Assembly (NCBI GenBank): GCA_977017645.1
Contig: OZ360252.1
Location: 17,794,001-17,858,000 of the forward strand
Origin: Torpedo marmorata
Taxonomy: Eukaryota
Length of the DNA: 64,000 nucleotides
Reading direction: 5' to 3'
In this document: piece by piece, positions 1-64,000 of the stretch
Layout: every line of letters begins with the position of its first letter
Position numbering within the stretch: the stretch's first letter is position 1
The notes under the pieces: model-generated
Told to the model about the DNA's origin: nothing
What the model saw: the letters and a program-made list of their open reading frames with translations, nothing else
The model's database searches: none
Translations under genes and position numbers: made by a program

Positions 1-849
1 CTAGTCAAAGACCACCCTCCTCACTATTAAAACCACCACCAATTGACATGCCAGCGACGTTTACCCACAATATCTCAAAAAGTAACTCATTTCCACTGCA
101 TGTACAGATATCAGACGACGAAGAGCGGGTGACAAGCGTGATGGGGGAACAAGGGATTGACATTGTGCAGGAAAATGTTAACATTACATGATCTAAGATA
201 GGGTAAGCAAGGAACATTCAGAACATTCCTCGTTTCCCCGAGTCTCACCATTTCTTCTCGCACTGCATAATCAAAGTACCAGAATAAATCAATCAAATTA
301 CATAAGACTCATTTAAATTATTTAGAAAAAATATAATACAATCACAAATCATGAATATAACCAACCAACCTTAAGTCTTAACTTTCTTATTTGGTGGTCA
401 AATGTCTGCCAGTCAAAAGAATGGGTTTGTCCAAAGTGGTGCAAGTTCAGGGAGTGGATTCCCATGTGAGACTGCTGGGAAGTTTATGCAAGCTGCTGTT
501 TCGCCAGGCGTCAGCTTTCCCGATTACATCACTGCAGGGAAAGGTGATAAGGTGGTTGGAGAATCATTCATCCATCATGGTCTGACCATCACAGGTTTTG
601 TGGAAGATTAAGTAGCGTCTGCAGATTGCCCTTATTGTAGTTGCGTGGTTGGGAAATAAAAGTAATTGATGGACAAGTGAGAAATAGGTTGGTGGAAAAT
701 ATGTTAGTGGAAAATAAGTGGGAAATTGCAACTGATGAGAATACCCTGCATGAACACATATTTTTCATAGTCATATAAATTATTGAAACATAAATCCCAC
801 TCTCATGGCCCATATTCTTACAAACCGCCCACAGATTCTACCACTCTAC

Positions 850-1020
850 AGAGGTGCTCGTCTTTGAAATGTTGGCAGAAACAGGAACACCTGTAGAAAC
901 CTCACGATGTCCCAAGGAGCAAATACAAACAGCTCACATACAGCGGACGAAGGTCAGGATTGACCCTGTGTCTCCTGGTAATGTGGGGAATTTGAATGAT
1001 GAAACTACGAGGTGCATCAC
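850..1020 (-). mobile_element. Degenerate tRNA-derived SINE (HE1/V-SINE-like)
   Basis: Resembles the better copies at 11735-11915 and 12633-12855 (GAAACC..CAC...GGAG..A..TACAAAC, then AGGATTGACCC as the reverse complement of the B box). Confidence 0.5.
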
Positions 1021-1713
1021 TGGGCCATTCATAATTCGACTGAATAATACCTCATGTTCTCCAAAGAAAATAGGGGACTATAATTGTGTTCCCATGTTGC
1101 TGCTTGCTTGTGTTCATTTGAAATGGTTGTGTTCCTTTCAGTGATCAATTGGCTGTATAGGTTTCGGCTCTTCAAGCACTAACTTTGTGTAATAGGCGCT
1201 AAGCAATTCATTCTGAGTAAATGTAAGTATCTCCAAGCAATACCCTATTCATACACATTGATGTTATTTACAGGACATGCAGAAATGATGCCAGTCCTAA
1301 CAAAAGTGCACAGATATAACCAGTTGGGTGGTTCAGGTCCCAAGTGTGTTTATATTTCTTCACCTGCAGAAGGTATATGATGGATTTGTTAAATATTCAA
1401 CAAAATATGTGTGCTTCACCAAAGAATTTCTTTTTTACAAATATTAGTGAACTGATTTTGGCATCTGTGGCATACTTGGCATTGTCAAATATAGTTAAAC
1501 ATGATTTATGATATCGAACCTGTGGTGAAAGTGTTAACTCTACTTGTTTATTCATTGACCGTGATTAATTCCATTCCTAGGGACTTCAAATACACGTTAT
1601 ATGGAGGGTTTTGCTCAATGCATTATCGACGAGTGCCTATGAGAACATCATCTCTGGCACACAGGAATCGGCAACTCTTCAGATAGGGAAGAAAAACTCG
1701 TTCTAATAGAAAG

Positions 1714-1837
1714 ATGGTGGTGTCCAGTTTTACAATAGACCGCAGTCATCCAATTCCAATTGTCATTCAGATATTGTTAACACTTTGGGATATACAGATG
1801 GTTTACTATCCTCTCCTTGCTGCTGTTGGTATCCCAG
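1714..1837 (+). CDS. GPR139-like class A GPCR, coding exon 1 (N-terminus and first half of TM1)
   Basis: Encodes MVVSS...IQMVYYPLLAAVGIP and ends at the donor CAG|GTAAGT (phase 1). An in-frame TAG lies upstream at 1684. YYPLL..VGIP matches GPR139 YYSLLLCLGLP. Confidence 0.85.
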
Positions 1838-2474
1838 GTAAGTATTTTTATCCAGTTATGAATCTTCAAACAATGTTTAAACACCAATCCATTGTTAGAA
1901 TTTAGTTCTGTCAAATCAGTTAATTTAAATTAAGGGTCCCTTCTAATAAGTGCGGTACATTTCATTGTTACTGAAGTAGAGGTATGCCAAAGATACTGAT
2001 CCCCATGCAAGCTGCATTGGCAATGCAAAGACTTGTAGATATGTACAGGCAGGAATACTGCGGAGAATACAACATAAAGTTTTGATAGTGTTCAAGAACT
2101 TGCTTTGAATGCATTCATTTGTATATTGAATTAAGACCAGAATTCAGTCTCATGGACCCACTCTTACACACACTTGTGAGAGGTGGTTAATTTGTGTTGC
2201 TTGTCGTGTATTAGTCTCTTCCTTAATGAATACGTAGTGAATTAGTCTATTCCTTACTGATTCAGTAAGGAATACACGAATACAGTACACATATATATTT
2301 CCCTATTTGTTCCCGGTTAAAATTTAATATCCAGTCTCCTGCAGAAAATGTAGTGCCATGTAGAAGAACAATGTCTTTCTTTTGGGCAGACAATCAGAGT
2401 TGTAAATCACTCAACATAAAATTGTTGCCTTTAACTGCCTGATCTCTAATCACTCTCTCCTCTTTTCTTTACAG

Positions 2475-3367
2475 TTAACTTGGTGACTATTTTTCTCTTG
2501 TCACGGAAAAGATGTGGTCTTTCCAAATGTGTCACTTTCTACATGCTGGCCATGGCAACCTCAGGTCTACTGACCATTATCATCGATCTTGTATTGAGGC
2601 ATATTCCAATTATTTATCAGCTTCAATTTGTATCATTCATCCCTCTGTGCAATATTCATGCTGTCTTGCTTTATGCAGTCACAGATTGTTCTGTCTGGTT
2701 CACTGTAATGTTTACCATTGATCGATTTGTGGCCATTTGTCGTGAGAAAATGAAAGTTAAATATTGTACCGAAAAGGCAGCAGTGACGATTTTAGCAACG
2801 GTTGCTGTTCTATCCCTTTTTAAAAACGTAATTTGGTATTTTGTGTATACAGGTATGTTTTGGCTTTTAAATGATCCTTGGTTTTGTGTCGTAAGAGATG
2901 GAAATCTGAATTCACGTATCTGGGGAGCGATTGAATTCCTTCATTTTATTCTAACACCTGGGCTTCCATTTATTCTTATTCTGCTACTCAATGTATTTAC
3001 CGTCAGGCACATTTTAGCGGCCAGCAAAGCCCGCAGGAGAATTAGAAATCTAGGAACCGGGGAACCCCGAAAGGACACAGAGATGGATAACCGAAGGAAA
3101 TCTATCGTTTTATTATTTGTTATCTCGGGGAACTTTATAATATTATGGGTGGTATTTATGACGTACTCTATTTGGCGACGAATGAGATATTTAGGCTTGA
3201 CGTCTGAAAATGTACCTTTCTTTGTGCGGGAAATGGGGTTCATGCTCCAACTCCTGTCGTGCTGCACAAACACGTGTATTTATGCCGTGACCCAAAATAA
3301 ATTTAGGAACCAATTCATGGAAGTTGTCAAATACCCTTTTACACTAATTGTCAAAATCGCTAAATGA
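2475..3367 (+). CDS. GPR139-like class A GPCR, coding exon 2 (TM1-TM7 and C-tail)
   Basis: Polypyrimidine tract plus TTTACAG acceptor at 2474; the splice restores GIPVNLVTI. Motifs: TM3 Cys, SVWFTVMFTIDRFVAIC, ECL2 PWFC, TM5 PFILILLLN, TM7 NTCIY, helix 8 KFR. Uninterrupted ORF; the spliced product is 338 aa. Confidence 0.92.
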
Positions 3368-3469
3368 TAGAATTAATGCAAATTCTTCCAGCATGCATCC
3401 CCTCGCCTATCGCCTGAAATGAGCCGTGCACGCAGGAGATACCAAGAGTCATTTTAAAGTAGTCATAAA

Positions 3470-3670
3470 GACCATCCCACCTCTTCCTGGTTCTCCAGCT
3501 TCCTCCCACGTTAGTAATTTAATAGTAAATTGTCAGTGAGCGGTAGAATCTAAGGGTACGAATGCGAAATTTGGGAGAATAATGAGTGTGTGATCAGTGT
3601 AAATTAATATTTGATCGTAGGCGCAGACAATAGGCAAACAATCTATGTCCATTCTACATGACTCGTTTCT
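3470..3670 (+). mobile_element. Degenerate SINE core/3' fragment
   Basis: TCCAGCTTCCTCCCAC...TAAATTGTC...TCAGTGTAAAT...TTGAT pattern shared with the copy at 44630-44925. Confidence 0.4.
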
Positions 3671-3926
3671 GTGGTTTTTTTTTTTTTGCAGAATCGCAGA
3701 AAGCCTGTCAATTCATATCTAGTTGACAATTGCAAAGTATGAAAACAAATCCGTTTGGATGAAAGTTGTTCTCCTTTCGGGTTTCGCTACCAGCGTTTAA
3801 TTCTGTTGATAATCTACTTTAATAATTAATGTCTTTGTTTTGATGAACTATATTATTAATGGAAACGTATACCCAAACATTTTACATTTTACATATCTGA
3901 ATGATGTATGTGTCCTTTTTTATAAC

Positions 3927-3959
3927 AATAAAGTAATATTATAGATTAACACCAATAAA
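3927..3959 (+). other. Candidate polyadenylation signals of the GPCR gene
   Basis: AATAAA at 3927-3932 and 3954-3959, about 560 nt after the stop codon; the context is AT-rich, so this could be chance. Confidence 0.3.
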
Positions 3960-5149
3960 TGCAAATAGACATAGCGAAATTAAAGATAGGCATTAATGGT
4001 TGACCAGAATACGGAGCAAGTGGAAGCGTGCTGGACAGACTCTTCTTATACCATTGGACACTGCAAAATATTTTATAGAAAACCTTTGGAAATAGGTTTC
4101 CAACAACCTTATTCTTTCTGAATTTGGTAGTGTTGGCAAGATCAGTTTTTATTCATCACACCTCCTTATCCTTGAGAATGTGGTGGCGAGTTATTTTTAC
4201 TGCGTCTTCGATGCGGTATTTGAATAAGTTATATTTTGTTTCGATTTCGAGAAATGGCTTAGTAGTTATACGCACTTAATGTATTTCCGAAACTAAAACA
4301 CTTTATTTTTTAAAGCATCGGAATTAATTGAATTGAACCTTTTTTATCTGATTGTCGAAGAGAAAAGGCATCTTCCTCTGAAGTAAAACTGTTCTACTGT
4401 CAATCCAAAATTATTTCTGAAATTCAGGAACGTATTTTTATTGTAGTGGCAACCTGCGAGTGTCCGTCCACTGTGTAATCTGAAATTTAATATTATTTCA
4501 ATCCTTGTAATACGGAAATTTCAGTCTATTGTTATATGAATAGCAACTACTCCAACATGATGCAGGGGACAACAATTCTCACGGCAGGACTGGAGTTACA
4601 CTGAGGGCAGACAGTTTATTGAAGCTATTAACGTGCTCGGTGGGACATTGTTGGAAACTTTTATTTTTACAACCAGTTGAATCGTACACTTTATTTGAAG
4701 GTTCCAATGACAGACATGAATCAGCTCATTAATTTAAAACCTTTCATCAGCTGACATATTCTACAGATTATACATTAATTACAATGAATGTGGAAAATTA
4801 TTTTATGATTTAAAAAAATCAGAACGATAACAGTGCTCATGAAAGTTCTAATCCATATATATTGTTCTCGAATTGAGCTCCCGAGTAATCAAAGTGGTTT
4901 CTGTTTTCATATATCGTGGATTTTCATGCATTTTTTTATTTAGGACAAATTATGAGCAAATCAAATGCACTATTCGATCTGAAACATAAATGACGTTACT
5001 TCAATCTTTACATATACAATGTGAGTGTTCAATTGTTACTGAACATCACGCATACTTATTTCATGGCTGTAAAGAAAGGCGTCACATTATCGACAGACCA
5101 TTAACTAGTCACATTCGGATGCCTTAAGCATCTACATATGGAAATCAAA

Positions 5150-7870
5150 AAGATTTACAAAGGGTAAATTAGATGGGACAGAGCGGAAGGGGTGAAAGGG
5201 GGAGCAGTGGCATTGCTCGTCAGGCAAAATATCATTGCTGTGCTCAGACTGAACAAACCAGAGGGCTCGACTACTGAGGCGATATGGGTGGAGCTGAGGA
5301 ACGGGAAAGGTATGACCACATTCATAGTTATATTATAGACAGCCCAATAGTCAGCGAGATTTGACGGAGCAAGTCTGTAGAAAGTGAGCAGACAGGTGCA
5401 GGAAATTTAAAGTTGTGATTGTACGAGATTTTAACTTTCCACATATTGACTGGGATTCCCATACTCTAAAAGGACTGAATGGCTTAGATCTCGTCAATTT
5501 GTTCAGTAAAGTTATTGAAATCAAAATATAGATGTACCAACTAGAAAGAGTGCAATATTGGATCTCCAATCAGCGAAGGAGACAGGATAGGTGACAGAAG
5601 TATGGATAGGGGAACATTTTGGGTCCAACGATCATAATGCTATTAGTTTCAAGTTATTATGGATAAGGATAGAACTGGTCGTCGGGTTTAGATTCTAAAG
5701 CGGAGAAAGGCCAAATTTGAGGAAATGAGAAAGGATCTATAAATGGTGTATTGGGATAAGTTGTTTTCTGGAAAGGATGTGTTTGATCAGTGGAAGGCCT
5801 TCAAAGGTGAAATTTTGAGAGAACAGAATTTGTATGTTGCTGTCAGGATTAAAGAAAAAATATTAACAGGCATAGGGAAACTTGGTTTTCGAGGGATATT
5901 TGGGATCTTGTTAAGAAGAAGTGAGAGGTTTAGAAAGGTATGGGCAACAAGGAGAAAATTAGCTACTTTTGGAGTATACAAAATGCAAGAAAAATCTTAA
6001 AGAAATCAGGATGGCAAAAAAAAGACATAAGGTTTCTTTGGCAGATAATGTGACGGAGAATCCTAAGGGTTTATACAGGTATATTAAAAGGAAAATGATA
6101 GTGAGGGACAAAATTATTCCCCTTGAAGATCCGAGTTTTATGTATGCTGTGCATGCCAAAAGAGATGGAAGAGGTCTTAAGGTTTTTGCATCATTATTTA
6201 TTCAGGAAACTGGCACAAAGTCGAGGGAAGTAAGGAAAAGAGGCAGTGTGGTCATGGAAACTATACATATTAATGAGGAAGCTGTGCTTGCTGTGTTAAC
6301 GCAAATAAGGTAGGATAAATCCCCAGGGCCTGACAAGATACCCTCTCGGACCTTGAGGGAGGCTAGTGTAGAAATTTCAGGGGCCCTGGCATAAATGTTG
6401 AAAAATTCCTTTGCCGCAGGTGAGGTTCCACAGGATTGGAGGGTAGCTTATGTTGTTCCATTCTTTTAAAAAGGCTCCAAATATAACCGGGGAAATTATA
6501 GGCCGCTGGGTCTGTAATCAGTAGTTGATAAATTATTGGAAGGTGTCCAAATCGATCGGAGATACAAGTATTTGAACAGCCAGGGACTGATTAGTTCATG
6601 GCTTTGTAACTCGCTTGTCGTGTTTAACCAAACTTTTAGAGTTTTTCGAGGCAGTTACACCGAACGTCGATGAAGGAAAGACTGTGGAATTTGCTTACAT
6701 GGACCTTAGTAAGGCCTTTGACAAGGTTCAGCATGGAAGCTTAGTCAACGTGGTTCAGACGCTCGGTATCCATGGTGAGGTAGAAAACTTGATTTGGAAT
6801 TGGCTGTACGGGAGAAGCCAGAGAATCGGAGTGAATGATTGCTTTTCAGAATCGAGGCCTGTGACTGGTGGTGTGCCTCAGGGTTCAGTGCCGGGACCAT
6901 TGTTTTTTGTCATCTATATCAATGATCTGGATGAGAATGTGGTAAATTGGATCAGCAAGTTTGAACATAACACAAAGATTCGAGGCGTTGTGGACAGCGA
7001 GGAAGGCTTTCAAAGCTTGCAGATGGTTCTGGACCAGCTGGAAAAATGGGCTGAAAATTGAAGATGTAATCTAATGCCGACAAATGTGAGGTGTTGCATT
7101 TCGGACGGACAAACCATGGTAGGTCATACATGGTAAATGTTAGGGCACTGAATAGTGAGGTAGAACAGAGGTATCTGGGAATTCAGATATATAATTCCCT
7201 GAAAGTGGCGTCACATGTAGATAGGGTTGTAAAGAGAGTTTTGGCATATTGATCTTCATAAATCAGAGTATTGAATTTCCGTGTTGCGATGTTAAAGTTG
7301 TATAAGACATTGGTGAGGCCAAGTTTGGAATTTTGTGTGCGTTTTGGTCACCTGACTACAGGAATGATATTAATAAGATTGAAAGAGTGCAGGGACGATT
7401 TAGAAGTATGTTGCCCGGATTTCAGTAACTGAGTTGCAGGGAAAGGTTAAACAGGTTGGGATTTTCTTCCCTGGAGCGAAGAAACATGGGGGAGAAATGA
7501 TAGAGGTGTACAAAATTATGAGGGATATGGATAGAGAAAATTCAGGCAGGCTTTTTCTACTGAGGTTAGGTGAGATACAAACTAGAGCACATGGGTTGTG
7601 TGTGAAAGCAGAAAAGTTTAGGGAGAACATTAGGGGAACATTTTTCATACAGAGAGTAGTGGGACTTTGGAACGAACTGCCAGCTGAAGTGGTGAATGAG
7701 GGCTCGATTTTCACATTTAAGAAACATTTGGACAGGTCCATAGATGGGAGGTGTATGGAGGGCTCTGGACTTGGTGCAGGTCAGCGGACTCGGCAGAATA
7801 GTAGTTCGGCGCAGACTAGAAGGGCCGAACGGCCTGTTTTCTGAGCTGTAATGTTCTCTGGTTCTGTGGT
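5150..7870 (+). mobile_element. CR1/HER1-type LINE, 5'-truncated, decayed ORF2 (endonuclease and RT)
   Basis: Fragments GGAVALLV, DFNFPHIDW, KSPGPD, YMDLSKAFDKVQH, GVPQGSVPGPLFFVIYINDL, FFIQRVVGLWNELP; many stops and frameshifts; 3' tail of TTCTNTGG repeats. Confidence 0.92.
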
Positions 7871-9013
7871 AAATTCTAATAAATGGTCACTCCATATAAT
7901 TCGATTTTAATCGTTCGTCATCTTCACCAGAACTTCACATGACCAGTACAAAGACAAGTTGCATTTAACTCATAGGGGAAAATATCAAAACAAATCAGTA
8001 ACCCTGGTTGAGATAATATGACGTGTAAAAAAATGTATGTTCATCTTGATGGAAAACTGAAAGCAATGTTCAATGCTGTATTCCGTTCTCCTTCCTATAA
8101 TACTGGTGTTAGAAGAAGGTATCCGGAACTTTATGCTGGATTTACCTGCAAAATAATACAAAGACAACACACTCACCCCGGGAGAAACTAGACATGCATG
8201 ACATACCTGCTTGCAGTGTTGAGAATATTTCCATGCAATTCACTTTATCTTTAATTGCGAAACCATGGTGCAAAATGTCTCTGAATATATGAGAGTAATT
8301 AAATGGGACAAATAAGGCGGGCCATGAAAACAAAAGTAAAGATAATGTGAAACTGTGTTTTCTTTCAATTGCTAATGAGTTGGATTTTCTCCTTGATGAT
8401 GTTTTATTGTAATTAATCATCTCTGAAATGTGAAAACAATGTAAATTATTCAGAATATAAATTAATGCTTCTTTCTAATTCATCGATATGTACCGACATG
8501 CTCATCATTTCACGCATATCCTTCCATTATTTTCCATTCCGTTTAAACATCTTTATCGCTTAAATTATTCCTGCCTCTTCCACCTCCCCTGGCAATTTGT
8601 TTCTGCTCGCCAACAAACCTCTGAATATGAGCGTGACAATCTAACATATCCATTTGCTCTATAAATGGATGGTCCTCCTTAAAGTCACCCCTCACCCTCC
8701 TGCGCCCAACTGACAACAATGACCGCCGTTCAGAGCCCCACCATTCTTACCATGTGAATGAATTCATCTGGCTCCATGGAAGCTTCCAGGTGATTGTGCG
8801 TCAATATCTCTAAAACTCCTACTTTCCTGATACACACATGTTGCAGATCAGGAGCGTACACCTTCATTGAACCCCCATCTCCTCATCACGACCCATGGTG
8901 AATACTGGCGCCAATTTGTCATTCAGGACACCACACCTGCGTTACTACACAGACTTTCATTTGCGTCCCGAAGGGGACCTGGCTGTCCTTTTCCTTTAAA
9001 CATATTTATCAGT

Positions 9014-9840
9014 CTTGATTTAGGATGCAGATTTGAATGTAACAATAGATGAAGAACACTGGAGGGAATTATGTAAACAAAGTGTGACGAAGATTATTAA
9101 TGTTAGATATAGATTGGTGAAATATAATTTTTTTCAATCAATTATATTTAACACCTAAAAGACTAAAGAAATTTAATCCGACATTATCTGGTTTATGTTT
9201 TAGATGTAATAGTGAGGAAGGTTCCTTTGTACATTCTACATGGTTTTGTCCAAAGATGCAGGATTTCCTGTTGAAAGTTTAAAAGTTTTTGGACAATGTA
9301 TTAAGAATTACACTCCCAATGGATCCTATGATATTTTTGTTTGGAGATATTAAAGGAACCAGTGTTGAAATGAAATTAGATATGTATCAAACAGAATTTT
9401 TACGTATTGCTTTGGCCGTTTCTAAGAAATGTATTGCCATTACATGGAAATCAGATGTAGATTTAGGGTTAGAAAGATGGCATGCTGAATTGCGTTCATG
9501 TATACGATTTGAAAACATTACTTATAATTTACGTAATAAATATCATTTCTTTTTGAAAATATGGAGCCCATATATAAAAACTGTCGGTTTAAGGATTTGA
9601 GGATCTACACATATTGGATCTGCCTGGCGGACCTGTGTTCCACTATAAAATTAGGTTATAGTAGTTTTGTTTAGAGTGATATTCTCCTTACTTTATCATT
9701 TTCTTCTCTCTTTCTTTCTTTTCGGGAGGGTTAGGGAAGGAGGAAGGGAGGGGTGAAAATGTATCACATGTAAATTGATAACTTTGAAGTTTAAGCTATG
9801 TACTGTGTGATTTAAAATTTTAAATAAAATATATTAAAAA
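9014..9840 (+). mobile_element. L1 (fish-type) 3' fragment with 16-bp TSD
   Basis: zf-RVT-like CFRC..EEGSFVHSTW and ENITYNLRNK, 3'UTR, AATAAA and A tail. TSD AAACATATTTATCAGT at 8998-9013 and 9840-9855. Confidence 0.9.
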
Positions 9841-10866
9841 AACATATTTATCAGTAAATTGCGGAATCATTTATTAATTTAGCTGACCTGTGGACTTATT
9901 GTGCCCTCTTTTGGCTTTCATATGCACGTTCTGATGATCTCTTCTCATCCACTATAAACTTCAAAGAACTCGTTTGATAACAATCTGCTGCACCTTTCTG
10001 ACGTTCCCTTCCTTCCCTGAAAGCAAGAATTTCTTTATTTTTTCCACTGAATCTTACTATTCTATCTTCTTACCCTTACTTTCTCTTTGCTTTGTGTTTC
10101 TTCCCGAACTGGCGTATCCGCAATCACTCACCTTGCCTTATCGCAGGGAAAGGACACAGGCAATGTAAGCGTTTTGCTTACCGTTCTCCAAGAGAAGCTG
10201 TGAAGTATGGAACCGGACCGTCCTCTCCTGCAGGCGCTGCCAAGGCGGGATGTGTGAACGTCTCACTGTGAGGATTATCACTGACGTTTGCCGACCACGA
10301 AATAGGGAAATCGGGATCTATGAGAGAGAATTCTGAAATATACAGTAGATAAAGTTGAATGTTGTCCCCAGGACAAAAATAATCAAGGTCGAGGGAGAGA
10401 AAACAGGACAGGCGACTTGAAGCCATATCATCAGCAATGATAGGTTTGAATGTTGGCGGAGGATTGAGGGGCTGAATGGCCGAAAGCAGCGCGTTATTTC
10501 CATGATGTCACTGATTGTGAAAGCCTATTTGACATCATTACACAGCGAGTATGATCCAATTTCTGACTTAGGAGGGCATTGCAACAATCGCCAGTAGGGA
10601 TTTAATGCATCTCAGTGACGCGAAAGTGCCTTTTTTGGGAGCCGGTGGCAAGGCAGAGTTTATGGTTCCCACTGCCGTTCTTGTGCAGGTTTAACTTGCA
10701 GATTGACAGCCCAGGAGAAACACGAAATATTAATTAGATACGTGGATCATACTGTAGTATCAAATGTGTCCGAGTAAGACATGAAACTGCACCTTAATAA
10801 AAAAAATATCAATGCTTTGCTTCACAGACAACAGTTTAATGCGAGTCTAACTGAGACAGAACTCAC

Positions 10867-10998
10867 CAGTGGTGTTGGTATCACCGTTGACAACCGTCAG
10901 CATGAGCGGATCATCAGCACCACTACCCACGCGGAACTGACAGTCTTGGGAATCAATGGTTTTGTTCTCAGCGCGGTCATAGTCGGCAGGATCCATAT
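10867..10998 (-). CDS. SRCR receptor cytoplasmic exon 3 (DMDPADYDRAE...DTNTT)
   Basis: Acceptor TTCCTCCTAG, donor G|GTGAGT, 132 nt, phase 1-1, open frame. DYD.AE resembles WC1-type YDD motifs. If unspliced, the frame stops at 10847. Confidence 0.75.
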
Positions 10999-11442
10999 CT
11001 AGGAGGAAGTAAAGATTGTCAATGACAAAACAGAGTGACATTCCTCCAAATAATTGTGGAGTAGCGAGCTATATTTCGCTTAATGCAAGGTTTTGTTTCT
11101 CGCGTGATGTACAGTTTGACGGAGGAAAAATGTTGATCATCGTGCTGGATCTTCACGACTGAACCGCGCAATTAGACTGCGTGCTCATTTCATATTTCAG
11201 TGCCTGTGAAGGACTCGGATTAAACAAACAATGGCCATTGTTTCGTTCCATTGCACAACTGGCTGCACTCGAGACATTTGTTTCACATTCAAACTTGTTC
11301 ACAAGCTACTTATAACACAAACCCATTTTAAATATCGTTATCTTCTCCGTATTTCACGGCGTACAAATCTGCATAGTTTCTGATCACAAACAGATTTATG
11401 TAAAATAAGATAAAGTGGAAAGTCCTAAAAAAACTGTCAAAC

Positions 11443-11553
11443 CATGAACACGGGAACTGTTCTCATGAGGATGTTCTGGCTCCAGAAAAACACCATCCGA
11501 AGGGTCGCTCGTATAATATTCAATTTGATTGATGAAATCAATGGAACCAGACG
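11443..11553 (-). CDS. SRCR receptor cytoplasmic exon 2 (ASGSIDFINQIEYYTSDPSDGVFLEPEHPHENSSRVH)
   Basis: Not in the ORF track. Acceptor CTTCTAG, donor G|GTTTGA, 111 nt, phase 1-1, open frame, acidic and Tyr-containing. Confidence 0.7.
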
Positions 11554-11734
11554 CTAGAAGTCAATGTAATTGACAGTTATTGTAGAGATTAATTTGAGAA
11601 TTGAGGCAGAATTCATAAATGCTTTACTATGAAAATGATGGTATCGTGATATGCCACAGACACCTTTGCGGAATACCGTTCAATGCAACAACCCGGCTTC
11701 CTCATGACGTGAATGATATTATCTTAGGGAAGAA

Positions 11735-11915
11735 GCACTTTCCGGGCATTTAATCCCGTTAAGCCCAATTACATTCAATTAACCTACAACCCCATACGTT
11801 TTGGAGTTTGAGACTAAAACGGATCACCGGGGAAAACCCACGCAAAGTACGGGGAGAACCTGCAAACTCCTACACACAGCTCCGGATTCGAACCCCGGTC
11901 GCGACGCTAAACGTG
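11735..11915 (-). mobile_element. tRNA-derived SINE (HE1/V-SINE-like)
   Basis: GGATTCGAACCC (reverse complement of the B box); ACGGGGAGAAC..CAAACTCC core; similar to 12633-12855. Confidence 0.75.
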
Positions 11916-12239
11916 CCAATTTTGAGATAATCTACATCCATTTGATTTTAACGGCAGGCCGGCTGAGCAGAACACAACATTCGGAAATGCCGGCCATTTC
12001 ATTTTTTTAAAGAAAAACCACGTCTAATAATGGAAAAGTGTACACAACCACGTTGCACGTGTGATCACCGACATAGAGGCAAAGATAGTTTGATTATCAT
12101 GGCCATCCTTCATATGAGATATTTGTTCGCATCTACTCGATATTTTCATAACAAATAATATGGGAAGAGGAAGAAGACTTAACGACACAGTTCGAAATTC
12201 TCCCATCAGTAAATGTAAAATTTAAAATTTAAATTTAGA

Positions 12240-12632
12240 ATGTTTGGTGTTCCTTTATCACCTATTATCAGAGTTTATGATTCCTCATGATTTGAAGTTT
12301 TATTATTTCTGCAGGTCAGTGCAATTCTGGGGTGGGGGTAGGTTGTAGGTTAGCTTAGATTGCTTTAGTTTTTATAAAATAATGTATTCTGATGAAATTA
12401 CTATATTATCTTTTTTTGTGGCTTAGTTCTTTTTATACCTATTAGTATTATAATACTAAATTGTAAGGAAAAATAATTGATATATATCTGTAATATATAC
12501 TGTGTTATGGATGGATTAATGGAACATGTGATAATGCTTTTATTTGCTTTTTTCTGTAAACGTATAGAGTGAATGAACTGTTATATTCATCATTTTATGG
12601 AATTAATAAAGAGATTTAAAAAAGAAAGAAAG
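12240..12632 (+). mobile_element. L1 3'UTR fragment inserted in the tail of a SINE
   Basis: T-rich 3'UTR, AATAAA and A-rich tail; 10-bp TSD TAAATTTAGA at 12230-12239 and 12633-12642. Confidence 0.6.
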
Positions 12633-12855
12633 TAAATTTAGACATACAGCATGGTAACAGGCGCTTTCGGCCCACGAGCCCGGGCCGCCCAATTACACTC
12701 AATTGACCTACAACCCCCGGAGTAAAACGGAGCACCCGGGGTAAACCCACCCAGACACGGGGAGAACTATAAACTCCTTACAGACAGCTCGGGATTCGAA
12801 CCCCGGCCCTGATCGCTGGCGCTGTAACAGCGGCGTTGCGCTAACCGCGAGCTAA
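12633..12855 (-). mobile_element. tRNA-derived SINE (HE1/V-SINE-like) with CR1-like 3' end
   Basis: On the minus strand: A box-like GCGGTTAGCG, B box GGTTCGAATCC, central core, and a 3' end GGGCCGAAAGCGCCTGTTACCATGCTGTATGTCT shared with CR1 tails. Confidence 0.85.
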
Positions 12856-13218
12856 CAGGAATAATTCGTTGTAAAGGCAGTTTAAAGATTCAGGGAATAA
12901 GGGCAGGTGAAGGATAAGTAAATAAAGGGGATGTCTTCAATCGGGTAAAAAAATGGAGTGAGTGATGATACAAAATGAGACTGAGTTGTAAAGGTTTATA
13001 AATAGCAGGCGGGCACCGCCCGGGAACGCATGCGTCAGTTCTGGGTTCCAGTTAAACGTCTGAAATGTGAAATATTTTTCTCTTCAAACGCGAGATGGCC
13101 TACAGTTTCCAGCCACCTCAATTTCTGCTATCAAATGTTATATATTCCGACTTGTGGATGACAGATGTGGGCGAGATACTTGTCATTTGAAGAGTGGATG
13201 GTAAATGCAAATACACAC

Positions 13219-13326
13219 CTGAACCCTGTGGATGACTGAAATTCTTGTCAGGCAGAGTGTTCTCAATCTCTTCATAAATTGCTTGGTAAAAGGCAACGGG
13301 TGAGCCTCTGCCCCTCATCACTGCAC
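13219..13326 (-). CDS. SRCR receptor cytoplasmic exon 1 (GAVMRGRGSPVAFYQAIYEEIENTLPDKNFSHPQGS)
   Basis: Acceptor TTCCACAG, donor AG|GTGTGT, 108 nt, phase 1-1; WC1-like YEEI motif. Confidence 0.85.
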
Positions 13327-13453
13327 CTGTGGAAGTGAGGCTGAAGTTTATTCTCTGTAACGCAGATAAACTTTAGGAATGTGCCACAAAGTGAAGTTTG
13401 AATAAAATATGACCCATAGCGTATCCGAATGCACCGTGAACTTTGAAACTCAC

Positions 13454-13564
13454 CTCGTCTCCGCGACCTTGTCTGTACTATCGTCATCAGCGCGATTAGC
13501 TCAGCGAGGAGGAGGACCCCAAGGGTGATGCATGCGGCAACCATGATTGAGGGTGTCTTGTATC
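13454..13564 (-). CDS. SRCR receptor transmembrane exon (GYKTPSIMVAACITLGVLLLAELIALMTIVQTRSRRR)
   Basis: Acceptor TTAG, donor AG|GTGAGT, 111 nt, phase 1-1; hydrophobic helix followed by the basic stop-transfer RSRRR. Confidence 0.88.
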
Positions 13565-13694
13565 CTAACCATAAGATTTACATGAAGTAGACCATAAATT
13601 GACAGAAGGATTCACCATGCGCTTCTTTACACATTTGCAGCCAATGTTTATGAAGGTTAAGCACTGATCGTTCATTCTCATCTCTATCGATGTT

Positions 13695-13860
13695 TCCAAA
13701 ACACAAGCGTGCTGGAGAAACGCAGCAGATCACGCAGTATCCATTGGAAGTATAAGGTAACCAACGTTTCCGGACCGGGCCCTTTGTCAGGTATGACCTG
13801 TTGCGTTTCTCCAGCACTTTTATGTATTGAACAAGACAACAGCATCCGCAGAATTTCTGG
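13695..13860. mobile_element. Penelope-terminus-derived hairpin element enclosing a hammerhead-like core
   Basis: Inverted arms GTGCTGGAGAAACGCAGCAGATCA / TGACCTGTTGCGTTTCTCCAGCAC; the minus strand of the loop reads CTGACAAAGGGCCCGGTCCGGAAACGTT. Confidence 0.65.
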
Positions 13861-14439
13861 TTTTACGATTTTCCAAATAGATTTTGTGTGCATTGCACCA
13901 GATGAATGAGTGGGCCGTTACGAATTCCGAGACTGTTTTCTAAACAGGCCTCATTGGTGAGCAACATCCGTTGGAATGGTTAGCATTGTGTCCAGGACGC
14001 ATGATAACGTGTGCCACCAGGATAAACATGGTGAAATTAATTTGTTCTTGAATGCCACCTAAACACCCTAGCTTTGGGACTGTATCTGTTCTCGTTATTT
14101 TGGAAATTTCCGTGACTCCAGCAAGAGGCAGTGTCTGCAAACAGCCTAGGAATTCCCAATGATCAATGGCGCGAAGGGATAGAAATATGTTCACGCAAGA
14201 CTGGGCCTGGCATTTGTTTTCAGGGAGGATAGTGACACATCAACGTCACCCTTGGCTCTGTACCTATCACCATTGCACAGTGGTTATACAGACAAACGAT
14301 CCGCTCTGAGGTGCTATGCGGAGTAGCAAAGGATAGCTCAGATACGAGATCCACACTCCGCACGGATGTCACTCTCTATGTATTCAAGACTAATTCGTCC
14401 AAGGAAAAGCAGTCCCGAAGTAGTCAATAGATTCTCATC

Positions 14440-14700
14440 AAATGCACTCTTGTTCGGTCGCTTTTAAAGATAGAAAACGCAGGATCCTAGCTCATGAAGG
14501 CGAAGTCGATGGTATCGAGAACAATGCCCCAAACACGAGAACGTTCTCTAAATTGACGGATCTGAACTCTGCACGTGGGAGCATTACCACCGACAAAAAT
14601 CTCTTCCTCACGAATTGTCTTGATTGCAAGGTGTGGTAGGAATACAAATATGTTCTGGACGCACTACTCAAAGCACCACACCGTTTCTGTTCTTTGAAGG
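14440..14700 (+). mobile_element. Very old L1/Tx1-like RT remnant
   Basis: ARGSITTDKNLFL resembles the Tx1 thumb-region motif RSLSITGKNLVI; no other motif is clearly preserved. Confidence 0.3.
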
Positions 14701-14952
14701 ACACCCGCGATTCATTAAGGCTGTTGAACAGCGGCTGTCCCGCTGCCGTTACCCGCGATGACCTCTCTACCGAGATATTTGGCTGGAGGTGGGAGATCCT
14801 GGTTTCAGCGACTGTTCTTATGAACTTTCTTATCAACGGGCGATTACATACTGTTCTTATTAAGTCGTGAATATCATCTTATTCAGAAAAAAAAACAACT
14901 ATTAATTTTCCTTCAAGCTATAATTGCCAGAATATATATTTGTAATAAATAC

Positions 14953-14988
14953 CTGAATCGTTGGAGCCAGCAGCCGACAAAACGGGAT
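14953..14988 (-). CDS. SRCR receptor stalk/linker exon (DPVLSAAGSNDS)
   Basis: Acceptor CCACAG, donor AG|GTATTT, 36 nt, phase 1-1; keeps the frame between SRCR7 and the TM exon. Confidence 0.65.
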
Positions 14989-15106
14989 CTGTGGATATTA
15001 TTGAATCAACATTTCAGCGACTTCATACAGTTAGGATTGAGAAAACGAAATTACGACATGAAGGAATCGGTTGAAGAGGTGATTGAAACTGTACAAAGAC
15101 ACGTAC

Positions 15107-15418
15107 CAGAACAAAAGACAATGACGTCTTCCTTATGGTCACAGTCGTGTTGGCTGAGTTGTGAGGAGCGACAGCTGGAGAGAAGGGATTCACTTCCTTT
15201 GCATTTCACTTCATCCAACCAGATGTCACCGTCGCCGTTGGCAATGATCGATTCTCCTGGGGTCCAACGAGCAGGGCCACACCCCAACTGTCTGCAGACT
15301 ACATCAGCGTCGGCCAGATCCCAGGAGTCGTCACACACCGTACCCGAACGATTATTCCACACTATCTCCAACCTTCCGGAGCAACGGGTGCTGCCGCCAA
15401 CCAGCTGTAGTGACAGTG
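15107..15418 (-). CDS. SRCR domain 7 exon (group B, 8 Cys)
   Basis: LQLVGGSTRCSGRLEI...GTVCDDSWD...VVCRQLGCG...WLDEVKC...CDHKEDVIVFCS; CTTCTCAG acceptor, G|GTACGT donor, 312 nt. Confidence 0.95.
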
Positions 15419-15661
15419 CTGAGAAGAGCAGGAATAAAATTATTTTAATTAATTTCAAGTGAGAGACAGGTGAAATACATTTCACGTAACGTTGCGTGAA
15501 CTGAATCACCTGCAATGTTCGATTCTGATTCTTCATGGCAGATCTTTCCCTTATCGGATCCCTCCGGCACTTTGGTTTCTGTTGGCAAGAGGAACATGGT
15601 GACGGATTTGTACATCTATGTTTAAAATGTCAGCCGCCGTTTCATGGCTCCCTAATTTTAC

Positions 15662-15979
15662 CTTCACAAGCAACGCCTGCATCATCCTTGTGCTTACAGT
15701 TGTGTTCTCCCCAAGGGGCTGATTTACATTGCCAGAGGGTTGACTCGTGCGATGAACAGTCCAGATCATCGAGCCATATTTGCCCAGATCCTTGTCCATA
15801 TTTCGCGGCATCAATTTGAAATGATTTGTGGGGTCCACATTTTAGTTGTTTACAAACCACATCTGCAGCGTTCAGGTTGAATCCATCGGAGCACACTGTG
15901 CCCCACGTCCCATTGTACAGCACTTCCACTCTTCCTTCACATCGATGCCGTCCGTTCTTCAGGCGCATTTCTTTGTGAT
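15662..15979 (-). CDS. SRCR domain 6 exon (group B, 8 Cys)
   Basis: MRLKNGRHRCEGRVEVLYNGTWGTVC...WLDDLDC...CKHKDDAGVACE; TAG acceptor, AG|GTAAAA donor, 318 nt. Confidence 0.95.
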
Positions 15980-17499
15980 CTATCAACGAAAGAAGTTATG
16001 TACATTTTACCGCAATTTTTTCAAACCACCACCAGGAAAGATCTGTTTTGACTTACAGAAAAACAAGAAATACAAACAGATTATCTTGAAAACACATGAG
16101 GAAGAGGCTAATGGGGCGGAACAGTAATATTCTGAAAAGACGAGAGCGCGAACTGGCTGAATATGGAGGTTTGGGGGAATGAGTGTCTGGAATGTGCATG
16201 ATTGTTCTGTCTTTGACCGTGATGCGGTGGTGAGAACATTGCCGATGATCAATGGCTTGTTGTCAGGGAATCGCCGTTCAGAAAGTTGGATCCGCTGTGC
16301 ATCATGTTCAAGGATTTGTCTCCATCATGAGGCGCTCCGCTCCTCTGTACAGCTCACCAACCAGTTCCCTTTGACCGCAGGTCATGCTACAACTGCAGGA
16401 GGCGCGACACCATTGCTTTCGCACATTCCCCAAGGACTCAAACAGTCCTTGCAGGTGAAATAGGGATTCACTTGAACTTATTCCAATCACTAAATTGCAT
16501 TCTATGCCACAGAATTGTCCACTCTATATTTATTAAACTATTGCGAAGCACTTTCATTCAGTCGGCAAGAGTGGTCCTGAGCCTATCGAACACTTCAAAT
16601 AACTCTCCCACTTCCACTCCTTGATTTCCATCTGTGAGGCCCCGTGGTGATGCATGGAAGCTAAACACAACCGTGCGGAACAACACCATATCTTCCATCT
16701 GGACACGGCAAACGCTTCCGGATTCGATAACATTGTCACAATTTTTAAGCAAATCAAATTTTAATCCAATTACAATTTTCCATATCTGTCTTTTATCATG
16801 TCCGCTTAGTTGTGTGCTCTCTCAATTTAACCTGTCGGGATCACCCGCAGCAACATATTACACAAACACAGAAAAATAATCTGAACCCCAAAATTACGCC
16901 AACTGTCACATTCATGGCCACCCTATCCGAAATATTCATTTCGTTCTTCCAAACCCACTCCCAGCTTTTATTCAACATGGTTTTCACTCCGTTCCGGCTT
17001 CTTTGTATTTCCAAAGTGTCAGAGTTTCTGCAGTCTGCTTCAGCCTGTTACAAAATGTCGCTCTCCTTTCATTATATATTTCTGACATCATGTGTCATTA
17101 CATCACCACAGTTTTAGTTTCATTTTCAGAAGCATTACCTCATGTCTTTCTTCAAAATCACTTATATCCACAAAAACATCTGACCCCATCTCTGTTCCAA
17201 GAGGCTTAAGTGATTATGATTTCAAATTCTCTGATTGCCATCAGCCAGCACCATACAGTGTAAACAAAAATGCTTTTAAGCACCTACGTCAGTTTTATGG
17301 CATATGTCTTTCAAGACGCGACGACTCCGAAAATTCCCAGCTGCAATTTCTTTCTCTCAGTAATGTTTTTTTCTGCAAATGTGCTGTGACCTGTTTGTGA
17401 CCCAATACCAGCCCACAACTAACCTTACTAAGATATATAATTCTGTAGCTTAACATTAAATATTAATATTAACATTAACACATGCGTTACACCTTCATC

Positions 17500-17670
17500 C
17501 CCAATCTTTTATGCAGAAGGCTGCCTGCATTTTACTCATACATTGAAGAAAGGCTCAGGCCCGAGATATTGGTTATATGTCTTTGCCTCCCATGGACGCT
17601 GCGAGACCTGCTGAATTCTCCAGCATGTTTTTGTTCATCCTACGTTAGAGCGCCTGCAGACTTTTGTGTT
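17500..17670 (+). mobile_element. Penelope-like element terminus (pLTR) with degenerate hammerhead
   Basis: TTGAAGAAAGGCTCAGGCCCGAGATATT...GACCTGCTGAATTCTCCAGCA...CTGCAGACTTT; collinear with 62190-62370. Confidence 0.7.
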
Positions 17671-17952
17671 TCATTTAATTTCCAGCATGAATATTTGGAA
17701 ATGTCAACCAGAATCTATAGTGGCTTAAAATTAGATGAAGGTCTTCCTGAGTTACAGTAAGTAGAATTGGGAATAAAATGAGAGCAAACCAGAACAGTGA
17801 GAAAATATCGCTGAATAGTAGACCTGAAGAAAGTAACTGTAAGAGTTAGACGTGGTATCTCAGATTTATGCAATGACGAAGAGGTATTAAACTTCAAATA
17901 ACTATGATAACTGTGATGCAGCAGAAAATGAACAGATTGAATGCGCCCTCAC

Positions 17953-18267
17953 CAGAACATGTTATTGACACATCCTCTTTATGCGTACAGTCGTGTTCTC
18001 CCCACCTCGCTGACAGACATTCCCAGAGGCATGATTCGTTCCCCGAACATCTCACTTCATCCAACCAAACTGTCCCAGAGCTTCGTCCGCAGTAATGGGG
18101 ACGTTTGTTCTCCAAAGCATTTCCGCAACCTAGCTGCCTGCAGACCACGTTTGCGTCAACCACATCCCAGGAGTCATCACAAACTGTGCCCCAAGTACCA
18201 TTGTAATAAACCTCCAGTCGTCCAGCGCATATATCTCCACCGTCAGACAGCCGTAGTTTCAAGTGGT
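17953..18267 (-). CDS. SRCR domain 5 exon (group B, 8 canonical plus 2 extra Cys)
   Basis: LRLSDGGDICAGRLEVYYNGTWGTVCDDSWD...CTHKEDVSITCS; CAACAG acceptor, G|GTGAGG donor, 315 nt. Confidence 0.95.
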
Positions 18268-18764
18268 CTGTTGAACAACAAAACAGAAGAGAATTCGCTT
18301 CATTACATATTGACCACATCACAGAGTTAGGCAAGATATTGGCGGATGCTGCGGCCCAGTGCAGTACACAAACATGCTGGACATACGCAGCAGATCAACA
18401 GGATTGAATTTAGGAGCAGGAAGGCTATGCTGCAATTGTGAAAAGTACTGGTGAGGCAGCATCTTGAATACTACGTACAGTTGTGGTCTCATTACTTGAT
18501 GAAGGAGGAACTGGATTTGGGGGCGGTGCAGATGAGGTTTACTGGGTTGATTCCAGAGAAGAGGGGGATTAGCGTATGAGCAGAGATTGATTCGTCTGGG
18601 ACTGTACTCGCTGGAATTTAGAAGAATAAGTGGGTATCATATAGAAACGTATAACATTTTGAAAGTCATACATAAGATCGAGGTAGGTAATTTGTTTCAT
18701 TGGTTGGGGAGAATAGAACTGGGGACATAGCCTCAACATTCAGGGCAGTAGATTTATGACGGAG

Positions 18765-21700
18765 CACGGAGTCTGGTGCTGTGGAAAATAAGGGAAGGAG
18801 GAAAAAGTGGCGCGTTGTAGTGATAGGGGATTCCATCGTTAGGAAGACAGTTGAGAGGTTCTGTGCATCCGGATGGTATGTTGCCTCCCTGGTGGCAAGG
18901 TCTGGGATATCTCAGTTCAAGTTCACGACATTCGTAGGTGGGAGGGTGATCGGCCAGATGTCGTGGTCCATATAGGGACAAATGACATAGGTAGGAAGGG
19001 TGTGGACGTCCTGAAAGGAGAGCTCAGGGAGTTTGGCGCTAGGTTGATGAGGAGAACCTCCAGGGTACTGATCTCAGGATTTACTCCAATGCTTCGTGTG
19101 GAGAGGTTAGAAATAGGAGGATAAGGCATCTTAACACGTGGCTGGGTCATGGTGTAGTAGGGAGGGCTTCAGGTTTATCGACCAGTGGGCTCTGTTCCAG
19201 GGAAGGAGGAATCTGTATCGACGGGATGGATTGCATCGGAACTGGAAGGGGATTAATATCCTTGCGGGTAGGTGTGTTAGTGTTGTCCCGATGGGATTAA
19301 ACTAGATTTGCAGGGGGAGGGGAAGCAGATTTTTAGAGCAGTTAGTGAGAAGGAGGTGGATAAGGGTCATGCGAAGACTGCATGTATAGACAGAAATCAA
19401 AGGTTTGTACGTGATAGAAATTTTCTCAGTTGTATTTATTTTAACGCAAGGAGTATTTTCAGAAGGAATGACGATCTTAGGGCATGGATCTACACTTGGG
19501 ATTACGACATTATTGCTTTCAGTGAGACTTGATTGCAGGAGGGGCAGGACTGGCAGCGTAATATTCCGGAGTTCCGTTGCTTCAGACGTGATACAGGGGG
19601 AGGGATGCAAAGGGGGAGGAGTGGCAGTGCTCGTCAGGGAAAATATCGCAGCTGTGCGAAGTGAGTACAGCCAGGAGGGTTTGTCTACAGAGGCCATATG
19701 GGCGGAGTTGAGGAACGGGAAATGTGTGACCACACTGACAGGGTTGTATTATAGACTGCCCAAAAGTCAGAGAGGATTGGAGGAGCAAATATTTAGAGAG
19801 ATAGCAGACCGATGTAAGAAGCAGAAAGTTGTGATAGTTGGAGATTTTAACTTTCCAAATATTGACTGGGACTCCCATAATCTGAAAGGGCTGGATGGCT
19901 TGGAGTTTGTGAAATGTGTTCAGGATAGTATTCTAAATCAATATATTGATGTACCAACGAGAGAGGATGCAGTACTTGATCTCCTATCAGGGAACAAGAC
20001 AGGTTAGGTGGCAGATGTATGTGCAGGCGAACATTTTGGGGCCAGTGACCATAATGACATTAGCTTCAAGTTAATTATGGAAAAGGGTAAGTCTGGTCCT
20101 CATGTTGGGATTCTAAATTGGAGGAAGGCAAATTTTGTGGAAATGAGAAAAGATCTAGGAAGAGTGGATTGGGATATGTTGTTTTCTGGCAAGGGTGTGT
20201 TAAGTAAGTGGATAGCCTTCAAAGGCGAAATTGTGTGAGTGCATAGTTTGCATGTTCCTGTTAGGATTAAAGGCAAATTTAGCAGGCAAAGGGAACCTTG
20301 GTTTTCAAGGGATATTGGCGATCTGGTTAAGAAGAAGAGGGAGGTGTATAGCAAGTATAGGCAACAAGGTGCTAATGAGATACTTGAAGAGTACAGAAAA
20401 TGCTGGAAAATACTCAAGAAGGAAATCACGAAGGCAAAACGAAGACATGAGGTTGCTTTGACAATAATGTGAAAGTAGTTGCGAAGGGTTTCTTCAAGTA
20501 TATTAAGAGTAAAAAGATAGTAAGCTACAAAGTTGGTCCCCTAGAGGGTCAGAGTAGTCAACTATGTGTGCAGCCTCAAGTAATGGGGTAGATCTTAAAC
20601 AATTTTTCTGCATCAATATTTACTCAGGAAACTTGCATAGTGCATAAGGAAGGACGGGAAATAAACATAAGTGTAATAGTACATAATTCGCTGAACGTTG
20701 AATCACACATAGATAGCGTGGTGAAGAAAGTATTTAGTATGTTGGCCATAAATCAGAGCATTGAATACAGGAGTTTGGATGTCATGTTGAAGTTGAATAA
20801 GGCATTGGCGAGGCCAAATTTGGAATATTGTGTGCAGCTTTGGTCGCCGAATTATAGGAAGGATATAAACAGAATCGAGAGAGTGCAGAGGAGATTTACA
20901 AGAATGTTGCCAGGGTTTCTGGGTTTGAATTACAAGGACAGGTTGAGCATGCTGGGACATTATTCCCTGTAGCGTAGAAGTTTGAGGGGTGATTTAATAG
21001 AGGTATTTAAAATTATGAAGGGGACAGATAGAGTCAATGTGGACAGGATTATTCCATTGAGAATGGGTGTGATACAAACAAGAGGGCATGGATTGAGATT
21101 GAAGGGGAAAAGTTTAGAGGAAGCATGAGGGGGAATTTCTTCACTCCGAGGGTGGTGGGAGAGTGGAACGAGATTGCGACCGAAGTGGTAGATGCAGGTT
21201 TAATTGTAATGTTTAAGGAAACTTTGGATTGTTATATGGACGAGAGAGGTGTGAAGGGTTTGGGGCCTGGTGCGGGCCAGTGGGACTAGGTGGGAGAAGA
21301 TGTTCGGCATGGACTAGAAGGGCCGAACTGGCCTGTTTCTGTTCTGTAATTGTTATATGGTTATATTGTTATATGAAACATATTGGGATTAAGGAGGTGG
21401 AAGTGCTTGCTGCCTTACAGTGAATAAAGGTAGATAAATGCCCCGGGCCCGATATGATATTCAGTCGTACATTGAGGGAGACTAGTGTTGAAATTGTAGG
21501 AGCCCTGGCTGATATATTCAAAATGTCCATAGCCACAGGTGAGATGACAGAGGATTGGAGGTTAGCATATGTTTTCCCGTTTTTTAAAAAAATGGCTTAA
21601 AAAGTAAACCAGGTAATGATACGCCGGTGAGCCTGACGTCAGTAGTAGGTAAACCATTCTGAGCAGTTCTCAGAGATAGGATATATAGGTATCTGGACAG

Positions 21701-22991
21701 CCATGGGCTGATTAAGGACAGTCAGCATGGCTTTGGCTTGTTAGATCGTGTTTAACGAAACTTGTCGAGTTTTTGCAGGAGGTTACCAAGACAGCAGATA
21801 AAGGAAAGGCTGTGGATGTTTTCTACTTGGACTTTAGTAAGGCCTTTGACAAGGTCCCACACGGGAGGTTAGTTCCAAAGGTTGAGACATTATGTATCCA
21901 TGGAGAGGTTGTAAACTAGATTCGAAATTCGCTGTGTGGGAGAAAACAGAGAGTGGTAGTAGATGGTTGCTTCTCAGACTGGAGGCCTGTGACTAGTGGT
22001 GTGCCTCAGGGATTTGTGTTGGGACCATTGTTGTTTGTTGACGGGATCAATGATATGGAAGATAATTTGGTAAATTGGATCAGCAGTTTTCCTGATAACA
22101 CAAATATAGGAGCCGTTGTGCACAGTGAGGAAGAATTTCAAAGCTTGCAGAGGGATCTGGACCAACTTGGAGAATGGGCCAAAAATGGCAGATGGAGTTT
22201 AATGCAGAGAAGTGTGAGGTGATGCATTATGGAAGGGCAAAGCAAGGTAGGACATACACAGTAAATGGTAGGGCACTGGGGAGTGCGGAGGAGCAAAGCG
22301 ATCTGGGAATACAGATACATTGTTCCCTGAAGGTGGCGTCGCAGATGGACAGGATTGTAAAGAAAGCTTTTGGTATCTTAGCCTTTATAAATCAAAGTAT
22401 TGAGTTTCGGAATTGGAATGTTGTGTTGAAGTGGTTTAAGACATTGGTGAGGCCATATTTGGACTATTGTGTGCAGTTCAGGTCATCTAACTACAGGAAA
22501 GATATCAGTAAGATTGAAAGAGTGCAGAGAGGATTTGCTAGGATGTTGCCGGGACTTCAGGAGTTGAGTTACAGGGAAAGATTAAACAGGTTTGGAATTT
22601 ATTTTTTGGAGCGAAGAAGGAAGGGAGGAGATTTGCTGGAGGTTTACAAGATTATGAGAGGTATAGACACACTGATGCGAGTAGGCTTTTCCACTCAGAT
22701 TGGGGGAGATAAATACGAGAGGTCATAGTGTTAAACTGAAAGGGGAAAGGTTTAGGGGGAATATTAGGGGAAAGTTCATCAATCAGAGAGTGGTGGGAGT
22801 GTGGAATGGGCTGCCATCTGATGTGGTGAATCCGCGCTCGATCTTAGGTTTTAAGAAAAGATTGGATAGATACATGGATGGGAGAGGTCTGGGGGTTATG
22901 GAGTGGGAGAAGATCAAGCGGAATAGTGGTTGGCACAGACTAGAAGGGTCGGATGGCCTGTTTTCTTTGCTGTAGCGTTCTGTGGTTCTAT
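18765..22991 (+). mobile_element. Near full-length CR1 LINE: ORF1 SGNH/GDSL esterase plus ORF2 EN-RT, decayed
   Basis: VVVIGDSIVR, VCCLPG, VVVHIGTNDIG (esterase); GGGVAVLV, VGDFNFPNIDW, SDHN (EN); SKAFDKVPH, GVPQGFVLGPLLF (RT); tail TTCTGTGGTTCTATG. Confidence 0.92.
20677..21372 (+). mobile_element. Innermost CR1 3' fragment (TTATATGG-tail subfamily)
   Basis: ORF2 C-terminus RPNLEYCVQLWSPNY and the tail TTATATGGTTATATTGTTATATG interrupt the linker region of the host CR1; same subfamily as 50325-51775. Confidence 0.8.
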
Positions 22992-23269
22992 GGAGATGAT
23001 GAACAACTTCTTTTCCCAGAGGGCGGTGAATCTATGGAATTCGCTGCCCATTGAAGTATTGGAGGCTACAATAAATATATTTAAGACAAGGTTGGATAGA
23101 TTTTACATAGTAGGTGAATTAAGGTAATGGGAAAAAGGCAGGTGGGTGGAGATGAACCCATCATCAGATCAGCCATGACCTCATTGAATAGCAGAGCAGG
23201 CGCGACGGCACGGGTGGCCTACTCCTTTAACTATTCCTTATGTTCAGTATTCATGGAAAGCAAAAGACT

Positions 23270-23860
23270 CTCGACTTCTTCAGGACTGCCGAAATTCTCG
23301 AAGAAGCCCGTGTAACGCGGCTGGATGTGAGGTGAATACAGGTGGGCGTGGGAGAATGCAGGGGCAAGGTGCTCGGTCAAGTGGGCAAAGGTGAAAACAA
23401 CTGCTCTCTGATAGAAGGAAGCGAAGGTGCTGGATATCTGGAGAAAGGGGACAGAGAGATGAGGGAACGAGAGAGACTGGGAGCAGGAGGTATGAGAAAA
23501 TAGAGATGTCTATATTAATGCCCTCTGGTTGGAGAATGTCGAGACGTAATAGAAGGCGCTGTTCCTCCAATTTACCAATGGCCTCAACTTGGCAGCACAC
23601 GTGGCCATGGACAAACATGTCAGTGTGGTAATCGGGTGCGGAATTGAAATGGCAGGGCACTGGAAGCTCCTTGCTGTTGCAGCGGACAGGGCAAGGTCTC
23701 AAGGAAACGTTCTCCATGTCTTCGTCCAGGCTCCCCGATGCAGAGGAGGCCACAACGGGAGCACCCGATGCAGTAAATGACTCCTGTCGATTCACAAGTG
23801 AAGTGACGCTTTCACATGGAAGGACTGTTTGGGTCTGAGTTGTTTCGGTGTGCTCACGTT
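23270..23860 (-). mobile_element. Penelope-like element 3' fragment (GIY-YIG region), decayed
   Basis: Minus-strand fragments FTCESTGVIYCIGC and PVPCHFNS..HTDMFVHG..KLEEQRLLLRLDILQPEGINID. Confidence 0.8.
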
Positions 23861-23929
23861 TATCCAAGCTCGAGCTTCTTTCGATAGGATTAATGAATCA
23901 CCTCGGATCACCTCGAAAACAACAATTCA

Positions 23930-25050
23930 TACATACGGCTGCCCTTCATCGACTACAGCTCGGCCTTCCATACCATTATTCCCTCAGTGCTAGTCAAGAA
24001 GCTACAAACTCTAGGCCTCTGTACCCCCCTCTGCAACTGGATCCTCGACTTTCTCATCGGAAGACCACAGTCAGTACGAATTGGAAACAACGTCTCCTCC
24101 TCACTGATTATCAACACAGGCGCACCCCAACGATGCGTGCTTAGCCCACTGCTCTACTCGTTATACACCCACGACTGTGTGACAATGCATAGTTCCAATG
24201 CCATCTACAAGTTTTCCGATGACACCACAATTGTCGGCAGAATCAGAAACGGCAATGTGGAAGCGTACAAGAGGGAGATAGATCAGCTCATTGAATGGTG
24301 TAACGACAAGAACATTGCGCTCAACGTCAGTAAAACCAAAGAAATGATTGTGGATTTCAGGAGGAAGTCAGGGGAACACGACCCAGTCCTCATCGAGGGC
24401 TCAGTAGTGGAGAGGGTCAAGAACTTCAAATTCCTGGGTGTCAACATCTCCGATAATCTGCCCTGGAGCCTCCACGTTGATGCAACCACAAAGAAGGCTC
24501 GCCAGCGGCTATACTTTGTGAGGTGTCTGAGGATATTCGGTATGTCACCGAAGACACTTTTAAACTTCCACAGGTGTACCGTGGAGAGCATTCTGGCTGG
24601 TTGCATCACTGCCTGGTATGGAGGCGCCAACTCTCAGGACAGGAATAAACTCCAGAGGGGTATTAACTCGGCCTGTGACATCACAGGCACCAGACTGCAC
24701 TCCATCGAGGACATCTACATGAGGCAGTGCCTTAAAAAAGCAGCCTCTATCCTCAAAGACCCCCACCACCCAGGCCATGCCCTCTTCACTCTGCTAAAAT
24801 CGGGAAAAAGGTACAGGAGCCTAAAGACGAGCACTCAACGGCACAAGGACAGCTTTCTCCCCTCTGCCATCAGATGTCTGAATAATTAATGAACCAAAGA
24901 CACTGCCTTACTTTTCGTGCACTATTATTAATATTTTTCGAAGGTAATATCGTAAGATGGTTATAATATGAATGCTTGAACCATGATGCTGCCGCAAAAC
25001 GCCGAAATTCATGACTTGTTCATGACAATTAATTCTGATCCTGATTCTAA
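23930..25050 (+). mobile_element. Rex1/Babar-type LINE, 5'-truncated, with open 300-aa RT C-terminal ORF (23987-24889)
   Basis: [68 protein letters not shown]; TCTGA(T)-type tail. Confidence 0.92.
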
Positions 25051-26238
25051 ATTTCTGCTCTAATTATACTATGCTTCACCAGGATATAACATGCAAAACA
25101 AAGCGAATGACAAATCTGAAATAATTCTTGAAACTTAATTCCTGCTTTCTCACTTCTCCTTCCCCGAAATAGAACAGCTTGAGCTGTCTCATGCCAAAAT
25201 TTCTAAATAAATGACTGATTTTCCATTGGAAAGCAGCAATGACGAGTTGCGCTCTCATTGGTCTGGTCGGGATGTGCATATTGCATCCCATTTGTCAGCA
25301 CTGGGTTTGATCATATTGTCGCTTGATCAACCGCCATCTTGTGTTTAGCATTTAGAATACTATCTTGACGAATTGAGCAAACTGTACAACCGCTCAGCTG
25401 TTAAATTATAAATACATTACGTTTTTACATTTGCACTTTTTATTTTTCTACCCCACTCCACACAGGTAGCCAAGAGTGCCGGCACGAAATTGGACTCGAC
25501 TGTAAAATGCTAAATGCAGTAGCGGTTTCGAAATTTAACATTTGTTTTCATGTGAGAATTGATGGTCTTACACCACCATCTCATGGGGTTCAAACTCTCA
25601 TTTACAAAATATATAAATTTGGAAATTATTGCATTTGAAATCATTACTCTACATAAAAATATACCATCAGGAAATCTGCTTTCATACTTCCCGGTGAACC
25701 AGTTTCGGCATGGATTCGCTTCATCCACATTTTAACAGACCCAAGTGGTAAATAAATGTTGCGGTGTCTGCAGTTATCCAACGTTGACGTTTCCCCCATA
25801 ATTCCCAGACCTTCAACCCATACATCTCCCTGCTTTCTTTGATTTCACTTTGTGTTGTCTCCATTTGTTTTACTTTTACAGAAATGTCTTGAACACATGT
25901 AAGAAATCCTGTTAGTGAAGATTTTTGTTAAAGCACAGTAACTATTTTAATAGTTTTCCGTTTTTGATTCATTATTTGCGACCATTGATTTTATAGAAGT
26001 GACCAGAGGACAAAAGAGTTGCCACTGTAATTGTACCCGGGGTGGTGGAGTCTGCGAGGGTTGCGCCAGAACAAAACAGGAATTGTGTGGGTTTTACGCA
26101 ATTTACCTAATTTACCGCAACGGCAAGACACCCGACTTTATTATTCTGTGGCCCCGATGTTCTTACCTCATCACCAACCTTCCCAGCAGCTTGCCATTTC
26201 CCTGGTGACATGTTGTGGCAATGTCATTGCTTTCTCAC

Positions 26239-26553
26239 CTGAACACAGAACCCCAACGCCGCTGCTATCGTTGGAAAACCGAGTCAACGTGAATGTGCTG
26301 CAATTTCGGAGCTGCGATTCGGGTCCTTCACACTGGACGTCATTCACCCACACCGGCCGTTCACTCTCACCGTACATAGAGGAGTTGTAGGCTGATATGG
26401 CAGAACCGCAACGCAGCTCTCTACAGACCACGTTGGAATCATTGATGTTCCAGACGTTATCCTGCACTCTCCCCCAGCTGCCATTGTGGTAGACCTCCAC
26501 TCGGCCGTCGCAGCGGCTTCCTCCGTTGGACAGTCTGAGAGACCAATTTTCAT
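26239..26553 (-). CDS. SRCR domain 4 exon (6 Cys, lacks C2 and C7)
   Basis: LRLSNGGSRCDGRVEVYHNGSWGRVQD...VVCRELRCG...DVQC...GVGVLCS; TTTTCAG acceptor, AG|GTGAGA donor, 315 nt. Confidence 0.95.
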
Positions 26554-27318
26554 CTGAAAAAAGAAGTACATTGGGCGAACCAGTTAAAGTGAAACCAAAG
26601 TATCCTATCAATTGTTAACTTGTTTCTGGCGAGCTGGTGGTTGTTTTCCGCACCAAGTGACTGCACGTCATTTTGACGGATCTGCTGCTTCAGTGACCTT
26701 GTTCTGTCTAAATTCAAACCAATGCCGATCAGATTCTTTGCACCATCTCGGATAATCGGTTCAACAGCAAGGGGCAGGCCGTCAATTGAAGATAAATAGA
26801 TTTTAAAGGCAATAGTCTTTTCGTAGTTTTCATTCATATTTGTTGTTCAATTCTCACGCAACACATCATTACACATGTACAACAACCGTGTACCGTTCTG
26901 TTCCTCTCGCTCTGCAAATTTTCGAACAATTTTTTCACGTCGCCCCAAAGCACCCCGTAGCACAATTTCTGATTTGACTCCTCTCAGCAGCAACAGTCGT
27001 TGCCTTGCCTCTGTTGGTAATAACATTGTGCAGCGTGCAACGAATATCCTGTTGACCCAATCGCCATTCCTCGTCTTTACCCTTCGGGACATGGCTTAAT
27101 CCCAGAATTAACATGTTGGCTACAGATAACAAATCGGACTTCAAGGCAGTCAACATACTTCCACAGAAAAGTAAACTCTTTCACCTTTCATTGTAATGCC
27201 GAATAAAAATACGTTAGGCAATGGCAGTATCAAAGAACTGCTTTAAAGCAGTAGCTGAATGCCTCTTCGACTGGAAAACAGTTTGCTTATTTCAGTTCTA
27301 CAAAATATGCCGACTCAC

Positions 27319-27633
27319 CTGAGCAGACGAGTCCGGAAATGTTTCCATGTGAACATTTAACTTTATCCGAGGGTGAAAACGGACAGTCGGCTATTCGGGA
27401 CTCGTTCCCCCGGCAACGGTAGCCCTCCTTCCACATAGGACCGGTTTCCTGACCAAATTGGGCACCTGCAGGAGTTTCCGTTACTGCACCGCACTGCAGC
27501 TGTTCACAGATCACGCTCGCAACTTCTAAGGTGAAGTGAACATCACAAAGGGTCCACCACTGGTCTCCGTGTAGAATTTCCACCCTGCCTGAACATCTGT
27601 TCTTCCCGCCCACTAGTCGTGGTCCATGGTTCC
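27319..27633 (-). CDS. SRCR domain 3 exon (group B, 8 Cys)
   Basis: PRLVGGKNRCSGRVEILHGDQWWTLCD...CSHGNISGLVCS; AAACAG acceptor, AG|GTGAGT donor, 315 nt. Confidence 0.95.
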
Positions 27634-29187
27634 CTGTTTGAGTACCGAATGAACAACAAAACAACCCTTACAATAGGAATGAATAAGAAATTAGATAAGC
27701 ATTGCTTGATTTTTCACAATCTATTCGACGATTTTCCATGTGTGTCTATTAAATAGGACTATCTCTGATTCCATCTTGATCGTGTTCACTGAGATTGTTT
27801 TGGATTTATTTCTTGATTTAACTATATTTCTCAATGAAAAGCTATCGTTCGTCTTCTTCGCAATTTCCTTATATTTCTGTGCATTATTTCGTTTTGAAAA
27901 AACACCGTTTCTATTAAATAATGAAAGCTCAGAGTTAAGAAGAATAACTGTTCGTTAATCACGCTCATTGCTTTACATTGATGATCTCTTAGCAGTTTGC
28001 AGTTCTTTGTTTCGGTGGCAGATTGTGGTTTAATCAATTGGAAATCGTTTAATGTCGATATTCTTTATTTCCTCCTTCTCCTTTTAATATTTTTAATAAA
28101 TTTTGCAATAATAATACAAAAGGTACAAACCATATTTATCAAAATATAAAGAGGTAATATGAAACAAATATATACAAAAGAAAGACCTATAAGGAAATTT
28201 GTTACATATAATCAAGCAACAAAAAGGAAATAATCAAGTAATCATTTAATCAGTTATAACATGTGGCTAACTGAAAAAGATAAAACAAAATAAATAGATA
28301 CTATACGACAAATTCTACCCCCTTCCCTTCCGAAGTTATTTGGTAAATACATTCAATTCCATTACCATTAAAAAAACACAAACTCACAAAACAAGATCTA
28401 AGTCATCTTATAGATTATGAAATAAAATCACAAAAGGAACCATAATCTTGAAATGTTTAATTCCGTTTCATTAGAGGATCATCTGTTTTTTTTCCAAAAT
28501 TAGACATGCCATCGTGTCATATAACCATTGAGTGTGAGGAGGAGGGACGGCATCTTTCCATCTCATCAATATTGATCATCCAGCAATAAGGGAAGAGAAG
28601 GATATTACATGGGATTGAGACGAAGTTAATTTCAAATCAATTACCTTAATTGATCCAAAACGTGCAATGAGAGGATAAGGTATAAGATTTGCATTAAGAA
28701 CTAAAGATAAGGTACGAAAGATATCTTCCCAAAATTGGAAATACAGGAACAAGACCAAAAGATATGTAATAATGTACCCTCTTCACCATTCGAAGAAATA
28801 TTAGGATAAACTTTAGCCAATTGAACTTTAGAAAAGTAGGCTCGATGTACTTCATTAAATTGCAGAAGAGAATGACGGGCACATAAATAGGAGGAATTTA
28901 CCAATTTTAAACTAGAATTCCATGTGGTATGCGAGAATGAGAACTGAAGATCTTGCTCCCACAGTTTCTTCCTCTTATCGAGGGAGTTATCCCCAGACTT
29001 TAATAGTAAATCATATATACCTGATATCAGCTTTTTTCTTTACTCAATTTAAAATTATAAATCATCCCTATTGTGTTGAAATCAAGGTCCTGAGGAAGTC
29101 TCAACGATAGTGAATTCCAACAAACTCCTAATTTCTAAGTATCTAACACAAATGATACTTTCAAAATTTAAATTTAAAAGATAGTTG

Positions 29188-31650
29188 TATTACAAAAATA
29201 GTGTAACCTAAAGCATCCTTAAGAAAGAATGAACTTATACCTATGACTCTTAATAATAGAGAAATGGAAATTTGGAATAGTAAAGGAATTAGATATATAG
29301 AAGACTGCTATGAAAATGGACTTCTAATGTCTTTTGAAGGACTGAAAGAGAGGTATAATCTACCTAATAGAACTTTTTTTTGCTATTTTCAGTTACGTTC
29401 ATACCTTAGGAATACTTTAGGACAAGATATGGTCCAACCCTCATTGACAGATGCGGTTAAAATACTTCATGAAGGAAATACGTATAAATTTATTTCGAAA
29501 ATGCATTTATTGTTACAAGATCAAGAGCCTAAATTGGGACATGATAAGTCCAGGATAAGATGGGAATCAGACTTAGGTATAGTAACTGATGATGAATTAT
29601 GGTCAGAATTGTGTCAGAATAGTATGCTAATTATTATAAATGTATGTTATAGATTGGTCTCCTATAAGTTTCTTCATCCATTATATTTGACTCCACAGAA
29701 ATTACATAAATTTAAACCAGAATTATCAGAGATGTGTTTTAGATGTGGAACGGAGGTTGGTTCTTTTTTACATTCAACATCAATGTGCTGTAAATTGAGA
29801 CAATTGTGGCATAATCTCTGTGACATCTTACCTAAAGTTATTGGATTTACTCTAATTTTAGATCCAGAGATATGCCTTTTGGGAAATTTTACTACTATTA
29901 AGGACACCATAACCAGATATCAAATTATATTTTTTGGAATAGCTTTTTGTGTGGCTAGAAAGTGCTTAATGACTACTTGGAAGTCAGATTCCCCATTCTC
30001 TATTGATAGATGGACTTCAGAAATGAATAGTTGTATTCCATTGGAGAAAATTACCTATAACATTAAAAACAAAAGATTTTTGAAATAAAATTTGGCAACC
30101 TTATTTAGATTATCTGGGATCAGGATAAATTAAATTAAAGAAGATTTGTTATTAATTTGTTTTGGGTTCCTTCACACGATAAGCCCTGTTGCTGGGAAGC
30201 CTTGGAGTTTTTCTTTTATATATTTGAAATTAGTAATTATATAAACATTGTCGACCATTTGTTTTGTTTAGTTTGTTTTTTTTTCTTTTGGGAGGATTGG
30301 GGTAATTGTTTTTTTTTAATCTTTATTATATATGTTACTTTTATTGTATTACTATATAATGTGATATCTGTTTTTTGAAATATTTTGTTTCATTAGTTTT
30401 TTTGAATATTTTATTTTTTTATTTTTAAAGTCCATAATATAAACGGAAAATATACAATGTACAACTATATACAACATTATAATTAAACTCTCCCTCCCTC
30501 CCCCATCTTAAAAAAGAAAATAAAACATACAAAAGAAAAGAAAGAAAATGAAAAACTAAACGTACCGTTAGTGCTGACATTGATTTTTCAATCTTTTTGG
30601 AGGTGCCACATTGTTAAATATTTCTACGCTATATTGTATTGTACTTTAGGGTTTGAATTAGAACTGGACCCCAATATACTCCAGGTATGGTTGCCACACC
30701 TTTACAAGTGTATCGTATCTATTCCTGAGATTGTATGTAATTTTCTTCATGGGAATACAGCTGTGCATTTCTGCTGACCATCGAGTGATTTGAAGGGGGG
30801 AGTCGGACTTCCAAGTGACGGCTATACATTTTTTGCTACGGACATAGCAACTAGCACAATTAAATTTGGAATTTATATCATTTGTAGCTAATGTCCATTA
30901 GATTTCTGAGGAGATACAACTCCGGGTCCAGGGGAAAGGCTACCCCCGTAATTCTGGTTAGTGTATTAGATATATCATACCAAAAGGGTCCTACCTTTGC
31001 ACAGGACCAAGTGGAATGCAGGAAAGTTCCAAATTCCCCACCACATCTGAAACACATTTCCGATATTTCAGATTTTGATTTGTGTAACTTTTGTGGTGTG
31101 AGATATAGTTGGTGCAGGAAATTATGTTGGACCAATCTTTATATAGCATTAATAACCGTCGTCATACTATTCCTACACCAATCTGACCAGCAACGTTCCT
31201 GAATTGTCGTACCAAAGTCCGACTCCCACCTCTCCCTCGATCTATGTATACCTGGCTTCGGGCTTTCTCCTTGGAGCACAAAATGCATTCTGGATATAAT
31301 TTTGAGTGCATTTCCCAGTCGAAGTAACTGTTCTACCTCGTTGCTTATAGGTGGGGTCATTGCAGGACCCCACCATTCTCGCAAGAAGGATCTTACTTGG
31401 AGAAAACAGGGAAAGGTTCTATTAGACAAATCATATTTACCTTTGAGTTGTTGAAAGGACTTAAGCTGTCCTTGTCGGAGCAGTCTTCAATATATCAAAC
31501 ACCCTTCTGATACCAAACCTTCCATATTTTATTACCTAAAATCATGGCTATATGTTCATTTTGATACAGAGGTGCCTTGGGGTATATTGTTTGATTGTTT
31601 GTTAAGCATCAAAATAAAATATTATAAAAATAAAAAATTAAATAAAAAAA
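29188..31650 (+). mobile_element. Middle L1 3' fragment nested in the outer L1
   Basis: 281-aa ORF with CFRC..VGSFLH and IPLEKITY; A tail at 31610-31650; TSD AAAAGATAGTTG at 29176-29187 and 31647-31658, at a TTT/AAAA site. Confidence 0.88.
30393..31609 (-). mobile_element. Innermost L1 3' fragment nested in the 3'UTR of the middle L1
   Basis: Minus-strand ORFs FLHQLYLTPQKLH..CFRCGGEFGTFLHSTWSC and RERWESDFG; T-rich tract near 30395-30427 is the reverse-complement tail. Confidence 0.85.
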
Positions 31651-33413
31651 GATAGTTGAAGCTAAATTATTATCAATACATACATCCTGAAAACATTTGA
31701 TACCCAAATTAAACCATTCATGAAAAGCAGAATCTTGCACAGAAGGTGTAAAAAAAGAATTAAACAATATATGGCTGGTAAGTAAAAATCTATGAAATAA
31801 AAAAAATCTAAATTGGAACCAAATTCTCAAAATTTGTTTAACAACAAAACTATCGGTTAATTTGGAAGCATAAAAAGGCAATAGTATCGAAATAAGAGAA
31901 TATTTTTCGTGGAATTAATTTCTAAATTAATCCAATTTCGAGCATCAATTCCATCCTTACAGTGAATCCAAAAAATTATACGTCTAATATTAGCTGCCCA
32001 ATAATAAAACCTAAAATTAGGTAAACCAATCCACCTTTCTTTTTAAAGTTTTGAAGGAAAATCTTTTTAAGACGAGGATGCTTATTTCTTTCAAATATAT
32101 GAGTAAATAATTCAGTTAAGTGAAGCAAAAAAGTTTCAGGAACAAAAACAGGAACACCTTGTAAAATGTACAAAATTGTAGGTAAAATATTCATCTTAAT
32201 CACATTAATTCGCCCAATTAAGGACATCGAAAGAGGAGACCACTGAGATAAAGACTTCTGAACATGATTCAATAAAGTAAGAAAATTCTCTTTAAACAAA
32301 TTATTATAATTTTTGTAATAGTTATACCAAAATAATTTAATTTATTTTAGCTATTTTAAAAGGAAGGGAAGTATCTAAAGAACCAGAAGAGTTCAATACT
32401 AGCAACTCGCTTTTCTGAAGATTTAATTTATAACCTGCAAATTGGCCAAATTGATGAAGCCATGATAGAATGGATGGAATTGAACGATCAGGATCTGAAA
32501 TGTACAGCAAGAGATCATCCGCATATAAGGAAACCTTATGAACACTTCCACATCTTAAGATTCCAAAAATATCATTAGATTGGCGAAAGGCCACCTCTAA
32601 TGGTTCTAACGCCAAATTGAATAACAAAGGGCAAAGAGGACAAACTTGCCTAGTTCCACGGTAAAGATTAAAAGGTTTCGATTTTAAAGAGTTGGTAACG
32701 ATTAAGGCAACAGGGGATAAATATATCAATTTCATCCAATTGAAAAAATTTAGGGCCAAAATTTAATTTTTCTTACACTTTAAATAAATAGTCCCATTCC
32801 ACCCTGTCAAAGGCTTTTTTAGGAATCTAAGGAAATAACACACTCAAAGGATGAGAGAGGAGGAGAATAGAGAATACTTAAAAAGCGATGGATATTAAAC
32901 TGTGAATAACGACCCTTAATAAAACCGGTTTGATCTTCAGAAATAATAAGAGGCATAATGTTTTCCAACCGACAGGCCAATATTTTAGTCAAAATCTTAG
33001 CAGCAGCATTCAAAAGAGAAATTGTTTCCCGGTCTTTACGGCCTCCCAGCTGAGTTTTACAAATCTTTTTCTCAAACATTCGCACCCTATTTAGATTCAT
33101 TTTTTTCTGAATCTTTTACTTTTGGGAAATTACCTGCTACTTTTTATGAAGCTTTAATTTCACTTATTTCCAAAAAGAATTTCCTCCTTCTGAAGTCCAC
33201 ATTGAATTCAATGAACAATGTTGACCAAAAGAAAATGATTACATTTTTAACATGTATAAACGCTATCCACTATGAAATAAACGTGAAATAGCAATGAATT
33301 ATACAGGCGAATTTTATGTGCACGTCGTAACAGGAAAATATCCATAACGGATTCCCGTGTTCCATGGACAATTGAAATCAAATGCTTGCATTCTTCAGAA
33401 ACCGGGTCCTTAC

Positions 33414-33725
33414 CAGAACAGATCACATCGACTCCAGTTTTTTGGTTGCAATGATGAGTTCCTGAAGAACGTGGACATGCCCATAAGGTTGACTCATCGC
33501 CCTTACATTCAAAGATATCCGTCCGGACAGGGCCAGTTCTCTCTCCAAAATCAGCTCCGCTCCACACAGACACGGCGACTCCGCATTGAAGCTGATGGCA
33601 CACCACATCGGCATCATCCATATCCCAGTGATGGTCACACACGGTGTACCAGGTGTCACCAAACATCACCTCCAGCCTTCCAGAGCAGTGGTCATCTCTG
33701 GAAACCAATTTTGGTACTCTGTGAT
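33414..33725 (-). CDS. SRCR domain 2 exon (group B, 8 Cys)
   Basis: HRVPKLVSRDDHCSGRLEV...TVCDHHWD...VDVICS; TTTCTCAG acceptor, G|GTAAGG donor, 312 nt. Confidence 0.95.
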
Positions 33726-34734
33726 CTGAGAAAGATATGAACGACAAACATGATAATTAAAATTATAAAGTCGATTTACAGACGATTCCTATGGAGATCA
33801 GCACATAGCTGTGATGAAATCAGTGGGGTTCCAGTCTGGATTGCTGCCGATGAGATTTCTCATCCTCCTTCAATCATATTAATTTGATGCAGGTGGAATA
33901 GATTTTACACCACATCACACAGTTTCCTCTCCTTTGTTTCAAACGAAGATTGTATTCAAAGAAATTAGACAGTAAAGTCTCAATAAAGGAATATTGTAAT
34001 CCAATACTAACAACCTCTGCCACAAGGACACGTTTCCCACTTTATCCATTTTCATCAGGATATCAGAGCTGAGCAAAAAACATCCTCTATCTTTCTCATT
34101 CATTAAAGTGTGATCGAATGATTTTGTCGAATACTTCCCATTGTTTCATGCCATAACCTCCATTATAACCCTTTTGGAGTCGCTGACAGAATGAACTTTA
34201 CGTCGGGTTTCACTCCGGCCGCAGAGGCTCCATTTTACTGAACAAGCCTCCGCTGGAGTCCAGTCCCATATACACACACCCTCTCTGATAATATGCTGAG
34301 AACAGTTGTTCCTTCAGAGTCGTATTTTTCCCCAGATTCATTATCTCTCTTCCTTCTTTCTTTCCAATCTCTGTCAGCTCACATTTTCGGCGACAACGCT
34401 CGTGATTCCAACACCCCCTTCAGAAATGTGCCTTCTAACCACATTTGGGTTTTAATTACTGGCTCAGGGAGTATCCGATGAGAGGTTGCCTCCATTAATG
34501 TTTTGCTTTTTATGTCCAGGAAATACAGGGGGAAAGTTATTAAATCAGGGGGCCTAATACTGTTCTGTAGTGTTATATGTTTTATGTTATAAGAAAGCAT
34601 CAATTGACCTCCACCGATCAGCTGATGTAACGTAATCGATTTAAAGACCCCGCAGCATAAATTTCAATAAATATTAAATGTTGACACTTCTTACAGGAAT
34701 GTAACATAAACACTCTCGCAACACCCTATGATCG

Positions 34735-34900
34735 AGGAAGTTAAAAAGAAAGTCTGCAGGAGGTGTGATTGTAGTGCAATACACAAACATTCCGGAGAAA
34801 CTGAGATTCTGCGTGACCTGCTGAGTTTCTCCTGCAATTTCACGTCTGGGGAAGGTCTGTTCACAATATCTACGGACAGATATGGCCGCAGGAAACAAAA
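34735..34900. mobile_element. Penelope-terminus-derived hairpin remnant
   Basis: AAAGTCTGCAGG...GGAGAAACTGAG / CTGAGTTTCTCC inverted arms. Confidence 0.5.
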
Positions 34901-35184
34901 GCACATTTTCAAAATGTACGTATAACACCTCCTCTGTGCAACAATTAACACTGAGGAACCTTGCCGGTTATTTCTCCCAACACCGCTTTCCAGTGTTAGC
35001 AGCATAACCATTAACTCCAGGAGCATTCTCTGAACTTTCCCAAACATGTGGTAAAAATACTGGTTGCAGATAATCGCTCAACTGTTAGTAAAGGGGCAGG
35101 CTAATTATGTCATAAAATACAACGCCATCCTATTGAAATATAGAGGCGCAGACGTGACGTGCAACAAATCGTAACGTTGGGAAA

Positions 35185-35498
35185 TTCGACCTCTGCACTG
35201 AGTAAAAATACAAAAATGCTGGAGGAACTCAGTACGTCACGCAGCGTTCAGAAGAGTTAAAGATATCGAACCAACGTTTCGGGACTGAGCCCTTCTTCAA
35301 GGAATGAGCAAAACGCAGGCAGGCGCCTGAATAAAACAGCTGGGAGAGAGGGAAGAATGGGCAAGGGGAGGAGCACATGCGAACAGACAAAATGCTATAA
35401 TTAGACATTGATGGGAGGGCAGGAGAGGAAGGTGAGAATGATCGGTGAAGGGGAGCCTCAATGAATGCAAAGCAGGAGGAAAGGCGACAGAAGTAATG
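35185..35498 (-). mobile_element. Penelope-like element terminus with hammerhead-like core, running into a gap
   Basis: The minus strand reads TTGAAGAAGGGCTCAGTCCCGAAACGTT (about 35273-35300), followed by the CTGAGTTCCTCCAGCATTTTTGT motif. Confidence 0.75.
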
Positions 35499-35632
35499 NN
35501 NNNNNNNNNNNNNNNNNNNNNNNNNNNNNNNNNNNNNNNNNNNNNNNNNNNNNNNNNNNNNNNNNNNNNNNNNNNNNNNNNNNNNNNNNNNNNNNNNNNN
35601 NNNNNNNNNNNNNNNNNNNNNNNNNNNNNNNN
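35499..35632. other. Assembly gap (N run)
   Basis: Run of N. Confidence 1.
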
Positions 35633-36729
35633 GCTGGAATATATAGGCTTTACATTATTGCATATTTCATTGAAAAATCTCCAAACTTGATTGATATTAT
35701 TTCTTCTAAGTTAGGGAGGTCTTGTGTTATGCCCTTGAAATGAACCTTCCCCCAAATTAAGAGCTGAAGTACAGGACCCCTTCCACAACTGCCTTGCAAC
35801 TAACAGGGTTATTGGCCCTGCTCCCAGAGTCTATACCCAGACATTTCCTCCCCTGCTGCTTATTACTTTGTTTCTTCAGATAACATCTTCTGTAGGATTA
35901 TGCATTTATTGTCTCAGAAACTTGGTCACACTTAATAAATTCTATGCCCTCTATTTCTCTTGCATCAAGAAAATCCCTGTAAACACTGGGGAAGTTTAAA
36001 CACTCACTACTGTCACAATATTGTCCGTAAATTTTCCTGTCATTTGATTGTAGATCTGTTTTTCGAACTTCCACTGATTGAGAGGGCTCTGTTAAAAACC
36101 CAGCGCAGTGATCCTCCCTAAGTATGTTCGGGCGATCTAACCTTGGTATCCTCTCTACGTACCGTCGGTTGACTCGGCTTTCCTCTTTTTTCATCCACCA
36201 TCACGTTGAATCTTCGATATTCTGGTCTGGCCTGCCTAATCTATGGCTACCCTATGCAAAAAAGGAACACCTCGTTCACTTGTGATCTCAAGGAATCACA
36301 GGTAAACACACTGCCCTGTTAAACTGAATATGAATCGATATCTGGCAGCACGCACTCGGGAATCCCGACTTGCTAACGTGGGAAAGGCTGAATTGAGGTC
36401 GCACAGCTGAAAACGCTTGGCGTCGGTCAATAGGATTCGACCCGATAACTTCTCACAAGATCGTTTTCATCTTCAGAAACCTATCGACGTTAACGCTGAG
36501 CACTTCGGTAGCGCCAATTGAGTAGTCTAGGTGCAGATTCCCAAAAAAGGAGAAGCCATTTATCAGCCAGAGAGCCCTCTCAATCTGTTTCCTCCCTACC
36601 TGTAGCTTGTTTGACAGGTCTCTGCTCAGGAAGTCCTGATCCAGGCTCTCGCCGGAAAGCAAACTCAAAACATGTGCTTCCACAGCTGCTGTTTTAAACG
36701 TTGAGTATTTTTCATGGAGATCCGATTTT

Positions 36730-36945
36730 AGAACCATAGAATAATGGAAGACTACAGCTCGGATACAGGCCCCACGGCCCATCTAGTCCGTGTGGAATAT
36801 TATTCTGCCTGGTGACATTGACCTCTACCCGGACCATGCACATCCCATCCATGCACCTATCCATTTTTAATTCAATGTCGAAATTGAGCCCCCATTCACA
36901 ACTTCAGCTGGTACCTCGTACCACACTCTCACCACTCTCTGCGTC
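36730..36945 (-). mobile_element. CR1 3' end fragment
   Basis: Reverse complement of AGAGAGTGGTGAGAGTGTGG...GGACTAGATGGGCCG...TTCTATGGTTCT tail. Confidence 0.75.
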
Positions 36946-37549
36946 ATCTGGATCCCAGAATCTGCAGTAACGTCTGTCTTCAACCTTCCCAAATAATATT
37001 TCAAAACCTTCTAATATTCCATGAAACAGACATGACATATTTCACTTAATTCTAATTTTTGTTCAAATATTTTACCCTTGCAACTTAAAATGATATTCGG
37101 CTAAATCCAAAGTTTTATTTGATAGGACTTGAAATTGAAAGCAAAACTCTGCAGATAACCGTATAATGAAAGTACTGGAAATATCAGAATGTCCGACAGC
37201 ATCTGTGAAAAGAGAACCAGTGTTAAGGTTTCAGTTCGAAGATTCATCCTCAGGACCAAAAACGAGAAATCACGTTAGTTTTTAAATGGCAACATTGAGG
37301 GTGAGAGAGGGATGGGTTTAAAGCAAATGCTGCTGGAGTGTTTGTGGAAACTGAGGTCGGAGTGAAGTTGTGCAGCAATAGCAGTGGTTTGTAGGAATCA
37401 GGGATAAGCAGATGTTATTTGCGTCTTATTTCAAATGTCCAGAGAAGAGCTCGCCACAGTGAGATAAGGGAACATCCAAAGGTTGCAAATGCCTTTTCTA
37501 TTTAACTGCATCAAGGGCCCCGTTCCTATGACATTACATGTGTATCTGA

Positions 37550-37900
37550 GCATTGAAGATTTCTGCAAAGAACTTTGTTTCATAAATTACCAGAAACTGA
37601 TCTTGTCGAGACACATCAATACAGTGTCGATACAGAAGTCAATACAGAAGATCATCAAAACGGCCGAGAAGTTCACTGGTATCACCCTTTCGCCCATTCA
37701 CGACATTTACCGGGATCATTTAATAGGGCTCGGAAATTCGATAAAAACATTTCCATCCAGCACACAGCATCTTTGACCCATTAACATCAGGGAGGATGTA
37801 AAGGAGCATCAAAATCAGGACTGCCAGGCTGGGAAATAGTTCCTTCCCGCAAGCTGTGAGATTGATAAACAGAATCCTGTAATGGAGTAAATCATCCCAA
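37550..37900 (+). mobile_element. Rex1/Babar 3' fragment
   Basis: IQKIIKTAEKFTG..IHDIY, HP.H..FDPL.SGR, SFPQAVRL motifs. Confidence 0.7.
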
Positions 37901-37952
37901 AATAGTCACACATATTTATTTTAAATTATATCTGTATGTATATGTGCGAATA

Positions 37953-38117
37953 NNNNNNNNNNNNNNNNNNNNNNNNNNNNNNNNNNNNNNNNNNNNNNNN
38001 NNNNNNNNNNNNNNNNNNNNNNNNNNNNNNNNNNNNNNNNNNNNNNNNNNNNNNNNNNNNNNNNNNNNNNNNNNNNNNNNNNNNNNNNNNNNNNNNNNNN
38101 NNNNNNNNNNNNNNNNN
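37953..38117. other. Assembly gap (N run)
   Basis: Run of N. Confidence 1.
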
Positions 38118-38624
38118 AACTCTGTTTTATCTCTTCACATATATACCGTCAGATGATAATAAATGTGAACATGACTTGATCTTTAACATAATCGCTCCAT
38201 GACATATTTCCATCAACTCTGTAATGTCCTCATTGATCACATGGGTCACTTCTGATCACACTCAAATCGATTGAAATCCCTAACGACAAAGCAGCTCATT
38301 TCAACCATTCATTTCCAACGCTCTATCCATTCCTTCCACCGTCCCATACCGACGTTCGCTCCATGGCCGCTAAACCTGACTGCAGTATGGAGCCTGTACT
38401 AATTATATTGCACCAACTCTGCCTGGTGCTAACAATAAAGTCCTTATTCAAGCAGAAAGAACCGCAAGCGGATTGGATCAAAGGCACCAGCCGATGTCCC
38501 TCAGTCACATGACCCTGACATGCAGATACGTCCTTGTTACTTTATCAGCACTGCAAAAATCCTGGAAATCTCCCAGTAAAGGCCACCCAACAGTGGAGAC
38601 CCAGGAGGATCTTGTTTTCATTTT

Positions 38625-38825
38625 GTGGACACGCGAGACTGCAGATGCTGGAATCTGAAGCAAACCACAAACTGTTGGACGAACCCGAACTGTCAAGCAG
38701 CATCCGGTGTACGGGGTGGAGGGGGGGGTGGAGGGGTTGTCAAATTTCCGAGTCGGACCGTGCATCAGATTAGAAGCTGCTCGTCGCCCTGAAATCTTCC
38801 AGCAGTTGGTATGTGATTTGCTCCG
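38625..38825. mobile_element. Penelope-terminus-derived hairpin remnant
   Basis: GAGACTGCAGATGCTGGAATC...AACTGTTGGA / TCCAGCAGTT arms; the minus-strand loop reads CTGATGCACGGTCCGACTCGGAAA. Confidence 0.55.
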
Positions 38826-39047
38826 TACGAACACGGTGCAGATTATTTAACGCCACCGGTTATGGACGACACATTAAAACGGGTGTGAGTTCTGTAACAC
38901 CAATTGTGATCCCAATATGTCAGAAATAATACCGCCAGAAACTGGATGTAATTTCACATCAGTCGCGGGCAGTCGGATGGTTTTACACCCGGGCGTCCCG
39001 GAACGATTCAAGCGGTGGGATCGAAGTAAGAAAAGGCGGATCATTAC

Positions 39048-39362
39048 CTGAGCAAATAACGCCGGCATCGGACTTGTGTGAAAATCCATATGAACTCCAT
39101 GGTTGCGATGGACAGTCCCGCAGAGCGTTCTCATTCCCGGTGCACTTAACACTCCACGTCACGATGGGTCCGCTCCCCGGTCCAAAGTGAGCATCGCGCG
39201 GGGCTTGCAGCGCGGCGCCGCAGCCCGTCTCCCGACACACCACAGCCGCATCGACCAGGTCCCAGCCGTAAGAATCCACAGTTCCCCAGACTCGCTGGTG
39301 GTAAACCTCCACTCTCCCTGCGCACGGACTGCCCCCATTCACCAGCCTCAACACGACGCTCT
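39048..39362 (-). CDS. SRCR domain 1 exon (6 Cys, lacks C2 and C7)
   Basis: LRLVNGGSPCAGRVEVYHQRVWGTVDSYGWD...HFGPGSGPI...HKSDAGVICS; TGTTTCAG acceptor, AG|GTAATG donor, 315 nt. Two gaps separate it from the other exons. Confidence 0.92.
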
Positions 39363-40724
39363 CTGAAACAAAACAGAAACATCAGCACTGGGATCGCCAG
39401 CGTCTCGTTCCGCGTCTCGGCGCACCGCGCTCCCAGCTCACAGCCGCTCACCCATTCAACGTCCACACATCTTCAACGGAAGGGCCAGTCTGTGGTTACC
39501 CCGAATAAACTGCCTAAAGTGGCGAATACATGCAGTCATTTGGTAAACGTCCCAAGTACCGGGAGTCACACGGTTGTTCTAGGGAACAAGGCGGCTCCCA
39601 GGACGAGAGGGGCGTGCCCGTTTACACTCTCCAGAGAGCGGCTGATGGGAGAGTCGTGTCGGAGGCCGGTTGTAGCCAGTTCCCATCGCCATGTAGTGGA
39701 CCGAACAAGTGGTGTTGGTATGAACCTATTCTGGAAACTGAACATCAAAGGAGAAAGCGTTGGAGTGGGTCTTCAGCACGACAAAGGTGGGGTAAACTGT
39801 GGGAGCTCATTTGCACCCCGGAACAAAGTCAACGTGGTCAGTGCACGACACCGCGCCGTTCAGAAACCTGTTTGATTGTCGCCCACGTGAATTTAGCGGT
39901 CATCTCTCAGCTGCAAATCTTTAGTAAAAACCAGTCTCAGCAGCCCCACACTAAACACAGTGAAACTTAAATGCCATGACCTGATCGGTCAGCCAGACAA
40001 TACCTGAGGCGGTCTGGAATGAGAAATAAAGAATTATATTTGGCTCTAGGCGGCCTGTGGGTTTCGGATGTGCAAGGGCGGGTTTCATGGGGAGGCCGAA
40101 CAACAAATTAATAAACTCAAAGGAAAAATAACCGACAGCAAACTGAGGGGTGTGTTTGAACACATCGACGGAGAGTCTGTTACAGCAAATAATTTAAGAA
40201 TCACACCTGTTTTTCTTTATTAATGAAACTGCAATCAATCCTCGGCAACTATTAATTCACATTGTGCCTTCATTAAGAACAAAAATAGATTTCAGATATG
40301 CTGACATCACGGGTAGGATTTTCCCCGTGAGCTGGATGTCACGACTGATTAGTTTTCTATCTCCAGGAGACACGACGATTGCTGATAATGAATCTGCTGC
40401 TGCCACCGTCATGGGACAATTTGCTGCGTTAGCGGGTTTTCGGCCGATCAGATGAGGGCATCTTCACTCGCCTTTCTCCGTTGATCTGGAAATTTGTTGT
40501 AATGTCATTCTATTTATTCCAGTGGAAAGTGACTGATGCAATCAATGGAGAATAACCTTCTCTTTGCCCCCTGCGCTGCTTATGATTGTGGCGATCATTC
40601 TGTCTCGAGCTGCGATTCTCATTTGAATTTGAAATTTCACAGGCAAAGTTCCATATGCCACACACGTTCATGTTCATGTGTCAGCTTCCTGCTGTTGAAA
40701 TCTCCGGGATAACGAGCAAGATTA

Positions 40725-41520
40725 TTTCATGGAGAGGTACAGGTCGTTCAGCTCAACACGCCGATGTGGAACAAGTTGGCAATCTTGGTTGGTGACTTTT
40801 TCTGGCAATTATTAAGCCGTTCCCGTGCATATATCTGTCCAAATGTATTTTTCACGTGTGAACTTTCCCGCTTCTGCTGACTATTCAGGCCAGGCACGTC
40901 GTTCCAGATAAGGACCATCTTCCGAGTGCAATGACTTCCCCTTCGGGTCCCCTTTAAATCTCAGACTGAACCTGTCCCTCTAGTTGTAGATTCATCTATC
41001 CAGGGATAAAAAGATTGTGATGATTCACTTTATTCATGCTCGTCATGAACGTATGAACATCGGTCAGGTCACATCAAGCCTCATATGCTCTGTGAAACAA
41101 TGCCACAGCGTATTTACCCTCTTACTCTGCCTCTTGCCCTCTTGTCCAACCACCTTCCTCGTCACCCTCATTTGCACCACTTCCAACATTTTTGATGTCC
41201 TTCCTGCAAATAAACGACCAGAATTCTCAAATCTCACAAACATCTTGTGCAGCTGAATCATGTGGGTACAACATTTGTACGTGGACACAGCACCGATGCC
41301 TGCCTAATTTCTCTAGCCGCGGTCCTCCAAGCAAAACTACTTCCGAACACCAATCTTGACTGTCCCATTCCGCCAAACCAATGTTGAATCCAAAGGGCCA
41401 GCTCCTCTGGTCCCACGAAATCTAGCCTTCCGGACGAAACTGCAATGCAGGACCTTGTCAAAGTTCATATTTTCAGTGTCCACTGCTCTGCACTTATAAG
41501 TCTTCGTCACTTTTTGCAAA
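40725..41520 (-). mobile_element. Old CR1 RT/3' fragment
   Basis: NFDKVLH, ALWIQHWF, LEVVQMRVTR and the CR1 3' end, all on the minus strand. Confidence 0.6.
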
Positions 41521-41572
41521 GAAATCTTCTTTGCTCAACAGTACCATCGACAAAATTAACTCCTGATTATTT

Positions 41573-43490
41573 AGTAAATGTAAAGAAATTACACAATTCA
41601 AATGATCAAAGGAAGGAATTAAATATCTGCGAATAAAGATTGATACAAAATTAGCTAATTTATATAAATTAAATTATCTACCATTATTTACGAAAATTAA
41701 AAAAAATTTAGAAAGTTGGAAGGATTTACCTATAACTTTAATAGGAAGGGTAAACTGTATTAAAATGAATATCTTTCCAAGAATTCAATATCGTTTCCAG
41801 TCAATTCCTTACGAAATTCCTTTGAAATTCTTTAAGGATTTAAATTTATTTATAAGGATTTTTTTGTGGAAAGGAAAGTTGGCTAGATTAAGTACAGAGA
41901 AATTAACTTGGAACTGTGAAATAGGTGGTTTACAACTTCCTAATTTTCAAAATTACTGTAAAGCAGCTCAAGTAAAATATGTTATTGGAATGTTTGATTT
42001 AGGGAAGTATTTTGCTTGGATTAGAATAGAATTAAATAATATAGGAGAAGATTTGAAAGAAGAAGTTATTTATAAATGAAATTCTAAATTACATTTAATA
42101 AGAGGGAAGAATTCTCCTATTTTTAAACATTTGTTAGAAATATGGAATAGAGTGGATAGTGAGATAGGAGGGAAAGGCTCAATTTCTCTAAAAATGCCTC
42201 GATATCAAAATAAACCTATTCCATTTACTGTTGATAATCAATTATTTAAAATTTGGTTCCAAAAGGGAATTAAGAAAACAAATGAATGTTTTGAAGCGAG
42301 TAAATTTATTACTTTTGAAAAAATGAAAGATGTTTAATGTATCGAATCATACACTTTTTGTTTATTATCAAATTAGAGCATTTTTCGTTGGGAAGTTAGG
42401 TTATAGTTTGATTCTACCAAGATAGAGTGAACTAGAATTATTAGTTACTAATGGAGGCGTAATTAAATTTATTTCTCAAATGTATAGATTGTTTTAGAGA
42501 AAAATCCCGAAAGTAGGAATTCATAAATCAAGATTAAAATGGGAATCAGATTTGAATGTAACAATAGATGAAGACCATTGGAAAGAATTATGTAAATTAA
42601 GTATGACGGAGATTATTAACGTTAGATATAGATTAGTTCATTATAAATGTTTTCATCAATTATATTTAAAGCCTAAAAAATTAAAGAAATTTAGTTCGAC
42701 ATTATCAGGTTTATGTTTTAGATGTAATAGAGAGGAAGGTTCTTTTGTACATTATACATGGTTTTGTCCAAAGATATATGATTTTTGGTTGAAAGTAAAA
42801 AACCTTTTAGATAAAGTATTGAATATTACACTTCCATTGGACCCTATGATATTTTTGTTTGGAGATATTAAAATAATTAGTATTAATATGAAATTAAATA
42901 TGTATCAAATAGAATTTTTGCGAATTTCTTTAGCTGTTTCTTACAAATGCATTGCTATTACTTGGAAATCTGATGTAGATTTAGGGTTAGAGCGATGGCA
43001 TGCAGAACTTCGTTCATGTATACCACTTGAAAAAATTACTTATAATTTACGTAATAAATACCATTTATTTTTGAAAATATGGATACCACATATAAAAGCT
43101 GTTGGTTTTAGGATTTGAATCTCCAGACATCGCATCTGTCTGGCGAACCTCTCCTCCACAATAAAATCAGTTTATAGATATACTTTTTAGATTGACATTC
43201 TCTTTACTCTATCTTTTCCTTTCTTTTTTTATTATTTTAGTAGATTAGTATGGGCTCCCCGTGCTTTCGGCGTGGTTGTCGGTTACGCCGTACAGTGTAC
43301 TGTGCGACTCAGCTGCACCTCATCGGTGAGTCGGTGTGAGTCAGTGGGGTGGGAGTGTTAGGGAAAGAAGGGAGGGAGGGGGGTGAAAATGTATCACATG
43401 TAATTTGATAATTATATATTTTAATTTATGTACTTCGTGATTTAAAATTTTAAATAAATATATTTTTTTTAAAATAAAAATAAAAATAAA
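41573..43490 (+). mobile_element. L1 3' portion (about 1.9 kb) with 21-bp TSD; same subfamily as 9014-9840
   Basis: LIGRVNCIKMNIFPR, GGLQLPNF, CFRC, IPLEKITYNLRNK; (AAAAT)n tail; TSD AAAATTAAYTCCTGATTATTT at 41552-41572 and 43489-43509 with one mismatch. Confidence 0.9.
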
Positions 43491-44309
43491 AATTAATTCC
43501 TGATTATTTTTCCACGTCGGATTATCTCAATGTGGAAAACGTGACGTTAAATTGTATTTTTAACCTTGCTTGTGCTGAATCCGTGAATAATATTCAAGGA
43601 TTTGGTCAAATGGGTGTATTTCTGCAGCACGGGCTCGTGGGCAGGAAGGGCCTGTTACCGTGTTGTATCTCTAAATTAATATTCCAACGTTCACACATTG
43701 GTTTATTTCTGCCCCGGTTTATCGGAAACAGTAGGGCATAATTTGCCCGCACTCCTGAGTGCTCTTTCAGACTTTGCTCAGGTAATAGGTGCTTACTCGC
43801 GAATTGTCATTTTCTTTTATTTGATTAAGTGGGAAATTTTAGTTTTATTTTACAACTTAAAGGCCTTTGTTCACCTTTTTCCTCCTGTCATGTATACTGT
43901 TTATATTAGCTCAGAGCGAATGAACAATAAAATGAGTGAGCAACACACTCTTTATTGTAGAGCCATATCTCGCTCCAGAATGATATTTACAGGCCAAGCC
44001 CACCCCGACATTGGAGAATATATTTTGTCAGGCGTGCCTCACGATTCTTCAAATATTTCAAGCACGTTAAATCAATATTATTCCACCGCTGCGATTGTTT
44101 AACTGTATAATATTCCATTTCTTTGCTTGTAGCGATAAAATTAAACCCATCAGCCACTTTGCGACCAGGCAGAGCATGGAGATTTATTTTATTTTATAGA
44201 GATTTTGTTTTATAAAACCATTTGCTTTGCCTCTCGTTATATTCCTTCATTAAACCAACCGTTACGCATCAACTCCCCCTTGATACTTTTCGTGATTCAC
44301 GAATCAGTC

Positions 44310-44465
44310 ATTTATGGCTGCCAATCAACCTACCGATGCGAAATCTATTGGGTGTGGGACGAATCCACGGTACCCTGAGAAACCCACGGGAATGACGGTA
44401 AAATTTTCGAGGTTCACGCAGACAGCTCCGGAGGTTAGCATTGGACCAGGGTCACCATAGCTTAA
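44310..44465 (-). mobile_element. Degenerate SINE
   Basis: GAAACCCACG...CGCAGACAGCTCCGGAGGTTAGCATTGGACC pattern, as in the other minus-strand copies. Confidence 0.5.
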
Positions 44466-44629
44466 CTGAGGTCTCAGGCCCTACACAGTGGTCACCCTTC
44501 GCTTGCCGTGGATGCTGCTTGACCTGCTGAGTTCCTCCAGCACTGTTGTCTATTACATTTTCTACGATAGCTTTACCGGGGCAGCACTAATATAATTGAA
44601 TGGAGGTTTAATGTAAGAGGAATGTTCGT

Positions 44630-44925
44630 CACAGTGAGCTGCAGCCACACAGGGCCAGAGACCCAGGTGTAATCCTGTGGTCAGTTGCTGCTGTCCGGAG
44701 TTTGCACCTGCTCTCTTTGACAGCGCTGGTTCACCCTCACATCACAAGGACGAGCGTGATTCCAGGATAATTGGCCTATGTAAATTGTCCTTCCTGAGTG
44801 AGTGTGTGGCAGAAACAGTTGACCTGTATGATATTGGGATTAATCATGAATATGTGTGACTGCTGCTGGGAGGTATTCGGTGGGACGACGGTCCTCTTTC
44901 CACGCGCTTTGGTTCCACGACTCTC
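44630..44925 (+). mobile_element. HE1/V-SINE-like SINE
   Basis: CCAGAGACCCAGGTGTAATCC (B box-like), GGAGTTTGCAC, CACATCACAAGGACG, TAATTGGCC..TGTAAATTGTCC core. Confidence 0.7.
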
Positions 44926-45699
44926 CACGTCATTCCCCTGCACTATGTTTTAGTCACTGATGTTTTCATTAAGAAATATCACGAAGTAAATCCGTCATTT
45001 AAGGAGCCGCATGATATAATGGCAAATTGCACAAACGAGATCTACATTCAATTCAAATGATGTAAACTTTCAAAAATAATAAAATTTTAGTTTGCATGGG
45101 AATGTTAGTCTGGGCCTCATTTTGTAAATTGTTCACGGAGATATGTTTGTGTTAATGTTTTCGCATTTGCAAAGCTATTTTCATTAAATAGCAATGCAAA
45201 CACGGTTTTACGATCTAACCGCTTTTAGCATCCAGAGAAAGAAATATACACGGACATAAACAGAGTCAAACACTTTACGCATCAGACTGACCCGTCATCT
45301 TGACAGCAAAATCTTTGCGATTGACAGCGATTGACAAGCCAGAGAACAGCTGAGAATTGTCACCAGTGCTCAACACAGGGCACGGAGCCAGAGGAAATAC
45401 AGTGAAGAAGCTCCTGGTAAGTCATCAAATGCGGCCGAACATATTACGGAAAACGTTGGGAAACGGCAAATCGTGTTTGGACAAACGAGCATGCAGCAGG
45501 AAATGGCAGAATCCTACCCTTTCAGACGGTGAGCATTTGCACTTGATGGGGATTAACATATATATTTAGATATTTACTGCCGACTTTGAGAAACTATGCC
45601 ATCGACCGAGAAGCGCACTCAATATTCATGTCAAGGAAGGGGACGGAGATTAAGAAACAAGGTCTCATGTGTGCCTTTATTTTAGATACCAATTGATAA

Positions 45700-46055
45700 G
45701 ATGATGAGAGACATTGACCGTGTGGATGATCAGAGACATATACGCAGGGGTGAAATGGCCAATAAGAGAGGGCACAAATTAAAGCTTGGGATAAGTCCAG
45801 GCGGGATTCAAGAGGTAGGTTTTGTCACACAGAAACCTCTGGGTGCATTGAATGCGCAATCGGCAAAGTGCGGGAGGGACGTTCAATAATATATTTTAGG
45901 AAACTATTAGATTGGTCCATGGAACGGTGAAAAATGAAGGGTGATGTAGTCGGAACATTCTCCGCAGCTATTAGATTAGGTTATTAAGTCGGCACAGCAC
46001 TGTGAGTTGAAGTGCTTGTACTGTGCTGTAGATTTCTATGATCTATGTTCTATGA
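45700..46055 (+). mobile_element. CR1 3' fragment
   Basis: MMRDIDRVD..RGHKLK; tail TTCTATGATCTATGTTCTATG. Confidence 0.75.
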
Positions 46056-46139
46056 TAGAAATCTTCAAAAAAGAGAAAAACAACATCTAAAAACGCAACT
46101 GATTAGGCAGCACTTGAGGAAAGAGACACGAAAAAATTA

Positions 46140-46905
46140 GTGGCGCTGCCAGAGCTGCTGTAACGGCAGCGCTGCCGCTGGTGCGGAGCCACGGAGAGCG
46201 GTAGCGGAGATATAGCGTTCCCTGAGGGGTCCAAGCGCCCAGTCTGTCTATTCCGCTCTGTACAAGCTTTAAACGGCCTGTAAATAGAGCCGACGGTGGT
46301 TTTATTTGAACATCCCGCGACCACGGGGTCTGGCCCAAGATGACGGCGCCTGTGATCGGCAGCAGCCACGAGGGGTTGCAGTCTCCAGGGAAGCGGACAC
46401 CAGAAAACGGGGAGACCAACCCACGTTTAAGAAGATGAAGCAGAGGAGACCACCCATGGGACGGTGACCACGGCGGCGCACTAGTGAGGAGATCTGAGGA
46501 TGAAGAACACACAGGCGGCGGGCTGTTGATGACTCGGGGCGAGGGACATATGCAGGCTGCGGGCTGCTGATGACTGCGGTCGAGGGATTCACACGAGGCT
46601 GCGGACTGCTGCAGACTGGCTCGAGACTGGCTGAAGGGGTACCAGGTATCGGAAACGGTGTGCGAGAGGGTGACGGGGGCGCTGAAGGTTTCCTGATCCG
46701 TCGGACGTTCCGATCTGAGCTCGGGCTGCGGATGGTTTGGACTGGACTCTGTGTGGCTGGGGGAGCGCTGGAAGAGAATTCACGGACACTCGGTGATCTG
46801 GGGAGACTCTTTTGCTTCTCTTTCTCTGAATGTAAGAGGCAGTCTAAAGCAAATTGCATGTAATATTGCACGGTTTTATAACATGGCATAAAGTAATCGA
46901 GTTAT
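46140..46905 (+). mobile_element. GC/CpG-rich non-autonomous interspersed repeat
   Basis: An inverted homolog lies at 55855-58040 (shared TTTAAA..GCCTGT.AA..GAG.CGAC, CGCGACC.CGG..TCTGG.CCCAAGATGA.GGCGCC and TGTAATATT). Confidence 0.65.
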
Positions 46906-48218
46906 CTTTCGTTCTGTTTTTATTAACACAAATGCTGCCCATTCTGTTTAATATTCACTCTGCTTCTCCGTCCTCAGATACCGCTGTTCGGAGGAGGCTT
47001 TCACTCAAATGTTTATCCAACGTTTTGCGTTTCAGGTGAAGTTTATGAACGACACAAATAATCCAGCCACCATTTGTCACTAAATTGACAGAAAACCTTC
47101 CACCTGAATGTAGCACGTGGAAAGACATTTGGAGCAAAGCTTCAAATCAACTCTTTTCCGCACAAAAACGGGAAAGTGCATTTTGATTTTTAAAAATTGT
47201 CGCTTTTCTCCGGGCATAATAAAGGGACACTGAACATTTAATTTGAATCATAATGTCACACGTTTGAGGAAAATTGATTACAAATTAAACTCCGCCATTC
47301 TTTGGAAATTTCAGTTCCACCATCCTCCAATATGTGTGTTTAAGACTAATAACGAATTAATGTGAATGTTTAGTTTTCATTCTCAATCAGGGTCACATTT
47401 CATGATGAAATATATAAATCCTTCCCAATAACATGATAGTAAATACAGTTTTTGAACTCCTTCATTTCACTGCATCGCACGGTGTGTAGAAAGAGATGTG
47501 ACTGATAATCATCAGCGTCAGGAATGTGTTCGCCGATTCAGTCAGCAGCAGCTGCAGGTTCGGCTCTCTTCTCACACGCTGAGTTTACACACTCCGGCCT
47601 CTGAATATACTCTTTCCCAGCAATGAACGCCCCTCTATTTCTTATGACCCAAGGCTATTAATCTTATTCAAAGATGAGCTCACAAGAGCCGCGGGGTTAA
47701 TGTGCAGGCGATTTGAAACGACGGAATATATCAGCGTCACCTCTGCAAAATTCTACTCTTCCCAGAAATATTGACGGGAAATTACAATATCACCATCAAT
47801 GTAAAGTAATCCAAATATTTATACTGTCGCCGGCTGAAATGAACACGCGTATAATAACAAACACAACAGTAAGTGTTACCATGGACTGCAAAATAAGCAA
47901 TACATTTCACTGTCCATTCTCGGTGTCAGGAATTTGAATTAGCTTAACCTTCTCATTCCTTCTCCCCTTGTGCTCTAAATATAAGACAACTTAAAGAAAC
48001 AATTGGATGGGTGAAAAATTCACCGCTGGGGGATATATTTACAGTGTTAATAAACTGAAGAAATTTCACCACAATGAAAACATTCAGAGACAAAAAAAAT
48101 ACGTTTGCTTCCTCTGCTCCTCAATGTTCAGTAATTCAATAGTCGATTGAAACGAAGCTAAATTTTAATTATGATCATCTTTGCAAATATAAACCGGATT
48201 CTACATTAATAAACTCAC

Positions 48219-48264
48219 AGTTCCAGATGAGCACTTTCATCAGTATCAAGAGGGACCGCAGCAT
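48219..48264 (-). CDS. Candidate leader (signal peptide) exon of the SRCR receptor, MLRSLLILMKVLIWN
   Basis: ATG with A at -3, in-frame stop upstream, 46-nt hydrophobic frame, phase 1 consensus donor GTGAGT. Needs an intervening small exon because direct splicing to SRCR1 creates TAG. Confidence 0.5.
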
Positions 48265-49149
48265 TCTCCCGGTGGTCTGTTGCAGTGACGGCTCGAACAC
48301 TGATCACTGAAGCAGTCTCTCCAAGACTTCTGACATTCCAGTTCATCTGAGACTTAATTTTTTGATACTTGCCTTTCCTCTATCTCATGTCTTACTCCAA
48401 CAAATAACCAATAACCTTTAACTGAAATCAGGCGTGAATAGCAGTCTGCTTGAATGAACCAATGAGAAACAACCTGCCCATTAATGGAGATAACAGGGTC
48501 ATCTTTTTTCTTCTCCTTCTCCTGAGTAACAAATGACTCGAGTGCTTCTGAACAGAGAAACGGACCGAAAACCTACATCCAAGAAGCACACAGTCATCAA
48601 AGCGTACTGTAGTGGCGAAGATTAATCGTTCTATCGCAAAGAGTGTATTCCAGGTTTTCTGGGTATTTTGTGACCCCATTTCCCCGTATTACCTCCCGCC
48701 CTTACCTACTGCACTTAATAGCAAAGAATCCCCATCTCCCTGTTCTCCTCAGCCTCTTTCCAACCTCTCACAGTGCTGAACGTCGCACGTTGTTACAGAT
48801 TCAAGGGGTTTAAAGAAGAAAACAGCAAAACTCTCTCGTCTATGCTTATCCATCTGAATATCTCGATGGCCCATCTATTACCTACTGGCTTTACCATACA
48901 GCGTGGCGAATAAAAATAGATGTAAAGTCCCAGGATAAACACAAATACTTTCGCAAAGTTTCTCATTCTTTCAAGATGGACGGATAATCTCCAGCGCCAG
49001 TGATCCTTCCTATTTCTGATAAAATGTAAATAATTTCCAGATGGTGTACTTTCTCTACCCCCCCCCCACCTTTTATTTTACCGGCATTGCTATTCCTAAC
49101 CTGCGCAATGTATTTACTTCATTTACATTCTACCTGTCTCAATATAGGA

Positions 49150-49325
49150 ACGTGCTGAGAAACTCAGCAGGTCAGCCAGCATCCATAGGAACCAAAGTGT
49201 AACCAACCTTTCCGCACTGGGCGCTCCGTCAAGAATGATGATGGATTGCAGTAGATGCTGCGTGACCAGCCGAGTTTCTCCTGCACATTTATGTCTTGTA
49301 CTTGACTCCAGGATCTGCAGATATT
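49150..49325. mobile_element. Penelope-terminus-derived hairpin element
   Basis: Arms GAGAAACTCAGCAGGTCAGCCAGCATC / GATGCTGCGTGACCAGCCGAGTTTCTC; degenerate hammerhead on the minus strand (TTGACGGAGCGCCCAGTGCGGAAAGGTT). Confidence 0.6.
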
Positions 49326-50324
49326 ATTTTTGTTTAATTCTGTCAGGCTCACACTCTCGCTGTCACCCCCGGTTAGAATTTTGCATGTGCTCAAATTCAC
49401 TTTTTTCTTCATTCTTCCTCCTCGTTTGGAGTGAGTGATATGGATGGGGATACGGGCCAAGCGCGGTCAGGAGGTATGTTTTGGTCGGCATACTCAAGTT
49501 GGGCTGAAGCGCCTGTTTCCACGCAGTCTGACTCTATGACTCTCTTTGACTCTGAGAAAATATTGCAAAATTTCCTGCATTGCTGGTAACTGTATCCGGC
49601 TGCCAGGATGCAAATTGTCTCCAGAATGAATGAAGAGTTCAGTGGTTAGACATGTATGGCACATACAGGTGCTGCTCCTTTTTGCATGCCGTCTATATTT
49701 CCTCTTTCTCCATCTTTGAGTTCTGGTCATGGCACGTGGCCCACAATGTTGCCAAGATTACTTCCTTTCTCTTTCTCTTTTTTTTTCCTCTCCACCATGG
49801 TTAACAGGCTTCCCGACTGTACCTGCACCATTTCCCCATGCTTGGATAAGTCCCGAAGATGCAATTATTTCACTGGAAGCTGTTTGACCATCACTTTCTA
49901 CAAATAAATTAGGGCTGTGTCCTGCCTTGGCACTGTGTCAACGCCACTCTTTCATTGGCTGATTGCTTTGAAATCAATTCAAAGGGAGATGGGTAGAACT
50001 TAACTGAAAATCATTCCAATGTACGAAGAGAACAAATTAACATGAATTACATCTGGAATGGTGGAAGCACACAGCAGGCCAGGAAGTACTTGATGAGTAA
50101 GAAGTGTTGAGGCTTTGCGTTTGACGTTCTGCCTCCGCAAAAAAATTTGATCACTGTGAGTGAATACGAGCTCGTGCTGAGGTAAATGAAAGGGTAACGG
50201 GAGCAGAGAACAGAAGTTAAGGAATGTTCATAGAAGGACAGATTGCGTAAGCTATAGAATGGATAGATGAACCATTCTCTGAATATGGGAGCTGTGTTTA
50301 GAATCTGAAAGTTATCAATTCACG

Positions 50325-51775
50325 GTTATAACCGTATAACCATATATCATTTACAGCACAGAAATAGGCCAGTTCGGCCCTTCGAGTCCATACCGAACAC
50401 ATTCTCCCACCTGGTCCCACTGACCCGCACCTGGCCCATATCCCTGCACACCTCTCTCGTCCATAAACCTATCCAACTATTCCTTAAACATGAAAATTGA
50501 ACCTGCATCTACCACTTCGGCCGGAAGTTCGTTCCACCCTCCTACCACCCTCTGAGTGAAGAAATTCCCCCTCATGTTTCCTCTAAATTTTCCCCCTTCA
50601 ATCTCAATCCATGCCCTCTTGTTTGAAACTTCCCCTCTCTCAATGGAAAAAGCCTGTCCACATTGACTCTATCTTTACCCTTCATAATTTTAAATACCTC
50701 TATCAAATCACCCCTCAACCTTCTACGCTGCAGGGAATAAAGTCCCAGCCTGTTCAACCTTTCCCTATAATTCAAACCCAGAAACCCAGGCAACATTCTT
50801 GTAAATCTCCTCTGCACTCTCACTATTCTGTTTATATCCTTCCTGTAATTCGGCGACCAAAACTGCGCACAATATTCCAACTTTGGCCTCACCAATGCCT
50901 TATACAACTTCAACATGACATCCCAACTCCTATATTCAATACTCTGATTTATGAAGGCCAACATACCAAATGCCTTCTTCACCGCCCTATCTACGTGTGA
51001 CTCAACTTTCAGGGAATTATGTACCAGAATTCCTAAATCCCTCTGTTCTATTGCACTTCTCAATTGTTTTCCATTTAACATGTATAACCTTTGCTGATTA
51101 ATCCTTCCAAAATGTAGCACCTCACATTTATCAGTATTAAATTTCATCTGCCATGTTTCCGCCCACTCTTCTAACTGTCCAATATCCCCCTGCAAGCTTT
51201 GATATCCTTCTTCACTTTCCACAACACCACCAATCTTCGTATCATCTGCATAATTACTAATCCAATTTACCACCCTATCATCTAGATCATTAATATATAT
51301 GACAAACAACAATGGACCCAGTACCGATCCCTGAGGCACTCCACTAGTCACCGGCCTCCAATTTGACATACAATTTTCCACCACTACCCTCTGGCATCTC
51401 CTATCCAACCATTGTTGAATCCATTTCACTACTTCGTCGTTAATACCTAATGCTTGAACCTTCCTAACGAGCCTCTGATGCGGAAACTTGTCAAATGCCT
51501 TACTAATGTCCTTATAGACAACATCCACAGCTTTCCCCTCGTCACCCCTCTTAGTAACCTCGTCTAAAAACTCTATGAGATTTGTCAAACATGATCTACC
51601 ACGAACAAAACCGTGTTGACTACTCCTAATCAATGCTTGTCTTTCCAAATAACTGTATACACCATCTCTAAGAACACTCTCCATTAATTTACCCACCACC
51701 AATGTCAGACTCACAGTCCTATAATTTCCAGGTTTACTTTTGGAGCCCTTCTTAAACAGCGGGACAAAATGTGAT
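50325..51775 (-). mobile_element. Young 5'-truncated CR1 with open 380-aa RT ORF (50572-51714)
   Basis: SQHGFVRGRSCLTNL, KAFDK, GVPQGSVLGPLLF, YADD, RPKLEYCAQFWSP without stops; TTATATGG-type tail at 50327-50350. Confidence 0.93.
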
Positions 51776-53197
51776 CAGCCGTCAGGAAAATAAATGAGAA
51801 TGATTCGCAGATTATATTGATTTTCTTGGAACGGTATAGCCTCTCAGGTAGAGAGGGAATGAAATGAGAATGAAAGGGGTATGTTCTGCAGCTGAACAAT
51901 AATTGGAAAGAAAAGAAGAGAAGTCATGACGTTTTGAGAAGGGAAATGTAAGACTGTACAAACATTTCTGGGAAATATTTCAGCCTGTTTCTAAGCAATA
52001 GACAACGATAACTCTTCCAAATATAATACCCGTTTCTCCAGGTTAATCAGCTCCACTCTTCACCTTCCCCCTTTCCAGTCTGATTCTATTCCAATTTTCA
52101 GAATAGCAATGGTTTTGTTTTCTCCACACTATGCCAGTAGCCTCAATCAAACCTCTGGATGCTTTTCCCACAGCAATTATCAACACAAATTTCAAGTGAT
52201 GCCACACCTCCTCTAACCACAACTTCCATTGCATCAATGATACTTAAACGGAAACAGAATTGTTGTATTAATTTCATATAAAAATTAAAACTATAATTCA
52301 ATGACATTATTACAAGGAGCTAGGTCATAGTAATTAGTTGAGCACTTATGGAGTATTTATAAGGAAACAAAAGCCGATTTATAGCTTCAGTGATTAACTC
52401 AATAACTCTAATCACCTTGGGAAGGCAGAATAATGTTCAAACCTTGCACAGTGGATAAATTTAGAAAGAGAACACAAAATCATGAAGATAACGTTAAACT
52501 TACATGGAATAATGTTTAAGACACACGATCCATCATTTGCTTTTTCTGAATTCCAAATTATAGAAGAGTAAGACAGAACAGTTAAGGTTTACAATAATGG
52601 TACACATGTTGTAGTGATAGAGAGATTGGAGACTCTGTCCTCTTGAGGCTGACTCAGAAATTCATTTTAAAATAATTTTTCATACCTACCTCATTTATAT
52701 TCACTAAGAACACTTTTGTTGATGTGTTGTTTAGTTCATTACCTGCTCATTCGTCCTCAAGCTGTCATGGTCCGTGTATTATTGTGACAACACAGACACT
52801 GTTTCAGACACTATTTCATTTTGGATATTATTGCTGCATTTACCTATTTAGACTGAGCTCTTTGTCCATTGTCAGATGTTACAGTATACACGGGTTTATT
52901 CTGTTCTCACAGTTACAGACATTCTGTATTTTGCCACCGTGGTGGATTTTGTCTGAACATGCACACTCAAAATTGTTTCGAAATAACAATCCACGTCTTG
53001 CCACAGATTTTAAGAAAGGTGTTAGAATCACTCACACTCTTGTACAAATCATACTTGTTCAACATCAATGAACTGTAACTTGTCTTCTATTCAAGCAACT
53101 GGAGAGGTGCTTCGGAAATGGTGATCGTTGTGCATTGCGCCTAATATTTTAAAACCTGCATGTATAAAGTACCGGATGCAATATTTTGTGGCACATA

Positions 53198-54809
53198 CAT
53201 TGGCCTCCATATTGTTTGTGAGAAAGTCAAATTTTTCTCCTTTATTTGCCCCTGTGCTCCACTGTTCTCAATTTTTAATCAAACAATTCACATGTGATTA
53301 AAATGCACATTCCAGATTTTATTAAAGGTTATTTGTATACATTTTGGTTTGAACATGTAGAAATTGCAGCAATTTTTATACATAGTTCCCCAATTCAGGG
53401 CACAATAATGTTTGGGATATTTGGCTTCACAAGTGTTTGTTAGTTCTCAGGTATGTTTATTTGCTTCATTGGTATAGGTATAAGGGAGCTATGTTTGCTT
53501 CTAAGCTTTTGATCACCTTTGGAGTCTGTAGTTGCCATTTGCAAAATGAGGAACAGAGTTATGCCAATGAAAGTCAAAGAAGCCATTATGAAACTGAAAA
53601 ATAAATATAAAACGGTATGGGATATCGACAAAGATTAGGATTACAAAAATCATCTGGTGGAACATCATTAAGAAGAAAGAGCGTCCTGGCGGTTTAGGTA
53701 TCGCAAAGGGACGGGGGGGGGTGGAAGGAAGACCTCCACTGCTGATGACAGAAGAAGTCTCATTAAAATAATGCAAAATCTCCAACGTCTGTCCGACACA
53801 TTTCAGGAGGCAGGTGTGGAAATGACTACTGTCCGCAGAAGGCTTCATGAACCGAAATAAAGAGGCAAAACTGCAAAATACGTCACTAATTAGCCACAGA
53901 ATCAGGATGGCCAGATTACAGTTTGCCAAGAAGTATTTAAAAGAGCACGCAGTATATTCTGTAAAAAGATCTTCTGAACAGAGGAGACCAAGATTAACTG
54001 TTTCAGAGTGATGGCAAGTGAAAACTGTGGAGGCGTAACGGAACTGCCCAATATCCAAAGCATAACACCTCATCTGTGAAAAATGGTGATGGGGGTGGTA
54101 TAGCCTGGACAATTATGGCTGCCACAAGTACTGGCTCACTTACCTTCATTGATTTTGTAACTGCTGATTGCAGTAGACAAATCAATTCTGAGGTGTTTCA
54201 AACATCTTATCTACTCAGGTTCGAGTAAGTGCCTCCAAACTCATTGGACAGTCCTACAGCAATGCAATGATCCCAAACATATTGGTAAAGCAACAAAGGA
54301 GTTTTTCAAAGCTAAGAACTGGAAAATTCTTACATGGCCAAATCAGTTATTAATCTCAACACAATTGAGCATGCTTTCACGATGCTGAAGAGAAAACATC
54401 AGGGGCAAACCCCCAAAACACGTAGGGGCTGAAGGTGGCTACAGTAGAGGCCTGGCAGAGCATCACCAGAGAAGATACAGAGCACCTGGTGATGTCTCTG
54501 AATCACAGACCTCAAGCAGTCATTGCATGCAAGGGATGTGCAAAAAGGTACTAAATATGACCACATTAACATACATAATATTGCTATGTCCCAAATGTTA
54601 TCGTGCCCTGAAATGAGGGGTCTATGAATAAAAAGTGCTGTAATTTCGACATAGTCAAACCAAATTGTAAATAAATACTCTTACATAAATTCCGGAATGT
54701 GCACTTTAATTACATGTGAATTGTTTGATTACAAATTTAAAACTGTGAACACAGTGGCAAATAAACAAATAAAATGGTTTCTTTCTCCCAAACATTATGG
54801 AGTGCACTT
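53198..54809 (+). mobile_element. Full-length Tc1-like DNA transposon (IR/DR type), transposase decayed
   Basis: TA-flanked termini CATTGGCCTCCATATTGTTTG / CAAACATTATGGAGTGCACTT; inverted repeats of about 230 bp with an internal direct repeat; MPMKVKEAIMKL, ETKIN.F, NDPKH, LNTIEH motifs. Confidence 0.9.
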
Positions 54810-54989
54810 TAAAAGTCTCAGCAAAATTTGTTTTGCAGTTGAGCTGACAGGAAACACCTGACATTGTGGTATGAGCTGTTTATCTCTTTAATTTAGGTTC
54901 TCCCCTGAAACAGTGATGTGCTGTTATATTTTTCATTGCATGCTGGTCTCTGAATCAGAAGGTTAAGGGTCCAAACTCTCCTCCTGACG

Positions 54990-55400
54990 CTTAATTCAAA
55001 ATGCCATGAAGGAATTTCCAGTGCAGTGCTGAAGGATGTAAAGGATGTAAATGACAGGATCCTTCAAATGAGATGCTTTTCACAATCTTACATTCTTCTA
55101 TTTGTTCACCTCTTATGCTCCAGAAAGAATAATAAATATATGCCCAACATGTCCTCACAGCTAATACTGGATAATATAGACAACATCCCGCCGAACCTCT
55201 CGTGTGTCTTTTCCACAGCCTGCACATCCTTGTTCCAATGAGTGAACCAGAAATGCTTGCAATACTCGCAATGCGACCGAACCACATTTTTCTACAGCTG
55301 CAACATGAATTGCCGACATTTATACTCAAAGGCTCCACTGATGTCGGAAGGTATGGCACCCCATGCTATGACCACATTATCCACACGTGTTTCCTTTAAA
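54990..55400 (-). mobile_element. Old CR1 3' fragment
   Basis: Degenerate ORF2 C-terminus (LVRxHCEYC..FW-like) on the minus strand. Confidence 0.5.
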
Positions 55401-55854
55401 ACCACACTTTCCACTCAAAGTCTAAGGAATAAAACATAAGCACTGCAGTCCCAAAAACAGGAACTGCTAGTGTTCATGTACTGACCACGCGAGTATATTA
55501 ATGGCAAATCTCTCACAGAAAAAAAGGAGGATATTTTCTGTAATCGATTGCCCCTGCTTAACATACAATGCCGCGCATATACTTAAAAAGAGCATAGTTA
55601 TTTTTTCTAGAACCGATCCTGCTTTTTTGTAAGTTTAGTTATTGATCTCTGGCAACGAGCAGCAACAAACGTTTTGCGGTGACAGTAACGTTTAACCGGA
55701 CAGAACAGCATAATGTGGGATAGCGTGCATATTACACAAGGATATTGAATACATTAAATCTAAATTTTGCTCGGATCAGAGCGGAATATACCTTAATATT
55801 AAATAATGGCCAGTGGATCTGCCACTCCCACAGAAACCATTAAGTGGGACAAAT

Positions 55855-58040
55855 TTCAGATCAAATCAGATCAGAGACTATTTATTATCATGTAATACAA
55901 CAGAAATGTACAGTGCCCTCCATAATATTGGGAACATAGACAATATTGTCCTTTATTTGCCCCTGTGCTCCACAATTTTTAATTTATAATCAAACCATTC
56001 ACACGTGATTAAAGTGCACATTCCTGATTTTATTAAAGGGTATTTGTGTACATCTTGGTTTGACTATTTATAAATTACAGCACTTTTTATGCATAGACCC
56101 CTCATTTCTGGACACTATAATATTTGGGACAGAGCAATGGTATGTATATTAAAGTAGTAATGTTTAGTACTTTGTTGCATACAGTTTTTCTTGCATGCAA
56201 TGACTGTTTGAAGTCTGTGATTCAAAGACATCAACAGGTACTGAGTAACCTCTCTGCTGATGTTCTGCCAGGCCTAGACTCAGCCATCTTTAGCTCCTGC
56301 TTGTTTAGGGGGTTTGTCCATTCAAGGATTCTGTTCAGCATCAGGAACGCTTGCTCAATTATGTTTACATCAGTGGCTGACTCGGCCATTCAAGAAGTTT
56401 CCAGTTTTTAGTTTTGAAAATCTCCTTTGTTGCTTTCACAATATGTTTCGGATCATGGTCTTGTTCTTGGATAAAGCGCCGTCTAATGGGTTTGGAGGCA
56501 TTTGTGCGAACCTGAGCCGATAAGATGTTTCTATGCACCTCAGAATTCATTTTGCTACTGCAACCAGCAGTTACACCATCAATGATTATAAGTGCGTCAG
56601 TACCTGTGGCAGCCATACAGGCCCAGGTCATGACACCCTCGCCGCCATGTTTCACAGATGAGGCGGTATGCTTTGGATCTTGGCTGTTCTGTTATGCTTC
56701 CACACTTTGCTCGTGCGATTACTCTGATACAGGTTAATATTGGACTCATCTGTCCACAAGACTTTTTTCAAGAATTCTGCAGGCTCTTTTAAATACTTCT
56801 TGGCAAATTGAAATGTGGCCATCCTGTTTCTGTGGGTAACTGATGGTTTGGATATTGCAGTGTAGCCTCCGTATTTCTGCGGACAGTAGTTATTGACACA
56901 TCCACACCTGCCTTCTGAAGAGTGTTTCTGATCTGTCGGACAGGCGTTTGGAGATTTTTCTTATGATGATAATTCTTTTGTCATCAGCAGTTGGAGGTCT
57001 TCCTTGGCCTACAAGTCGCGTTGTGATTACTGAGCTGAGCTCTGTGCTCTTTCTTCTTAATGATGTTCTAAACTATTGATTGTGGTCATCCTAATGTCTC
57101 TTACTGTTTTATACTTGTTTTTAAGACTCATAATGCTTCTTTGACTTTCATTGGCACGACTCTTGTCCTCAAGGTGAAAAATGGCAACTCCAGATTCCAA
57201 AGGTTATCAGAAGTTTAGAATCAAGCCGAGATCTGTTATATCTGCACCAATGAAGCAATTAAACACACCCGAGTAATCACAAATATCTGTGAAGCCAAAT
57301 GTCCCAAACATTACTGTGCCCTGAAATGAGGGGACTCTGTATAAAAAGTGCTGTAAGTTCTACACGTTGAAACTAAAACGTATACAAATAACCGTTAATA
57401 TAATATAAAATGTGCACTTCAATCACATGTGAATTGTTTGAGAAAAATTTAAATCTGTGGAGTATAGGAGAAAATAAAGGGAAAACGTGTCTTTGTCGCA
57501 AACATGATGGGGGGCACTGTAATATTACACGAACGTGCCTTTCATCTGCCAGAAGGAAGACAAAGATTCGCCATTAGCATTGTCCGACGCCCCGCATAGA
57601 CAGAAAAACAGAAGCAAAACTGAGTCCACCCTGAGTATCCGCGGATCCATTTTCCAAATCTCCGCCATCATGAGGAACCCTTCGAGACCCCTTCTTACCC
57701 ACAGCGCCCTTTCGACTCCCGCTTCCGAGACCTGGTTCTCATCAGCCAGTCTCCAGCAGCCCGCAGGCTGGTGTCAGTACTTTGACCACAAGTCGCCAGC
57801 AGCCCGCAGCGTGTGTGGGTTCCTCGCCCCCAGGCGCCATCATCTTGGGCCCAGATACCGCGGTCGCACGATTTTAAATAAAACACTGTCGACTCCTTTA
57901 ACAGGCAATTTAAAGCCCGTAGGGTACCGTGTCATTACGTTTGGGCGGTAGGACCCTGCGGTGGAGTGCTGTGTCTCTGTTCGCTGCTGTCAGCGGGTGC
58001 GCATCAGCGGCAGTGGTGTCAATACAGCAGCTCCGCAACG
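55855..58040 (-). mobile_element. GC-rich non-autonomous repeat (homolog of 46140-46905) interrupted by Tc1
   Basis: Pieces 55855-55910 (TCTGA-repeat tail and AATAAA on the minus strand) and 57520-58040 rejoin across the TA duplication. Confidence 0.6.
55911..57519 (-). mobile_element. Full-length Tc1-like DNA transposon (IR/DR type), transposase decayed
   Basis: TA|CAGTGCCCTCCATAAT ... ATGATGGGGGGCACTG|TA; minus-strand WTDE, KHGGEGVMTWACM, QDHDPKH, LEWPSQ motifs. Confidence 0.92.
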
Positions 58041-58179
58041 AAAACATTTATTTTAAGATGTTGCGTTTTCCCATTTGCAGGATTACATTTACAAGCACGT
58101 TTGCTGCAATGAAAATTAAATGGGGAATTACTTCATCAGGTAAAAAATAAAATATTTATTGGACTGAGTTCAAGAAACC

Positions 58180-58780
58180 TTTTGCAGCTATGTTTAAAGA
58201 CGGATGCATAGACTTGATGATCCTTTGGAAGACGGTAACACAAAAGGACGAAGAGAATGCAGCATTGATTTGTTGGAATAGTACTGGTGGTGAAACAGAC
58301 TACGGCACAAATATTGTGCGCCCGATGCATAAAAGGTTAAATGTTCATCGCTTTGAGATATTGAGGAACATCCCAGTCTACTGAGGAGCGGCAGCAGAGC
58401 AATGTAATTAGACCAATGCATTTAGGATGAAAATATTCACTTTCTGTGTCTATGAAACTGTTACAATAAATGGGAACTAAAACATAGGCTGACATGTCCC
58501 TGAACGAGTCTGTTGGCACAATAACTCCAAATGGTTGAGTACCAAATCGGGTAAAGGGCAGTTGGACAGTTCCACCACAAATAGATTTGACGCCAAATGT
58601 ATTTTTACACCACAAACTATTACACATGCTGTCAGAACAAGAAGTAAATCCAGGGAATTCTCTAATTGTCATGCAACATACGTGCACAGACAAGCAAGTT
58701 ATACCAATTGCAGTGTCATGTGTCGCGATGGGGATAAGAAGAAAATGGAATATCTATGTTCGGATGGAAACCAGCGATGA
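58180..58780 (+). mobile_element. Probable piggyBac-like transposase fossil, internally deleted
   Basis: Ordered traces: CIDLMILWK (compare CIDES(L)MLWKG), YETV (compare xGTVR), FLHHKL, and a C-terminal Cys-rich C..C..GIRRK..YLCSD. Confidence 0.4.
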
Positions 58781-60536
58781 ATACATGAGTGAAGAGAAGG
58801 TGCAAGATGATCAGCAGTGTACATGTCAGTTTGGTTTATCTATAAATTGCAACAACGTTCTCATTAATCTGCATAAAATCTGATTAAATGTACAGTGTTT
58901 TTAATCTGCATGTTTTAAACTCAGTTGTCTGCTTGCATATGGCAATGATCAAATGAGGCTGTGAATCCCTTCATTGTGATCCCATTCAGCTTCTGTGGAT
59001 GAGGGTATAAGGCTGAGGATAGGAAGGTCAGAGAGACACGTGGCCTAATCTGACTGTTCTCAAGCAAGGCTCAAGGATTTAATATCCTGGTCTTGTTCAG
59101 AAGTTGCCATGTAATTAACTACATTCTGCAAACAGTCCAAATATATGCAGTGCATTTTACTTTCTCCTCTAATTCTCACAGTAACCAGGCAGACAGATGC
59201 ATTCAGCCCTATTTCTGTGAAAGTCCCGACATAAAGCACTGGGCATTCCTTTACCGTAAGGCTGAAGCTGGCCAGGAAGGTTTATGGGTAGCAACTCAAT
59301 GACAGTTAGATGTGGACAGCGAATACTGGTCTTCAAGGTGACACATTGTTCTTGTAAATTATTTGAGTATAAGAAATCTGCTGACCCTCATGCATAACAG
59401 GGCTTGTCTACCATCCACTTCTTGTGAATATTTTAAATTCTGCAGCCTCATGTAAATGCTGCAATAGTTTGGAGACTCTCTCACATGTGCGTTCCCTGCT
59501 ATGTATCATCAAAGTTGTTTCCTGACAGATATCTGCAAATAACACAATCACAGATACCTCAGGAAGTACTCACCTAGTGTTGGGTTAGGTCACAGCTGTG
59601 ATTATGCCTGCAGTTCTGGGCATCACACCACAGAAAGAATGCAATGGCACCAGACACGATGCAGAGAAGAACAACCTGGAGGTAAGATGGGTAGGATTGT
59701 TTCAGTGACAAGGAGTGTGGGCACAGACTGTTGTTTTTTAATACTTGGAGCATAGGGGCTGGGTAGGAACAATATAGGTTTCTACAACATTACGGATGGT
59801 TGAAAATAACAAGCCTGTTCTCCATAGCAAAGGTGTCTGAGAACAGTCAGTGCACCATGAGCATGTGGTCTATGTTACTCACCTCGAGTAGCATTGCAAT
59901 ATGAGAGGCGTGGCCTGGGGAGAGGGAACGGCGAAGGTTGCGTCGCCACAACACTTTAGTTGCATCGTATGGAGTACGATGGAGTTTGTAGGCGGCAATC
60001 CACCAAGTGCTGGTAAATGGGATAAGAATAGATGTATTATTGATGGTCCACCTTGACGAGTGGGGACATTGGGCCTGTTCCTGGATTGTAGCACCCCATT
60101 ACTCGATAATTGCTTTATCGGTGACTCTGAGTTTATTTCAACATCTGACCATTGGACAGTGAACACGGTTTTATACCAGTCCAGATATTCCCATTTGTCC
60201 CACTTCAATGTCCTTTCAGCGTTCATACCAGGCTTTAATATGGAAGGGCCTGGGTATATGTGAGCACCATCTCACACTTTCTGTAGCCAGAGGAGAAATC
60301 TGACCAACCCTGTTTGCTCCTTCATCTACTGGAAAAAGTGGGTTGGCAACAACAGAATGTAATAGGATAGGAGAAGGAACACATTTATGCCACTTTACGG
60401 ATTAGATGCGATCACAAGGACAGATACCAACACTCGACTGGGAAAGTTTTCGCTGTTTTCTGCAGAATAAATAAATCGGTCGATCAAAAGAATTCCCTGA
60501 GCTGCATTTAATCGGCATAATTATACAGATTTGTAT

Positions 60537-61405
60537 TGTTACAAATTCAAACCAGCAACGACAGAAGACGCAATGCGAAAGGGGTAAAATTGAAATTTAT
60601 ATTTATTAAAGACAATTAAACATATAATTTCACAACAATTAACCCCACTATAAACGTCTATAAACACTATTCATATCTAAAAGGTGTGTGTGTGTGTGTG
60701 TAAAGCCCAGACCATTACAGTCTGTGCCAAACCCTCATGTTAAAATGGAAAAACTTTCCCCAAAAACCCCAGGTCAGTCATAAAAACAAGTCAGTCAAAA
60801 AAAATAATACAGTCCACAAAAATTCACTATCTATGTTCAGGATCCAAATTCAGCTCTGTGTGCTTGCAAGAAGGACTTCTTAATGAACGTTGGAGAGAGA
60901 CAAAGACTGTTTATGCTTACGAATACTTGGCTTGCTTTTCTTCTCTGATGACTTTCCCTTTTGGTAGAGATTCACGAGGGTTGCGACTCCAAATCAGTAT
61001 ACCACTGATTGAGGCGTCCACTTGGATCTCACTGCTGGTCTCGCTGATCTCACGCCTGTTCTCCACAAAAGTTCCTTTAACTCAGGACTTTGCTGAGACA
61101 GGAGGCCATGTGCTATTCTCCCAGCCTTTTCCCTGGGATGCACAAGCCTGGATTTTGCTGTGTTCTTTAGCCTTTGCAACTCCAAACTGAATGCTTTTTG
61201 CAGAGGTTTGCACCTGCTTTTGCAAAAGTGCAACAAAGTATCTTTTCCACAGCCTGTCTCTGTCTGGTATCTCTCTCTCTCTCTGGGTACACCACGTCCT
61301 GGGCAAGTTAACTCTTTCAGTACCTGGTCCCAGTGTGTACTCCAAAAGACTTCATCCTTCCTGCTGACCGTCCGCAGTCCAAATGGTCAGTCATGGTCCA
61401 CAACA
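60537..61405 (-). mobile_element. Solo LTR (Gypsy-like) with 4-bp TSD
   Basis: Termini TGTT...AACA; GTAT duplicated at 60533-60536 and 61406-61409; AATAAA on the minus strand near 60602-60607; contains (TG)n at about 60684-60701. Confidence 0.7.
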
Positions 61406-61479
61406 GTATTGAATTTTTAGCTTCTTTTAACTTCAAATTGAGGAAGATATGATTTAATGCTATGTATCCTCAACAATTG

Positions 61480-62375
61480 TTAATCATTATCGAAACCTCA
61501 TATCTCTCCTCGCCCCCTCTCCGCTTAGACGCAACAAGGTCTGGATTTCCCTTGTCCTCACATACCATCCACGATCATCCATATCCAACATGTTATCCTC
61601 TGCAATTTCTGATACTGTCAACGAGATCCCTTCACCAGACACATCTTCCCCTCTTATCCACTCAACGCCTTCCGCAGGGACCTCTCCCCTCCGTGACCCC
61701 TTCGTCCACTCATCCCTTCCCACGAATCACAAACCACATAAAACCCACCCCTGTTCCCGCAAGAAATCCTACACTTGCATCCACACTTCGTCCATCACAA
61801 CATTTCGGCGCCCCAGTCAGTCCTTCCAAATGAAAAAAACCTCCCCAGTGAGTCGGAAGGGGTCATCGACTGCATAGGTGCTCCTGATGTGGATTCCCCC
61901 ACATCGGAGAGACTGGACGCAATAAGGAGATCAATTCGACCAGATAGTATTAACTTTGACCTCCATGTTCCTTTAGGTCCCTCTCCGTCTCACTCCCTTT
62001 CCTTATCCCTCTGTCTCCTTTCCTCCAGCTCCCTCTGCCCTTCCCTCTCCATTCAGAGAGTGACCCACTCCTTCCGTCACTTTTCAGAATCCTCTTCTGC
62101 CCTCCCAGCCATATCCACCTCTGCCCTCTGGCCTGTTAGCCTATGCACCTCCCCTTCCGCTCCTTCCCGCCTCTCCTCTCCTCTACTGCCCCAATCTTTT
62201 TTTATATGTAGGCGCCTACCTGCTTTTTGGTTATACCCTGACGAATGGCTCAGGCCCGAAACGTCGGTTCCCCTTTACTTCCTGTAGCTGATGCGTGACC
62301 TGCTGAGCTCCTGCAGCATTTCTGTGCATTGCACTACAATCACAGCTTCTGCAGACTTTCCTGCTTAACTCGGAA
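61480..62375 (+). mobile_element. Penelope-like element 3' region (GIY-YIG) and pLTR
   Basis: ISLVLTYHP, SLRDPFVHS, PCSRKKSYTC, ESEGVIDCI, HIGETGR; pyrimidine-rich tract; GACCTGCTGAGCTCCTGCAGCA terminus. Confidence 0.85.
62233..62270 (+). ncRNA. Minimal type I hammerhead ribozyme core in the PLE terminus
   Basis: CTGACGA (62238-62244), stem II GGC-TCAG-GCC, GAAA, then CGTC; predicted cleavage after C62265; stem I is short (CC/GG). Confidence 0.65.
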
Positions 62376-62689
62376 GCGACTGCCTCTTGAGCTCGGCATT
62401 GACGTCCACATCTGCCCCCAAGTGCTGAACAATTGAACCGCATCTGGATTACCGAAGGCTGAAATCAGATGCAGGATTTTAACGCCAACTGCCGTTAATT
62501 ACCCAAAAGAGCCAATTTGGGCGATGATTAAAACAATTTCAGTTGCCTACAAAAATGGCTAGAGGGAATATTGTGTGCGATTGTTTACATCCATCTGAGG
62601 GGCCTCAAAGTATCATGCCAAGTCATTGTGCAAATGTATTCATTGTGCAGTTACTCACTGCTTTCCACTCACTTTTAATACTCGTAATG

Positions 62690-63200
62690 TTCAGCGTGAA
62701 TGCCACCCGCATCCACCACCTTCCGCTGGCAGTTCGTTCCACTCTCTCGCCACCCTCTGGGTGAAAACGTTCCCGCGAATGCTGCCTTTAACAATTCATC
62801 TTTCACTCTTAACCCATGTGCTCTGGTTCTTGTCACACCCAGCCTGAGTGGAACAAAGCCTGTTGGCAATTACCCTATCGATAACTTCATAGCTTAACAT
62901 ACCTCTATCAAATCTCCCCTCATTCTCCGAAGCTGCGAGGGGGCTAACAGTCCCAATCACTTAACTACTCAAGTCCCGAAAACATCCTTGTAAATTCTCT
63001 CCGCAATTTTTAAATCTTATTGCTCTCTTTCCTGTAATCAGGTGACCAAACGTGCACACAATACACCAAATATGGCCTGAAAATGTTCATACAGCTTTAA
63101 CAGAACATACCAATTCCTGCACTCAATAGGTTGATTTATGAAGGCCAATGAACCAAAACTTTCTTTATGACCCCATCCAGCTGTGACGCAACTTTCAATT
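62690..63200 (-). mobile_element. CR1 3' fragment
   Basis: AFINQ.IE, CVHVWSPDYRK, TRTRAHGLRVK on the minus strand. Confidence 0.75.
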
Positions 63201-63329
63201 AATCACTACATACTGACGCAGTTGATGAAGGACATTAACATCAGAGCAGGTGCTGGTGATGGAGATCATTATAGATTGGTACTTGATGGTCTAACTCGAC
63301 CTGTGTCACCAAGGGATTTTGCCTGTGCT

Positions 63330-63620
63330 CTATGAATTAATGACTCAATGCACTTTGCAGTGACTTTGCTTAGATCAACATCATTAATACACAAAACTAT
63401 CCAAAGGCGGTGAGCAGACTTCACCTGGCCTTTATCTTCCCAAGTATCATAATTTAGTCCCTCTGCATCATTGATCATAATGCTAATACGATGTTCGTGC
63501 TTTCCCTGGCCATTTATGTGCACCATCACACCCCATGTGCTGCCAGAGTGTAGAGATGACCATAACTTTCTGGTCTTTAAATCTACTCCGGCAAGGGAGG
63601 TTAATAACAACACAGAAACT
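63330..63620 (+). mobile_element. Decayed LINE AP-endonuclease remnant (possibly RTE clade)
   Basis: Ordered traces IINT, FTW, IDH and ECRDDHNFLV (compare DCxSDHxLL), spread across frames. Confidence 0.35.
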
Positions 63621-64000
63621 AATACGGCAGGATCTGAACAAAAATCAGAAGCCCCGATCTCGCTGTGGACTGGATTGAATCACGCAGATACCTACCAGGA
63701 ATACACTGTGCCTGGAAAGTTCCTGTTCCATTTTATAGAGTGAGGAAACTATCACGTCAGACTTCCCTCATCAGCATTTTTGGTAATTATTCATTTTTGC
63801 TGTAACCCACATCACGCAGCACTCCCTGATGACTCTCTGATGTTGATGTCTGGCTTGGAGTTCATCAAGTTTGTTCTCCAAGGATTGTAGGTTGGCCAGG
63901 AGGATGGTAGGGAGCGGAAGCTTCAGGTCCCGGCGTCTCAGCTTGACCTGTAGCCCCCCTCTGCGTCCACGTGATCGGGTCTTCTTTACCTGGCCCGTGG

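Follow-up and report, generated by a model that had tools for sequence, protein, structure and literature searches.

WC1/CD163c-alpha arrays are described, in the literature searched, from ruminants, pigs, chicken and platypus, and are linked there to species in which gamma-delta T cells are abundant. In cattle, WC1 molecules are bacteria-binding co-receptors of gamma-delta T cells that potentiate the TCR. Ruminant WC1 follows the order a-b-c-d-e-d-b-c-d-e-d' and is encoded by 13 genes in cattle (PMC3511184), and the tail motif Y-(Q/E)-(D/C/E)-(I/L) is assigned to WC1 and CD163c-alpha in the excerpted text of PMC2906472. The same literature, which took in few subscription journals, held no description of this receptor family in cartilaginous fish.

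The window analysed here is a stretch of 64,000 nucleotides from Torpedo marmorata, in which an earlier note had read a receptor of the WC1/CD163/SCART class from a probable cartilaginous fish. The host assignment was borne out by an MHC class I exon of the same genome, which matches nurse-shark 6LUP best (105 versus 86 bits), and the receptor class by domains that match types a, b/c, n and e and by a tail with YEEI. From the DNA we infer the splicing of a receptor gene of 16 exons (2 leader, 7 SRCR, linker, stalk, transmembrane (TM) and 4 tail exons) that would encode 995 aa with no internal stops. Within 10847-48264 its SRCR, stalk, TM and tail exons are all encoded on the minus strand, and every one of them has AG/GT sites and is in phase 1-1. 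The layout first proposed, with seven SRCR domains, stalk, TM segment and tail in an open frame with canonical sites and phase 1-1 exons, was recovered in full; the 12 exons then counted were too few, and the model adds leader exons 1 and 2, the linker and a probable fourth tail exon. The features of the window are as follows.

1714..3367 (exons 1714-1837 and 2475-3367), plus strand: GPR139-like class A GPCR, 338 aa (Pfam 7tm_1, Atlas name)
10178..10317, minus strand: probable tail exon 4, with stop (acceptor AG in 23/23)
10847..10998, minus strand: tail exon 3 (donor 10867; a short tail results if it is read through to the 10847 stop)
11443..11553, minus strand: tail exon 2, two Tyr
13219..13326, minus strand: tail exon 1, carrying the YEEI motif
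13454..13564, minus strand: TM exon, a helix with Cys and Glu followed by basic stop-transfer residues
14953..14988, minus strand: stalk exon
15107..15418, minus strand: SRCR7, d-prime by position only, cation-site acidic residues intact, purifying selection
15510..15578, minus strand: interdomain linker exon separating domains 6 and 7, 69 nt, 23 aa, one Cys
15662..15979, minus strand: SRCR6, e clade (tree 98/96)
17953..18267, minus strand: SRCR5, d position, cation-site acidic residues intact (tree 90/87)
26239..26553, minus strand: SRCR4, n-type (diagnostic of CD163c-alpha/SCART), without C2 and C7 (tree 97/97)
27319..27633, minus strand: SRCR3, b-type, 8 Cys (tree)
33414..33725, minus strand: SRCR2, b/c clade, 8 Cys (tree; two sequence classes across the array)
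39048..39362, minus strand: SRCR1, a-type, without C2 and C7, hypervariable tip domain (trees and selection test)
39981..40013, minus strand: leader exon 2, 33 nt, end of the signal peptide (precedes domain 1 in the 74 copies fetched)
48219..48264, minus strand: leader exon 1, with ATG and the first half of the signal peptide (54 array copies, 53 minus and 1 plus; control 0)

A tblastn search over the window returned exactly seven SRCR exons; the domains are group B (6-8 Cys), one exon each, and window exons 2-7 together with domain 1 of one paralog all reach the Pfam PF00530 threshold with scores of 89-117 bits. In support of the two-exon leader, the leader and the domain 1 that follows it both have homologs, in the same order, in skate protein P0147. 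Only in the window copy (1 of 32 leader exons) does Lys replace Ile in the signal-peptide core. At the 3' end, the fourth tail exon has its stop 9 codons earlier in 11 of 23 copies, and a short end at the stop 10847 also appears plausible beside it, so that the predicted tail has either ~129 or ~169 aa; both lengths agree with the more than 115 aa claimed earlier. The gene end that had been placed at 10847 is likewise plausible, since all 39 paralogs checked keep the read-through stop there, and 35 of these 39 have a polyA-like hexamer no more than 60 nt away.

As modelled, the window gene is intact and belongs to a tandem array of 53 minus-strand copies, itself included, that extends over 4.9 Mb of one contig. 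Exon searches of the minus strand of C75:14.2-19.1 Mb found 53 TM, 53 leader and 74 domain-1 exons, with none in the controls, and no SRCR exon was found in the 40 kb beyond each array edge. The paralog count that the earlier note had suggested as a check, made without sight of the array, thus comes to about 53 tandem copies. Thirty-seven of the 53 units are without defect in the exons sampled and 16 carry one; the domain-1 exons are open in 73 of 74 cases, some are identical to each other, and the introns of array copies differ by ~5-11%. WC1 is linked to the CD163A locus in cattle and to the MHC chromosome in chicken. In the ray, MHC-I genes lie on C80 and C39 and calsyntenins on C60 and C42, contigs that may be parts of one chromosome; EMG1 and FUOM were not found in the synteny searches.

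The GPR139-like gene stands tail to tail with the SRCR receptor and is co-duplicated with it; the best 40 of 1910 candidates in a search for this gene all lie within the array. Twenty TM-tail copies are found inverted, on the plus strand, with dead donors and frameshifted tail exons. Internal stops occur in 3 of these 20, no SRCR exon lies within 5 kb upstream of any, and their TM exon shows no extra conservation (diversity 0.039 versus 0.042 and 0.044 in the flanks; pN > pS). Paired tail-less receptors were therefore rejected as an explanation on the grounds of the dead donors, the frameshifts, the missing SRCR exon and the unconstrained TM exon. The 20 copies are neutral relics of an inverted block of ~3 kb.

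Domain trees give the order a–b/c–b–n–d–e–linker–(d′ by position), with support of 97/97 for n, 98/96 for e, 97/98 for b/c, 84/89 for the a-type superclade and 90/87 for the d position. Domain 4 groups with a tinamou SCART1-like domain (P0162) and teleost domains, domain 5 groups with teleost d-position domains, and domain 7 did not join d-prime. In these trees, built without chicken hybrids, mammalian SCART (n), m/l references, CD163b, CD5, CD6 and SSC5D, no window domain groups with DMBT1 or with CD163A h-k (of which the tree with more taxa covered h-j), and the tail has no YREM motif. Generic SRCRs have the highest raw BLAST scores, so that raw BLAST does not type the domains; an Atlas search with domain 4 returned generic SRCR clusters only, and in tail-based homolog searches none of three candidates scored and three further matches were unrelated repeat proteins. 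When the C2/C7 columns were left out, support for joining domain 1 directly to ruminant domain a dropped from 98/87 to 80, and when the variable columns were left out the pair broke up; with a larger taxon set domain 1 keeps only the wider a-type clade, at moderate support. An AU test did not reject one origin for the tips that lack C2-C7 in cartilaginous fishes and in ruminants (p 0.37), and hence shared and parallel C2-C7 loss are both compatible with the data. The same tip type occurs in skate, sawfish, bamboo shark and chimaera.

Across the array, YEEI is found in 48 of 52 copies and YEDI in one, and the TM helix carries Glu in 53/53 and Cys in 51/53. This Glu, which among cartilaginous fishes was surveyed in this genome only, is also retained in 19 of the 20 dead copies, and its conservation is thus weak evidence. 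Judged by its domains and tail, the predicted receptor is a WC1/CD163c-alpha hybrid, like chicken's, and not DMBT1, CD163A or strict WC1. The term WC1-like therefore stands for the WC1/CD163c-alpha family and falls for WC1 proper, since domain 4 is n-type. Per-domain phylogeny, proposed in advance as a check, placed nothing with DMBT1, and the TM and tail exons join one open model; the DMBT1-like label expected from automated pipelines is indeed given to many such proteins.

Among 70 copies of domain 1 there are 64 distinct peptides. Its dN/dS is 1.60 (1.19-2.23), against 0.26-0.73 for the other domains tested (0.26 in domain 7), values computed pairwise that ignore gene conversion and shared ancestry, with domain 5 left out and domains 2-4 sampled preferentially from the most similar copies. 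Sites above 1.5 bits number 17 in domain 1, five in domain 6 and none in domains 2, 3, 4 and 7. The domain 1 exon is more diverse (0.105) than its flanking introns (0.069, 0.050), and the TM exon of minus-strand copies is less diverse (0.037) than its own (0.070, 0.073); for the tail exons (dN/dS 0.6-1.1, wide intervals) constraint is not demonstrated. Diversifying selection is confined to domain 1 among the domains tested. The cation site of DMBT1 comprises six SRCR residues (excerpted text of PMC7043408), and all six positions are among the 24 variable sites of domain 1 (Fisher p 9e-5), which is also without the C2-C7 disulfide. At the variable positions the correlation with ruminant a domains (rho 0.34) is not above that with control SRCR repeats (0.38-0.47), which points to variable loops that are generally tolerant. 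AlphaFold of 20 domain-1 paralogs gave a pLDDT of 44, and these models were set aside.

On balance we favour, with reasonable though far from full confidence, an intact gene of a ~53-copy WC1/CD163c-alpha-type array with a selected tip, likely to act as a germline microbe-binding lymphocyte co-receptor. The array likely represents an inherited repertoire of microbe sensors, because the outermost domain differs strongly between copies. Each tip would recognise a particular set of ligands on microbial surfaces, dispensing with the usual calcium bridge, and would be held away from the cell by the conserved domains 2-7. Ligand binding would then cluster the receptor with an antigen receptor, most likely the gamma-delta TCR, and phosphorylation of the YEEI tyrosine would amplify the antigen-receptor signal, with one to a few array copies expressed per cell as for WC1 in cattle cells. 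In what is the weakest step, the TM Glu likely favours pairing in the membrane, with itself or with a partner that has a basic residue.

Part of this picture could also arise from a mostly neutral or mis-assembled expansion, in which segmental duplications carried GPCR and repeats along and domain 1 is merely relaxed. The GPCR passenger (dN/dS 0.76, 0.48-1.22), the 16 defective units and the identical domain-1 copies suit such an origin, but the dN/dS interval of domain 1 excludes 1, its exon exceeds its introns in diversity, nearly all its copies are open, and the intron divergence is not expected from false duplication. The neutral reading is largely refuted for domain 1, and we hold it to be very improbable overall. 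Diversifying selection on a binding face may have more than one kind of driver, and the tips might diversify for polymorphic self ligands (MHC-like or other) or for escape from pathogen entry rather than for microbe sensing; the loss of the acidic cation site would even remove the usual SRCR binding of microbial polyanions. However, cattle WC1 a1 binds Leptospira and the a domains of sheep and goat are also without C2-C7, and no inhibitory-type paired subfamily accompanies the array, the 20 tail-less copies being relics; this makes the proposal rather improbable.

All the sequence evidence would equally fit a receptor of this family that serves myeloid or NK-like cells independently of the TCR, as a variable receptor for phagocytosis or activation. 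The macrophage scavenger CD163A (excerpted text of PMC2906472) has b, c, d and e in common with it, and the TM Glu is missing from the sheep, goat and teleost homologs compared, which hints at another partner; yet the h-k domains and YREM motif of the CD163A type are absent, and we judge this cell type unlikely. A more far-reaching possibility, which we advance tentatively, extends the favoured co-receptor to the scale of KIR/Ly49, as the cartilaginous fishes' germline receptor repertoire made from SRCR domains. At least 64 tips would have turned the calcium site into an antibody-like variable patch, which would have arisen after C2-C7 loss and independently of ruminant WC1. The receptors would dock on a TCR or NK-type chain via the TM Glu, and up to six leader2-tip cassettes per promoter would offer tips to be picked by alternative splicing. 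If this is true, variable gamma-delta co-receptors would be as old as the origin of jawed vertebrates. The 53-gene array with its selected tip, taken with the matching tip type of other cartilaginous fishes, would put the WC1/CD163c-alpha design at the jawed-vertebrate base; through the dozens of naturally occurring versions of a single binding face that it holds, the ligands of SRCR tips would become directly testable, and its receptors are candidate surface markers for T-cell subsets of sharks and rays.

Compared with known systems, DMBT1/SALSA has the group B SRCR fold in common with the window gene, which lacks the near-identical repeats and the CUB and ZP domains and has heterogeneous domains, a TM segment and a tail instead; the layouts of CD5/CD6 (3 domains) and SSC5D (secreted, 5 domains) also differ. 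Ruminant WC1 is alike in its one exon per domain, its tandem array, its variable domain 1 without C2-C7, the linker ahead of the last domain (sheep WC1) and a multi-exon tail with a YEEL-like motif; the goat model P0068 strings many a domains. The ray gene, in contrast, has n, seven domains in its basic form and the TM Glu, no internal b-c-d-e-d repeat, and four times the gene number of cattle; it matches neither strict WC1 layout without n (a-b-c-d-e-d-b-c-d-e-d' or a-b-c-d-e-d'). Mammalian CD163c-alpha/SCART1-2 (m-l-b-c-n-d-e-d') shares n without C2-C7, the d-e cassette and the tail motif, whereas the ray gene starts with an a-type domain, mammals have 1-2 genes, and cattle CD163c-alpha has two tail exons versus four or five in the ray. 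A TM segment and a YEEI/YEEL tail are common to the ray receptor, sheep WC1 and teleost proteins. The teleost M130-like/DMBT1-like receptors (eel P0028, knifefish P0097, loach P0107) run (a-b)n-b-c-n-d-e-linker-d', TM and YEEI, although most of their a-type domains have 8 Cys and the TM helices compared carry no charged residue; with the same layout and tail motif predicted in teleosts, the receptor family is not unique to cartilaginous fish. Unlike ray domain 1, the a-type domains retrieved from woodpecker and turtle still have both C2 and C7. In the excerpted text of PMC2906472, the chicken hybrids GgCD163_1 and _8 (a ... c-n-d-e-d') resemble the window gene in their N-terminal a-type domain and their n, d, e cassette, and chicken hybrids also have, as in the ray array, a YEE[IL]-type tail and a multigene family (at least 18 genes); set against them, domains 2-3 of the ray look b-like rather than b-c, and the copies number 53.

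The window gene is built around seven SRCR exons, which a motif scan and tblastn place on the minus strand. Sixteen exons (two leader, seven SRCR, a linker, a stalk, TM and four tail) are predicted from the DNA to join in phase 1-1 across AG/GT sites throughout, giving 995 amino acids without a stop, of which only residues 801-826 give strongly hydrophobic 19-residue windows. The 16 AG/GT exons and their open frame uphold the earlier note's claim of a seven-SRCR gene with TM and tail, and its exon model here gains leader 2, a linker and a fourth tail exon. Two alternative 3' ends are plausible. Of two runs of N, 134 and 165 nt long, both in the intron 3' of domain 1, neither is long enough to conceal an SRCR exon. 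Signal-peptide residue 10 (window 48264-48219) is Lys in the window copy alone (1/32), which is either a true variant or an assembly error. Introns and spacers carry decayed LINE-like insertions (window 18800-24900, 28400-33100, 41600-43200, 50575-51774 and 5200-7850) with reverse-transcriptase-like ORF pieces of up to 400 aa, and two oppositely oriented elements bounded by long terminal inverted repeats lie at 53230-54820 and 55900-57520; we take the latter two to be Tc1/mariner-like.

A TM 24-mer search (at most 2 mismatches) returned 73 matches, all between 14.18 and 19.05 Mb of C75, the contig bearing the tandem array, while the control returned 0. Twenty lie on the plus strand, and the paralog count proposed in the earlier note gives 53 minus-strand TM units, for all of which the TM region was retrieved. 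Searches with domain 1 and leader 1 gave 75 (74 minus) and 54 (53 minus) matches, respectively. Domains 6, 7 and TM are present in 53/53 units; with partial sampling (8-30 exons per unit), 37 are defect-free and 16 have at least one defect. Domain 1 occurs once in 39/53 units, two to six times in 13 and not at all in one, and in 10 of the 13 a single leader 1 precedes the multiple domain 1 exons. One unit has four leader 2-1-2-3-4 cassettes, all open; another has six leader 2-domain 1 cassettes, the innermost frameshifted. The multi-cassette genes have one leader 1 each, and some cassettes are identical. They may encode either very long ectodomains or a choice of alternative tips (domain 1). 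Both domain 2 and domain 6 come in two sequence classes, ~84% and ~88% identical to the window copy (loci L061-L100, L166-L195).

Features of the array on contig G000:C75 (L-numbers are array loci) and in the window
17160000-17238000 and 17487000-17605000 (L228-L232, L216-L227): multi-cassette genes (six leader 2-domain 1, or four leader 2-1-2-3-4)
17869000-17886300 (L099, L233): decayed, more divergent upstream neighbour, without domain 1
20 sites (L011-L030), plus strand: inverted ~3-kb relics spanning TM through tail exon 3
18468704-18477960 (L214, L047), plus strand: lone inverted 5' half, leader 1-leader 2-domain 1
Window 1714-3367, plus strand: intact GPR139-like GPCR, two exons, tail to tail with the receptor

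The upstream neighbour has stops in domains 3 and 7, a domain 2 frameshift and a dead TM donor, and no leader or domain 1 was found within its interval. The inverted relics, ~76-82% identical to the window gene, evolve neutrally, and 19/20 have a stop immediately after TM. A plus-strand TM relic follows the lone inverted 5' half at a distance of 10 kb. The GPCR has been duplicated along with the SRCR gene throughout the array, and the best 40 of its 1,910 genome-wide candidate matches all lie there. Since its exon 2 is full-length and open in 24/30 copies with dN/dS of 0.76 (0.48-1.22), it may be a passenger.

Domain 1 was recovered at 74/75 sites. Seventy copies have an open frame of standard length, three are longer by one codon and one carries a frameshift; the 70 standard copies encode 64 distinct peptides (mean identity 80%, minimum 67%). 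Pairwise Nei-Gojobori estimates with codon bootstrap, which ignore gene conversion, place dN/dS for domain 1 at 1.60 (1.19-2.23), evidence of selection on this tip domain. The comparison covers domains 1-4, 6 and 7, with domains 2-4 mostly from closest matches, and gives 0.73 for domain 2 (27/40 copies, the shorter class dropped), 0.31 for domain 3 (30/32), 0.36 for domain 4 (29/31), 0.57 for domain 6 (46/46; 5 variable sites) and 0.26 for domain 7 (43/45). For the tail exons, dN/dS gives no clear sign of constraint. The domain 1 exon (71 copies) is more diverse (0.105) than its introns (0.069, 0.050); the TM exon is less diverse than its own.

DMBT1 binds ligand via cations held by D1019, D1020, D1058, D1059, N1081 and E1086 (PMC7043408). 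Mapped through the 93-row tree alignment, all six fall among the 24 domain 1 sites above one bit (p = 9e-5), and the window copy has S, Y, W, S, G and S there; domains 5 and 7 keep the acidic residues. However, the variable loops of domain 1 also vary among SRCR repeats generally, a counterpoint to a tip-specific reading.

For kinship, 1,582 SRCR domains from 120 database proteins were used, including sheep WC1, a goat WC1-like model (P0068; 13 a-type domains in series), a serow model (P0113; CD163A fused to a WC1 gene), and macaque and otter DMBT1. Database names within this family are unreliable. Letters were given by position after PMC2906472, and groups were named from a quick 128-row tree. 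In a second tree of 93 rows (35 redundant rows left out), the partner of domain 1 is ruminant a (98/87) and that of domain 4 is the set of teleost n-position domains (97/91), while domains 2-3 fall with b/c (96/89) and domain 6 falls with e (98/93). The domain 1 pairing drops to 80 without the C2/C7 columns and breaks without 24 variable columns. In a third tree (11 domains added, 46 of the 128 rows left out), domain 1 joins skate, sawfish, bamboo shark and chimaera in a cartilaginous-fish clade (100/95) nested in the a-type clade (84/89), within which the ruminant a domains are surrounded by bird and turtle ones retaining eight Cys, domain 4 pairs with a tinamou SCART1-like domain (97/97) and domain 5 with the teleost d position (90/87); domain 7 does not group with d', nor any domain with the macaque and otter DMBT1 references. 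With its a, b/c, n and e groupings, the per-domain phylogeny bears out the earlier assignment to the WC1/CD163 class over DMBT1, and membership of the WC1/CD163c-alpha type is well supported. Parallel C2-C7 loss in cartilaginous-fish and ruminant tips gives the better tree, but a single origin withstands the AU test (p 0.37). The closest named single-domain relative of domain 1 is a skate protein (67% identity). The best match to an MHC class I exon of the T. marmorata genome is PDB 6LUP (105 bits; next 86), from nurse shark (PMC8236899). Together with the skate match, this supports a cartilaginous-fish origin for the sequence. The literature searched, which took in few subscription journals, yielded no description of such receptors in cartilaginous fish.

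TM plus a YEE[LI] or YEDL tail is common to sheep, goat, serow and several teleost proteins; within the array, 48/52 tail exons retain YEEI and 53/53 minus units have a Glu in TM. In CD3 and DAP12 complexes, pairs form between acidic and basic TM residues. Use of the receptor on myeloid or NK-like cells is a possible, if rather unlikely, reading. That self ligands or escape from a pathogen drove tip diversification appears improbable, and neutral or artefactual expansion, set beside the domain 1 dN/dS, has very little likelihood.

We consider it probable that the array receptors follow WC1 logic. WC1 binds bacteria through SRCR domains, a1 among them, concatenates with the gamma-delta TCR, and requires its YEEL tyrosine, and most clones express one to three WC1 genes (PMC5949365, PMC8356672, PMC2906472), and cod tcrg/tcrd cells are marked by a CD163-like gene (PMC9276791). 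By analogy, the tips would bind bacteria, the receptor would concatenate with the gamma-delta TCR, the YEEI tyrosine would serve as that of YEEL does, and each cell would express few array genes, with a calcium-independent variable face and a larger repertoire than WC1's. The receptor is not a strict WC1: its predicted domain order reads a-b/c-b-n-d-e-linker-(d') and combines the a of WC1 with the n of CD163c-alpha, a hybrid like that of six chicken genes described in PMC2906472. Chicken WC1-like genes are also located among olfactory receptor genes (PMC4988538), a parallel to the GPCR here that does not imply homology.
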